DNA from: Aplysia californica | Lineage: Eukaryota | Assembly: GCF_000002075.1 (NCBI RefSeq) | Contig: NW_004797358.1 | Span: 612,539-676,538, forward strand | Length of the DNA stretch: 64,000 nt | Direction of reading: 5' to 3' | In this document: one piece after another, positions 1-64,000 of the stretch | Layout: each line of letters opens with the position of its first letter | How positions within the stretch are numbered: position 1 is the stretch's first letter | Program-made: the position numbers and the translations under genes | Notes under the pieces: model-generated | Told to the model about the DNA's origin: nothing | Databases searched by the model: none | Seen by the model: the letters and a program-made list of their open reading frames with translations, nothing else

Positions 1-2
1 AC

Positions 3-100
3 CAGAGGAGACTCCATCGTGAAGCCTCCATTTTCACTGCGGAGGCCACTGCCATTGACATGGCACTGGACTCTGTAGAAAATTCTCCTAACAAATTATT
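3..100 (+). mobile_element. RNase H fragment of an I-group (I/Nimb-like) LINE
   Basis: Frame 3 reads RRLHREASIFTAEATAIDMALDSV, matching the LINE RNase H motif RLP..ASIFTAE..AI..AL. Confidence 0.65.
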
Positions 101-677
101 TTTTTAAAAATGTTTTTCAATATCGGAGGTTACGATCCAAATGTACAAATATTATGGAATATATGTAAATAACTGCTCATTTTTCCATATTCTCCTGTTC
201 TATATACAGTTATGGTTATTTTGATGTATAATTTGACTAGGTGCAAACATATTTTTTGAGTTTCATCTGAGATTATAAATTTTTTGTTTTCAAATTTTAT
301 CCGCAACCAATCACAATTGTGTTGCATAATCGCCTCTTACAGGAACCACAGTTGAAAAATACTCAAAATAAACATTACAGATGTATTCTACAAACCATAC
401 TGAAAATATTGGTATATAATATGTTGATATTTATTTGAATTTATGGCCCCCAAGACCTGTGAACTGCGCACTAGTCATCATCTCATTTCGCCCTCCCGAA
501 AGAAATTCGTCTACAAGCCGAAAATAATACGTAGCGAATGATTTTTTTTTTGATTTTTTTTTTTTTTCCCCCTTGCCCATTTATATGAGATTGACGCCAT
601 CTGATTAGTAGAAAAAAGTGCATATGATTGTGTCCAACAGTGTATTACATGCATACTTAGTGTAGCGAATGAGTTAA
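100..677 (+). mobile_element. 3' half of TTAA MITE family A, with two successive right termini
   Basis: Aligns with 30450-30893 and 56830-57285; GTAGCGAATGA at 531-541 and GTAGCGAATGAG-TTAA at 662-677. Confidence 0.8.
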
Positions 678-1299
678 AAAACAACGATCGTTGGGGGCAG
701 ACGGTGTGCTGGACAGGTCCCACAATTATTATTTTTTTGAGTGAGTTAGTAAAAGAGGAAATGCTATCTACTTCGTCCATTCAATTGTGAAGGAAAAATG
801 ATTAGGAGAAGTGACAGTTATAAGTAGTCCGAATAGGGGAAAATGCCTTCACAATCGGTGAATTTTGAGTACAAAGACAAAGAAAAACACGCGGACAGAA
901 AACATAGATTCATATAAAACAAAATCCATAAAGATGCATTTCAAATACCGGAATTGTCACAAGATGAACAGTTCTGAGGGTACAGCGGGGAGTTTTAGTC
1001 ATTAATAACATTACCAGCAGCATTTAAACGAAGAAAAAAGAGGAAACAACCAGATCTATATAAATCCCCAATAAAACCAACAAGAAATATTACACAAATA
1101 TTCCTTTTTCGAGAGCTCCCACGGTTATGTGAACAAATTCTGGACTTTTACAGGTCTGAATCTGATTTCAAACGAAGTCCGGAGAGGAGTCAAAGCCGGG
1201 GTTAGTCGGTAACGTAGCAAGTGGCCCCTCATTGTTAGCGCGATAAAAACAGCCAACCCTCATTCCGTCCCTCGAAGGTGGGATAGTCGGAATTATCGG

Positions 1300-1825
1300 G
1301 CTAAAATCCGATGGGTGCCGGGTTATACGGTTTTATTTCTAATGTTTTAAAGACATTTCTAGACAAAATTCAGATCTGTCTTTGAATGAGCATATGAAAT
1401 GGACAATTTACTATCGATAGGGCCAGTAAAAAGTTTTTGGATATTTTGTGGGTTAGACGGTTTTATCACCAGGCCGACGATATGCTCCTGGCAATGTCAC
1501 TATTCATAGAGATAATACCACTTAGTATTACTTGTTTGAAACCATTCTAATTGACTACAATCAATTCTGAGATTCATGTGCTCAGCTCATTAAAAAAAGT
1601 TTTTTTCCACGTTTACATATACTTTTTTTTTTCACCTAAAACATAATTTTTTCAAAACTTTGGTAAAAATAAATACATTTTATGTAAGTTTACATGATGA
1701 TCTTACTTTGTGTCAACTTTTATACCTGTACAGTTGAAAGGTTTATCTCACTGATTTTTAAAAAATAAGTAAGAATCGTGCGTTTCCTGGAAAATTTTTG
1801 GTGAAAAACTTGCGTCTTCAATGAG
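1300..1825. mobile_element. Right end of another TTAA-inserting element (terminus ...TTCAATGAG|TTAA)
   Basis: Host N-A intron homology resumes exactly at TTAA 1826-1829 (compare 23813 and 41012); left boundary uncertain. Confidence 0.5.
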
Positions 1826-2206
1826 TTAATGTATTTCCTACTGCGCCCTATTTTCTTTTTCTGTAATGAATGAATTTCTTGGTATCTAATGAAGTTTCTT
1901 TATCTGAAAGTAATGTGCAGTAGAATTCTAGTATGTGATGAACACTTCGCTATTTATATCCCTTCTGGAAACACTTTTGTCCATTTTGTTTAAACTTGAA
2001 ATCAGTAAGAGGACAAGGTTGAAAGAAGATTTATTCATTGTGAGTAGATGAGACACATGGTAAAATGTTTCTGTGACAGTGTTCTTTTTGTCCTTACTAA
2101 GTTTTTTTTAGTTCTAGTAAGTGTTTTACGGCACTTGCAACATAATAAGGTCATATAAGTGCCGTCCTTGCTAAGTGAGTCATTTGTACAATATGATTCC
2201 CCACAG

Positions 2207-2344
2207 TGGTCTGTGTGAGCCAGAGTGTGTGAACATTCTCTCTGGCCCTCTGAATGAGAAGGAAGTGTGTGTCCCAGACTGTGGAGGGACTACCCCCTGT
2301 GACCGTTTCCTGAGCAAAGTCAGTGTACAAGTCTACAATGCCTG
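2207..2344 (+). CDS. Exon A, repeat 1 (GLCEPECVNILSGPLNEKEVCVPDCGGTTPCDRFLSKVSVQVYNA)
   Basis: cacag|...|gtgaga; 138 nt; phase 2-2. Confidence 0.9.
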
Positions 2345-5300
2345 GTGAGAAGTGAACCTTTAATATCGCACCTCTCAAGTGACTGGGTAGAAAAAGACTT
2401 TGTCTTGTTGCTCTAAGGTGGTTTTTGCTACCACTGACAATTTCTTGTTTTTTTATTGAGATTTCTGCTCGAATCAAAGACCTTTTCTGTTAACACGATG
2501 TGGTGTTTTGAAAAAAAAGTTTTTCTTTTTCCATGATGTGATTTTATTGTAATAATATGTTTTCTTATCACATTGAGATGGTTTTTCTGTCTACCAATTA
2601 TTTTCTCCTTGTTTCTAGGTTTTTCTGTCTACCAATTATTTTCTCCTTGTTTCTATGAAGTGGTATTGCAATGGACTGACATTATTTATATTGGTATCTG
2701 GTATGGGTAACGGGGAAACGTAGCTTTTTTGAGAGCATCGGAGCAAAGGAATGAATGGACAACCATGATCGCCGATGCCTGTCGCAGACTTGGCACTGGA
2801 TGATGATGATGTGGAGAATAAATTGTGTGGGGGGGTTTTTCCCGCAGGGAGCTGGCACAGTCGCTGACAGCATCAAGACATAACCGTAGCAGTGTTGATG
2901 TTCTACTGGAACACTTTTATGACCTGACCCCACTCTACAAAATTGCCTACTCTGAGCCCGAATACGTAAGTAAAATAGCTGAGATGTGCATCTGGCTTTT
3001 TTGTTCCTAGGGTATAACTTAAAGTTTTCTTTAAATGTTGGAGATGTTAAGGTCAGTGTGAAAAATAAAAATAAACATAAGTAACGATACTTCTAGATGG
3101 AAATAGTTAGGACTTATGAAAACTGTAGGGTTTTTTTTATCAACAGAAATGTTGTGCCAGTTGCAAGAATGTTTTTTTGTTTTTTAAAAAATACAATTGA
3201 ATGTTTTGAAAACTGGGTGCAATGTTGCTTGACAGATAAAGAATTTTATAAGTGAATTTCTTGTGGAAAGAAGAAGGAAGATGGATGGTATTATAAGAAT
3301 CTGTTGTTTCTACATTGTAGTGTATGGATGTGTATCATATCAACAGAGTTTTTCTCTAAACGTGTAACTTGTTTTGGGGAAATTTTTCAGGAGAGAGTAA
3401 AAACGTATTTCTCGGAGTAATAAATCCCCAAATTTGTTCATTTTTGTTCAATAAGTCTTGTTACAGGACTACCCATGCCCTCATTGTAATTCTTTATAAA
3501 AAAGTTACATCTAATTTTAGCTGTTTTTCCAGTTACGCGGTTATCGCACAAAATATTGTCAAGCACTAAACGGTCAGAGAGACGCGCGATTAGAGCATGA
3601 CAGAATCAGCCACAGGAACCAGCTAGGCGTTAAGGGAGCAGCCAGTTACACGATTAGATCTAGGTTTCAAATGCAGTNNNNNNNNNNNNNNNNNNNNNNN
3701 NNNNNNNNNNNNNNNNNNNNNNNNNNNNNNNNNNNNNNNNNNNNNNNNNNNNNNNNNNNNNNNNNNNNNNNNNNNNNNNNNNNNNNNNNNNNNNNNNNNN
3801 NNNNNNNNNNNNNNNNNNNNNNNNNNNNNNNNNNNNNNNNNNNNNNNNNNNNNNNNNNNNNNNNNNNNNNNNNNNNNNNNNNNNNNNNNNNNNNNNNNNN
3901 NNNNNNNNNNNNNNNNNNNNNNNNNNNNNNNNNNNNNNNNNNNNNNNNNNNNNNNNNNNNNNNNNNNNNAGGTGTTTTTGCAACAGTCAAACCAAGCTTT
4001 ATTGTACTTCAAAAAGTAGCAATGATAAACATTTATCAAATTTCAATTTTAACAACAATGGAGAGGAGCGCCTGATGAACACGACAAAATTGTAAAGTAT
4101 AGTCATGCATGTTTTAAAGAAAAAATAATTCATGTATACAACGAATAAAATAAATGAAAATTCACAAAATGAGCGCAAAGAACAAACCGCCGTTTGTATT
4201 CATAAACGTTGAATTGCTCACATTAAAACGGCTGGCACTTGTTTACATTCACATGTTAACTGACTTTTGAAAGCATTCAAATAATTTACATCACTCAGTT
4301 TATAAATGATAAGCTCAACAGTGATATCTGGTACAGTTAGGCCTACTTTATAATCAGTTAACTTAGGTGTCAGCTTACAATCATCATCATCAAGTGCCAG
4401 ATCTGCGACAGTCATGGGCGATCATGGTTTTCCATTCATTCCTTTGCGTAGACATTATCCTGATCTTTCCCTGTCACCCTTCTGTTTAGGTTATCCAAGT
4501 AGGTTGCTCAAAGCCTACCCCTGCCTTGTTTGCCTTAAAAGGGATTCAATAATATTTCTAGATATCACAGTGCCCAGCCACATTTTGTTTGGTTTAAGAG
4601 ATACTGACATTTAAATTTGAATGTTCTAGGGCGAGAAAGTTAATCATGTGGCAGAGCATCATAAGAGGCATGGAAATCCATATAAGCATATAATATGGCT
4701 TCAGTTCCTGCAAATGCTTATACTTTGGAAGCTTGTTGGGATTAAGTGGGACAGGACCTCGAATTTAAAAAGTTGACTCTCCATGTTTTGTAGAAGTGGT
4801 TCCCCAGCCATTCACAAAAGTCAGTTTAAAAGTTATCTCACCAGTTGGTTCATGATGCGGAACCTTGATGTCAACAATTGGATCACCAGGCCTGATCGAT
4901 CTGAGGGCGCGAGTTGTTGCTGAAATGTTCATTAAAAAATGTGTGTTCCAGGTATTTAACCTCATGCAGCTGTAGGTTCTTCCTTGCAGATTCCATTATT
5001 CTGACATAATCAGCCAGCCAAAAATCTCTTGTCTACCAATTGCCCTTTGGATTGTGCTGTGAACTCTATTGACTCGCATCCATGTATGCCCTTCTGTTAG
5101 AATTTCTGTACAATTATTTTGCCGTTCTGTTGAGAAAAATGAGTCAGTGCTTTACTCATGATAACATAAATTTTGATAGTTGATGCCATCGGTTCATAGA
5201 ATACATTTGTTGTAAGTTCTATCTTGTGTCAGATAGTGGTGCACACACGAAGTAGATTCTCTTGATATTGAGGAGTCCGAATCTTGTGTAGTACATTTGG

Positions 5301-8300
5301 GGATGTCTTTCCTGTGTGTCATTGCTGACACAAAATGTTGTTTCTGAGCCCAATTCCCTTTTCACGCTTTGTCAAAAACTTGCTTTCGGTCTTCATCCGT
5401 CATTTTGCTGCAATAGGTGAAGGAAGTTTTGCAGCCGCTGCAGTTGCCGAGAATTCTGGCTGGTTTCTCCTCCCTGACAAAATGTAACCTTTGACGTGTA
5501 CTTTCTTTCCAGATATTCCTGACCTTTTTCTCCTTTTCTTTATTGAATTGACTTCTTTTGTCCTTGTGTCTCTACTGGCGTTTCGCTTCCCCTTTGTTTC
5601 ATGCACTTGGTGTATGGTCTCCATTTCTACGGTTACACCAATGTCTTCCTTTCTTATGCCCTCAACTTCAATACCTTCGTTTGGTTTGGTGAGGGTTCAA
5701 TCTCAAGCAAAGTGTTTTCTTGATTTTCTGTGATGGGCTCTGTGCCCTGAATTAGAGGCTATTTCCTGTTAGCTTGTGTAAGATAAGGTAAGCGACATTA
5801 TGTGGACCAAACATTTGACGAAATGTGACACAGAATACTCTTACATGCAACATCATCNNNNNNNNNNNNNNNNNNNNNNNNNNNNNNNNNNNNNNNNNNN
5901 NNNNNNNNNNNNNNNNNNNNNNNNNNNNNNNNNNNNNNNNNNNNNNNNNNNNNNNNNNNNNNNNNNNNNNNNNNNNNNNNNNNNNNNNNNNNNNNNNNNN
6001 NNNNNNNNNNNNNNNNNNNNNNNNNNNNNNNNNNNNNNNNNNNNNNNNNNNNNNNNNNGATTTTTTATCCCATGCCCCCTAACAAAAAACAAACAATCAA
6101 TATTTGTTTTGTACGGGTCAGGCGCTTCACTGTCACACTCGGGAGACTTGAGTTCGGTTCCTGAGCATTGAGACTTTCAATTGAGTAGCTGGGTCTTTCT
6201 GTTGGGATGTGGTATCCCTCTAAGCCCGGGTTAGCTCTGATAGTGACAGGCAGGGTTGAAAGCCAGCTTCCTAAATGATCTAAATTGTGTCAATAGACGT
6301 GTAAAAACACCTGCATTACAAAAAAAACTCACCAAAAAAAACGACCAACAAACAAACCAAAAAAAAACCCACCACTCCCGCGGCAATCTCTGACTGAATA
6401 TTGACGTCATGGTCACTATTTTTAGAACAGGGGATTCATTTTGTTCAAAACAAACTAAGATTTACAAAATGGGGCGCCATGTGTCCTGCTTCATAACTAA
6501 ACTGCCAGAAATACATCATTCTAAAGTGTTTTACGATTTGGAAGAGGAGAAGCTTGCCGTTACAACAATACTAAACATGTTAGGGTCACATGGAGACACG
6601 TTGCTGTCGTGACCGTCTAATTATAGGCTCATTTGGGGCTCATTTGATGAAAAAAATGGGCCCTACTTTGAAGAACGTACCCTAAAGGAAATGACCCTGA
6701 AACGATTTTTTTAAAAATATTTTCTAAAGGAGGTCAGGGAGTATCTGTTCCCAAGATATCCAGGTACCCGAAAATGTAAAAAGTTGAAAATAAATATTTT
6801 GACCCAAACATTGTATTTTGAAGACCCGCGCCTTCCCTTAAATGTAAAGATGTCAAAACTCTTTTTGACATTGTTGACCCTGGAAAAATTTTAAGTTATG
6901 TTAAAGAAATAGGACTATTTAATAGGATATAAAAATATATAGTTGTCATTGTCAGTGTATATATATATATATATACATACACTGAAATTAATAATATTGT
7001 ATATACAAATGTAAATAAGTCTGTACCATATTTACAAAAATTTTCATAAATGTCTGTCCGTCCTTTTAGCATAATGAGTATAGTGTGACCGTGTGCGGTT
7101 GCGAGCTCCGAAAGACTCTTACTAAAACACGTCTGAAAATGGCTTCTGGCCCGTTTAAACAGCAAATCCGTGTTGACCCAATTTTTCCAGTTACACGGTT
7201 AGAGAAAAACACCATCGATATGATATGCAAAATTTTTTAATGCTGTTTATCCTTTGAAGTGTTTATGGATGAAATGTTTCTTTTTTTCTCCCCCCCACCC
7301 CCCAGGACGGATTTGACGTGCATTTTGAATTTCCCATCAAACCTGAGGTGACATTTGTTGGTAAGTTTCAGATGACTGTTGACTTTGGACTAGATGGCAG
7401 AAGAAAGTAATGTTAAGCTTTTCCTCTAGTATTTTATGAGGTGTTTGGCGTATTGACTTTTCTGCTATAGTGATCATCAGACTGACTGAATCGTTATGAA
7501 TAGCTGGAAAGTGTACATTGCTTTATCTTCCAAGCTGAATTGCTTTTGATGTAGTCAGGAGTGTTGGTGATCTTGAATTGGTCCTTTAGAATATATTGAT
7601 AGTGTTCAGAGTACATGTTGTGAATGTTCTTTCAGTGAGGATCAACAGCACCCACTGTATGCAAACTTTCTGAAGGGGGGGGGGGGGTATGCACTTGAGC
7701 TCTTTAACTGGGGGAAATATCTAGTAGAAATGAGAATAGTTTTTAGTGGAAAATACTTTCTCCAAGAAGGTTGTCCTGGAAATGAACCCATATTTGAGTC
7801 TTGAGTATTACCTAGTGTGCATCTTATTAAGTTGAGACTTCGGGCAAAAAGACAAAATATCTCATTGTTAAATTGTGTGTTCTCCTAAAAGAAAACAGTA
7901 TTGAATGTAGAGGCATAGAAGTGTCTAATGATGTATCCCTGACTTCTGGTGACAGACTACAAGGCGCGGCTGGTGTTCTTCAGCGTGGTCCTGAACAAAA
8001 ATTTCAGTGATATCTGGTATCAGTGGAGTGACACAGCCATCAAACTTGGAGAAAGAATGGGCGAGCTGGTAGGTGAAACTTTGGATTGATCAAAGAATGT
8101 GCTAACCTGTGATAGAAAAGAAAGGATGAATGATCTGAGAAGGATTGAACGAAGTGCTAGATGAGGCTTTTGTTGGGAAACGGAACGGGCAAGGTTAAAG
8201 TTTTCATTTTGAGAAAGCCCGTTAGAGTAGTGGTATTGTCGAAACATTGGGAGGACTGTGGGTGTGGTGTAAGGATGTGTAGTCTTAAGGACAGAAGGTT

Positions 8301-11300
8301 CTTCTTGGCAATGTGATTAAAATCCCAAAAGATGATATCACTGGTCTTGTTTAAAAAATATTTCTTTGTTTCAGGCTGCAGATGAATTTGGAGATTTGGG
8401 CTATCTTTATGGAAAGTTAGACCAGATCAGGTAAGTTTGGTTCCTTTATGGAGAATGTTTCAGGGCTGATGATATATTTTATTTTGGTTGTACAGGCAAC
8501 AGAGTAGCAATGCCTTTTGAATCATGAGAAAGGTTATAAGGCTGTGTTCTTTGGGCTCAAAAGTTCAAACACTTAGAATTTAATACCAGCAGTTGCCAAT
8601 CTTAGTTTCCTTGATGTGGCATTTGGCTGAGATCTTGCTTCTAATACAAGTGGTTAGCCGTGGGATGTTATATGGAGACCAGTGTGCTTTCAAGTTGACT
8701 TTCCCTTGTTTCTGCAAGTCATGTGTCATAACATAAATATTGTAGTTAAAGATGCAGTGTTCATATTATCAGTTTTTTACTTTGTGACTTTTTGCAGCGC
8801 TCATTATGATGAAAACACTGGGGAGACCTACATTATGGTGAATTCTATGGGCGTATTTAAGAACTCTTTGAACAAGACTATGCTTGAATCCATGGCAGCA
8901 AGAATGCTAAGAGCTCATATCTCCTGGGATGGCCAATTTGGAGAATTCCAGTTCAGAGGCAGACTTGGCCTTTTCCGGACAGCAGAGGATCGACAAAAAG
9001 GAGTGCAAGGTGAGTGTTGTGACAGTCCCCTTCTCACGTGAATACAGCCAGACTGTTGTTGTAGACACTAGTGGAGTATTCTTTGTTTCCAGAGTAATAC
9101 TTCCTGGAATAACAATGAATGTGCCTGTTTAGAATATGGCTAAACTCCGTATGTATGTCATTGTGGTAAAATCAAGTGTTCATACATACTTTTACTTTAC
9201 TTTTTATCCTCTGTTGCCGTTAAGCATTGAGGGGAGATGCAGTTTTCTATGGTAGGCCAACTCCGCAGCTCTTTCATGTTATCTCAGGGTTTCCTTGACG
9301 CCCTCAATCCACCTTTTGCGTGGCCTTCCTCTTCCTTTATAGCCTGAGTGCTTGGTATTGTTGACTCTCGAGGCTGGCTCACCAGGTGACATACGTAACA
9401 AGTGGCCAAACCATTTTATTCTCAGTCTTTCTTTGTAATGCAGGCAGGACTCAATGCCGATAGCTGCTCCTACTTCATCATTTTTCTGCCTGTCTCGTCT
9501 TATGATGTTAAGGGTTTTGCGGAGACTTTTCATTTCACAATCGGTGATTTTGCTTTCATGGGTTTTATTTAATGTCAAAGTCTGGTAGTATAAGGTTGGG
9601 GTGAATATTGAGGTGATAAGCTGTCTCTTTGTGTCTATGGAGATGTTTGGATGGGATAGGAGGGGTGTGAGCTGGTAGGTGGCAGCATTGGCTTTTTGAG
9701 TTTGCATTTCTATTTCTATGTCTATGGACCCATTTTCAGAAAAAGTACTGCCAAGATATTTTAACTCCTTCACCTGTTTCAGATGTTTTCTATTGACATG
9801 GATGTTCAGGGTACTACAGTTTAGACTAACTTTCATAACTTCTGTTTTTGATGTGCTTATTTTCATGATAAATTTCTCGTTGCTGTTGTTCAGTTTGGTA
9901 CACAGCTGTTAAAATCCCACATGTTGTACTTTAGTTGGTGACCGAGCCCTGGTCTGACCTCCTGCGCGAAGATAATAAATCAGTGTCGGTCGGCCACTCC
10001 TGTACTTAACAACCGTGACGATAGCAATACCCGCAGCTGTGCCTGTGCAACTTGGTTGTGGTAATTTTTGTATCACTTTCCCTCGTTATTTCTTCTGATC
10101 TGATAAACCTAGAAGCCTGTTTAACATCTCATTTTAAAGATCATTTTTAGACTAACAAGACGATCCCACTTTCGCTCCAGAAATCTCACTGTTGTTATAG
10201 CATTTACGCATTTTGCAGTACAAGTGTTTTGTTAATCTAATGTTACATTTTAAATATTATTCCATTGTGAAGTTTATTATCTCAAAAGCCAAACTCAGAT
10301 TTTCACTCAGATTTCTGTGCTTCACTTGAGACAGCAATACTTACGCTGTGTGAGCAAGTGTTATTTGTGAGAAGTGAATTTTGTGATTTTTATATATTTT
10401 TTTAAAAAAAGGTACCCCCTCACCTGTGATTCACTCGGATGTGATCTTTCATTTCTCTTCTGAAATATCGTGTTATTTTTCCAACATTTCTCTCATCAAT
10501 TTTTGTGGGGAATATTTTAGCCAAGTTAAGAAATGGAGAAACATACAGAGGATTCGCATTTTCAAAAGCTGTACGAACTTTGCATAACTTGTCGTAGCAG
10601 AACACAGTGAGTCAAGGCACAGAAAATGCTACCCCTGAAGTGTTCTAAATTTGCATTCGACATTCTCTTCTTGGCCTTTGGTGTTAGCATTACAACAGAC
10701 TCACAGACAATACGTTCTACAACAATCTGCAAAGCTTACGTGGACAAGATAAGACATATGGAGTTGTGGGGAGGAACTAAATGGGGAGATTAGACATTTA
10801 GAAGGTTTTGTAGTACTTTCTGACTCTGAAGAGGAGAGAATTAACTTTCAAAACTAAAACAACTGATAGAGAAAGAAGACAGGTTTTCTGAGTTAGAGCA
10901 CGAACCCCTTAGCCCTAGGACTCGCCCTATCTGTTCTCATTTAGACACCATACTTGACTCACACATCACACTGCAGGCATATCACAGCCGCTCTTTCATT
11001 GGCAATCACTGCCACAAATACATCATGAGTCGCGTTCACATCCACATCTCACACAGCCAACCAGTGTCAAAAGACAGACTGCCACACATTGACACATGCA
11101 TCTAAACTTACTTGTCATTATACAGGAGACACGCTAGTGAAAAGGTACTTCCCAAACACCACATTGTAGAAAACCACTGCATCCAGTGCTTTCAAACATA
11201 TGGGTTTGGTTTGGCTTTACATGGGGAACAGGGTGGTGAACGTATCCATGCTTCTGTGGCAAAGCTAAAGAGAAGAGGAGCTGGGATACGCAATATTGAA

Positions 11301-14300
11301 CAGCAGCTGAAAGTTGTAATGCAATCTCAGCACCTCATGTCAAATCCAGAACTATTATCCAATGTGCCTCCGACAAAGAAAAAAAAAATGATAGTGCAAT
11401 CAACTTTTCACTACTCCAGAACCGTGAACTTCCCACAAAAACAACAAAGTGAGTTTTGATATTTGACCATTTCTGGTGTATTTTATGTGAATTTGAAGAA
11501 CTGTGTAAGTTTTGTTAGATTGGAATTTTGATTAAAAAATCTACACCAACAAGGGCAATGGTAAAATATGAGCCATTTTTGGAACGCTATATATATTTAT
11601 AGTTATTTTATACAATTTTGTATCTTTCTCAGTGAGTGCAGAAGTTCCCCCTTGTTCCAAACGGGAAAAAATAAAATGACTACAAAGTCACAGATCGGCA
11701 TATTTTGCAAGTTTAATTGTCCTTAAAATGAAATGAACAACGCTGTCAGCGGGACATGCGGAATTCCCCTGGCCACGAGCTCATAACCCCGTGGCCGGGG
11801 TCAGATTAAAAGATGCGGTGCGCTGGCTGCCTGCAAACTAAAGTACCATTTCCTAACAGCAGTGGGTAGTGTGATTTTGGAGGCTTTGTTGGTTTGGATG
11901 AATATGACATTTGTCGTCTGCGAATAGTTCATTAAGGCTTTCTAGGCTTTGGTTTGGGTCTTGCATTACTGTGTCCATATGACTGATACAACGCATCACT
12001 GTCATACTCCAGATCTTACTTTGAACCAGACTGTATTGCCTTCCTTCATTCTTACTGAGCTTCTGCTGTTGGTGTATAGAGCTCTGACATTATCTAACAT
12101 TTGTCCTCTGACGCCATACTTTTCGAGTGTCTTCCAGAGTTTTGCATGGTTTACTCTGTCAACACCCTTCTCCTGGTCTATAAAGACGATGTTGGATTCT
12201 TTGTTGTGTTCAACTGTTTTCTCGCATAACTGTCTTTATACAAATACTGCATCCATGCATACTGCATCCTCTTCCCTTCTGGAATCCAAACTGAGTTTTG
12301 CTCAGATTTCTCTCTACAATAGGTCATATCCGCTGTTTAAGTATCTTTGCATATATTTTCCCTTCATGACTTAATAAAGAGATGCCTCTGTACTTTGTAC
12401 AGTCCCATTTGCTGCTTTTCTTTTTCCTTAATGGGACCACAATGGATTTCTGCCAGTCTTCTGGGCATTTCCTTTGCTCCCAGGCTCTATTGAAAATTCG
12501 CCTCAGCCACAGTGAGCCGGTGTTTCCACAAGCTCTTATGGCTTCCACTGTGATGTCATCTGGTCCTGGGGCTTTGTTCTTGGTGCTGGTTTTGAGTGCC
12601 TTTTCAATTTCACTGAGAAGCATGGATGGTTCTGTATGCTCTCGATATGATGGTTAGAACTCTTCTTGTTGTCCGTGGCAAGCGTCTGGGTTGAGTAGTT
12701 CTTGGACGTACTTTTCCCATCTTTTCTTTCTGACATGGTTGCTGAGAATGACATTACCCTCTTTATCGTTTACAATGCATGTCAGGTTGTATGTATCTTT
12801 CCTTACCCGCCTGCTGTTCACACTTTTATCAAACTCTCTAGGGTTTTCCTTGCAGATTTTGGCCAGTTTCTTGCCATGTATTTTCCATACATTTTCCCTA
12901 GCTGCTTTGATGATTCTTTTGGTCTCTCTTCTCGCTTTCCTGTATTCTGTATAGTCCTCTTCAGTCTTTGACTTCTGCCATTTCTTGAATATCTTCTTTT
13001 TAATTTTAATTCCTTCTTTGGTTTCATCATTCCTCCAGCATGTTGTTCTGCATTTGTTTCCACCTATTCGTTTGCTGCCACAACTGTTTTTAAGTATTTC
13101 TGACAGGGATTTAAAACATTTTTGTCCTTCGTCTTCTACATCTTTGGTCTCAGGTGACAGCTTATTGTACTCCTTCGTAATGTTGTCTTTGATTGCCTAC
13201 CTGATGTCTGGTTCTTCCATTTTTCTTAGGTTGGTCATGGTTTTTCCCCTTTTCTTCTTTGTTTGCTTTACATTGCTGGTTGTGAGAGTAAGTCTGATTT
13301 CATAGATTGTATCCATTTTGGCTAGGAGTATGATGAAAGCTACTCCATGTTTGGCTCTCTCATTTTCAGGTGTTTCGCTCCAGATCAGGAGGTAGCCTTT
13401 ATGGGTTAGCTTGCTGTGGTTGCCTCTCTTCCTTTTGTCTGACTAGCCCGTGATTGCTATTTTCTTTCTTTACATGAAATAATTATATTCTGGTTCTTTG
13501 TCTCCAAGTCCGCTGACAATCCATGTGCCTATTTTAATTATTTTTCCAGCTCGCTGTCTGTTTACTTTTCCTAGTCTTTTTCTGTTTAAATCAGTCTGTG
13601 TGTTCTGCGTTGATTGTTTCATAGCAGTAATTATCGGCCAACAGCTTGCTAGGCTAGTTACGGTTTCACCAGAGCTCCTTTAGCCAGCAACGTTTTGGGG
13701 TGACCCGGGTCGGCCTTCACGGCTGGCCTCAGTGACGTAAAATCACTCCATACTTTACCCAGACTCAGCTATTCCCTCCTTTGTCCTGTTTCCACCTCCC
13801 CCGATGGGGACGAAGGGTTGGACTTTGGGAAGGTGTTCATAAAAATAATGAAATCAATGAAACTGACATTTATTCTACATTTTGTTCTTTTTTGGGAGGG
13901 TCTCACCATCATTATTTATAAACAGATTTCTGTGTGGATATTACTGAAAAGCATTTAAAAAAGGAACAAAAATATAAATTTTCAGTTTCCAAGAACTCTC
14001 AACCGTTGAAAATCTCCAAATTTTAATACTGGCGGCCTTTTTCTCACTAATTTTTCCTCTTCTATGAAGTGAACCCCAGACCTGTCACTCATCCCTATTT
14101 AACTGAGATATTCCAATTTTTTTCCTCAAATCTCAAGCATCCTGATTTTCCTGATTTTGATCACATGTATCCTGATTCCTTTGTTCCGTCTGTTGCCATG
14201 GATTTTATTTAAAAAACAGGCTCTGCCTTCATCTCTGTCGCAGGAAGCACCCATTGAATTTTTTGTCAGCAGTAACTCTGAACACCATTTTCTGAAATAT

Positions 14301-17300
14301 CTATGCCAGATTTAGTAGTTGATTCGCTGCATGTAGTGTTGGATCTTTGCTCGTACATGTTATTTCAACTGTAACTAAAGTAGTATTGATTTGGCATTCC
14401 AATTTAGGATACTCTCAAGATCTACTTTTGCTTATGTTTCCACTTAGAAATCTTTGATGATGGCCTGATAACTGTTACATTTGTGACATACAAATGATAG
14501 AAATTATTTTTCTTTCTACTGTTGCTTTAAAAAAAAAGCTCGGTCCGAGTTCTGGTTAGTCAGGCCTATCATCAAGACCTGTTAGTAAAACTTTTTCAAT
14601 CATGAGTTCACATCACATCACATGACTTCGGCATGTGAGTTGCATTTGTTAAGTTCATTCGCAATAGTTGAATATCTTTCCAGCTGATTTTTGGGGGGAG
14701 GAGGGGTTAGATACATTGACTAGGAGTGCTTGATGTGATATAGGTCTACTACAGTATTTTTTTTTAATGNNNNNNNNNNNNNNNNNNNNNNNNNNNNNNN
14801 NNNNNNNNNNNNNNNNNNNNNNNNNNNNNNNNNNNNNNNNNNNNNNNNNNNNNNNNNNNNNNNNNNNNNNNNNNNNNNNNNNNNNNNNNNNNNNNNNNNN
14901 NNNTTTGAAGTCAGTGTGGAAGTCACCCTGATAATTTGTCCTTGATCCTGATTTTTTTTCACCAGATCCCGATTTTTTCCTCCTGAGATCCTGATTTTTA
15001 TATTTTTTAGATCGGCAGGCCTGGGCGAACTCACCTCTTTCAATGGCATATAATATCTCTATTTTTACTCAAGATACAATTAAAAACAAGACAAATGAAC
15101 GAGCTTGAAGATGGTATCAACAACTCCATATGCCTCAAAACTGATGAGCTTTTGATTCCACCACATTTTGACAGATATGCTTGTTTTCTTATACCTCAAA
15201 AGTGCGTTCTAAGTGTAATTATGAAAACTTTTTTGTGTGTAAAGTAGAACTGTGGAGGATTTCAATGTTGATGAATTTGCAATGCCTGGAACAAAACTTT
15301 TATTTCTCAGCGGTCAGTTGGTGTGATGTCGTGGAGACTGTGAGTGTGCCAGGTCATTGTGGGAAAGAGTTCACCTGTACAGAGAAGACCGTGTTCAAGA
15401 ATTGTAGCGGAGGTTTGTGCTTTTCCCTTGTAGGTAGCCATGTTTTAAATGGTGGTGAAAGACTGACAGCAATAAGTGTCATTTAGAAAAGTGTCACTTC
15501 AGCTTACCTTCACCATGCTTTGTTTTCATTGGGGATCAAAGCCAGGATATCAGAAATGGCCAGTACAAAGAAACCAGACAAAACCTGAGTATTTGAAGCT
15601 GGAAAGGCGATACTCTGATTATTTCCACTCAAGTAATGTTCTCTAAACCTTATGTTTTTGTTTTGGTGTAGAGTATCATTTGATCTTGCTTGTAATCTCT
15701 ATGTGAGAAGTGCTGGGAGTGAAACAAAAAAGATCATGTAGGATACACAAAGATTAGAAGAGTAGAGAAAATACATATTGGAAGTGGCAACTGTCCAGCT
15801 TTCCCAACAACATAAAAGGGAAATAGCGCCATCAGTACAAATACAATGCTGGAGTAAGTAATTTTCATAAAGATGTCACCAGGCAATTATGTCCTGTGTA
15901 TGACTGGTTGTAAATGTTTGTCAGTGCCATCCACACAGATCAGATGATATGGGTGATTGATCCTGTGAGTGAGAGAGTGAAAATGTTTAAATATTGACTC
16001 CATGTTCTCATTTTTTTCTTTCATGAATCGTTTGTGCATAAGAGTTAAGAGAACTTTCATCTACTTTAATGATATATATTTTGTTTTTTCTCTTTCTCAT
16101 AGCTTGGAAAACCTCAAGTGAGTATTTGGCAGCTGACATTGCAAACATGTTTGTCTTCATTTGTGGTGTGTCTGTGCTATAATTGAAAAAAAAAAGCAAG
16201 ATGTGTTCATGTGATGATGTTTAGTATATATTCAGTTACAGCATTACACAAGATGTTCAAATCAATTGAGATACACAAATTCTAACGTCTATCTTGTTTA
16301 TGTTATATTGCTATTGATAACAAGGCGAGATAATTTAAAAAGTGTATGAATCCAACATTATAGAATATTGTTGCTGGTGGATGTTGCGACATGACTGGAG
16401 TTTTCCAACTTTGATTCACAGTGTTCCTGAGGTTTGAGATAGACAAAGACTTTGATGCCAGTGACAGCTGGGCTGTAGAGGTGGCTGTGAGAGCCAACGT
16501 TTCGGAGCTTCTTGAATCTTTGAACTCAGAGTACCACGTTGCGGTTATCCATGTGCTGTAAGTCTGGGAAAAAAGATTAATCCAGATGACTGTGCCTTAT
16601 TTTTGTGTGTTTAATGTGAGCCTGGTAAAGAGAAGTCTGATTGTCAGAGGGTTCTGTGGAAAAACAGAGAGCAAGAAAAATTCAAGGAGGAGGTTGGAGC
16701 AGGAGATGAGAGACTGGTTGAGAAAAGAGAGGATACTGGGAGACTCATAAGATACATGGCACATCCACTGAGATTCTATAGCGGACTTTGATTTGCTGTA
16801 TTTCTTTACTAAATGAACTGGTTTGTTCCTTTCTTGTAGCAATGATCTCCAGTATAGTTAGCTTGAGAGAGTCTCACTTCTCTCTTGATAATTTTTGGGC
16901 AGATGTTTGATAAGATGAAAGTGGACCAGGTAATATATATACACTCATTCGCTACGCCGAGCCGTGGGCAGCGGCACGGCGAAAATGTCTTCCGTACGCC
17001 AAGCCGCCCCCGACGGCTCAAGCACCGACCTGTAATTCCAGCTTAGATTTTATTCCAATCCTCGTATCCATGTTAAAATAAAGGTTATAATATGACATTG
17101 ACTCGTAGGTCAAGCGTTTCCTCCCTAAATCGGAAGTTTAGATTCAGTTTTGAAACGCGATTTCGTAGTTTATTCGACTTTGTTTTTTCGATGCTGAAAT
17201 TATAGCCCAGACACCAGTCATAGTACTTTTGCACTACAAAATGTATCATTATTTTGCTCAATAAAGAAATGTAGGACTCTTCTTTATAATATTGATACTA

Positions 17301-17747
17301 CTACACTCAAACTGCTAATGCACTGTTATTATTTTTGAGTGCTAGATCTAGGTCTAGATCTAAATTGTCAAAATATTTTTTTCTTCCCAAAATCACTACT
17401 TTTTGGTGAAATTCCACAAAAAAGTGCCTCTCAAGACATGTATAGGTTTATTCCAAATGCAATTCTGAATAATTCCATAAGATACGAGTGTTTTTTTCTG
17501 TTTGTGATCCTTTTATCAAGATTATAAAAAAAAAAAAAATTTTCAATATCGGATGTTATGATCCAAATGTACAAATATTATGGAATGTATGTAAATAACT
17601 GCAAATTTTTCAATACTNNNNNNNNNNNNNNNNNNNNNNNNNNNNNNNNNNNNNNNNNNNNNNNNNNNNNNNNNNNNNNNNNNNNNNNNNNNNNNNNNNN
17701 NNNNNNNNNNNNNNNNNCACACACACATACATACACACACACACTCA

Positions 17748-17801
<54 letters not shown>

Positions 17802-20800
17802 TATATTTATGGCCACCCCTGGAACATTTTGAAGTCAGTGTGGAAGTCACCCTGATAATTTGTCCTTGATCCTGATTTTTTTTCACCAGATCCCGATTTT
17901 TTCCTCCTGAGATCCTGATTTTTATATTTTTTAGATCGGCAGGCCTGGGCGAACTCACCTCTTTCAATGGCATATAATATCTCTATTTTTACTCAAGATA
18001 CAATTAAAAACAAGACAAATGAACGAGCTTGAAGATGGTATCAACAACTCCATATGCCTCAAAACTGATGAGCTTTTGATTCCACCACATTTTGACAGAT
18101 ATGCTTGTTTTCTTATACCTCAAAAGTGCGTTCTAAGTGTAATTATGAAAACTTTTTTGTGTGTAAAGTAGAACTGTGGAGGATTTCAATGTTGATGAAT
18201 TTGCAATGCCTGGAACAAAACTTTTATTTCTCAGCGGTCAGTTGGTGTGATGTCGTGGAGACTGTGAGTGTGCCAGGTCATTGTGGGAAAGAGTTCACCT
18301 GTACAGAGAAGACCGTGTTCAAGAATTGTAGCGGAGGTTTGTGCTTTTCCCTTGTAGGTAGCCATGTTTTAAATGGTGGTGAAAGACTGACAGCAATAAG
18401 TGTCATTTAGAAAAGTGTCACTTCAGCTTACCTTCACCATGCTTTGTTTTCATTGGGGATCAAAGCCAGGATATCAGAAATGGCCAGTACAAAGAAACCA
18501 GACAAAACCTGAGTATTTGAAGCTGGAAAGGCGATACTCTGATTATTTCCACTCAAGTAATGTTCTCTAAACCTTATGTTTTTGTTTTGGTGTAGAGTAT
18601 CATTTGATCTTGCTTGTAATCTCTATGTGAGAAGTGCTGGGAGTGAAACAAAAAAGATCATGTAGGATACACAAAGATTAGAAGAGTAGAGAAAATACAT
18701 ATTGGAAGTGGCAACTGTCCAGCTTTCCCAACAACATAAAAGGGAAATAGCGCCATCAGTACAAATACAATGCTGGAGTAAGTAATTTTCATAAAGATGT
18801 CACCAGGCAATTATGTCCTGTGTATGACTGGTTGTAAATGTTTGTCAGTGCCATCCACACAGATCAGATGATATGGGTGATTGATCCTGTGAGTGAGAGA
18901 GTGAAAATGTTTAAATATTGACTCCATGTTCTCATTTTTTTCTTTCATGAATCGTTTGTGCATAAGAGTTAAGAGAACTTTCATCTACTTTAATGATATA
19001 TATTTTGTTTTTTCTCTTTCTCATAGCTTGGAAAACCTCAAGTGAGTATTTGGCAGCTGACATTGCAAACATGTTTGTCTTCATTTGTGGTGTGTCTGTG
19101 CTATAATTGAAAAAAAAAAGCAAGATGTGTTCATGTGATGATGTTTAGTATATATTCAGTTACAGCATTACACAAGATGTTCAAATCAATTGAGATACAC
19201 AAATTCTAACGTCTATCTTGTTTATGTTATATTGCTATTGATAACAAGGCGAGATAATTTAAAAAGTGTATGAATCCAACATTATAGAATATTGTTGCTG
19301 GTGGATGTTGCGACATGACTGGAGTTTTCCAACTTTGATTCACAGTGTTCCTGAGGTTTGAGATAGACAAAGACTTTGATGCCAGTGACAGCTGGGCTGT
19401 AGAGGTGGCTGTGAGAGCCAACGTTTCGGAGCTTCTTGAATCTTTGAACTCAGAGTACCACGTTGCGGTTATCCATGTGCTGTAAGTCTGGGAAAAAAGA
19501 TTAATCCAGATGACTGTGCCTTATTTTTGTGTGTTTAATGTGAGCCTGGTAAAGAGAAGTCTGATTGTCAGAGGGTTCTGTGGAAAAACAGAGAGCAAGA
19601 AAAATTCAAGGAGGAGGTTGGAGCAGGAGATGAGAGACTGGTTGAGAAAAGAGAGGATACTGGGAGACTCATAAGATACATGGCACATCCACTGAGATTC
19701 TATAGCGGACTTTGATTTGCTGTATTTCTTTACTAAATGAACTGGTTTGTTCCTTTCTTGTAGCAATGATCTCCAGTATAGTTAGCTTGAGAGAGTCTCA
19801 CTTCTCTCTTGATAATTTTTGGGCAGATGTTTGATAAGATGAAAGTGGACCAGGTAATATATATACACTCATTCGCTACGCCGAGCCGTGGGCAGCGGCA
19901 CGGCGAAAATGTCTTCCGTACGCCAAGCCGCCCCCGACGGCTCAAGCACCGACCTGTAATTCCAGCTTAGATTTTATTCCAATCCTCGTATCCATGTTAA
20001 AATAAAGGTTATAATATGACATTGACTCGTAGGTCAAGCGTTTCCTCCCTAAATCGGAAGTTTAGATTCAGTTTTGAAACGCGATTTCGTAGTTTATTCG
20101 ACTTTGTTTTTTCGATGCTGAAATTATAGCCCAGACACCAGTCATAGTACTTTTGCACTACAAAATGTATCATTATTTTGCTCAATAAAGAAATGTAGGA
20201 CTCTTCTTTATAATATTGATACTACTACACTCAAACTGCTAATGCACTGTTATTATTTTTGAGTGCTAGATCTAGGTCTAGATCTAAATTGTCAAAATAT
20301 TTTTTTCTTCCCAAAATCACTACTTTTTGGTGAAATTCCACAAAAAAGTGCCTCTCAAGACATGTATAGGTTTATTCCAAATGCAATTCTGAATAATTCC
20401 ATAAGATACGAGTGTTTTTTTCTGTTTGTGATCCTTTTATCAAGATTATAAAAAAAAAAAAAATTTTCAATATCGGATGTTATGATCCAAATGTACAAAT
20501 ATTATGGAATGTATGTAAATAACTGCAAATTTTTCAATACTTTCCAGTTCTATATTCATTTATGGTTAATTTGATGTATCCTTTGACTAGGTGAAAACAT
20601 ATTTTTTGAGTTTCACCAAAGATTACTCATTTTCTATATTCAAATTTTATCCGCATCCAATCAAAATTGTGTTGCATAATCGCCTCTTACAGGAACCAAA
20701 GTTGAAGAATACACAAATTAACATTACAGATGTGTTTGACAAACCATAGTGAACATTTTGGTATATAATATGTTATTTATTTGAATTTGTGGCCCAAAAG

Positions 20801-23800
20801 ACCTTTGAACTGCGCAGTAGTCATCATCTCATTTCGCCCTCCCGAAAAAAATTCGTCCACAAACCGTTAATAATACGTAGTGAATGAGTTAAGATGCTGG
20901 GTGTAGATGTAAAAGTGTGCTGGGTTTATATTTTACTGTTTGACATTTGTGAAAATGATTGAGAGTTGATAATAAAAAGGCGCTTGCGTTTTGTTCGTGT
21001 TTACCAAATATTGATCTTGAAAGTTATTGTGAGCATGACACGCACTATGTTTGTGATTGGCCTCCTACAGACCAGGGAGCACTGTGGTCATCATTCGGGT
21101 GGATACAGACGCTGACTGGGTGCAGTATCTGCTAGAGAGATATATCTATGAGTCGTTCCTGAAGCAGCCAGGTTCTATCTCAGTGGATGACACAGCGTAC
21201 TCGGTTGTGTCTGTGAAGATGTATGAAAATGAAAACGATGCTGTGATGGACCAGGGAGCATTGGGTAAGTTTGTGGACATAGTTTTCTGATGAGACTGAA
21301 ATGAAATGGGCTTGTTAAGAACATAGCTATGGTATGAATCAAAGTTACATATTGAAGCCAAAAAATTATAAAAATGGACTAAGATAACACTTTTGGGTAG
21401 ACTGAAGTTGAGATTCTGTCCTACTGAGTTTCCTCAACCCACAGAGCAAGTGGTTTTGACATGGAAGGCATTTTCCAGGCAATTGTATTGCCCATTAGAC
21501 AACCATGACAGTTTTCACTGGTAAAAGACAAAGAGAAGTCATCTTGGGGATTTCGAAATTACAATGATGAATTTGTGACTTTTCTGGGATTTTCAGGCTC
21601 ATCCTTGAAGATAACTGTGCGAGTAGCTAATAAAAAAGTTGACAGTACATGTAACACAGAGTAATTGTCAACTGCCTTTCTGTTCCAGAACTACACAGTA
21701 TTTGCTACATGGGTTTTGAATGTCCAGAAGGTTCCAGGTGTGTGGCTACTAACTCTATTCCCATATGTGAAGGTAAGAGAAAAGGGTAAACTTGATCACT
21801 TATTTCATCTTTAATTCATTAATGCATTTGTACATGGATTCATCTCAGCATATTTCTACCAAGTGTAGCTGTCTGAAAAGTGCCGTCAGTGTCCATTTTA
21901 TGCTTCCCTATTTAAATAATGCCTTTCTTTCCATTTTTTGTTAATTTTTACATGTACTTCTCGTATTCTCCATTTTACTTTATCTTTTCATCATAATACC
22001 TGGGATATTTGGTGAAGAAATGATAGAACAGAAATGTTTTCATCTCCCTTAATCTTTTAGAGGAAAGAAGTCAATTTGTACCCCATTATTTACAAAGCAT
22101 AGACTTTTTCAACCCCTAGTCCCCCAATCTCCTTAATTGTAAAAATTTAACTGACAATGTTAAAAAAGGGTCCCAAAAGAACCTTGAAAAGTGAAATGTT
22201 TGTAGATGTGCAATAATTGTTGATGAAAGCCATGACTTTGCTGAATGCCTGTTTCCTCAGTCCCATGTGACTATGGAGAGTTCCGTGAGAGGGATGCAGG
22301 CTGTGAGATGTGTCCTAACGGAACCACGACACTGGTCCCAGAAGCAATATCCCAACACATGTGTGTCCGTGAGTAATTGTCCGTGTACACTTGTGGTTTT
22401 GTTGTTGAAGTGGAAAGTTCTGCTGGATTCAGACTCAGCTGCCAGATACGTGTACATTTATTTATGCTTCTTTGTGCTCCCCTCTCACGGTTTGGCTTTT
22501 GCCTGGCAATATAGGAAAATAGTGCTAATTAATGTGTCAGGATGTGGTGGAATCAAATGCTCTTCAATTTTGGGACATATGTAGTTATTGGTATCATCTT
22601 AGAACTTGTCCATTTGTCTTTTTTTTCATGAAAAATGTTACCAGCCAAAATTTTGTGACTTTCTTAGATTTAGAGTCCTTGGAAACTGAAAATTTATAAC
22701 TTTTGTGCCTTTAATGAATGTCTTTCAGTAAAACCCACACAGAAGTGTGTTTTGAAATGGACATGAAAGGTTTTGAGCCAAAACGAACAAAAATTCAAAA
22801 GAATTGCCAAACTAGTGTAAAAATGCCAGTATCTTCAATTTCGTTATTTTTTTGGAGTGCCTGATTGCAACATGATGCCTCAAATGCTAAGTTGCTCCTG
22901 ACATAGTAAGCCGGAAGAAAATTGGGGGGGGGGGGGTTTGCTGTGCAAGACTGGATGGAATGATATGTGCTGTTTGGAAGAAGAGGCGCGAATAAGCCTG
23001 ATTGTTTTCATGTCATGTGTCCTCAGGCAACTGTTCATCGGCCCAGGTGTTGAGTCTGGAAACTTTAGAGTGTCAAGATTGCCCGGATGGTTTCTACCCA
23101 GACTCTGATCCTCCTGTGTGCTATGTCAACTCCAGTAAGTTCCAAGGCAGTTAATGTTTTCTGAGACTAGGGGAATAGACAAAGTAGCCATGACAGTTGT
23201 GTAGAACCTGTGTTCCTGTCTTTGGGATTGCATGGATAGCATTCCTCCCCATAGTGCTAGTGCATAGCTGGCTTTATTTCTTCCTCTTCAATAGTACAAT
23301 ACAATTCCTAATCAACATTGAACCTTTTGCCTAATGTAGGAAAGTGGGGTTGTTGTTTTTTGTAAAATCTGCTTTTGACAATGTTTTAGTTTGGATGTGC
23401 GAATGATGATAATGAAAATTTTGGATGAACTGACTTGATGGCTGAATGCTTTCTTTGCTCTGACAGCGCTACCTGTGGAGAATCGCAGGATGGACATCCA
23501 CCTGACAGTAACACTTGTGACCAACAGATGTGATGAAGAAAACACAAACTTCAGCAAAGCCAATGTCACTCGTGGGCTCAAGGACATGGCCAGAGGACTG
23601 ATCTCTGCAAGATTTTACACAGCACAGGATTTGTCAAGAACTGTGTACCTGTGAGTTTCCAGATTTATTTAATTAAGAGAAGTAATTTTTCTAGTCTTGT
23701 TCTGTTTTTGGCAAGTTTGGTGTGGTGTGTTAGAAATAAGTGTGCAGGACATCTTATTTCTTTGTATTGTTTTTGTGATTGATTGCTGATAAAAGCTGTT

Positions 23801-26800
23801 ATGATTACAGAATTAATATAGTTTCCTACTGTACCTTGTTCTCTTCTTCAAATCTAAATAAATTTCTTGGTATGAGTTGAAGCTTCCTGGTCTGAAAGTC
23901 TTCTGTGGTTGAAGTCTAGTAAGATAAGATAAGATAAGATGAGATAATACTTTATTATCCCAGAGGGAAATTTTTCTTGGTTGTAAAGGACCATAAAAAC
24001 ATGTGCAGGTATACATGAAAATTATAATTATTTATCACTCTCATTAAAATTCAATATGAAAAGAGAAATAACGCTGACAAAATGTACATATCACATCAGG
24101 TGCATCATTCAACCACCTGCAGAAATTTACTTACAAGACCTTTAGAATTATATAAATGTTCTGCACAATTTAGCGATCGGCGCAATCGTAAGCTGCGCGT
24201 TTTAACAATCGTACAATTGCGCTGCAGTCTTAAGATTTTACAGCACGTTTTAACGATCGTACAGTTGCGCTGAAATCTGAAGATTGCATTAGTATTTTAT
24301 ATATTCGAAAAGCTCACAAGAATGATACAACACCAGGTATCAAACTCAAACTAAAAGTTCACAAAGTAATTTAAGTTCACAAATTTAATTTATTTAATAT
24401 TTTAAAAATTATTTTATACAAAATTCACTTTCATCTTTATTCTTTTATTCACATCAAGGAACATTCATATATTTTAAAAAGTGTAAAAATATGAAAATTA
24501 AAATTAAAATCAAGGTGTGAAACAAGAGCCCCCAGAATGTTACAATGCCGTATCAAACTAAAAGTTCACAAAGTACATTTAATTTGTCTTATATTTTAAA
24601 AATAATTTTGTTTATTCACTTCCATCTTTATTCTTTTACCTACATCAAAGATCATTCACATATATTTTCAAAAGTGTAAAAATATGAAAATTTAAAATTA
24701 AGATATGATACTGAAGAGCTCACAAGAATGAGACAATTATACGATTGTTAAAATATGCAGCCCACCCATGTGGTTCTCGGGGCCCTGTTCAAGAGACAGG
24801 GGAGCAAAGAATAGGACCACTGTATCCGTACCGCGCATGTCGTAGAAGGCGACTAAGGTCGGTTGGGCAAAGGGTTAGCAGCCCTTTCCCACCCATAAAA
24901 CAAAAAGCAGCTACAAAAACATCAACAGCAAAAACAACACGACCGCCAGTTCTGGAAGATGGAGGACCTTCGTCACCGAGGAGAGGAGAGAATATGGAGT
25001 GTAGAATGATGCAGGGTGGTGAAAGCCGGAAGGAAGCCACCAAGCCGAGAAACCTCCTGTCGACCAGAAAAACCACCAGACTTGGCACCTGGAATGTTTG
25101 TACAATGTACGAGGCAGGGAAGGCACTGCAGGTTGCAAGAGAGATGGAGGGCTACCAACTGGACATATTGGGTCTCTGTGAGACGAGATGGACGAATGCA
25201 GGGGAGTGCCAACTTGTTTCAGGGGAAACACTTCTCTACTCTGGACATCTGGAGGAAAACTCGCAGCATACAGAAGGAGTGGGTATTCTGTTATCAACAC
25301 ACGCCAAGCGGGCTTTGATAGGATGGAAAGCAGAGGGCCCGCGACTAATATCAGCCGAATTCCGTTCACAGAAGAAAGACATCAACCTTCATGTTATCCA
25401 GGGATATGCCCCCACCAATGATAAGGACCTGGATGTGAAAGAGACTTTCTATAAAATGCTACAAAATACTATTGATCAGGTTAGAAGGAAGGACATCTTG
25501 ATTTTAATGGGAGACTTCAACGCTGAAGGACATCTTGATTTTAATGGGAGACTTCAACGCTAAGGTAAGCAGTGACAATGTAGGCTTTGAAGAAATCATG
25601 GGGAAACATGGACTTGGAGTCAGAAACGAGAATGGAGAACTATTTGCAGAAATATGTGCAACGAATGGGCTCATGATAGGAGGGACTGTTTTCCCACATA
25701 AACAGATACACAAATCAACATGGGTGTCGCCAGACCAACAAACTGAAAACCAGATTGACCACATATGTATCAACAAGAAATTCAGGAGATCAATGAGGGA
25801 TGTTAGAGTTTACAGGGGTGCAGACGTAGATTCGGACTATCATTTGCTCATTTCAACCATCCGACTAAAACTCAAGCGAAGACAGGGAATTGTCAATAAT
25901 CATAGGTACCGGTACAACATGGAATTTCTGAGAGAGCCATCATCAAGAGAGGAGTTTAATGTAGCAGTTAAGAACAGGTTCCAAGTGTTTGAAACACTAG
26001 GTGAGGATAGCAGCGTGGAAGAAACATGGGAGGCAATAAAAGAAGGCTGGACCACTGTGTGTCAAGACGTACTGGGGAAACGGAAACGTGAGCACAAGCC
26101 TTGGATATCGGCCACCACTCTGAGGAAGATAGAAGACAGGAAAAAGAAAAAGAGTCAGGTAAACAGGAGCAAGACAAGAGCAGCCAAAGCAAAGGCCCAA
26201 GAAGAATACACCAGAGCAATGAAGGAGGTAAAAGTCCGCCTACGGAAAGACAAAAGAAACTATGTAGATGACCTAGCGCACGAGGCAGAGGAAGCTGCAG
26301 GGGCAAGAAACATGAGAGGACTGTATGAAACCACCAAGAAACTTGTGGGCAGATACAAGAATGCAGATGTGCCAGTGAAGGATAAAGAGGGAAAGCTTCT
26401 CACAAATCCAAACGAACAGAAAGAACGCTGGAAGGAGCATGCCAGAAAAACAGTTTTGACATTCCACCAGCAGAGATTGATCTGGGGGTAAGTGAAGAAA
26501 AGCCTAGTTTAGAGGAGATCAAAGAGGCGATAAGACACCAGAAAGCAGGCAAGGCAGCCGGCCCAGATGGAATTCCCCCAGAAGTTCTCAAGGTGGATAT
26601 CGGCACTGCGACAGGGTTTCTTCATGGAATTATTGGCAAGATATGGGACAGCGAAAAATTTCCACAGGATTGGAGAGAGGGATTGCTCGTGAAACTACCC
26701 AAGAAAGGAGACCTGCATGAGTGTAAAAACTACAGAGGAATCATGCTCCTGTCCATTCCTGAGAAAATTTTAAGTCGTACCATACTGGAAAGACTGAAAG

Positions 26801-29800
26801 AAGCTGTGGATGCAAAACTAAGAGAGGAGCAGGCAGGATTTCGTAAAAAGAGATCATGTACAGATCAGATTGCAACTTTGAGGATAATAGTGGAACAGTC
26901 CACCGAGTGGAACTCTTCCCTGTACGTTAACTTTGTTGACTATGAGAAAGCTTTTGATAGCCTAGATAGGGACTCAATATGGAAGCTTATGCACCACTAC
27001 AGAATACCTGACAAGTTCGTGAGATTGATCAAGAAGATGTATGAGGGAATGAGTTGCAGTGTCTTACTTGGAGGGCAGCGAACAGACTCGTTTGAAGTGA
27101 ATACAGGAGTGAGACAGGGATGCCTGCTATCACCTTTTCTCTTTCTATTAGCAGTGGATTGGATAATGAGACAGACAACATCGGGACAATGCGGTGGCAT
27201 ACAGTGGACCTACAGTCGAGCCCAGATGCAACAGAAAACAGATCGCCTCAGGACCTTCTCCCATAGTGTTGGACTCCATATTCATACAGATAAAACGAAA
27301 GTTCTACGAATGAATGCAGCCGACGTTCCTATCACACTGCAAGGGGCACCATTGGCGGATGTTGAATCCTTCACCTACCTGGGAAGTGTCATCAACAAGG
27401 CAGGGGGAGCAGACGAAGACATCAAGGTCAGAATCCAAAAGGCAAGAGCAGCATTCATCATTCTCAGGAATATATGGATGTCTAAGGAACTGGGATTGAA
27501 CACCAAACTGAGGATCTTCAAAACAAACGTGAAGACTGTCCTACTGTATGGTTCAGAGACATGGAGGCTCACCACGAATGCTCAACTGTGGGAGAGAGCA
27601 AGCCAAAGGCCAGTAAAGGAAGATATTCATGTGAAAAAATGGAAATGGATTGGACACACCCTGAGGAGACCCCCGACAAGCATCATCAGGCAGGCTTTAA
27701 CGTGGAACCCACAAGGAAAGCGTAAGAAGGGAAGACCAAAGATGACATGGAGGCGAGCGGTACAAGCGGAAATTGAAAAAGCGGGGACATCATGGAAACA
27801 GATAGAAAAGGATGCTCAGGACAGGCTTCGCTGGAGTAATGTTGTTGATGGCCTGTGCTCCACTGGGAGTTTTAAAAAAGGGCAAGAGAGAGAAAATATG
27901 CAGCGCAATCTTAAGCTGATGGGTAAATTGCGCAGAACATCAATACATACTCGGAAGAGCAATACACATTGATGCTTTTTCTGACAATAGCCTTATGGTA
28001 AAAAAGCTTCTTTTATATTTTTCTTTCTTTGTTTTTAGAGGTACATATCTGCTGCTGCGTGATTTTGCAATTTGCATGGAAAGGGAATGTGATGGCTCGT
28101 TTATAATGCTTTATCTTTTTTATACTTCTGGTGTTATACATTTCATCGTATCTAGTAAAATCATATCCAGAAATCTTGCTGGCTTTCTTAATAGTTCTGT
28201 TGAACTTTTCTTTATCTTTCACCCTGCAATTCCCAGGCGTGCAGCAAATACAAAATAATAGCACGCTTTCAATCATAGAATGGCATAAAAGGGACATATA
28301 ATCTTTTTATTGAAACGAAAACTTCTTAATTTCCTTAAAAGGAATATTCTTTGATCTACTTTTTTATGCACAAGAGTCGTCATCCAGCTACTGGCTGCAA
28401 AAATAGACAGCTTAACATAGCCACCTGGAATGTGAGAAAAATGTACCAGACGGCAAATTAGATCATATAGAGCAGGAAATGGATCTAAATATATGTTAGG
28501 CCTTTCAGAAGTTAGATGGAGCAGTAATTTCTTGGTGTGTTTATGAGTTTGTAGATGTTATCTAAGAACACGAGAATGGCATCCTCTACGCCCCTCTTGG
28601 CACGATAGGCAAATTGCATGTTATCTTGTATGTCTTCTGATGATTTCCTCAGTTCTTTCAAAACCAGTTTTTCTGAACATTTCATAAGGACTGATGTTAA
28701 AGTCACAGGTTTTAGGTCAATTAAGTTTTGTATTAATTGTTCTTTGGGACAGGAATTATTTCACAGAATTTTCCACAAGAATGGTATTATTCGTTCTTTC
28801 AAAGACATTTTGAAAATATCAGTGTAAATGACACTTAGTAGTTTTTGCTACAGCTGGGAACATTTGTATTCCTCACATTTGAATTTGAAATCTTAAGAGG
28901 ACAAGGTGCAAAGAAAATTTGGTTATTGGAGGAAGAAGAGTAACAAGGTAAGAAGTGTCTTTTCAAGCGGTTTTCTTTTTTGGTGTCCTTACTAAGTAAG
29001 TCATTTGTACAATATGATTCCCCACAGTGGTCTGTGTGAGCCAGAGTGTGTGAACATTCTCTCTGGCCCTCTGAATGAGAAGGAAGTGTGTGTCCCAGAC
29101 TGTGGAGGGACTACCCCCTGTGACCGTTTCCTGAGCAAAGTCAGTGTACAAGTCTACAATGCCTGGTGAGAAGTGAACCTTTGGTCTTGCAGCTCTCAAG
29201 TGACTGGGTAGAAAAAGACCTTGTCTTTGTACTATATATCAGTTTTAGTATCAACTGACATTTTCTTGTTCTTTAAGTGGCACTTGAGTGTCCATTGACA
29301 TTTTCTTGCTATTATGAGGTGGGTTTTTTTAGTTAATTGAAATTTTATTGTTTATATGAGAGTTTTTTAGCGTCAACTAACATTTTCTTGTTTTCTATGA
29401 GTTGAATGCTGGAAACAAAGACCCTTTCTGTTTCCGTATTGTGGTTTTGTTTTGGAAAAAAATTGTCCTCTTCTTATGATTTGATTCTGAATTGAAAGTA
29501 TATGTCATATTACTTTGAGGTAGTTTTGCTGTCTACCGATAATTCTGTCCTTCTTGTTAGTAAGTGGTATTACAACGGGACTGATATTTTTGTGAATTAG
29601 TATGCACAGAGTAAATTGTGTGTTTTTTTTCCGTCAGGGAGCTGGCACAGTCGCTGACAGCATCAAGACATAACCGTAGCAGCATTGATGTCCTTCTGGA
29701 ACACTTTTATGACCTGACTCCACTCTACAAAATTGCCTACTCTGGTCCAGAATATGTAAGTAAAATAGCAGAGATGTGCATCTGCCGTTTGTGTTCTCAC

Positions 29801-32800
29801 ATACAAACTATAGGATATGACTTTAAGTTTTCTGTGAGCATTGGAAATGTTAACTCATTCGCTATGCCGAGCCGTTGGGGACGGCGCGGCTAAAGTGCCG
29901 TCAGTATGCTAAGCCGCCCCCGGCGGCTCGAGAACCGATCTTCAATTTTAGTTTAGATTCTATTCCAATCCACCTATCCATGTTAAAATAAAGATCGTAA
30001 TATAATGTTGACTTCCGGGTCAAGCGTTTCTACTGAAAATTGGAAGTTTTGATTCAGTTTTGAAACGCGATCTCGAAGTTTATGCGACTTTGTTTTATCG
30101 CAATGCTCAAATTATAGCTTAGACACCAGTCTTACTACTGTTACATTAACAAAATATATCATTATTTTGCATGCTAAAGAAATGTAGGACTCTTCTTTAG
30201 AATATTGATACATGGGCTCAAATTACCATTGCTCTGTTATTGAGAAATCAATACTTTTCAGTGAATATCTAGATCTAAATTGTTAAATTATTTTTTTCTC
30301 TAAAAAATCACTATTTTTTGTGAAATTACACAAAAGTGCCCCTCAAGACATGTGTAGGTTTATTTAAAATACAATTCTGAATAATTCTGTACACAATACG
30401 AGTGGTTTTTTCTGTTTGTGAATGCATCTTGTCAATTTTTCAAGATTATAATTTATTTTTTTTTTTTTCAATATCGGATGTCATATGATCCAAATGTGCA
30501 AATGTTATGGAATGTATATAAATAACTGCAAATTTTTCAATATTTTCCAGTTCTATATATTCATTTATGGTTATTTTGATGTATCATTTGACTATGTGCA
30601 AACATTTTTTTTAGATTCACTGAAGACGATTAATTTTTTTTTTTCAAATTTTATCCGCATTGAAAAAAATTGTGTTGCATTATCACCTCCTACAGGAACC
30701 AAAGTTGAAAAATACACAAATAAACATTACAGATGTATTCTACAAATCATACAGAAAATTTCGGTGCATAATATGTTAATATTTATTTGAATTTGTGGCC
30801 CCAAAGACATTTGAACAGCGCACTAGTCATCATCTCATTTCTCCTCCTGGAAAAAAATCGTCCACAAGCCGAAAATAATATGTAGCGAATGAGTTAAGGT
30901 CAGTGTGAAATTGATGCCAGATGGACATAGTTTGGCATTATGAGAACTGTAGCTTTTTCATTGACAAAAGTATTGTGATTGTTGGGCGAATGTTTCTTTT
31001 AAGACATGGATACATTTTTAAAATATTAGGTGTAATGTGGCCTGTCGAATGGAAAACTAGTGTGAGTTTCTTGTTAGGAAAATGAGGAAAAAGGATAATA
31101 TTATATGAAAGATCTGTTATTTATACATTGCACTGTATGGATGTGTATTGTATAACATGGAAGGGTTGTTTACCTTTTAAAATCTTCATGGATATAATGT
31201 TTCTGTTTTTCTCTCCCTGTACACAGGACGGATTTGACATTCATTTTGAATTTCCCATCAAACCTGAGGTGACATTTGTTGGTAAGTTTTTGATGACTGT
31301 TGACATTGGACTAGCTGGCAGAAGAAAGAAATGTTAAGCTTTTCTTCTTGTGGTTGATGAAGTGTTTGACTCGTTGACTTTTTTGCTAAAAGTGGTCTGC
31401 AGTATTATGGGAATGATAGAATCATTATGAGTAGAAAGAAAGTGTGTATTGTTTTGTCTTTCAGGCTGAATTCCTTTTACAGTAGTCAGGAGTGTTGGTG
31501 ATCTTAAATTGGTCCTTTAGAAAATATTGATGGTGTTCAGAATACATATAATTTGTGCATGTTCTTGCAGTGAGGATAAACAGCACCCACTGTTTGCAAC
31601 CTTTCAAGGGGTATCCCTTGTGCTCATTAGCTGGAGGGACATCAGGAAATTTGAAGTAGAAATGAGAATAGTTTTGGTGGAAAATGTTTTCTCTTAGCAA
31701 GTTGTCCTGTAAACGTAGCCAGTGTTGCTGGATATAATTTAGTGCGTGTCTTAATAGATGTTAAGAGTTTAGACTAAAAAAAGATGAAATATCTCATTGT
31801 TGAATTGTGTGAACATTTAAAAAGAAATTAGTCTTGAATATATAGAGGTATAGAAGTGCCTAATGATGTATCCCTGACTTCTGGTAACAGACTACGAGGC
31901 GCGGCTGGTGTTCTTCAGCGTGGTCCTTGACAAACCTTTCAGTGATATCCGGTATCAGTGGAGTGACAGTGCCATCAAACTGGGAGAAAGAATGGGCGAG
32001 CTGGTAGGTGAAACTTTGGATTGATCAAAGAATGTGCTAATCTGTAGTAGTGGAGAAAAAAATGAGTGATCCAAGAAGGATTGAGTGAAGTGTTAGGTGA
32101 GGAAATAGAATGAGCAAGGTTTAAGTTTTCATTTTGAGAAAGCGTGTCAGGGCAGTGGGATTGTAAAAAGCGTGGGCGGACTGGTGGGTGTGGAAGAAGG
32201 ATGTGTGGTCTTAGGGGACAAAGCTTCTTCAAGGTGATGTGATTTGAATCCCAGAAAAAAACGCAACTGGTCTGTTAAATAATTACATTGTTCTTTGTTA
32301 CAGGCTGCAGAAGTATTTGGAGATTTGGGCTATCTTTATGGAAAACTAGATCAGATCAGGTAAGTTTTGATTCTCTTGTAGAGATTGTTTCCATGGTGTA
32401 CAATACCCTTGATTTTGGTTGAACAGGCAGCACAGTAGCGATGCTTTTGAATCATAAGAAAAGTTATAAGGCTGTGTTTTTAAAACTCAAACATTCAACT
32501 ACTTAGAATTGAGTACAAGCCATACGCTATTTGAGTTTTCATGATGTGGAATTTAGCTACGATGTTGCTTCTAGCATAGTGTTCAGCAGTGGGCTGTTAT
32601 TTGGAGACCACTGTACTTTCAAATTTACTTTTTCTTGTATTTGTGAGTCGTGTGTCATATCATAAGTTCTGTAATTGAAACTGAGGCGTTCTTGTTTCCA
32701 ACTTTTTACTTTGTGACTATTTGCAGCTATCATTATGATGAAAACAGTACGGGGACCTACATCATGGTGAATTCTACAGGCGTATTTAAGAATTCTGTGA

Positions 32801-35800
32801 ACAAGACAGTGCTAGAAGCCATAGCGGTAAGAATGCTTAAGGCTCATATCTCCTGGAATGGCCAATTTGGAGAGTTCCAGTTCAGAGGCAGACTTGGCCT
32901 TTTCCAGACAGCAGAGGATCGCTGGAATGGAGTACAAGGTGAGTTTTGTTGCAGCTTACTACTCAAATCAACCTCTTATGTGAACGCAGCCAGGCTGTTG
33001 TTGTAGACATTAATGGCGCACTTGTTTGTTTGAAGAGTAATGTTACCTTGAATGACAGTAAACCAGCTTACCAAGAAAAGGGATAAATTCCATGTAACTG
33101 ATTTCTTTTTTCTCTAGAGTCCAGTCTCTCTAGATGTAACTATTAAAATATTCTTGTGTATGAGGTAGAACAGCTCAATTTTGATGAAGTGACAATGCTT
33201 GTGACAATGTTTTTGTTCTCAGCGGTCAGTTGGTGTGATGTCGTGGAAAGTGTGGGTGTGCCACGTCATTGTGGGAAAGAGTTCACCTGTACAGAGAAGA
33301 CCGTGTTCAGGAATTGTAGTGGAGGTTTGTACTTTTCCCTCGTAGGTAGCCATGTTGTAAATGGTGGTGAAAGACTGACAGCAAAAAGTGTCATTTAGAA
33401 AAATGTCCCTCCAGCTTACCTGTACCATGTTTTGTTTTCATTGGAGATCAAAGCCAGGACGTGTAACATTGGCAGTGCAATGAACGTAGACTCAGCCAGG
33501 GTATGTAAGGATGGAAAGCAGATACTTCTGATTATAATAATTATTTCCATTGAAGCAATGTTCCTTAACTCTTTATCTCTGGCAAGCCACTCTCAGCGCT
33601 CGTGATCAGAACAGCTGAGCCGGTGAGCCACTGACAGCGCTGCCGCCGTAAGGGAAAACGACGAATGGTCCTGCGCAGGTAGCGAAGCAAATTTTTCAGG
33701 AGAGGCAAAAACAGTTTTCACTTTATAACTCTCAGGCACCTTCCTTTGTGCCAACTTCGACATCAAATTACTTTTCGTCAGTTTCCAAAAACAGGTTTTT
33801 TTAATCAAGATTTCATTCATTAGATGAAGAACTATCAAAAAAGGTTCAGTTGTTTTGATTTAATAACCAGTGTAGTGACGTTTTTGTCATTTTTAGATTT
33901 AGTACCAAAAAAGGGCTCTGGCATAGTGGGTTTATACCCTCTTTGTAGGTAAAGAGTTAAACGTCATGTTTTTGTTTTGGTATATAGTAATGTTTGTACT
34001 TACTAGTAGCCTCTATGTGAGAAGAGTTGGGAATAAAACGAAAAGACCATGTAGGATGCACAAAGATTGGAGAAAATACAAATTGGTAGAAGCAACCAGC
34101 CGGCTGTGTTAGGAAGACACATGGAAATAGTACCATAGTACAAATACAACGCTGGAGTAAGTTAAGTTCATAAAGAGGTTACCAGGCTATTATGGGCTTT
34201 GTATGACTGGTGGTAAATGTTTGACAGTTCTATCCACACAGATTACATTATATAGGTGGTTGGATTCTGTGAGTGAGAGAGTGAAAAATGTTCAAATCTT
34301 GACTCCATGTGCTCGTTTTTTAAAGGATTAATCTTATTTGTGCATGAGAGGTAAGAGAGCTTTCATCTATAATATTCCAACAAAGAAAGATACAGAAAGT
34401 CATTCTTACCATCATCCATCAAACCTCTTCTGTCATAATCATCTTTTTATAAGTATTTATTTGACCTTAGAGCATTCATCAGAATACCATTGAGTTACAA
34501 TCAGAATACTGAGTATGTAACTAGCTTAACATTATTATTGTTTATATTACTGTTCATTTATGTTATGCAATTGACTGTTAGCCAATTTGTGAGTGTAAGC
34601 ATACTGCATGTGTGTGCATGTTTGTATGTGTGTGTGTGGATGTGTATGGGTGTGTGTGTGTGTTTGTGCGTGTACGTCTAGGCAGTCATAAAAACAGGCC
34701 ACCTGCACGCGACTGACCTAGATTCCTTGTGGGCTGGCACACCCGTGTAGTAGGCCCACTACCTAGTAGATTCTTAGTTAGTGATAAGCCTACGCAGCGT
34801 GCGGCGGGCAGTTTGAATTGCTGTTTGCTCATGCTTTGACATTGGATTATTTCTGCCTAATGCAGTTTGCTTTTCAAGTCATCTGGATTATGTGAATATT
34901 TTCTACATCATTTTGTGTGTTGAGGAACAGAAGTGATGACTAATTAATTAATTAAGATTGACCAACAGTTTTGAGATCGCAAATTTGAAGTGTTGTTTGG
35001 CTGTACTGCAGGCCTACTGTTCATTTTCAGTCGTTCTTCTTCGCCATGGTACTGAATGCCTGGATTCTTTTAGTTGAGGCCTAGTGCAGTTTTTTTTTTC
35101 AAATCATCTGGATTGTGTGAATATCAAATATCTCTTCCATCAGTGTACGTGTTTAGATTAAACCTACAGTGAAGTTTTGACTGTGCAAATTAAATTCAGA
35201 TCTGTCTAAAATCCATGTCTACACAGTAGAGGCCCCTCTCCTGATCCGCACACTCTTCACTGACTTAGAGCCTGTCTATGCAAATAACCACTAAAAACTA
35301 ACTCTCCATCCTAACCCTAGATCTACATTTAGATCTAGATTAGTTTGTAACACAAAAAATAAGCTAAAAGGACCATGTAGATATAAATCTATATCTAGTC
35401 TCTGAGCGTCTAGGGGCCCACCCTTGTTAGGGAAAAGTATACGGATCATAATTATGAGGGAGCTCCTTTGAGTTTTTCCCGACCTGCATTGTATATTATA
35501 TTAATATCTGCTGTTCTTTCACTGCGCTTACATGCTTCTCTTCTAGGCCTATTTATTGCTTTCATCATGTGTGGTTATGACTCTGTTGGACTGTGACTGA
35601 CACTTTCAAAATTTACTGAAGGAATAAGAGCAACAATGGGAAGAAAATGCTGAATTGGTGGATGCAAAACTGGCTATGACAGTCAGAAAGGTGCAGAAAA
35701 AGTGACCTTGTATGGATTTCCTTCGGATGAAACAGAATGTCGGGCATGGATTGCTAGCTAACCAAACATTTTATCCTATGAAAAGGTGTCAAAATAAAAA

Positions 35801-36122
35801 AACATATCAGTGTGTGCCCTCCATTTCCCTCAGCATGTGCCTTTGGTTCGTCGTGGAAGTAAGCTCGTTCCTACCGTCCTTCCATCCATTTTCCTAAATG
35901 GTTTGCTCATTCTTTCTGACTCTGCTGTCGTTCTTTTGTACTCCTTTCTTCATTCTCTTGTGAATCAATTTCCTTCTTGCGCTGAAATGACCTCATTGTT
36001 TTTAAAGTGCCGTAAATCTCTAACTCAACTCAGTCAACTTTCTGTCTTTCCATCGTTTTTGTCTGTCAAGAATAATTTTTTACTTTTCCGTTTGTTTGAA
36101 CCCAAACACAGGAAGCTAAACC

Positions 36123-36184
<62 letters not shown>

Positions 36185-39100
36185 CCTAGCCGTGGTCATT
36201 GTAATCATTATTATCATTACAAAGGTCACTGCTTGCTGTGGGCCGAAGCCTGAGTGGCCGGTGTGCCAGGGTCGAAGCTTGAGCGGCCGGTGTGCCAGCC
36301 CACAAGCAAGGTGTGTAGGTCTTGGGCTGCATGTGCTGCCTGTTTTATGATCGCCTAGATGTATGTGTATGTGTACGTGGTGAAACACCAAACCAATGTG
36401 CCAGGATCTAGACAATAAAGATGTATCTTATCTACTTCAATGAAGTATGTTTTGTTTTTTCTCTTTTTCATAGCTTGGAAAACCTCAGGTGAGTATTGGG
36501 CCCTGATGTTGCAAACTTGTTTGTTTTTATCTGTTGTGTGTCTGTGCTATAATTGAAAGACAAAATAAAATCAGGATATCTTCATGTGACGACATTTTGT
36601 TTATTCTGTGAACAGCATTACTCAAGATGTTCAAAATCTTTTGAGATGCAAAAAGGCTAATAATCTTCTTCTTTTGTTAATTTTAAATTACAATTAATGA
36701 CAAAAAAAGGAAAATGACAAAGGGTGTGAGTCTGACGCCATAGTTTCTTGTTGCTGGTAGATAACATGACATGACTGGTGTTTTCAACCTTTGTTTCACA
36801 GTGTTCCTGAGGTTTGAGATAGACAAAGACTTTGATGCCAGTGACAGCTGGGCTGTGGAGGTGGCTGTGAGAGCCAACGTTTCGGAGCTTCTTGAATCTT
36901 TGAACTCGGAGTACCACGTTGCGGTCGTCCATGTGCTGTAAGTCTGGGAAAAAAGATTAATCCAGATGACTGTGCCTTACTTTTGTGTGTTCAATGTAAA
37001 TCTGGTAAAGAGAAGCCTGATTGTCAGAGGGTTCTGTGAAAAAACAGGGAGCAAGAAAAATGCACGGAGGAGGTTGGAGCTGGAGATGAGAGACTGGTTG
37101 AGAAAAGAGAGGATACTGGGAGACTCATAAGATACATGGCACATCCACTGAGATTCTATAGCGGACTTTGATTTGTTGTGTAACTTTGCTGTTGTTGTTA
37201 TCGATCCAGGTTGTGTAACTTTGCTAAATAAACTGGTTTGTTCCTTTCCTGTAACAATGATTTCCTGTATAGTTAGTTTTTTTTCTTGATAATTCTTGGG
37301 CAGAAGAAGAAATTGGGCAAGGTAATATCAAGGTGATGGGTGAAGGTGTGCAGGTGTGCTGGGTTTATATGTTGCTGTTTGACGTTTGTGAAAATGAATA
37401 AGAGTAGATAAAAAAGGCTGCTTGTGTTTTGTTCGTGTTTTCCAAATATTGATTTTGAAACTTGTGAGTTTGACTTACACTATGTTTGTGATTGGCCTCC
37501 TACAGACCAGGGAGCACTGTAGTCATCATTCGGGTGGATACAGACGCTGACTGGGTGCAGTATCTGCTAGAGGGATACATCTACAGGTTGTTTCTGGAGC
37601 AGCCAGGTTCTATCTCAGTGGATGACACAGCATACTCGGTTGTGTCTTTGAAGATGTATGAAGATGAAAACGATGCCGTGATGGACCAGGGAGCATTGAG
37701 TAAGTTTGTGGACATAGTTTTCTGATGAGACTGAAATGAAATGGGCTTGTTAAGAACATAGCTATGGTATAAATCAAAACTACATTGAAGCCAAAAATTA
37801 TAAAAATGGACTAAAACAAGACTTTTGGGTAGACTGAAATTGAGATTCTGTCCTACTGTGTTTCTTCAACCCACAGAGCAAGTGGTTTTGACAGGCAAGG
37901 CATGTTTCCGTGCTAGACGGGCAGTTGTATTGTCCATTAGACAACCATGACAGTTTTGACACGTTAAAGACAAAGAGAAGTCATCCTTGGGATTTAGAAA
38001 TTACAATGATGAATTTGTGATTTGTCTGGGATTTCCAGGCTCATCCTTGAAGATAACTGTGTGAGTAGCAAATGAAAAAGTTGACAATGCATATAGTGCA
38101 GAGTAATTGTCAACTACCTTTCCATTCCAGAACTACACAGTATTTGCTACATGGGTTTTGAATGTCCAGAAGGTTCCAGGTGTGTGGCAACTAACTCTCT
38201 TCCCATATGTGAAGGTAAGAGAAAAGGGTAAACTTGATCACTCATTTCATCTTTAATTCATTAATGCATTTATACATGGATTCATCTCAGCATATTTCTA
38301 CAAAGTGTAGCTGTCTGAAAAGTGCCTTCAGTATGTCTGTGTCCATTTTATGCTTCCCTACTTGAATTATGCCTTTCTTCCTTCTTTTATTAATTTTTAC
38401 ATGTACTTCTCATATTCTCCATTTCACTTTATCTTTTTATCATAATACCTGGGATATTTGATAAAGAAATAATTGAACAGAAATTGTTTTCATGTCCCTT
38501 AATCTTTTAGATGAAAGAAGTCAATTTGTACCCTATTATTTACAAAACAATGGCTTTTCCAACCCCCCATCCCCCAATCTCCTTTATTGTTAAAAGTAAA
38601 GTGACGATGTTAAAAGAGGGTCCCCAAAAAAACATGAAAATGTGTGTAGATGTGCAATAATTGTTGATGAAAGCCATGACTTTGCTGAATGCCTGTTTCC
38701 TCAGTCCCATGTGACTATGGAGAGTTCCGTGAGAGGGACGCAGGCTGTGAGATGTGTCCTAACGGAACCACGACACTGGTACCAGAAGCAATATCTCAAC
38801 ACATGTGTGTCAGTGAGTAATTTTCCGTGTAGGCCCTACTCTTGTGGTTTGTTTGTTGAAGTGGAAAGTTCTGCTAGATTCAGACTCAGCTTCTAAATAC
38901 ATATACCTCTACTTATGCTTCTAAGTGCTCTTGTCTAACAGTTCTGTTTTTGCCTTGCAACAAAGGAAAATAGTGCAAATGTGTCACGATGTGATGGAAT
39001 CAATCGCTCTTAAATTTTTAGTCATATGGAGTTATTGGTATCATCTTAGAACTTGTTCATTTGTCTTCTTTTTTGTTGGAAAAGTTTTTCCTATTTGTCT

Positions 39101-42100
39101 TTAATAGAAGACGAGATACTTTGGATTAAGTGAGGTGGGGATAATCTGGGTTCTGAGGTAATATTAAGGAGAAAATGACCGCCAAAGTTTGGTGACTTCC
39201 TTAGTTTTAGAGTCTTTGGAATTGAAAAGTTACATTTTTGTGCCTCTAATTCTTTCCGGGCGTAGTTTTCTGGGGGGTCTAGACGTAAATAACTTATAGC
39301 TCGATTGGCTACACAGGTGATGTACAAAATAACTTTATATGAGTAAAAACCATCACTCAAAACGTAACGTATGATATATCAAATTGAAGGAAATTGAATG
39401 AGGAATACATTCCAACCTGAAACAAGGGTTAATTTTGAACATAAGTTTGCATTACAAGTGTTACAAATAGCGATGGTGATGAGAAAAATAAATTTTGACT
39501 GAAACAATTATGTTCACCTAGCATGTGAAAGCAAATCAGCATAGCTATCATATCATATACAGGCCAAGAGCATAATCCATACATTTCTGTATGCACAGCT
39601 TTTTATTTGAAAGCAATATTCCAATTTTTGTTTAAGTTATGATATTTATACTGAGTCTGATTACATCGTTTTGTTGATGCAAGACCGCAAGAACTAATTC
39701 ACTCGTTTTTCCCCCAACCCACACTTTGACAAAGTGAAACTAGATGTTTTCGTTTCCAAAATCCTTTCCAAGTTTTCAATAACAATAAAAAGTAATTATG
39801 AATGATGGATCATGTTAAAACGAAACAATACTGAGGCACCTATCACAGCCGATATATCGGCGATATGTCCGCAAGGGATGTGAACTCGCTCCGATATATC
39901 GGCGATACGTCCGGAAAGAGTTAATCACTGTCTTTCGGTTAAACCCACACTGAAATGTGTTTTGAAATACACATGAAAGGTGTTAAGCCAAAACTAACAA
40001 AAATTCAAATGAATTGCCAAACAGGCGGAACAATGCCGGTATTTTCGATTTCATTATTTTGAGGAGGGCTTAATTGCAACACAATGCATCACAAATGTTA
40101 AATTGCTCCTGACTTAGAAAACCAGAAAGACATGTTATTTTTTGCTGTGCAGGACTGGATGGAATCATACGTGCTGTTAGGAAGAAGAGGCATAGATAAG
40201 TTCTGATTGTTTTCATGTCTTGTGTCTTCAGGCAACTGTTCATCAGGCCAGGTGTTGAGTCTGGAAACTTTAGAGTGTCAAGACTGCCCAGATGGTTTCT
40301 ACCCAGACTCTGATCCTCCTGTGTGCTTTGTCAACTCCAGTAAGTTCCAAGGCAGTGAATGTTTCCTGAGACTGAGAAATAGACAAAGTAGCCATGACAG
40401 TTGTGTAGAACCTGTGTTCCTGTCTTTGGGATTGCATAGATAGCATTCCTCCCCATAGTGCTAGTGCATAGCTGGCTTTATTTCTTCCTCTTACTTCAAT
40501 AGTACAATACAATTACTGATCAGCATTGAACCTTGTGCCTGATGAAGGAGAGTGGTTTTATTTGATTCTAAAATCTGCTTTTGACAATTAATTAGGTTGT
40601 ATGTGGGGATGATGATGATGAAAATTTTGGATGAACTACTTGATGGCTGAATGGTTTCCTTGCTCTGACAGCGCTACCTGTTGAGAATCGCAGGATGGAC
40701 ATCCACATGACAGTAACAGTTGTGACCAACAGATGTGATGCAGAAAACACAGACTTCAGCAAAGCCAATGTCACTCGTGGGCTCAAAGACATGGCCAGAG
40801 GACTGATCTCTGCAAGATTTTATACAGCACAGGATTTGTCAAGAACTGTGTACCTGTGAGTTTCCAGATTTATTTAATTAAGAGAAGTAATTTTTCTGGT
40901 CTTGTTCTGTTTTTGGCAAGTTGGTGTAGTGTGTTTGAAGTAGGTGTGCGCGACATCTTACATTTTCTTGTATTGTTTCTGATTGCACACAAAAGCTGGT
41001 ATGATTACAGAATTAATGCATTTTCTTACTAGCCCTAATTTCTTGGAATGAGATGAAGTTTCCAAATCTGACAGCTTTTTGTGATAGAAGTCCAGTATAT
41101 GATTAACACTTTTCAATATTTGCTACAGTTAGGAACGTTTTTATTCCTTACATTTGAATTTTGAATCAGTAAGAGGACAAGGTGCAAAGAAGACTTGTTT
41201 ATTGGAAGTAGAAGAGTAGCATTTTAAAATGTGTCTTTGCAAGTGGGTTTTTTTGTGTCCGTCCCTACTAAGTAAGTCATTTGTACAATGTGATTCCCCA
41301 CAGTGGTCTGTGTGAGCCAGAGTGTGTGAACATTCTCTCTGGCCCTCTGAATGAGAAGGAAGTGTGTGTCCCAGACTGTGGAGGGACTACCCCCTGTGAC
41401 CGTTTCCTGAGCAAAGTCAGTGTACAAGTCTACAATGCCTGGTGAGAAGTGAACCTTGTGCCGGTTTTAGTGTCAATTGACAGTTTCTTGTTTTCTATGA
41501 GATGACTGCTGTAAACCAAAACTTTTCTGTTTATATGTGGTAGTATATGTTATTTTTTAAATTGGTTTTCCTCTTTCTGTGATGTGATTTTGTTTTGAAA
41601 GTATATTTTCCTATTACTATTAGGTGATTGTGCTGACTACCAATAATTCTGTCCTTGTTGTTAGGAAGTGGTATTGCAACAGGACAAACATTTTTGTGAA
41701 TTAGTATGCAGAGAGTTAATAGTGTGGGTTTTTTCTGGCAGGGAGCTGGCACAGTTGCTGACAGCATCAAGACATAACCGTAGCAGTGTTGATGTCCTTC
41801 TGGAACACTTTTATGACCTGACCCCACTCTACAAAATTGCCTACTCTGGTCCAGAATATGTAAGTAAAATAGCAGAGATGTGCATCTGCCATTTGTGTTC
41901 TCACATAGAAACTATAGGATATGACTAAGTTTTCTGTGAGCATTGGAAATGTTAAGGTCAGTGTGAAAGATTGTAGCTTTTTCATTGACAAAAGTATTAT
42001 GATTGTTAGGGGGAATGTTTCTTTAAAGACATGATTGGATGTTTGAAATATTGGGTGTAATGTGGCCTGTCAGATGGAGAATACATATGTTAGTTTCTTG

Positions 42101-45100
42101 TAGAGGAAAGATGGAAAAAGGATAATATTATATAAAGGGTCCTTTATTTACATTGTACTGTATGGATGTGTATTGTATAACATGGAAGGGTTGTTTACCT
42201 TTTAAAATCTTCATGGATGTAATGTTTCTGATTTTCTCCCCCTATACACAGGACGGATTTGACGTGCATTTTGAATTTCCCATCAAACCTGAGGTGAAAT
42301 TTGTTGGTAAGTTTTTGATGACTGTTGACATTGGACTAGCTGGCAGAAAAAGTAATGTTAAGTTTTGCTTCTAGAAGTTCATGAAGTATTTTGCCTATTG
42401 ACTTTTCTACTATAGTGGTCAGCAGTATGATGGGAATTATGAAATCAGTATGAGTTGCTAGAATTAAGTGTTCATTGCTTTGTCTTTACGGTTGAATTCC
42501 TTTAACTGTAGTCAGGAGTGTTGGTCATCTTGAATTGGTCCTGTAGAATATAATGATGGTGTTCAGAGTACAGGTTTGTGAATGTTCTTGCTGTGAGGAT
42601 TAACAGCACCCACTGTATGCAAACTTTCCTGGGGTATGCCCTTGGCTCATGAGGTGAAGTGGACACCAGGAAATTTGAAGTAAAAATGAAAATAGTTTTT
42701 GTGCAAAATGTTTTCCCTTAGCAAGTTATCCTGTAAACATAGCCAGTGTTACTGGATATACATTAGTGTGTGTCTTAATAGATGTTAAGAGTTTAGACTA
42801 AAAAAAGACAAAATATCTCAATGTTGAATTGTGGGTTCTCCTAAAAGAAAACAGTCTTGAATGTAGAGGTATAGAAGTGCCTAATGATGTATCCCTGATT
42901 TCTGGTGACAGACTACGAGGCGCGGCTGGTGTTCTTCAGCGTGGTCCTTGACAAACCTTTCAGTGATATCCGGTATCAGTGGAGTGACAGTGCCTTCAAA
43001 CTTGGAGAAAGAATGGGCGAGCTGGTAGGTGAAACTTTGGATTGATCAAATATAAGAATGTGCTAACCTGTGGTTTAGGAGAGAAAATGAGTTATCTGAG
43101 GATTGAGTGAAGTGCTAGGTGACACTTTCGTTTGGAAATAGAATGGGCAAAGTCTAAATTTTCATTTTGAGAAAGCATAATAGGGCAGTGGGATTGTAAA
43201 AAGCCTGGGCGGATTGGTGGGTGTGGAGGAAGGATGTCTCAAGGGACCCGAAGCTTCTTCGAGGTGATGTGATTTGAAGCCCAGATAATTAACACAACTG
43301 GTCTGTTAAATAATTGCATTGTTCTTTCTTACAGGCTGCAGAAGAATTTGGAGATTTGGGCTATCTTTATGGAAAACTAGATCAGATCAGGTAAGTTTTG
43401 GTTCCTTTAAGGAGAATATTTCAGGTATATACAACACATTTGATTTTGGTGAACAGACAACAGAATAGTAATGTCTTTGAATCATAAGTCAGGTTAACAA
43501 GCTGTGTTCTTTGCACTCAAAGGTTCAACGTCTTTGAATTGAGTACATACAGTACCCCATTTTAGTTTCCATGACGTGGAATTTGGCCAAGATTTTGCTC
43601 CTAGCATAAGTGATTAGCCATGGGCTGTTATGTGGAGACCAATGTACTTTCAAGTTTGCAATTTCTTATTTTTGTGAGTCACCTGTCATAGCATAAATAC
43701 TGTAATCAAAACTGCTGTTTTCTTTTTTGCATCTTTTTACTTTGTGACTATTTGCAGCGATCATTATGATGAAAACAGTGGGGAGACCTACATCATGGTG
43801 AATTCTACAGGCGTATTTAAGAATTCTGTGAACAAGACAGTGCTAGAAGCCATAGCGGTAAGAATGCTTAAGGCTCATATCTCCTGGGATGGCCAGTTTG
43901 GAGAGTTCCAGTTCAGAGGCGGACTTGGCCTTTTCCGGACAGCAGAGGATCGTTGGAATGGAGTGCAAGGTGAGTGTTGTGGCAGCTTACTACTTAAATC
44001 AACTTCTAATGTGAATACAGCCAGACTAATGTTGTAAACACAAATGGAACTCTTGTTTGTTTGAAAAGTAATGCTACCTGGAATGACAGTGAACTTGCTT
44101 ACCGAGAATAGAGATAACTTCCATGAGACTGATTTCTTTCTTCTCAAGAGTGCATTCTCTTTGCTGTAATTATAGAAATATTCTCGTGTGTAAGGTGGAA
44201 CTGTGGATTAGTTTATTGTTGTTGAAGTGTCATTGCTTGCTACAAAACTTTTGTTCTCAGCTGTCAGTTGGTGTGATGTCGTGGAGAGTGTGGGCGTGCC
44301 ACGCCATTGTGGGAAAGAGTTCACCTGTACAGAGAAGACCGTGTTCAGGAATTGTAGTGGAGGTTTGTGCTTTTCCCTTGTAGGTAGCCATGTTTTAAAT
44401 GGTGGTGAAAGACTGACAGCTATATAGGTGTCATTTAAAAAAGTGTCGCTCCAGATAAGCTGCACCGTGCTTTGTTTTCATTGGGGATCAAAGCCAGGAT
44501 ATCTGAGATGGACAGCACAATGAAAGCAGATTAAGCCAGTGTATATATATAGGAATGAAAAGGAGGTACTGCTGATTATATAACTGAAATGCTGATTTTT
44601 GATTATATGGATAGTTGGATCTAGGGGGTGAGTTAAAGAAAGGAGATTTAGTGAATAAGTGAGGCAAAACATTTCAGATATTAGCTTTGTGTGCTAATTT
44701 CTTCTTCAACTATTCTTGGTTTTTTTCACAAGAGGTAAAAAGAACTTTCTTGTACTATAATGAAAGTGTTTTGCTTTTCTCTCCCGTTTTTTGTTTTTTG
44801 TTTTGTTTTTTTGGTGGTTGTTTTGGGTTGTTTTTGTTTTGTTTTGTTTTTTATTGGGGAGGGGTGAGAAACAAAGAACATTGGCGTGAAGATTACATGA
44901 AAGTTTAATTCTAGTAATAAATTACCTTTTAGACTTTTGGTCCTTTTTGTCTATTGACCATGCAGTGGATTCTTGCATCGGCAGAAGTTGATAGCCCTGG
45001 GCAGTGAGGCAATGCCATGAAAAAAGCATATATTTTTTGTGGGTGTGGATGAGAGACGTACCGGGAAGGTGGCTTGGGAACCAAGAGGTGCAGCTGCTGC

Positions 45101-48100
45101 TCCAAAATTTTGAACCTGCTTCTTTATTGTACCATGATATTAAAATAAATTTATTAACTCCTCCACTAACTCGTTTGTATGGCATCATGAAAAGTTTTCA
45201 TTTCAGAAGTCACTTTTTTAATTGGATTTTTCCCTCAGATTTGTGCCCCATTGGACAAAACAATGACATTGGTGAGTGTGTCTCTTGTCCCATTGAACAA
45301 TACACTGATGATGGTCAGTGTGTACCTTGCCCTGAAGGCTACACCACCCTCACAGAGATGGCTCTCTCAGCTGATGAATGTATTGGTATGCTTATTATTT
45401 CTTATATTTATAGCTCCATTGGTACTGGGATAAAAAGAAAAATATATATAAATTCTACTTGATAACAATTTACAAATGTCTTAATAAAAATATATTTATG
45501 CAGCATTGACTTCATAGCTTTAGTCTTCTGCCTGTTGAACCATTGAGGTTCTGAAAGTTTTTGTTGGATTGAATGACAAAATATTCATTTTTAAGTCATC
45601 TGGGTTTCATGCTGATTACAGTTGAGGATTCTCAAACTTGGTGAGCTAGGTTTCCTTGTGTTGAACAATATTTCATTGTAACCTCATTTTGCTGTTACTT
45701 TCTTTACATGTTAGTTTTGGTTTTCTTTTGACATGTTATATAATAACTCATTGTGTGGTGTTCTGAGTATAGAATTGATTCTGGTTGCATGTGTGTGTGT
45801 TTGTGTACATTTGTGTGAGCAAAAACTCAACACGTGTTTTGGTGTGGGTTTGTGCAATGGGAGCATTTGTACCAAAAAATCTGCCAGATCTGATTTGATG
45901 TATGCTGTGTTTCCCTCAGTCAAGTGCAAGGCAGGGACAGGTTTCTCTTGGCTCAGTATGAGTTGTGAGAAGTGCGTGGCTCCCCAGTACAACAACGGCT
46001 CGGACAAAGTGTGTTATTTCTGCCCATATACTACCAACTTGTCATATGCATGTGACAACAGCGATCCTGGTAATTTTTATACTCCAAATTTCTCTCACTT
46101 TATCTATATTGTTTCCATTTTCTCAAAGTACCAAACAGCTGCATCATATATCATGGGGATTCTTTTCCTTTCCTAAATCCATCCTGTTTAGCTGGACATT
46201 GTTCTTTGTCCCTTTGTCTGTCTCTGCTTCTCAAATTTCAATATCACTTTCTTCCTAGCAGACTGTTGAGTTTTGAGAATTTTTAGCAAGATGATTTGTC
46301 AGACATCTGATAGACATCAGTATATTGATGGGGATGATCAAATGATGAAAAAAAAGAGGCAGCTGGCTAGGTTTTGTGTGGGATTTTTATGTATAGGTAA
46401 TGTAAATATTCAATCCCAAAGCACAACATATATGCAAATAAAACTTGGTCATGATACCATTAAAGAATATTTTTTTTTAAACCATATTTGTAACAGAAAA
46501 ACCTTGAAAGAAATTGTTGATTAGAACACTGACAGTGACAACGTTGTCAGTAAACATAGTTATACTAGCACTTGGTCAGGTTGTGTGGAAGATCCAATTG
46601 AAATTTGACATCAGATTTATCCACAGTATCACTTGCATAATTGTAAGATTACAGTTGAAATTTTCATAGTTTGCTACTCATTATTGAGGAGAAAAGTGGG
46701 AGAAAAGTGGTTATCTTAAACATTTGAACATATTGGACTTTGTCTTTGTAATATGTAAGGCATCATAGTGAAATCAGGCATTCGTCAAAATAATGTACTT
46801 GAAGAAATCTTCCTTTTTTCAGCCAGTTTGGAAATTTTTCTCAATTTTTTTTTGGCTTAACACCTTGTATGTCCTTTCAAAAATTCATTTATTTGTGGAT
46901 TTAGTGAAAAAATAATGATTAAAGGCCTGAAAAATGCAAATTTGCAGTTTCCTAGGACTCTTGAGCTTTGGAAGTTACCAAACTTAGGCGGCTTTTTCTC
47001 TAAAATTTTTCTTCTGAAATCAGGCGACCCCACCTCCTTCTATCACAGATATCTCAACTTCTATTCAAGAAAAATGGATATTTTTTAATCGAAAGCATGG
47101 CAAATGAACAAGCTTTAAGATGATACCGATAACTCCTTATTCCCCAAAATTGACAAGCGCCAGATTCCACAGCGCCGAGACACATATATATTTTTTAAGA
47201 CCTCAAGGTAGGAAATGGTAAGTGATTGTTTGTACAGGTGATTTTCTTGGACAAGTGAAGGTTAGAATAGGTTCTGCTGTATCTGGTAAAAATCTATTCC
47301 ACTCTATGTGAACACACTATAGAGAACTGTCATCATTCCATGGAAACGAATAACAGTTACAATTGTGGGAGAATAAAATGATAACCTTACCTTTCCCTTG
47401 CTGCGAGTAAACATTTATCACTCCAACCCATGTGTCACATCACACCATCCTATCAAATCCATGTACTAGCTATTAAAAAACAGGGATATGGTTTATATAT
47501 AGGGACAAATGAGAAAAGGTAATCAGCTGGGGTGGCATAGTTTGAACCTCACGGTGTTACATCATTACCTCTTTTGACTGGAGAAGTAGGGAGATGTGGA
47601 CAACACAACAACGATGAAGAGAAGGGGAGGGGGATGTCAAAAGTTATCTGCTAACATGTGCACACTTTCTTTACTTTGAGACATTATGATTACCCTTAGG
47701 GTGGCTTAATTGTTCTTCTTGGTTTTCCAGTGCGCAGTGACAACACATCATTCCTAGACATCTCAATAAGTGTGAACCTCACCCTGACATCTTGCGACAT
47801 GTTGAAAATGATGCCAGATGTGAGTCCAGAGGAAGTTATCAACGGGATGATGCAATACGTAACCAGGACACTCAACGGAGGTTCAAGGTAATATTGTTAT
47901 CTTTAATTTACATGCTATTCAACTCTACTATCTTTTGGAGCTTAGACAATTTGGTAACTATTGCATACAGCTTTTAAGAACATAATGAAGGTGACATAAT
48001 GTTGCATCAATTGTATAACACTGACTTACGAGAAGGATAAAAGTTGCCTCTGATGGATTGAAAAAAAAAATGTGAAGTAATTGTTTCCTCTTCATCCTCT

Positions 48101-51100
48101 CCTTCCTCTTTTTTTTACCTTTTTTCCTTTTTCTCCTACTCCATGCAAGAGTTGGAACTTTTTGCAGATTATGTACAGACTGTGAGTTTTTCATCTCTCA
48201 ATGAAATCAGTCTTTTTACTCAGATTGCCAGTTTACTCATAGAACATTTTTCTCAGCTTTCAGATCAGTAAATAATTTTTTTGAAATCTGTTCAGTGTGT
48301 CCAAACTTGACTTTCTTTGCAAAAAATGGCATCACTTATTCAGTGTTAACAGCTATATCTTCATCAAAATGAAACGTATTGGTTGCTGTGTGTTATAACA
48401 TATTACAATTTTTATACCAATTGTTTTTGTAATCTGAGCTATAAGTTTCTAGAACAATCTTTGCCTCAAATTTTCAATAGTCTGTCTTATATATATTTCT
48501 CTTATCTTATTTTTTTTCTGGCTTCCAGTCTAATTATTTTTGTCATTGTCTACAGGATTTTATTCACAATGATAGATATCTCAAATGACTTTGACAACAC
48601 GTCATTTTGGTGGCAGGCACATATTTTTTACTTTCAGGCTCATGGAGAATAATAAACATTACGGCTTGTTAGGTGCATGCAGCTGTCATTCAATAAAATT
48701 TGCAGCTCTGTCGATGGTCTAATATCGATTAGAGCTTGGTCAAGATGATCTACTCTTCTTCTAACTACACTATTCCAGCCAAAGCAACTGCAAACTGAGT
48801 TCACAATACTGTTGTTGTAACATTTATGCTTTCATCCTTCTATTAGGACACCTCATCCTGTTGCATGTTCATTCATACTGCGAGCCTGGTGCGAACCTGT
48901 TATGTGGTGTTTTATTAATTAAGCTCCATATTATATATACAAGGATGGTGGATAGGCAGCGGTGTCCATGAACGGATGTACTCTGTGTGTATTCTCTACA
49001 GGACCAATGACCATGAATATGGTCCCATGGTTGACACCCCCCCGCCCCCCCTCCCCCTTTATGTACTTAGGTAGACTTCATGTCCCTCTAGTTTGTCAGT
49101 TAATAATGACGGTACAGGTAACATCTGTATCATCGGTCAGTTGTTGCTATGTACTAAGCAAAAAGAATTTTGAAAATGTTTATTATTGTAGTTTCTTAAT
49201 CTGTGGTATAGATTCTAGATCTAGTTTGCATTTGCTCAAGAATTATTTTAGCAAAATTCAAATTCAAATTAATTTTTTTTAAAGAGGAAAAATACATAAT
49301 ATTGATACAATTTTGTCAAATGTTTCTCTCTCCTGAAAAACTTTGCTTTCTCTGTGCCGTACATTTTAACAGCAGGCTGATGATATGTTGATATGTTTGT
49401 ATTTATGAGCAATTTTATACCAATACCCTATTAAGTTTTCTTTTTTAATGTGTGGCCCTGTTACAGAGGTCTATGCCAACCAGAGGGAGAATGCAACAAC
49501 ATCCAAACTGTCCTGGGTAATGACTACTGTTCCGATATTGGTGATCGCGTACTTGTTCCACTCAACATTCACTTGTTCAATGTATGGTAAGTGAAATTTA
49601 TTGAAACCTGCCTGATACTGAGGATCAGAAAAGCACATGTTATGTGAGTCATCATGGTGAAATCAGGCACTCGTCAAAATGATGAAATCAAAGAAATTAG
49701 CATTTTTCTGGCTGTTGAGTAATTTTTATTTTTAACATTTTTTTTAGCTCAACACCTTTTACATCCAATTAAAAACACATTTGTGAGTGGATTTTACTGA
49801 AAAACATTGATTGAAGGCACAAACCATGTAAATTTTCATTTTCCAAGGACTGTCAAGCTATGGAAATTACCCAATTTTGGCAGCCATTTTCTTGCCAATT
49901 TTACCTCTGAAACCAGGCAACCCTGACCTCCTTCCATTGCAAATATCTCGACTTTAATTCAACATAAATGGATATTTTTTGTCTTTTTTGTCTTTAGGCC
50001 TTTCCCAAAGAGGAGATATTTACATGTTAGTATGCATAGTAGAATTGTTAATAGGCTGACTTATTAATGTCATGCTCATACTGTGCCGAAACAACATAAG
50101 GGGAACTGCTGTTTTTTCTTTCCTCATCCTTACTATCGTTGTTTTTCCTCTACTTCTTTTGCCTGTTTGTCACTCTCTTGTGACCTGCTATTTTTGGGGT
50201 GCCTTAATAGTCGAAGCAGACTATGTGCTGTTGAGGCTAGAGAGATGAGCAGAGTAAGCCTGATTCCCCGTTTGGACTTCTCTGTTGACATCCACCCTTT
50301 AGCGCTCATATGACCTTATACAGTTCCGAGCGCCGTAAAACCTTACTTTGAAAATAATTATTTTTTTTAGGATATTTTTTTTCACCAAATGAAAGGCAAA
50401 TGAACAGGCTTTAAGATCATACCAGTAACCCCGTATGTCCAAAGATTGACTACGCCTGATTCCACTGCATTGTCGCCCAGATATGTCGCAGTGTGTTTGA
50501 ATCAGGCACTGGTCCATTCTTTTGTTTGTTTTAGTGGAGGTTTTACGGCGCTCACAGCTGCATAAGGTCATATGAGCGCCAGAAGATTATAAGAGGTGTT
50601 ACAAGAGAGTAACAAAGATAAAAAAGAAGGAGGTGGAGATAAGGATGATAGATGTTTGATAGGAAAGAAGAAGCAAACCTCACCAGAGTACCTGCCAACC
50701 ACCCACGGTCCATTCTTTGGCATATAGAATTATTGCTGTCAAATTAAAGACTGTCGGGGTTTTTTTTAACTTGGTGAAAAAAGGGTTGATTTATCTTGCC
50801 TAGAATTGGAGATATATGTGGTTTAAGAAAGCAGGGGTTAACTGATGATACTGGTAAAATTAGCAAATGGCCACTAAAGTTTGGTGGCTGGTAAAACTGA
50901 ATACTTGTATGCAGTCTACAAAATAATATATTTTTGCCTGTAAACCACATTTATCTGTAGAATTCACCTTAAAATATGCTCTTTAATGGATGGAGAAGGT
51001 TTCAGTGCAAAAAAAAAATTATTATTCAGTAGAGATCGCCCAACAGTAAAAAAAAAAATATTGATTTAACTCCATTCCCTAAAATTTGATTAACAGCCAA

Positions 51101-53985
51101 TTCCACTGCAATGACTCACATATATCTTCAAGTGTTTACTGCTCTATATTGAAAAAAATGAAAAGTGGTATTTTCAAACGTCATGCCTTTGTCTTTTATG
51201 TAATGTTTTACCATAAAGAACCTGCCTCTCCTGTGGATGCAACATTTTTGTGTGTTAAAAATATATCGTTTGATTCCATGAATAACAGCATATATCTACA
51301 GTATGTACCAGAGGTACCAAACTGTATGAGAGATTTTCAAGATTTTGATAATTTTATTGGATGCTTCGTGCATATATGTTAATTGTAGAGATGAACTTGC
51401 TACTCCTCTATATAACTCTGCCAGTGAATACTTTTGCAGGTTGTTTTTTTTCCAAACGATTTATGAAAAAATCACCAGTAGGTAAACAATCTTTAAATGT
51501 CGAGAAGGCATTTCCGTATGTTCCTCATGTCTTATGACACTTTTTAACACTTTTTCAAAACACAATTAAGCATGTTACCAGACATGTTTGTAAAGGTTGA
51601 TCTCTCCTTGATAGAGAGGGATCAGGTCTTAGAGCTCATGGACTTTGGCACTCACAATTTGTATTGCTTAGTCAGTGAAACATCAACAAGAACCTTTATT
51701 ATCTTTACTTATATTGGAACAGTGTATAGCCTGTTATTACTCTTTCCAACCTGCTTTATTTTGGACATTCTATATTTCTTGGTTTTACAGGTAAAACTTT
51801 CCATTTTTACCAGCCTTTAATATTTTTTGTCTTATGTTTCTGTTTGGAACAAGGGAACTTTGTGTCAGTGCAAAAAGGTTAAATATTGATTTTAAACATT
51901 CTTATTCACCTTACTGAGAAAATGCAAGTTCATCCTCAAATACCATAAAAATTGTTGCCTACATTGACTACATTGACTATATTGACTTTAGTCTTAAAAT
52001 TTGTTTCTTAAGATCAATATTTTGATTTGTTTTGATTATGAGGTAATATGTTAACTCCCACAGAACTGTCCCTAATTGCCATTTCATTTTCACATTTCAG
52101 GGAAGAAGTTGTATTACGTGATGGAAGAAGCCAGCATGCAGTGGAGGTGTTTTTGCAAACTTTAGCAAACATGCCTAAGTTTGCATATTATAATCCATCA
52201 ATGGTAAGTTGGTTCAGGGCAAATTGGGAAACAATTCTAGGACTCAACTAAATCGAAATTAACAGTGGTCTGATTCCATTTTTGCTCATTTTGGGAAAAA
52301 CACCGCAACACGGAGAAGGCTGTACATTTTTCAGCGCAATAATGGTCCAAACCCTTTACCTTCTATTATGTCATTTGATATTCTATCACTGGAGATAGCC
52401 TTCCATTTGATTCTCAAAGGAGCTCGCCATGGAAACTTAGATTTTGTCAAAATTGAAAAAGCGACAGGCACTTTTGTCGCTGTATTTTTAAATTTAAGAG
52501 CATAGCTACTCATGGTTTAGCTTGTTCATTGCTGATACAGACAATTCAGATAGTCATCGAATCTCTGACAACTGACACAGTCGGCAAGCTATTCAAATGT
52601 ACTGAAAACAGAGCAAAATTTGGCAGGAGTGTACCTCTACATTATTTTTTTTTTCATGTTTTCTTCAACATTTAAATTTTGACTTTTGACAAAATATTTA
52701 TTGAATACATACAACAGGTACCTCAGATTAGGAAACTGAAGTAAAAAAAATTTTCAGCACAGTACATCTCAACAGATTACAAACGACAGATTGATCTGTA
52801 TATTAGTATTGGAGGAAAGGAAAAACCTTTCCTACTGAATCGAGTTCATTCATTAGTGTATAAAGTTGAAGTCTTTCTATTCTATTCTTGTATACTTACT
52901 GTGACTGTTGTTTAAAGTCATAAAAAAATCTGCAAATCCCCAACATATCCATTTTGAATACAATAAAACTTTATGTTCATTGTGAAAATAATTCATTTCT
53001 TCTCTGTTTGGTGTTTATTTTATGCAAATAGGTTTAATAGGAGCAGACTTAAAGGGAATTTTATGGTTCTACAATATTGAATGACAATATCGGTTGTGGG
53101 CAAAGGTGGAATAACCTACAACTAACAGTAAATGACTTATAATACTGGAAACCAGGTGATGATCACCCTTCTGTTTAGAATAGAAGTAGATACCTGGCTA
53201 CCATGAAACTGTTGGTTTTGAAACTTACCCTGCAAACTTGTGCTTAAAGTTACTTACTTGCTAACTTTCTGGGTTGTAGAATAGGCATCATTGTAGGCAG
53301 CACAATTGCCATAGCTGCTCCTCCCTCCTCTCCAGGATCCATGAAAGGGTCTGTTTGCTGATCGTGACAGTTATCAGCTGGTTTGATATTCTTCTGGCTT
53401 TTCCACATAGATTGCTGTCACTCTCCTCCCCTCTTGAGACACGTAAAATTTGACTTGTTGACTTTAATCCTTATCCTTCCAAGAGCAGTTCTTGCCAGCT
53501 TTATGTGTTGTTTTGGGAAGGGGGTGAGGGGGGTGGATTGCTTTACTTTTAAAATAACACATTCTGTTTGTAGTAGCACTGACAAAATCCTACAAAAGCA
53601 AAAAGATGAGATTCATTAGACATTGTTGGTAAATTGTCCTACATTTTCAACTTCTCTATATCTTTCATTTATAATTAAAACCTTTTCTTTCAGGTGGCTT
53701 ATGAACCAGTGTTTTCCTTACCTACAATTTCGGTTGATATCCGTCATTCAGGTAATGTGTACAATACCCTTTGTACCGATTATTTAGAGATTATCATGTC
53801 ATGTAATAACAATGCAACCTATCAAAGAGAACAATTAGTGAAAGGGGAATATGGAGTGTCAGAAGGACAGAGATAGACAGACAGACAGGGAAAGAGATAG
53901 ACAGAATCCTAGGCAGAGAGACAAGTTAGCAAATGGACAGACACAGAAAGAGAAGAAGTGACCGACCGCCAATTAATGATTGGAC

Positions 53986-54043
<58 letters not shown>

Positions 54044-57000
54044 AAGGTCATTGGGGCACCACCTACACACCTATCTTTCAATGGTCTTAACTTCTAGTTG
54101 TTATATAATTCCACTGCATAATTTTGGGTCCACTCTTTGGCATCATCTTCTTTCATTTGGTCTTCCTATTTGAATTTTAACTTTTTTGTCCTTTTTGAAT
54201 TGTAATTTTTTATCGTAATGTCAAAACAGAATACAAAACGTATATAGCAGTTGGAAGAAAGTGATCTCTGTTGCTGACCATTAAATGTCAAGGTCAATTT
54301 TCTATGTTGGTGTTGTGTTTTTCATGGTATGAACACCTTAATTTATGAGGAAAACATGACAGTGACTAAAAAGTAATGATCATGCAAAGTTAACATATTG
54401 ATATAAACAGAAATTGCTTTGTTTTTAAATCCTTCATACCTGGTGCATATAGGAAATCGAATTCATTTGATTCAGTCAGGACCAGTGAGATTTTCTTTCT
54501 TGGAGAGGCAAAAGTTGCCATTTTAGCACAGCACAACTGATTTGATTTGCAACCCTGTAAAACGAACACATCTAATTTAATGGAATTCGATCGAATTATG
54601 GTGAAATGGCCGGTTTTGTCCCATCCATGAAGGAAATATGGCTAGCCCAGATTTAAATTGGTGAATCCAATATGCAGTGTCACTGGGAATTAGTTTTATT
54701 AGTATCTCTGTTCTGATCATATGTCTGTAACATATCTGATAATTTTGCGGAACAGTTGGAGAGGCAAGACGTCTGTGGGTCACTGTGAATCTGAATGTCT
54801 CGTTTGAGAAATTCTACACCGACCTTGAAGACAGAAGGACGAGGGAGCTGATTGAAAATATGGGGAGAGCGGTATGGATTATAACTTCACATTTGAAAGG
54901 CTGCTTTTCTATCTCAGTTTCTTTGACCCGCTACTTTGAATTGATATTCTGCATATCTAGAGAGTTTATCTTATTCAGTCAAAGCTGAAAACTAGGAAGA
55001 AAGCTGCAGGATAAATAATGTACTATGTTTCACAGGGAAAGCAAAGAAGTGTAAATATGACTTCTCGTAATATTTTCTGAGGCAAAAGAAACACGAGCAT
55101 TTGAAATATGTACAAAACACATTAAACTCAACAAAGGTTTGAAACTTAAATGTATCCTGTCAATAGGTGGGTGTTATAGTGTAGTTTTAGAGCCACTATG
55201 TTAATTCTGTGACCTTGACCTTTGGACAGGAAGTTAGTACTGTGTGTGACTTCCATTGGCTGCAATAACTGCCCTGCATGTTCAACCCATAGATAAGAGT
55301 GTTAATTTGTTAACTCTAGAACTATACACCTACCTGGCCGATGGCTGTGGCCAATTGATAAGTTGTCTGTTTCTGTGGTTGCAGCTGGTTGAGTTGCCTC
55401 TGGATAGCATCCCAAACATGCTTAGTGGCACCTTTAAGTCAGGTGAACGAGCCAGATGAGGCGAACAATTGGTGTTGTTCTGCTCCAAGAACTGCTGTGT
55501 TACAGGGGCAGTAAGAGGTCTTGTATTGTCTTGCTGAGAAAAAAAGTTTGGATGTCATTTAGTTTAGTAAGAGTTTTACAGCACTGTCTGTTCGGATGTC
55601 TGTGGAAAAAGGGTGCCACAAGAGGCTAAAGAACGTGTGCAATATAGCACTGAGCTGTGACCTCAATTCTTTGTCCATGACCCACATTCTGGAAGAAGTC
55701 TGGTCCAATTATGCTTTGATTAAAGGCAATGGTTCCCCAAAACATGCTTTCCCCTCTCCTTAGATGATGGCATCAGCATAGCATGTCAGGTATGTGCTCC
55801 TCACACGAATGTGCCTATTTGCCAGATTAGTGCAGAATATGCTCAACTATGAAATTTTAAAGGTTTTTTTTGGCCTCTTACCATACAATAAGAGTGCCTT
55901 TTATGTTAACTTTTAAGTCAGGATGAGTGTCCTATATCCTTATGTATAAGAGAAATATTGTCGGCACATAGTTTCATGGCCAGGCTGGTCTTTTACTATG
56001 ACACATTGATATTTCCTAGACATTTGCATTATTTATTAATGAGCAAACCAATCAAGGAGGACTTTACTTCTACTTTTCAGGCTACACAAAAGTTTTCCCA
56101 CTTGGGTCTTATTTATCCAGAATTCCATGGCATGGGGTAAGCATACCAAGTTTTATCAGAAATTAATCATGTGTTATAATGCAGTGGAAACAGGCTTTCA
56201 TCAATTTTTAGGCATATGGAGTTATTGGCATCATCTTAACTCATTCGCTACGCCGAGCCGTGGGGGGCGGCGCGGCTAATGTGTCGTCAGTTCGCTAAGC
56301 TGCCCCCGGCGGCTCAAGACCCGATCTTTATTTTACCTCAGATTCTATTCCAATCCACATATCCAGGTTTAAATAAAGTTCATAATATAATGTTGACTTC
56401 CGGGTCAAGCATTTCCACTGAAAATCGGAAATTTAGATTCAGTTTTGAAAGGCGATTTCGTAGTTTATTCGACTTTGTTTTATCGAGATGCCAAAATTAT
56501 AGCCCGGACACCAGTCTTAGTAATTTTACAAAACCATATCTATCATTATTTTGCCCACTTAAGAAATGTAGGACTCTTTTGTATAATATTGATACGATTG
56601 GACTCATTGCCAATGCACTGTTATTGAGAAATTAATATTTTTGAGTGCTATATCTAGATCTAGGTCTAGATCTAAATTGTCAAAATATTTTTTTCTCCCC
56701 AAAATCACTACTTTTTGATGAAATTACACAAAAAGTGCCACTCAAGACATGTATAGGTTTATTCCAAATGCAATTATGAATAATTCCATATAAGAAACGA
56801 GTGGGTTTTTTCTGTTTGTTATCGTTTTTCAAGATTATAAATTTTTATTTTTTTTCAATATCGGATGTTATGATCCAAATGTACAAATATTATGGAATGT
56901 ATGTAGATAACTGCAAACTTTTCAATATTTTCCTCTTCTATATTCATTTATGGTTATTTTGATGTATCATTTGACTAGGTGCAAACATATTTTTTAAGTT

Positions 57001-60000
57001 TCACCAAAGATTATTAATTTTTTATTTTCAAATTTTATCTGCATCCAATCAAAATTGTGTTGTATAATCGCCTCTTTCAGGAACCAAAGTTGAAAAATAC
57101 ATAAACAAACATTACAGATGTATTCTACAAACCATACTGAAAATGTTGGTATGTAATATGTTGATATTTATTTGAATTTGTGGCCCCAAAGACCTTAACC
57201 TTTTAACTGCCCACTAGTCATCATCTCTTTCGCCCTCCCGAAAAAAAATTTGTCCACAAGCCGAAAATAATACGTAGCGAATGAGTTAAGGTTTGTTCAT
57301 TTGTCTTGCTTTCGGTGAAAATATTATCCGTCTGTCTGCAATAGAAGTCTAGATTATGCGGATTTAAAGAAGTGGTTTTAGAGGTAAAATTAGAGAGAAA
57401 GTGGCCACCAAAGTTTCGTGACTTTAAAAGCTTGAGAGTCCTTGGAAACTGTAGGTTTACATTTTTTGTGCCTTAAATCAGCGTCTTTCAGTAAAAGCTA
57501 CACATCAATGTGTTTTAGATGGACATAAAGGTGTTGAGCCAAAAAATAAAAATTTGATAAAAATTGCCTAACAGAAAGAAAGATAACGTTTTCTTCGATT
57601 TCATTATTTTTACGGGTGCTTGATTTCACCATGATGCCTCACAATTGGAGCAGTTTAAGATTTCAAGCAGTTCACTATTTTCTCATTGTTTTATATTTTG
57701 TGTGAAATCGCTCTGTTGAAATAATATTGCCTTTTTTGTTACAAGGTTGCCTAGTGGTTAAGGTACTATAATACAAATGAGATGTGGCCGTGATACAAGC
57801 TGGCTTCTAAAAGCATTAACTGATCAACTGAGGAAGAAACTTACCTACCTTCTACCTAATACTGATCCTAGACCCAGCTTTGCCCGAGGGGATCCAGTCC
57901 AGTACCATCCTCGGGAATATGCAAAGGCCTACTCAAGCATCACATATATAGTGGACATTTGACTAGATGTGCCTTTACCTAACACTTTATTGGTGACTTG
58001 TGTACTCTGTTGTAGCTCGTGGGAGAGAGAGGGAGGGATGGGGGGAGAGAAACTTGCTTTGTGAGAATTATCCTCAGTAGCTAGGAATCTGTTTGATTGT
58101 GTCCTTGTTTTATTAAAAATTTGTTTTTAAGTACCAGTCCAAATAAAATATGCAAATCTTTCCTAAAATTCCTTTTGAAGACGAAACTGCACTTATGGTT
58201 TTCGTAATTCATGGATCTTATTTACTCTGCAGATCATATGAAGAGAATGATCAGTCATATGTCTCATTCCACGCAAGCCTCTTTTTCTGGACCACTGTAA
58301 ATGACTCAATAATCCAGGGAGTAGCATCTGAAGCTTTGAAAGCCCATTCCATGAACGGAGGAAGGTTTGGAGATTCTGGATATTCCTTCATCGGACCTGT
58401 TTACTTGTACCTCACTGAGGAGGACCAAAGCTCTAAGTCACCTGGTACAGCCTTAGTTAGTGGACTCTGCCAAAATCTTCTGCCTTTTGGTGTCTGAAAA
58501 TTAACGCTTATATAGTATATGGCTTGATTGATTACAGCTGTAACAAAAACCCCGCTGGTCCTTGTAATTTAAGACCAAACTGTATGTTTTAGCTTGGATG
58601 ATCCATTTCTACTCAGTTTGATCTTTATTTTATGTAACTAGGTTAAACAGGAGTGAAATTATTGGAAAGTTTTGTAATGCTGAAAACTTGGATGACAAGT
58701 TTGTTTGTGTACAAAGCAATGAGGTTATACAGTCATGGGGGCTGCTATGTGGGCGGCAACGTACGCCTGATAGAACCTGCGCTGCGCGCTGCCCGACTCT
58801 CGCACTGAAATCTAGATAGGAAAGAAGGTTTTATTCTGAGATCCTTGAGATTCAGAAAGTCAGTAGACTTATTTTATGTTTTAAAGCCCTTTTATCTCAT
58901 TACTATTACTGATATCAAAATATAGTCTATGTCCTAGCAGCTCCATACCCATTTTTAAAAAATCCAGTACCTACTTAACAAAAACGGCGAATAACTTCTC
59001 TGTTAAAGAAAGATGAAGGGAGGGGGGTGGGTGGTAAGAGTCTGAGTCTCCTTTAATAGTAAATCTACTGTACCCAGTTTGATCTATCATAGTAGTTTGC
59101 ACCTGAGATCCCATTGTTTATGATACCCGGTTCACTTAAGATTCCGTTGTTTAAAGAAGAAAAAAAAAAGAAACTACCCCCCAAAAAACAACAAATTTTG
59201 TTACAGAAAAGTCATCCCTTATAAGATCCCACTCTGGAGTCTGAAGTTCCCACACTTTAGATTTTTTTTTTTTACTGAACAAAAAAAACTTCATAGATCA
59301 TCCACACTCATACATGATACGATCACATCTCTGCTCTAAATTTCTTGACGAGTTTTACAATATTCGCCTCAGGCGCTGAGGGCCTTACAATGAAAGGATC
59401 ACACCCGGTGTGAACTTTTGGACGTCTTTGATTTCTCTGAACATCGAACTACAGCAAGGCGTGATTCAGTAGGCAGGGCCGAAAAGGCCGAATCAGATGG
59501 GATCAAATCGAACTGTGATTTCATCGGTGCTTTTGTTTTTGTGACCATCTATCACATGTGCATCCGAATTTGCTGGACAGACTTTGCGCCTGTACTCTGG
59601 GACTGTCCGGTCGCCTTTGTGTAATGTTGAGCCAGCCTTTCATTCTTAGAATTTTAATTGGTGCGTTTACAAAACAATGATGAGTTAAGACCTGAATATG
59701 AGAGGGGATTTCGGTCAGAGATGAAGGAAAGCAATAAATACTTGACAGAAGGCAAAGGGGAGGAGCAATGAGTGAGATAACGCTTTATTATTGTCATAAT
59801 AGACGAAGGAACCCAACGACATAGGTTAATTATTACCAAAGATAGTAAATAACAAGATGGGCCACTCAGCCAAAAAAGTGTCCGCAGGAAGTATGCTCTT
59901 TGCTTCAGATGGCGCTGCAGTCTGTTTTGAAGCTCTCTTTCATTTTTCCAGAAGAAGAATAGGAATAGCACCTCCTTGCGTGCGCAGATCGACTGCTGTT

Positions 60001-62298
60001 CATCAGCAGTTCGGGTTCGTTCAGTGTGGAGTTTTAGTTTTTTTTTATTTTAATGACCTCTCGCCTTTCATTCTAAAGTCAAATTAAACGAAGAAAACAA
60101 TCACTCTTTCTTCCGGAAGAGGTTTTTTTGTCAGCGTAACCATTTTAAAAAAGCGTTCTTCCGAAATTTATTCAAAAACTTGCTAGTTTCACTTTGATTT
60201 TTTAAACTCAAGTAGGGTGACTCTGTTCGCAAAAGGTGCGCTTTTGTGAAGAGGGCGCCACCAAATTTTGAGGACACTTTTTTAATTGGCTCAAAGAGAG
60301 AAGTGGCCCCTCTTGTTATGTAGACTCTTTGTTATTACGCATCAGTAGGTCTACAGTTAGTAAATTTGTATCCCATTTTAAAAGACAAAGGATACTGTAA
60401 TTATCATTACCTTTTCAATAGTTAAAACCATGGAGGAGGGGGGATACACTTCGTGTTAAAAAAAAAGGAAACAAAATTACTGTGCTCAATAATTCATAGA
60501 CAAAGGCATCATTGTAAGCAATCAGTTAAAGCTGATTTTGACTCTCTTTTGCTCTATAATGATCATGTGTGAAGGCCTTGGCTATCTTAAGTCTAAGTGA
60601 AGGCCTTTTACCTATGCTTTCTAGGCCTAAGACAACGTAGTCCTTTACATTAACCATAACTCATGAAAGCTAGTAATGGCACACCTGTTCAATCTTGCAA
60701 TCACTGTGTCAAATTCAATACTTTGTGGTATGTTTTAATAACGAAACCTTTCAGCAGGATCTTACAGTAAGATTTACCCTCCTGTCTGTTTCATAAATAA
60801 TTTTCTGTTACTCGGCAAGACAACTGTTGTTTTTTTTCTCCACCTCTACTTCTCCCACAAATCTCCAACCCACCGCCTTTTTTATTTTTAAACTACTTTG
60901 TTTCACAACTAGTCAACATGGGGATCAAAACGTAAAGTTTATAGACAGTCTTTATCAGACNNNNNNNNNNNNNNNNNNNNNNNNNNNNNNNNNNNNNNNN
61001 NNNNNNNNNNNNNNNNNNNNNNNNNNNNNNNNNNNNNNNNNNNNNNNNNNNNNNNNNNNNNNNNNNNNNNNNNNNNNNNNNNNNNNNNNNNNNNNNNNNN
61101 NNNNNNNTACTCTCCCAAGCCCGCCTCACCATCTTCACCCCTCTTTTTTTGCACATATTCCCTCCCATACCGTAGCCCAGTGCCCAGGCCTACCGTATAT
61201 CCTTGTAAAGAAAAAAACGCAGTTCGCGCTGGATGACCATAGTTTGCGCCATTTTGTATGTTCCACTGGGTATGTGGCGCACGGTGCCACGAAGAGAGAG
61301 AAGAGGGTCCATTTGTTGTAAGGTCCTTGGTACGGAGGAAAAAATAGCCTTCTGTATGTTCAGAGCAAGTTAGAACTATGATGTCAAGTAAGGTACTAGT
61401 CCATGTTAGTTTTATGGCAGTGCATAGGTTTATCATACCTGATGCTAATAGGGAAATCATTGAAAAACATCAACATATTTATCCTCTTTGATCATGCGAT
61501 AATTGTTGAAGAATGGAAATGAATAGAGCTAGCAGACTGCAGGTGGTCTTCACAGTTCTAGGCTTGCTATTGGTCAGTTGCTGTGTTGCATTCACTGGAA
61601 AAAAAGGACTTCTGCTAGTTATTTCATAAAAATTTGGTTTATGTTGTGTTTATGTTTTGTTAGTATATAATATCAAGACATACTGAGCAGACTACACTGA
61701 GATCATTCTTTTGGCCCAAGTTAAGTGTATCTTGCTCAATGAAACACCCATGTGAACACCACTTTCATAAAGAACGCACTATCATTACTTGACACTGTTT
61801 ATGAACTTGCATGTATTGACCTTCTGAACACTGAAGCTACCAAAATAGCTGAACGACAATTCTTTTAAGAAGAAAAGGATATACAGTTGAACCTTCTCCA
61901 ATGGCCTAGTATCGAAGACAATTGCATATATAAATGACCATATCCTACTTCCCACTTGAGGGGGGGGGAGGGTTGTACATTATAATGACACTGTCCAAGC
62001 CATTCACCTGCCTAAGACAACCCCTTTTCTCCTTGAAAATCAGTGACTGTCTTGGACAATCTTGACTGAATATCGACAAATCCCTCCTATCATAATTTGC
62101 AGTCTTTAACTGAATATTTTGTGGTGCTTGTGTACCTACTCAGAGTAGATTTTTGTCTGATATTTTACTATTTTTTGCCTGTTGTTGCAGCATTGGACTG
62201 GTGCAAGTTCCTGGCAAAGTGGCAGGAGGCAGCCAATCAAGTGTGTGGTCCTCGAGAGATGTGTATGAATACTGAAGGCTTCTTCAAGTGTGAACCAG
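2207..62298 (+). CDS. Partial multi-exon gene (45 exons, ~1,755 aa in window) for a giant extracellular SEA-like/EGF-like/ephrin-receptor-like Cys-rich repeat protein
   Basis: Hand-spliced GT-AG exons join in phase with no stop. Order: (A-N)x2, A-G, then diverged O-X. Domain names come from motif recognition by eye (PGSTVV SEA motif; CxxCPxGxTT..A.S...C; C..G..CxNTEGxFxC), not from an HMM search. Confidence 0.88.
2580..2655 (+). repeat. 38-bp tandem duplication in intron A1-B1
   Basis: GGTTTTTCTGTCTACCAATTATTTTCTCCTTGTTTCTA x2. Confidence 0.9.
2848..2965 (+). CDS. Exon B, repeat 1 (ELAQSLTASRHNRSSVDVLLEHFYDLTPLYKIAYSEPEY)
   Basis: cgcag|...|gtaagt; 118 nt; phase 2-0. Confidence 0.9.
3335..7223. 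mobile_element. Composite TIR insertion in intron B1-C1
   Basis: ~37-bp imperfect inverted repeats at 3333-3369 and 7189-7225; internal repeats of CCAGTTAC(A/G)CG(G/A)TT; absent from the same intron in repeats 2 and 3. Confidence 0.65.
4643..5850 (-). pseudogene. Degenerate Sola1-like transposase
   Basis: Minus-strand fragments LTEGHTWMRVNRVHSTIQR, SIRPGDPIVDIK and KYKHLQELKP..DFHASYDALPHD* resemble Sola1 motifs (GHTQMExDSVHSxIE; SIRPG..GDP.V.DI). Confidence 0.65.
7306..7360 (+). CDS. Exon C, repeat 1 (DGFDVHFEFPIKPEVTFV)
   Basis: cccag|...|gtaagt; 55 nt; phase 0-1. Confidence 0.9.
7956..8068 (+). CDS. Exon D, repeat 1; start of SEA-like domain (YKARLVFFSVVLNKNFSDIWYQWSDTAIKLGERMGEL)
   Basis: gacag|...|gtaggt; 113 nt; phase 1-0. 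Confidence 0.9.
8375..8430 (+). CDS. Exon E, repeat 1 (AADEFGDLGYLYGKLDQI)
   Basis: ttcag|...|gtaagt; 56 nt; phase 0-2. Confidence 0.9.
8798..9009 (+). CDS. Exon F, repeat 1; second half of SEA-like domain
   Basis: tgcag|...|gtgagt; 212 nt; phase 2-1; inside ORF 8682..9041. Confidence 0.9.
9185..13832 (-). mobile_element. Near full-length degenerate RTE-clade LINE, interrupted by a Chapaev element
   Basis: APE fragments (IKIGTW, HGVAFII) and RT fragments (KAPGPDDI, YRGISLLS, FADD, KYLGS, RGRPRKRW); AAAGT-type tail; TSD GTGTTCATA at 9176-9184 and 13833-13841. Confidence 0.92.
9901..11864 (+). mobile_element. Chapaev-type (CMC/Transib-related) DNA transposon, internally deleted
   Basis: CAC...GTG termini; 4-bp TSD GGTA at 9897-9900 and 11865-11868; RAG1-N-like relic from 10533; QAYHSRSFIGNHCHK and PKHHIVENH...GEQGGERIHA transposase relics; removing it restores the LINE frame (LQNHTT-KLNN). 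Confidence 0.85.
14077..15023. mobile_element. hAT-like MITE spanning an assembly gap
   Basis: TIRs CAGACCTGTCA / TCGGCAGGCCTG; degenerate 8-bp TSD gtgaaccc/gcgaactc; subterminal CCTGAT repeats. Confidence 0.55.
15311..15412 (+). CDS. Exon G, repeat 1; 4-Cys EGF-like (VSWCDVVETVSVPGHCGKEFTCTEKTVFKNCSG); one of two identical assembled copies
   Basis: ctcag|...|gtttgt; 102 nt; phase 1-1. Confidence 0.7.
16103..16117 (+). CDS. Microexon H, repeat 1 (AWKTS); one of two identical assembled copies
   Basis: Long pyrimidine tract, catag|CTTGGAAAACCTCAA|gtgagt; 15 nt. Confidence 0.65.
16422..16557 (+). CDS. Exon I, repeat 1; first half of SEA domain (FLRFEIDKDFDASDSWAVEVAVRANVSELLESLNSEYHVAVIHV); one of two identical copies
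   Basis: cacag|...|gtaagt; 136 nt; phase 1-2. Confidence 0.7.
16944..17617 (+). mobile_element. MITE family A, gap-truncated duplicate of 19868-20888
   Basis: Left TIR CTCATTCGCTAC. Confidence 0.8.
17719..17797 (+). repeat. (CA)n microsatellite beside a gap
   Basis: Seen directly. Confidence 0.95.
18235..18336 (+). CDS. Exon G, repeat 1 (second identical assembled copy)
   Basis: Offset +2924 copy of 15311-15412. Confidence 0.7.
19027..19041 (+). CDS. Microexon H, repeat 1 (second identical assembled copy)
   Basis: Offset +2924 copy of 16103-16117. Confidence 0.65.
19346..19481 (+). CDS. Exon I, repeat 1 (second identical copy, contiguous with exon J)
   Basis: Offset +2924 copy of 16422-16557. 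Confidence 0.72.
19868..20888 (+). mobile_element. piggyBac-type MITE family A (~1.03 kb)
   Basis: TIR CTCATTCGCTAC / GTAGTGAATGAG followed by TTAA; absent at the paralogous site near 37327. Confidence 0.85.
21071..21264 (+). CDS. Exon J, repeat 1; second half of SEA domain with PGSTVV motif
   Basis: tacag|...|gtaagt; 194 nt; phase 2-1. Confidence 0.9.
21689..21772 (+). CDS. Exon K, repeat 1; 4-Cys EGF-like (LHSICYMGFECPEGSRCVATNSIPICE)
   Basis: tccag|...|gtaaga; 84 nt; phase 1-1. Confidence 0.9.
22261..22368 (+). CDS. Exon L, repeat 1; ephrin-receptor-like Cys-rich (PCDYGEFRERDAGCEMCPNGTTTLVPEAISQHMCV)
   Basis: ctcag|...|gtgagt; 108 nt; phase 1-1. Confidence 0.9.
23027..23134 (+). CDS. 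Exon M, repeat 1; Cys-rich (NCSSAQVLSLETLECQDCPDGFYPDSDPPVCYVNS)
   Basis: ctcag|...|gtaagt; 108 nt; phase 1-1. Confidence 0.9.
23467..23650 (+). CDS. Exon N, repeat 1 (LPVENRRMDIHLTVTLVTNRCDEENTNFSKANVTRGLKDMARGLISARFYTAQDLSRTVY)
   Basis: gacag|...|gtgagt; 184 nt; phase 1-2, joins exon A in frame. Confidence 0.9.
24156..27940. mobile_element. Foldback-type MITE (~64-bp TIRs, internal ~57-bp and ~215-bp tandem units) split by the RTE insertion
   Basis: Left end ATGTTCTGCACAATTTA...TTTTAACAATCGTACAATTG mirrors 24734-24761 joined to 27905-27940. Confidence 0.7.
24762..27892 (+). mobile_element. Full-length but disabled RTE-clade LINE (APE + RT)
   Basis: GTWNV, GLCETRW, GDFNA, NQIDH and DSDY APE motifs; RT motifs YRGIMLL, QAGFR, FVDYEKAFD, GVRQGCLLSP, YLGS; 12-bp TSD AAAATATGCAGC at 24750-24761 and 27893-27904; (AG)n tail; frameshifts; FADD motif missing. 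Confidence 0.95.
28375..28519 (+). mobile_element. Short 5' endonuclease fragment of another RTE-like LINE
   Basis: LNIATWNVRKMYQ..KLDHIEQEM..LGLSEVRW with frameshifts. Confidence 0.65.
29028..29165 (+). CDS. Exon A, repeat 2
   Basis: Identical to 2207-2344. Confidence 0.9.
29638..29755 (+). CDS. Exon B, repeat 2
   Basis: gtcag|...|gtaagt; 118 nt. Confidence 0.9.
29854..30893 (+). mobile_element. piggyBac-type MITE family A (1,040 bp)
   Basis: TTAA on both sides; empty site ...atgTTAAggtcagtgtg at ~3047 and ~41952. Confidence 0.92.
31227..31281 (+). CDS. Exon C, repeat 2
   Basis: cacag|...|gtaagt; 55 nt. Confidence 0.9.
31891..32003 (+). CDS. Exon D, repeat 2
   Basis: aacag|...|gtaggt; 113 nt. 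Confidence 0.9.
32304..32359 (+). CDS. Exon E, repeat 2
   Basis: tacag|...|gtaagt; 56 nt. Confidence 0.9.
32727..32938 (+). CDS. Exon F, repeat 2
   Basis: tgcag|...|gtgagt; 212 nt. Confidence 0.9.
33223..33324 (+). CDS. Exon G, repeat 2
   Basis: ctcag|...|gtttgt; 102 nt. Confidence 0.88.
33569..33956. mobile_element. TTAA MITE (388 bp)
   Basis: TTAA-CTCTTTATCT ... AGGTAAAGAG-TTAA; absent from the repeat-1 intron near 15582. Confidence 0.8.
35636..35893 (+). pseudogene. Decayed THAP zinc-finger domain
   Basis: MGRKC*IGGCKTGY...LYGFPSDETECRAWI...VCALHFP...VPTVLPSIF; C2CH plus FP, W and PSIF signature, with three stops. Confidence 0.85.
36126..36181 (+). repeat. (GA)n microsatellite
   Basis: Seen directly. 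Confidence 0.95.
36474..36488 (+). CDS. Microexon H, repeat 2
   Basis: catag|CTTGGAAAACCTCAG|gtgagt; 15 nt. Confidence 0.8.
36802..36937 (+). CDS. Exon I, repeat 2
   Basis: cacag|...|gtaagt; 136 nt. Confidence 0.9.
37506..37699 (+). CDS. Exon J, repeat 2 (PGSTVV)
   Basis: tacag|...|gtaagt; 194 nt. Confidence 0.9.
38131..38214 (+). CDS. Exon K, repeat 2
   Basis: tccag|...|gtaaga; 84 nt. Confidence 0.9.
38705..38812 (+). CDS. Exon L, repeat 2
   Basis: ctcag|...|gtgagt; 108 nt. Confidence 0.9.
39250..39920. mobile_element. TTAA MITE (671 bp)
   Basis: TIR (T/C)TCTTTCCGG(G/A)CGTA; flanks CTAA and TTAA; empty site gcctTTAAtg near 22711. Confidence 0.8.
40232..40339 (+). CDS. Exon M, repeat 2
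   Basis: ttcag|...|gtaagt; 108 nt. Confidence 0.9.
40672..40855 (+). CDS. Exon N, repeat 2
   Basis: gacag|...|gtgagt; 184 nt. Confidence 0.9.
41304..41441 (+). CDS. Exon A, repeat 3
   Basis: Identical to the other two A exons. Confidence 0.9.
41742..41859 (+). CDS. Exon B, repeat 3
   Basis: ggcag|...|gtaagt; 118 nt. Confidence 0.9.
42252..42306 (+). CDS. Exon C, repeat 3
   Basis: cacag|...|gtaagt; 55 nt. Confidence 0.9.
42912..43024 (+). CDS. Exon D, repeat 3
   Basis: gacag|...|gtaggt; 113 nt. Confidence 0.9.
43335..43390 (+). CDS. Exon E, repeat 3
   Basis: tacag|...|gtaagt; 56 nt. Confidence 0.9.
43758..43969 (+). CDS. Exon F, repeat 3
   Basis: tgcag|...|gtgagt; 212 nt. Confidence 0.9.
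44261..44362 (+). CDS. Exon G, repeat 3
   Basis: ctcag|...|gtttgt; 102 nt. Confidence 0.88.
45239..45385 (+). CDS. Exon O; ephrin-receptor-like Cys-rich (DLCPIGQNNDIGECVSCPIEQYTDDGQCVPCPEGYTTLTEMALSADECI); diverged paralog of L
   Basis: ctcag|...|gtatgc; 147 nt; phase 1-1. Confidence 0.9.
45920..46069 (+). CDS. Exon P; Cys-rich (KCKAGTGFSWLSMSCEKCVAPQYNNGSDKVCYFCPYTTNLSYACDNSDP); paralog of M
   Basis: ctcag|...|gtaatt; 150 nt; phase 1-1. Confidence 0.88.
46755..47185 (+). repeat. Old dispersed repeat family B (other copies near 9150+13842-15170, 22540-22880, 38980-40095, 49640-49980, 56175-57645, 63080-63590, 63715-64000)
   Basis: Recurring motifs CATCAT.GTGAAATCAGGCA.TCGTCAAAAT, TTTCCAAGGACTCTC, GAACAAGCTTTAAGATGATACC in both orientations. 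Confidence 0.75.
47731..47887 (+). CDS. Exon Q (RSDNTSFLDISISVNLTLTSCDMLKMMPDVSPEEVINGMMQYVTRTLNGGS); paralog of N
   Basis: tccag|...|gtaata; 157 nt; phase 1-2. Confidence 0.85.
49467..49586 (+). CDS. Exon R (GLCQPEGECNNIQTVLGNDYCSDIGDRVLVPLNIHLFNV); paralog of A
   Basis: tacag|...|gtaagt; 120 nt; phase 2-2; shares the GLC.P..C.NI start and split TGG codon with A. Confidence 0.88.
50295..50586. mobile_element. Short MITE with ~45-bp TIRs, related to dispersed repeat family B
   Basis: GCGCTCATATGACCTTAT..GAGCGCCGTAAAACCT inverted at both ends; interior shares TGAACA.GCTTTAAGAT.ATACC with family B. Confidence 0.75.
52101..52203 (+). CDS. Exon S (EEVVLRDGRSQHAVEVFLQTLANMPKFAYYNPSM); paralog of B
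   Basis: ttcag|...|gtaagt; 103 nt; phase 2-0. Confidence 0.85.
53694..53751 (+). CDS. Exon T (VAYEPVFSLPTISVDIRHS); paralog of C
   Basis: ttcag|...|gtaatg; 58 nt; phase 0-1. Confidence 0.8.
53989..54039 (+). repeat. (GA)n microsatellite
   Basis: Seen directly. Confidence 0.95.
54756..54871 (+). CDS. Exon U; SEA-like start (GEARRLWVTVNLNVSFEKFYTDLEDRRTRELIENMGRA); paralog of D
   Basis: aacag|...|gtatgg; 116 nt; phase 1-0. Confidence 0.85.
55110..55950 (-). mobile_element. Tc1-family transposon relic
   Basis: Minus strand QQDNTRPLTAPVTQQFLEQNN, ARSPDL, KHVWDAIQRQL and AVIAANGSHTQY* (stop at 55234-55236); outer boundaries approximate. Confidence 0.8.
56081..56136 (+). CDS. Exon V (ATQKFSHLGLIYPEFHGM); paralog of E
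   Basis: ttcag|...|gtaagc; 56 nt, same length as E; phase 0-2. Confidence 0.85.
56240..57285 (+). mobile_element. piggyBac-type MITE family A nested in a family B repeat
   Basis: TTAA-CTCATTCGCTACG ... CGTAGCGAATGAG-TTAA. Confidence 0.92.
58233..58444 (+). CDS. Exon W; SEA-like second half; paralog of F
   Basis: tgcag|...|gtacag (weak donor); 212 nt, same length as F; L(K/R)AH...G.FG...F.G...L.T.ED shared with F. Confidence 0.85.
62191..62298 (+). CDS. Exon X; EGF-like (LDWCKFLAKWQEAANQVCGPREMCMNTEGFFKCEP); paralog of G
   Basis: tgcag|...|gtcatt (weak donor); 108 nt; CxNTxGxFxC calcium-binding EGF-type motif. Confidence 0.85.
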
Positions 62299-64000
62299 GT
62301 CATTCCCTCTACTGTCATATTTGTTAGCAGTTCATTGTAACTGTGGACAAGCTGTCTAAAGTACATATTCGGGGAATAAGTAGACCAACAGACAAGACGT
62401 GTCTTTTCCGAACTGTGTGGACACACAAGACGGAAACAACCCGACTGATTTTCCTCCTCCCAACAAAAAATTGGGTCATGTCTGTCCCAAATGGACACGA
62501 AGGCTGAACCTTTTAAAATCTGAAGAAACTACCCTCAGGGATTTTTAAAAAGCAGTTATCAACGAATTTTCTAGAATACAACTAGCAGGTGTTTACAAAA
62601 GTATTGATTTTTTAAAGACAAATTGATACAAGTCATTGTGCAAAAGCTGGATACTTTATGTGCGATAGTTAAGGAAACATTTGACAATAAGTTGCACCAT
62701 GAATTTTTGACCACACTATAGTGAAAAAAATTCAAAGGGATGAAAAAACGCATTTTGTCTGTCTGTCCTCTCAGTGGTAGTTTATCTAACTTGATCCTTT
62801 TCAGGCGTGGAAAAGTGTTTATAACTCTGTACTTGAGAGAAAAGTAGCCGGCATATACAAAAAAAGCCCTGTTTATTTGGCATCTTTTGATAGTGAGCAG
62901 ATCATGAGTCAGAGACTAGCATCTGTGGTAAAATGGTCAATTTATGCCTTACTCGCACAAGGTGAGGCTTCCATCTCACAGTGGGGAAGTTATTTCATTG
63001 AACGTTCCTGTCTGTTTTTCTATTTGAATATCTCCTGTACTGCCTAGGATCAATGAAGCCTCCCTCATAGATTATCCACATTATGTTAATGAGTGCGTAA
63101 AAGCATTTACTGTGGTACAAATCTAATATGTTCTTGTATGAATGAAAGGGTCACTCATCTTATAGTAATTCCCATAATAAATGAAAATAGCATTTGCCAA
63201 ATATACACTATATTTTGCATATGTGTCGCAACATGGAGAAATCAAGCGTTCGTCAGTTTTGGGGCATATACAGTTATTGACATCATCAAGTTTGTTCATT
63301 TGTCTTGCATTTGGTGAAAGAGATACCCTTCTATTTTGAATAGAAGTGGAGATATTTGCAATTGAATGAGGAGGAAGGGGAGAGGTAAAATTAGCGAGAA
63401 AATTTGTACCTTTAATCAGTGTTTTTCGGTTACATCCACACAGAAATGTGTATTCAAAAGGACATTAAAAGTGTTGAGCCAAAAAAAAAAATTGAAAAAA
63501 ATTGCCCGCTGCCCAGAAAAATCCCGGTTTCTTTAATTTCATAGTTTTGATGAGTCCCTCATTTCACCATACTGCCTTACACATTCTTGTGATTCTGGAA
63601 AGCAGCCAGCTCAGCCAGTTATTTTATTTTTGGGAGGTAAATATGGTAAAAATATTTCCTTCTTTTTATAGTATAATCCATTTAATTCAATAGCAAAGGG
63701 ATATTTTTGCTTTCTTGCCATTTTTTCTGTATATATGTGTCACGACGTAGTAGAATTAGGCTCTCATCAATTTTTGGACATACAGGAGCTATTGTATCAT
63801 CTAAAAACTTGTTCATTTGTCTCGCTTTAAATGAAAAAATTATCCATATATCTTGAATAGAAATCAAGATATTTTGGATTGAAGGAGGATAGGAGTCACC
63901 TGGTTTCAGAGGTAGAATAAGAGAGAAAATGGCCGCCAAAGTTTGGTGACTTCCGAAGCTTGAGAGTCTTTGGAAACTGTAAATGTACATTTTTGTGCTT

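Follow-up and report, generated by a model that had tools for sequence, protein, structure and literature searches.

What gene does a stretch of DNA belong to when one long set of exons recurs in it in the same order and frame, and by what route did that gene grow? The window analysed here comprises 64,000 nucleotides of the Aplysia californica genome (contig NW_004797358.1, below C88; C88:612539-676538), and a sequence-only reading had described it as part of a giant extracellular protein built from 2.5 tandem copies of a 14-exon unit. It was examined together with 190 kb of upstream and 200 kb of downstream flank; coordinates are those of the window, negative ones lying upstream of it and those above 64000 downstream.

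Self-comparison of the window revealed three partial copies of one long unit, with exon ends set from the sequence itself. The exons A to N measure 138, 118, 55, 113, 56, 212, 102, 15, 136, 194, 84, 108, 108 and 184 nt and sum to 1,623 nt, or 541 codons, every exon being bounded by AG and GT. The copies and the diverged exons that follow them are:

2207..23650 (+): repeat unit copy 1, A-N, AG/GT ends, open frame; exons A 2207-2344, B 2848-2965, C 7306-7360, D 7956-8068, E 8375-8430, F 8798-9009, G 15311-15412, H 16103-16117, I 16422-16557, J 21071-21264, K 21689-21772, L 22261-22368, M 23027-23134, N 23467-23650
29028..40855 (+): repeat unit copy 2, A-N, open frame, spliced joints in contigs of runs X4, X5 and X11; exons A 29028-29165, B 29638-29755, C 31227-31281, D 31891-32003, E 32304-32359, F 32727-32938, G 33223-33324, H 36474-36488, I 36802-36937, J 37506-37699, K 38131-38214, L 38705-38812, M 40232-40339, N 40672-40855
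41304..44362 (+): half copy 3, A-G, open frame, read contigs; exons A 41304-41441, B 41742-41859, C 42252-42306, D 42912-43024, E 43335-43390, F 43758-43969, G 44261-44362
45239..62298 (+): diverged tail module O-X, open frame, O an Ephrin_rec_like and X an EGF_CA match, homology to the snail protein P0008; exons O 45239-45385, P 45920-46069, Q 47731-47887, R 49467-49586, S 52101-52203, T 53694-53751, U 54756-54871, V 56081-56136, W 58233-58444, X 62191-62298
17828-20541 (+): exact second copy of 14904-17617 (G, H, I again), 100% identity over 2,714 bp

The chain of A2-N2, A3-G3 and O-X forms one stop-free frame of 1,214 codons, whereas the other two frames hold 90 and 59 stops, and the chain of the whole window runs to 1,755 codons, again with no stop. 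The sizes and phases of its exons, and its alignment to homologues, mark O-X as a diverged copy of L-M-N-A-B-C-D-E-F-G. The exon model proposed earlier, a 14-exon, 1,623-nt, 541-codon unit recurring in frame, was right. The accompanying statement that there is no stop or frameshift needs one amendment. A run of 100 N at 17618-17717 splits the two exact G-H-I duplicates of copy 1, and both sets together would add 253 nt and shift the frame. We thus treated the doubling as an assembly overlap, which it probably is, and excluded the second set from all counts; the absence of stops stands, while that of frameshifts holds only with one set dropped.

Four sequencing runs (X4, X5, X11 and X21) were compared with positions 28900-44770, the first three taken as RNA by guess, with contigs that show local joins only. 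None of the runs listed as matching is registered as RNA, a blank that we count neither way. Joints or multi-exon records in these three link A-B, B-C, C-D, D-E, F-G, G-H-I, I-J, J-K, L-M and M-N, and E-F and K-L are each shown by a record or loose ends. The in-frame splicing of N to the next A, as proposed from sequence, is found in record 7 of X4 (328 nt), in which 136 nt of N and 137 nt of A are followed by B, giving at least one N-A junction contig among the records listed. The raw poly-A run X21 had zero depth in the exon-only bins of 28900-44770. Together, the maintained frame and the spliced contigs support expansion within a gene rather than a cluster of genes.

The array reaches 85 kb upstream of the window, where the order is I-N at -85104, four full units, a J-N piece lying between two runs of N bases, and then the window's 2.5 units. 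In total it holds seven A exons and eight J-N sets between -85104 and 44362, so that the repeat number of 2.5 gives way to about eight units, whereas the exon N foretold upstream of the window is present at -3741..-3558. The upstream chains of 2,420 and 225 codons contain no stops, and two upstream exons shortened by 12 nt and 30 nt both keep the frame. Without exon A, pairwise pN/pS is 0.053/0.125 = 0.43. An older unit, ~30% identical, lies further upstream, partly inside gaps.

How many of these units are real depends on the assembly. Upstream, the block pairs a/c, b/d and c/d share 97.5-98.9% identity across 2-6 kb, introns included, which could reflect a recent two-unit duplication with conversion, or uncollapsed haplotypes accounting for at most two units. 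The array might even be partly an assembly product, its count inflated by allelic haplotypes placed in tandem and its exon A differences (see below) erased by consensus calling, a reading favoured by these same blocks, the exact 2.7-kb duplicate adjoining a gap, a scaffold mis-join at the 3' end and the many gaps of the region. We consider this unlikely: there are six versions of B-G and six of I-N that differ by 3.7-9.3% and carry their own intron insertions, C88 is free of N from -100226 to -6887, and exon A contigs from three runs of three studies hold no other letters, although contigs do drop rare variants. Depth of X5 on exon A was 575, compared with ~120-340 on the listed records of other exons, as expected if the copies share one sequence. 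Since the six versions of each half-unit differ by at least 3.7%, we place the number of units at six to eight.

Several mobile elements have entered the introns. A near-complete LINE occupies 24715-27972 (+) in the N1-A2 intron, with frames that we take from their motifs to be endonuclease and reverse transcriptase, both broken by frameshifts, and LINE-related fragments lie at 9279-9908 and 12654-13196 (-). Several introns contain a ~1-kb dispersed element with near-complementary ends, 79-89% identical between copies and likely a non-autonomous DNA transposon:

16943-17615, 19867-20893, 29853-30898, 56239-57290 and 93-544: copies of the ~1-kb dispersed element

The G2-H2 intron harbours a decayed reading frame at 35630-36050 (+), presumably THAP-like from its sequence, where X4 and X11 contigs show many differences.

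Relatives of the unit were sought with several methods. A profile search with exon F gave five matches, four of them relatives: Lymnaea P0003, A. californica P0004, a Biomphalaria fragment and one further fragment. P0001, a 4,396-aa bacterial autotransporter-like protein with ~30 exact ~104-aa repeats, was rejected as spurious, and P0010, which shares ephrin-like repeats only, was dropped. Word-index searches with exon F against proteins of 124-2,000 aa and with P0004 against proteins of 2,010-5,000 aa returned none (both weak blanks), and the ESM Atlas gave leads under 0.9 only. A second search recovered the Physella acuta 'mucin-4-like' protein P0008 (2,858 aa) and Biomphalaria pfeifferi P0009 (2,929 aa), both comprising a Ser/Thr stalk, one module, a NIDO block and an EGF array, with a TM segment in P0009. 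The tail module aligns with residues 535-886 of P0008 at 25% identity (E 3.6e-33), and by this sequence comparison O-X is the part closest to the single module of the snail homologues.

The exons beyond the tail identify the gene. On the same strand follow two SEA-like/EGF-like exon groups, an 18-nt exon, and then NIDO, AMOP-position, VWD, C8 and EGF exons; joined together, the 76 exons between 2207 and 136031 give 3,246 stop-free codons, with GDPH in frame. From NIDO on, identity is 43% to P0009 over 1,192 columns and 42% to P0008. Pfam, run on 21 flanking exons, matched the NIDO exon at 105601 (E 4.4e-7, 30.5 bits against a cut-off of 25), VWD (E 4.7e-7), C8-3_MUC4 (E 7.9e-8) and EGF_CA (to E 8.5e-12), and more than 20 EGF exons are colinear with P0008/P0009. 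The GDPH of the VWD domain is presumably the MUC4-type cleavage site. Pfam AMOP matched neither the four AMOP-position exons nor P0008/P0009; these exons share 33-55% identity with the corresponding Cys/Trp-rich region of the two snail proteins, and AMOP is the label we assume for what lies between NIDO and VWD. The architecture, which the sequence-only reading did not recognise as a named gene, runs into a NIDO-AMOP-VWD-C8-EGF block colinear with the Physella 'mucin-4-like' protein and with B. pfeifferi P0009. With good confidence, on sequence grounds, we regard the window as the middle of a single giant gastropod MUC4-like gene in which one module was copied, introns included, six to eight times. 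Because snail homologues hold one module, the family, like the mode of expansion, is known already and the expansion of the module in this family is the new part. A PTS domain is required in the mucin definition, according to the part of PMC1552070 consulted, and no Pro/Thr/Ser-rich domain was found in the gap-free X-to-NIDO stretch or in the unit (S+T 14%, P 4%), so we class the gene as MUC4-like rather than as a mucin proper; such a domain could lie in the missing 5' end, as in P0008/P0009.

It is very improbable that the repeat array belongs to one gene and the NIDO-AMOP-VWD exons to its neighbour, or that the product is secreted with no membrane anchor. Such readings draw on the 33 kb that separate X from the first NIDO exon, outside the read-compared 28900-44770, and on TM exons that lie on another scaffold. 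Against them stand ten linking exons in frame that align with P0004, the union of module and NIDO block in one protein in both P0008 and P0009, and the flank and repeat-variant pairing that ties C88 to the scaffold C117.

This pairing concerns the 3' end of the gene. On C88 the EGF exons end at 164716, before an LTR element; the next exon is unrelated and, as we take it, fucosyltransferase-like, and a search of C88 up to 100 kb from the last EGF exon found no TM exon. The closest DNA relatives of that last exon are on C117 and C2586, the C117 lead coming from the DNA search with this exon, as a search with the C-terminal part of P0009 was swamped by EGF matches. The same LTR family occurs on C117, directly ahead of the kind of exon that should follow:

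165006-170064 (window) and C117:475704-481048: LTR element copies with crosswise pairing of their flanks, both interrupted by a gap of 100 N

The 6-bp sequence to the left of the C88 element is found again to the right of the C117 element and not to the right of the C88 one, and the terminal-repeat variants pair crosswise too, C88 with C117. From this sequence pattern we infer a C88/C117 mis-join at the LTR element, and the gene probably ends on C117, where tandem EGF exons are followed by one exon each of the SEA-like, EGF and TM types, all linked to the gene by the LTR flank pairing only. C117:460097-468723 (-) contains at least 11 near-identical calcium-binding EGF exons in tandem, ~445 bp apart in mid-array, probably a second, younger expansion in the same gene. 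The whole small contig C2586 (C2586:1-7128) is made up of a 1-kb repeat, present seven times, whose two EGF exons are relatives of the last C88 exon, and is probably an unplaced part of the 3' EGF array. At the other end, 57 kb of upstream sequence yielded neither a start codon nor a convincing signal peptide; there is one weak candidate at -135257, in a many-gapped region. Candidate exons at -119789 and -118501 were rejected as gene exons, having no homology, and a TALE-type Homeobox_KN exon at -167784 on the same strand (E 3e-20) bounds the gene start. The summed open chains amount to ~5,900 codons, and we estimate the full protein, inferred parts included, at ~8,000-9,000 residues.

The genome encodes relatives of this gene. 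P0004 (LOC106011777, annotated as uncharacterised and partial) maps to C181, where the paralogue has a signal-like start, one unit, a Thr/Ser/Asn stretch, NIDO-AMOP-VWD-EGF exons and then SEA-like, EGF and TM exons. An AMOP-position exon is present in five genes of the genome. Three more NIDO/AMOP-type paralogues lie at C215:730478-818571, C357:70557-72428 and C52:482928-489781, the first also with EGF, SEA-like and TM matches; none showed a module in the 37-50 kb of gapped DNA upstream.

The domain labels given to the unit earlier fared unevenly. When 19 repeat and tail exons were scanned one by one with Pfam, L, M and O matched Ephrin_rec_like (O alone above the cut-off, E 3e-6), upholding the ephrin-receptor-like modules, and X gave a weak EGF_CA match (E 0.008), whereas the SEA and EGF labels of the repeat exons lack such exon-by-exon support, no single exon matching Pfam SEA. 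Residues 14-92 of P0003, colinear with I-J, reached SEA at E 0.13, below the cut-off. Folds were predicted for the homologues P0003 and P0004 (mean pLDDT 54 and 45) and not for the window's own unit. In these models the equivalents of N-A-B-C and D-E-F both adopt a strand-helix-strand-strand-helix-strand order at a local pLDDT of ~55-88. In VIA, the D-E-F equivalent matched MUC16 SEA (Z 8.4, rmsd 3.2, 100 aligned) and Gpr126 (Z 8.1); MUC16 or Gpr126 make up four of its top five rows (Z 7.7-8.4), with a ribosomal ferredoxin-like protein tying. For N-A-B-C, Gpr126 368-505, which we take to be its SEA domain, ranked first (Z 7.4), with MUC16 SEA at Z 6.4. Sequence identity in the MUC16 matches is 3-6%. 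Foldseek returned no structure at E<=0.001, profiles of the modules compared with one another and with snail SEA-like domains stayed below 2% probability, and a PDB sequence search with P0003 gave nothing significant. The SEA-like folds proposed for N-A-B-C and D-E-F thus gain weak support (Z 7-8) from predictions on homologues, and we keep SEA-like as a fair working label rather than a proven one, least secure for H-I-J. Exon J starts PGSTV(V/I) in 8/8 copies; the SEA autoproteolysis motif is of the G-S-V-V-V type.

Among known systems the closest are the gastropod MUC4-like proteins P0008, P0009 and the Lymnaea stagnalis fragment P0003, which share the order of a module with ephrin-like, two SEA-like and EGF domains, followed by NIDO, AMOP-position, VWD with GDPH, C8, cadherin-like domains and the EGF array. 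Identity to P0008/P0009, 42-43% from NIDO on, is 24-25% in the module. The stalk of these two proteins spans 330-350 aa with 50-59% Ser/Thr/Pro, compared with 22% in the linker before NIDO of the sea hare gene, and the snail homologues hold one module, compared with about eight young and two old units and no Ser/Thr stalk in the exons found. The paralogue P0004 resembles the array gene in its complete unit of the same order (29% identity), two further SEA-like/EGF pairs, and NIDO-to-EGF exons that are 44-84% identical and followed by SEA-like, EGF and TM exons; it differs in having a single unit, and Thr/Ser/Asn repeats before NIDO where the array gene has the 18-nt exon.

The vertebrate MUC4 core is NIDO-AMOP-VWD-EGF-TM, without SEA, and its length comes from a Ser/Thr tandem repeat (PMC5039420, part consulted). 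The likeness to MUC4 is the shared NIDO/VWD/EGF core and is not a claim of orthology with the vertebrate gene. In the portion of PMC9080433 available to us, cnidarian mucin4-like proteins add SEA, CUB, ZP or FN3 domains N-terminally, and PMC4948705 describes, in the part seen, Xenopus proteins with alternating SEA and PTS. MUC16 is a membrane mucin with 56 predicted SEA domains in 156-aa repeats (PMC5039420, same part). Its tandem SEA domains are the top structural matches for the SEA-like folds predicted here, and it differs in lacking NIDO/AMOP/VWD, whereas the sea hare unit has 541 aa, 14 exons and seven domains; the array gene would work like MUC16 but is not a member. Other intragenic repeat arrays under concerted evolution include the long homologous repeats of CR1, the nebulin triplicate and LPA kringle IV-2. 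Abalone VERL, with 23 ZP-N repeats, likewise undergoes concerted evolution (PMC8830517, section consulted). The sea hare array probably shares with these four repeat growth by unequal recombination and homogenisation by conversion; here, in contrast, homogenisation is complete in 1/14 exons and stops within tens of bases, the other exons differing by 5-13% on average. Searching titles and abstract starts, we found no paper on this gene; the supplementary protein lists of PMC4948705 could contain it, and PMC13336835, in the part consulted, treats MUC4 as a network gene only.

The homogenised exon is exon A, whose invariance the sequence-only reading, which also undercounted the copies, passed over:

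2207..2344 (+): exon A of copy 1, the same in all 7 copies
29028..29165 (+): exon A of copy 2, the same in all 7 copies, X4, X5 and X11 contigs with 0 other letters
41304..41441 (+): exon A of copy 3, the same in all 7 copies

All seven matches to exon A in the genome lie in this array. Across the copies none of its sites vary, compared with 7-27% in the other exons, and the longest invariant run is 167 bp, compared with at most 43 bp at any other exon, taking in exon A and ~14 nt of each splice flank. Four-fold sites vary at 0/23 positions in exon A and at 42/156 elsewhere. The C-G rate predicts ~23 variable sites for exon A, a comparison in which sites are not independent and nominal P values overstate. 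Non-sister pairs are identical in 18/18 cases for exon A, as against 1/247 for the other 12 exons tested. On the homologue models, exon A would form a Cys-rich insert of 46 residues in the N-A-B-C SEA-like domain.

We posit that exon-centred gene conversion is the cause of this identity, which the sequence pattern makes somewhat probable. Identity ends 13-56 bp upstream and 16-81 bp downstream of the exon, varying by pair and reaching 440 bp upstream in the sister pair b/d, and the introns around exon A have diverged between copies. Nested short conversion tracts centred on A likely fit best, with selection as a putative driver. Alternatively, the units may be spliced as interchangeable cassettes, N joining the A of any later unit to yield stalks of variable length, with exon A fixed as carrier of the splicing signal. 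The unit length, a multiple of 3, and the matching phases would permit such splicing, and an invariant exon with ~14 nt of splice flank and 0/23 varying four-fold sites suits constraint at the nucleotide level. Yet exon A showed no RNA structure (z 0.08) and no Rfam match, its older versions (exon R and the upstream A-like exon) are ~30-40% identical to it in protein, at the low end only ~30%, and splicing signals rarely require 138 fixed bases. Conversion is preferred over splicing constraint because the tract ends are pair-specific, which leaves cassette splicing a small chance.

As to mechanism, an N-terminal module with three probable SEA-like, two EGF-like and two ephrin-receptor-like domains was likely copied by unequal crossing-over, and repeated short conversion tracts would keep exon A identical. 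The predicted product is a type I membrane protein, its anchor supplied by the SEA-EGF-TM exons that the assembly places on C117. Its repeats, each with 10 sequons, 22 Cys, and 78 D+E against 44 K+R, would form a long, stiff, disulphide-braced, N-glycosylated and acidic stalk, and the chances are about even that they take the spacer role of the relatives' Ser/Thr stalk. This stalk would hold a protective or adhesive coat off the epithelial surface. Cutting at GDPH in the VWD domain, as in MUC4, perhaps with a further cut in each unit at PGSTV, would let the protein be shed.

For work on the locus itself, the scaffold mis-join and false duplication would break automatic gene models. The array offers a clean case for how narrowly gene conversion acts inside a multi-exon repeat, and its invariant exon is the 46-residue loop most worth testing for ligands. 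More tentatively, and with a good deal of doubt, the Ser/Thr stalk may have been swapped for a ruler of folded modules while an exposed Cys-rich exon A loop was swept to identity by selected, exon-limited conversion. If true, the protein would act as a multivalent recognition array, presenting a standardised binding epitope once every 541 residues, and the gene would hold a within-gene selective sweep resolved to a single exon. For the family, the sea hare and its relatives would provide a natural side-by-side of two routes by which coat proteins lengthen, a Ser/Thr stalk in the paralogue and the snails and repeated folded modules, as in MUC16, on a MUC4-type body in the array gene.
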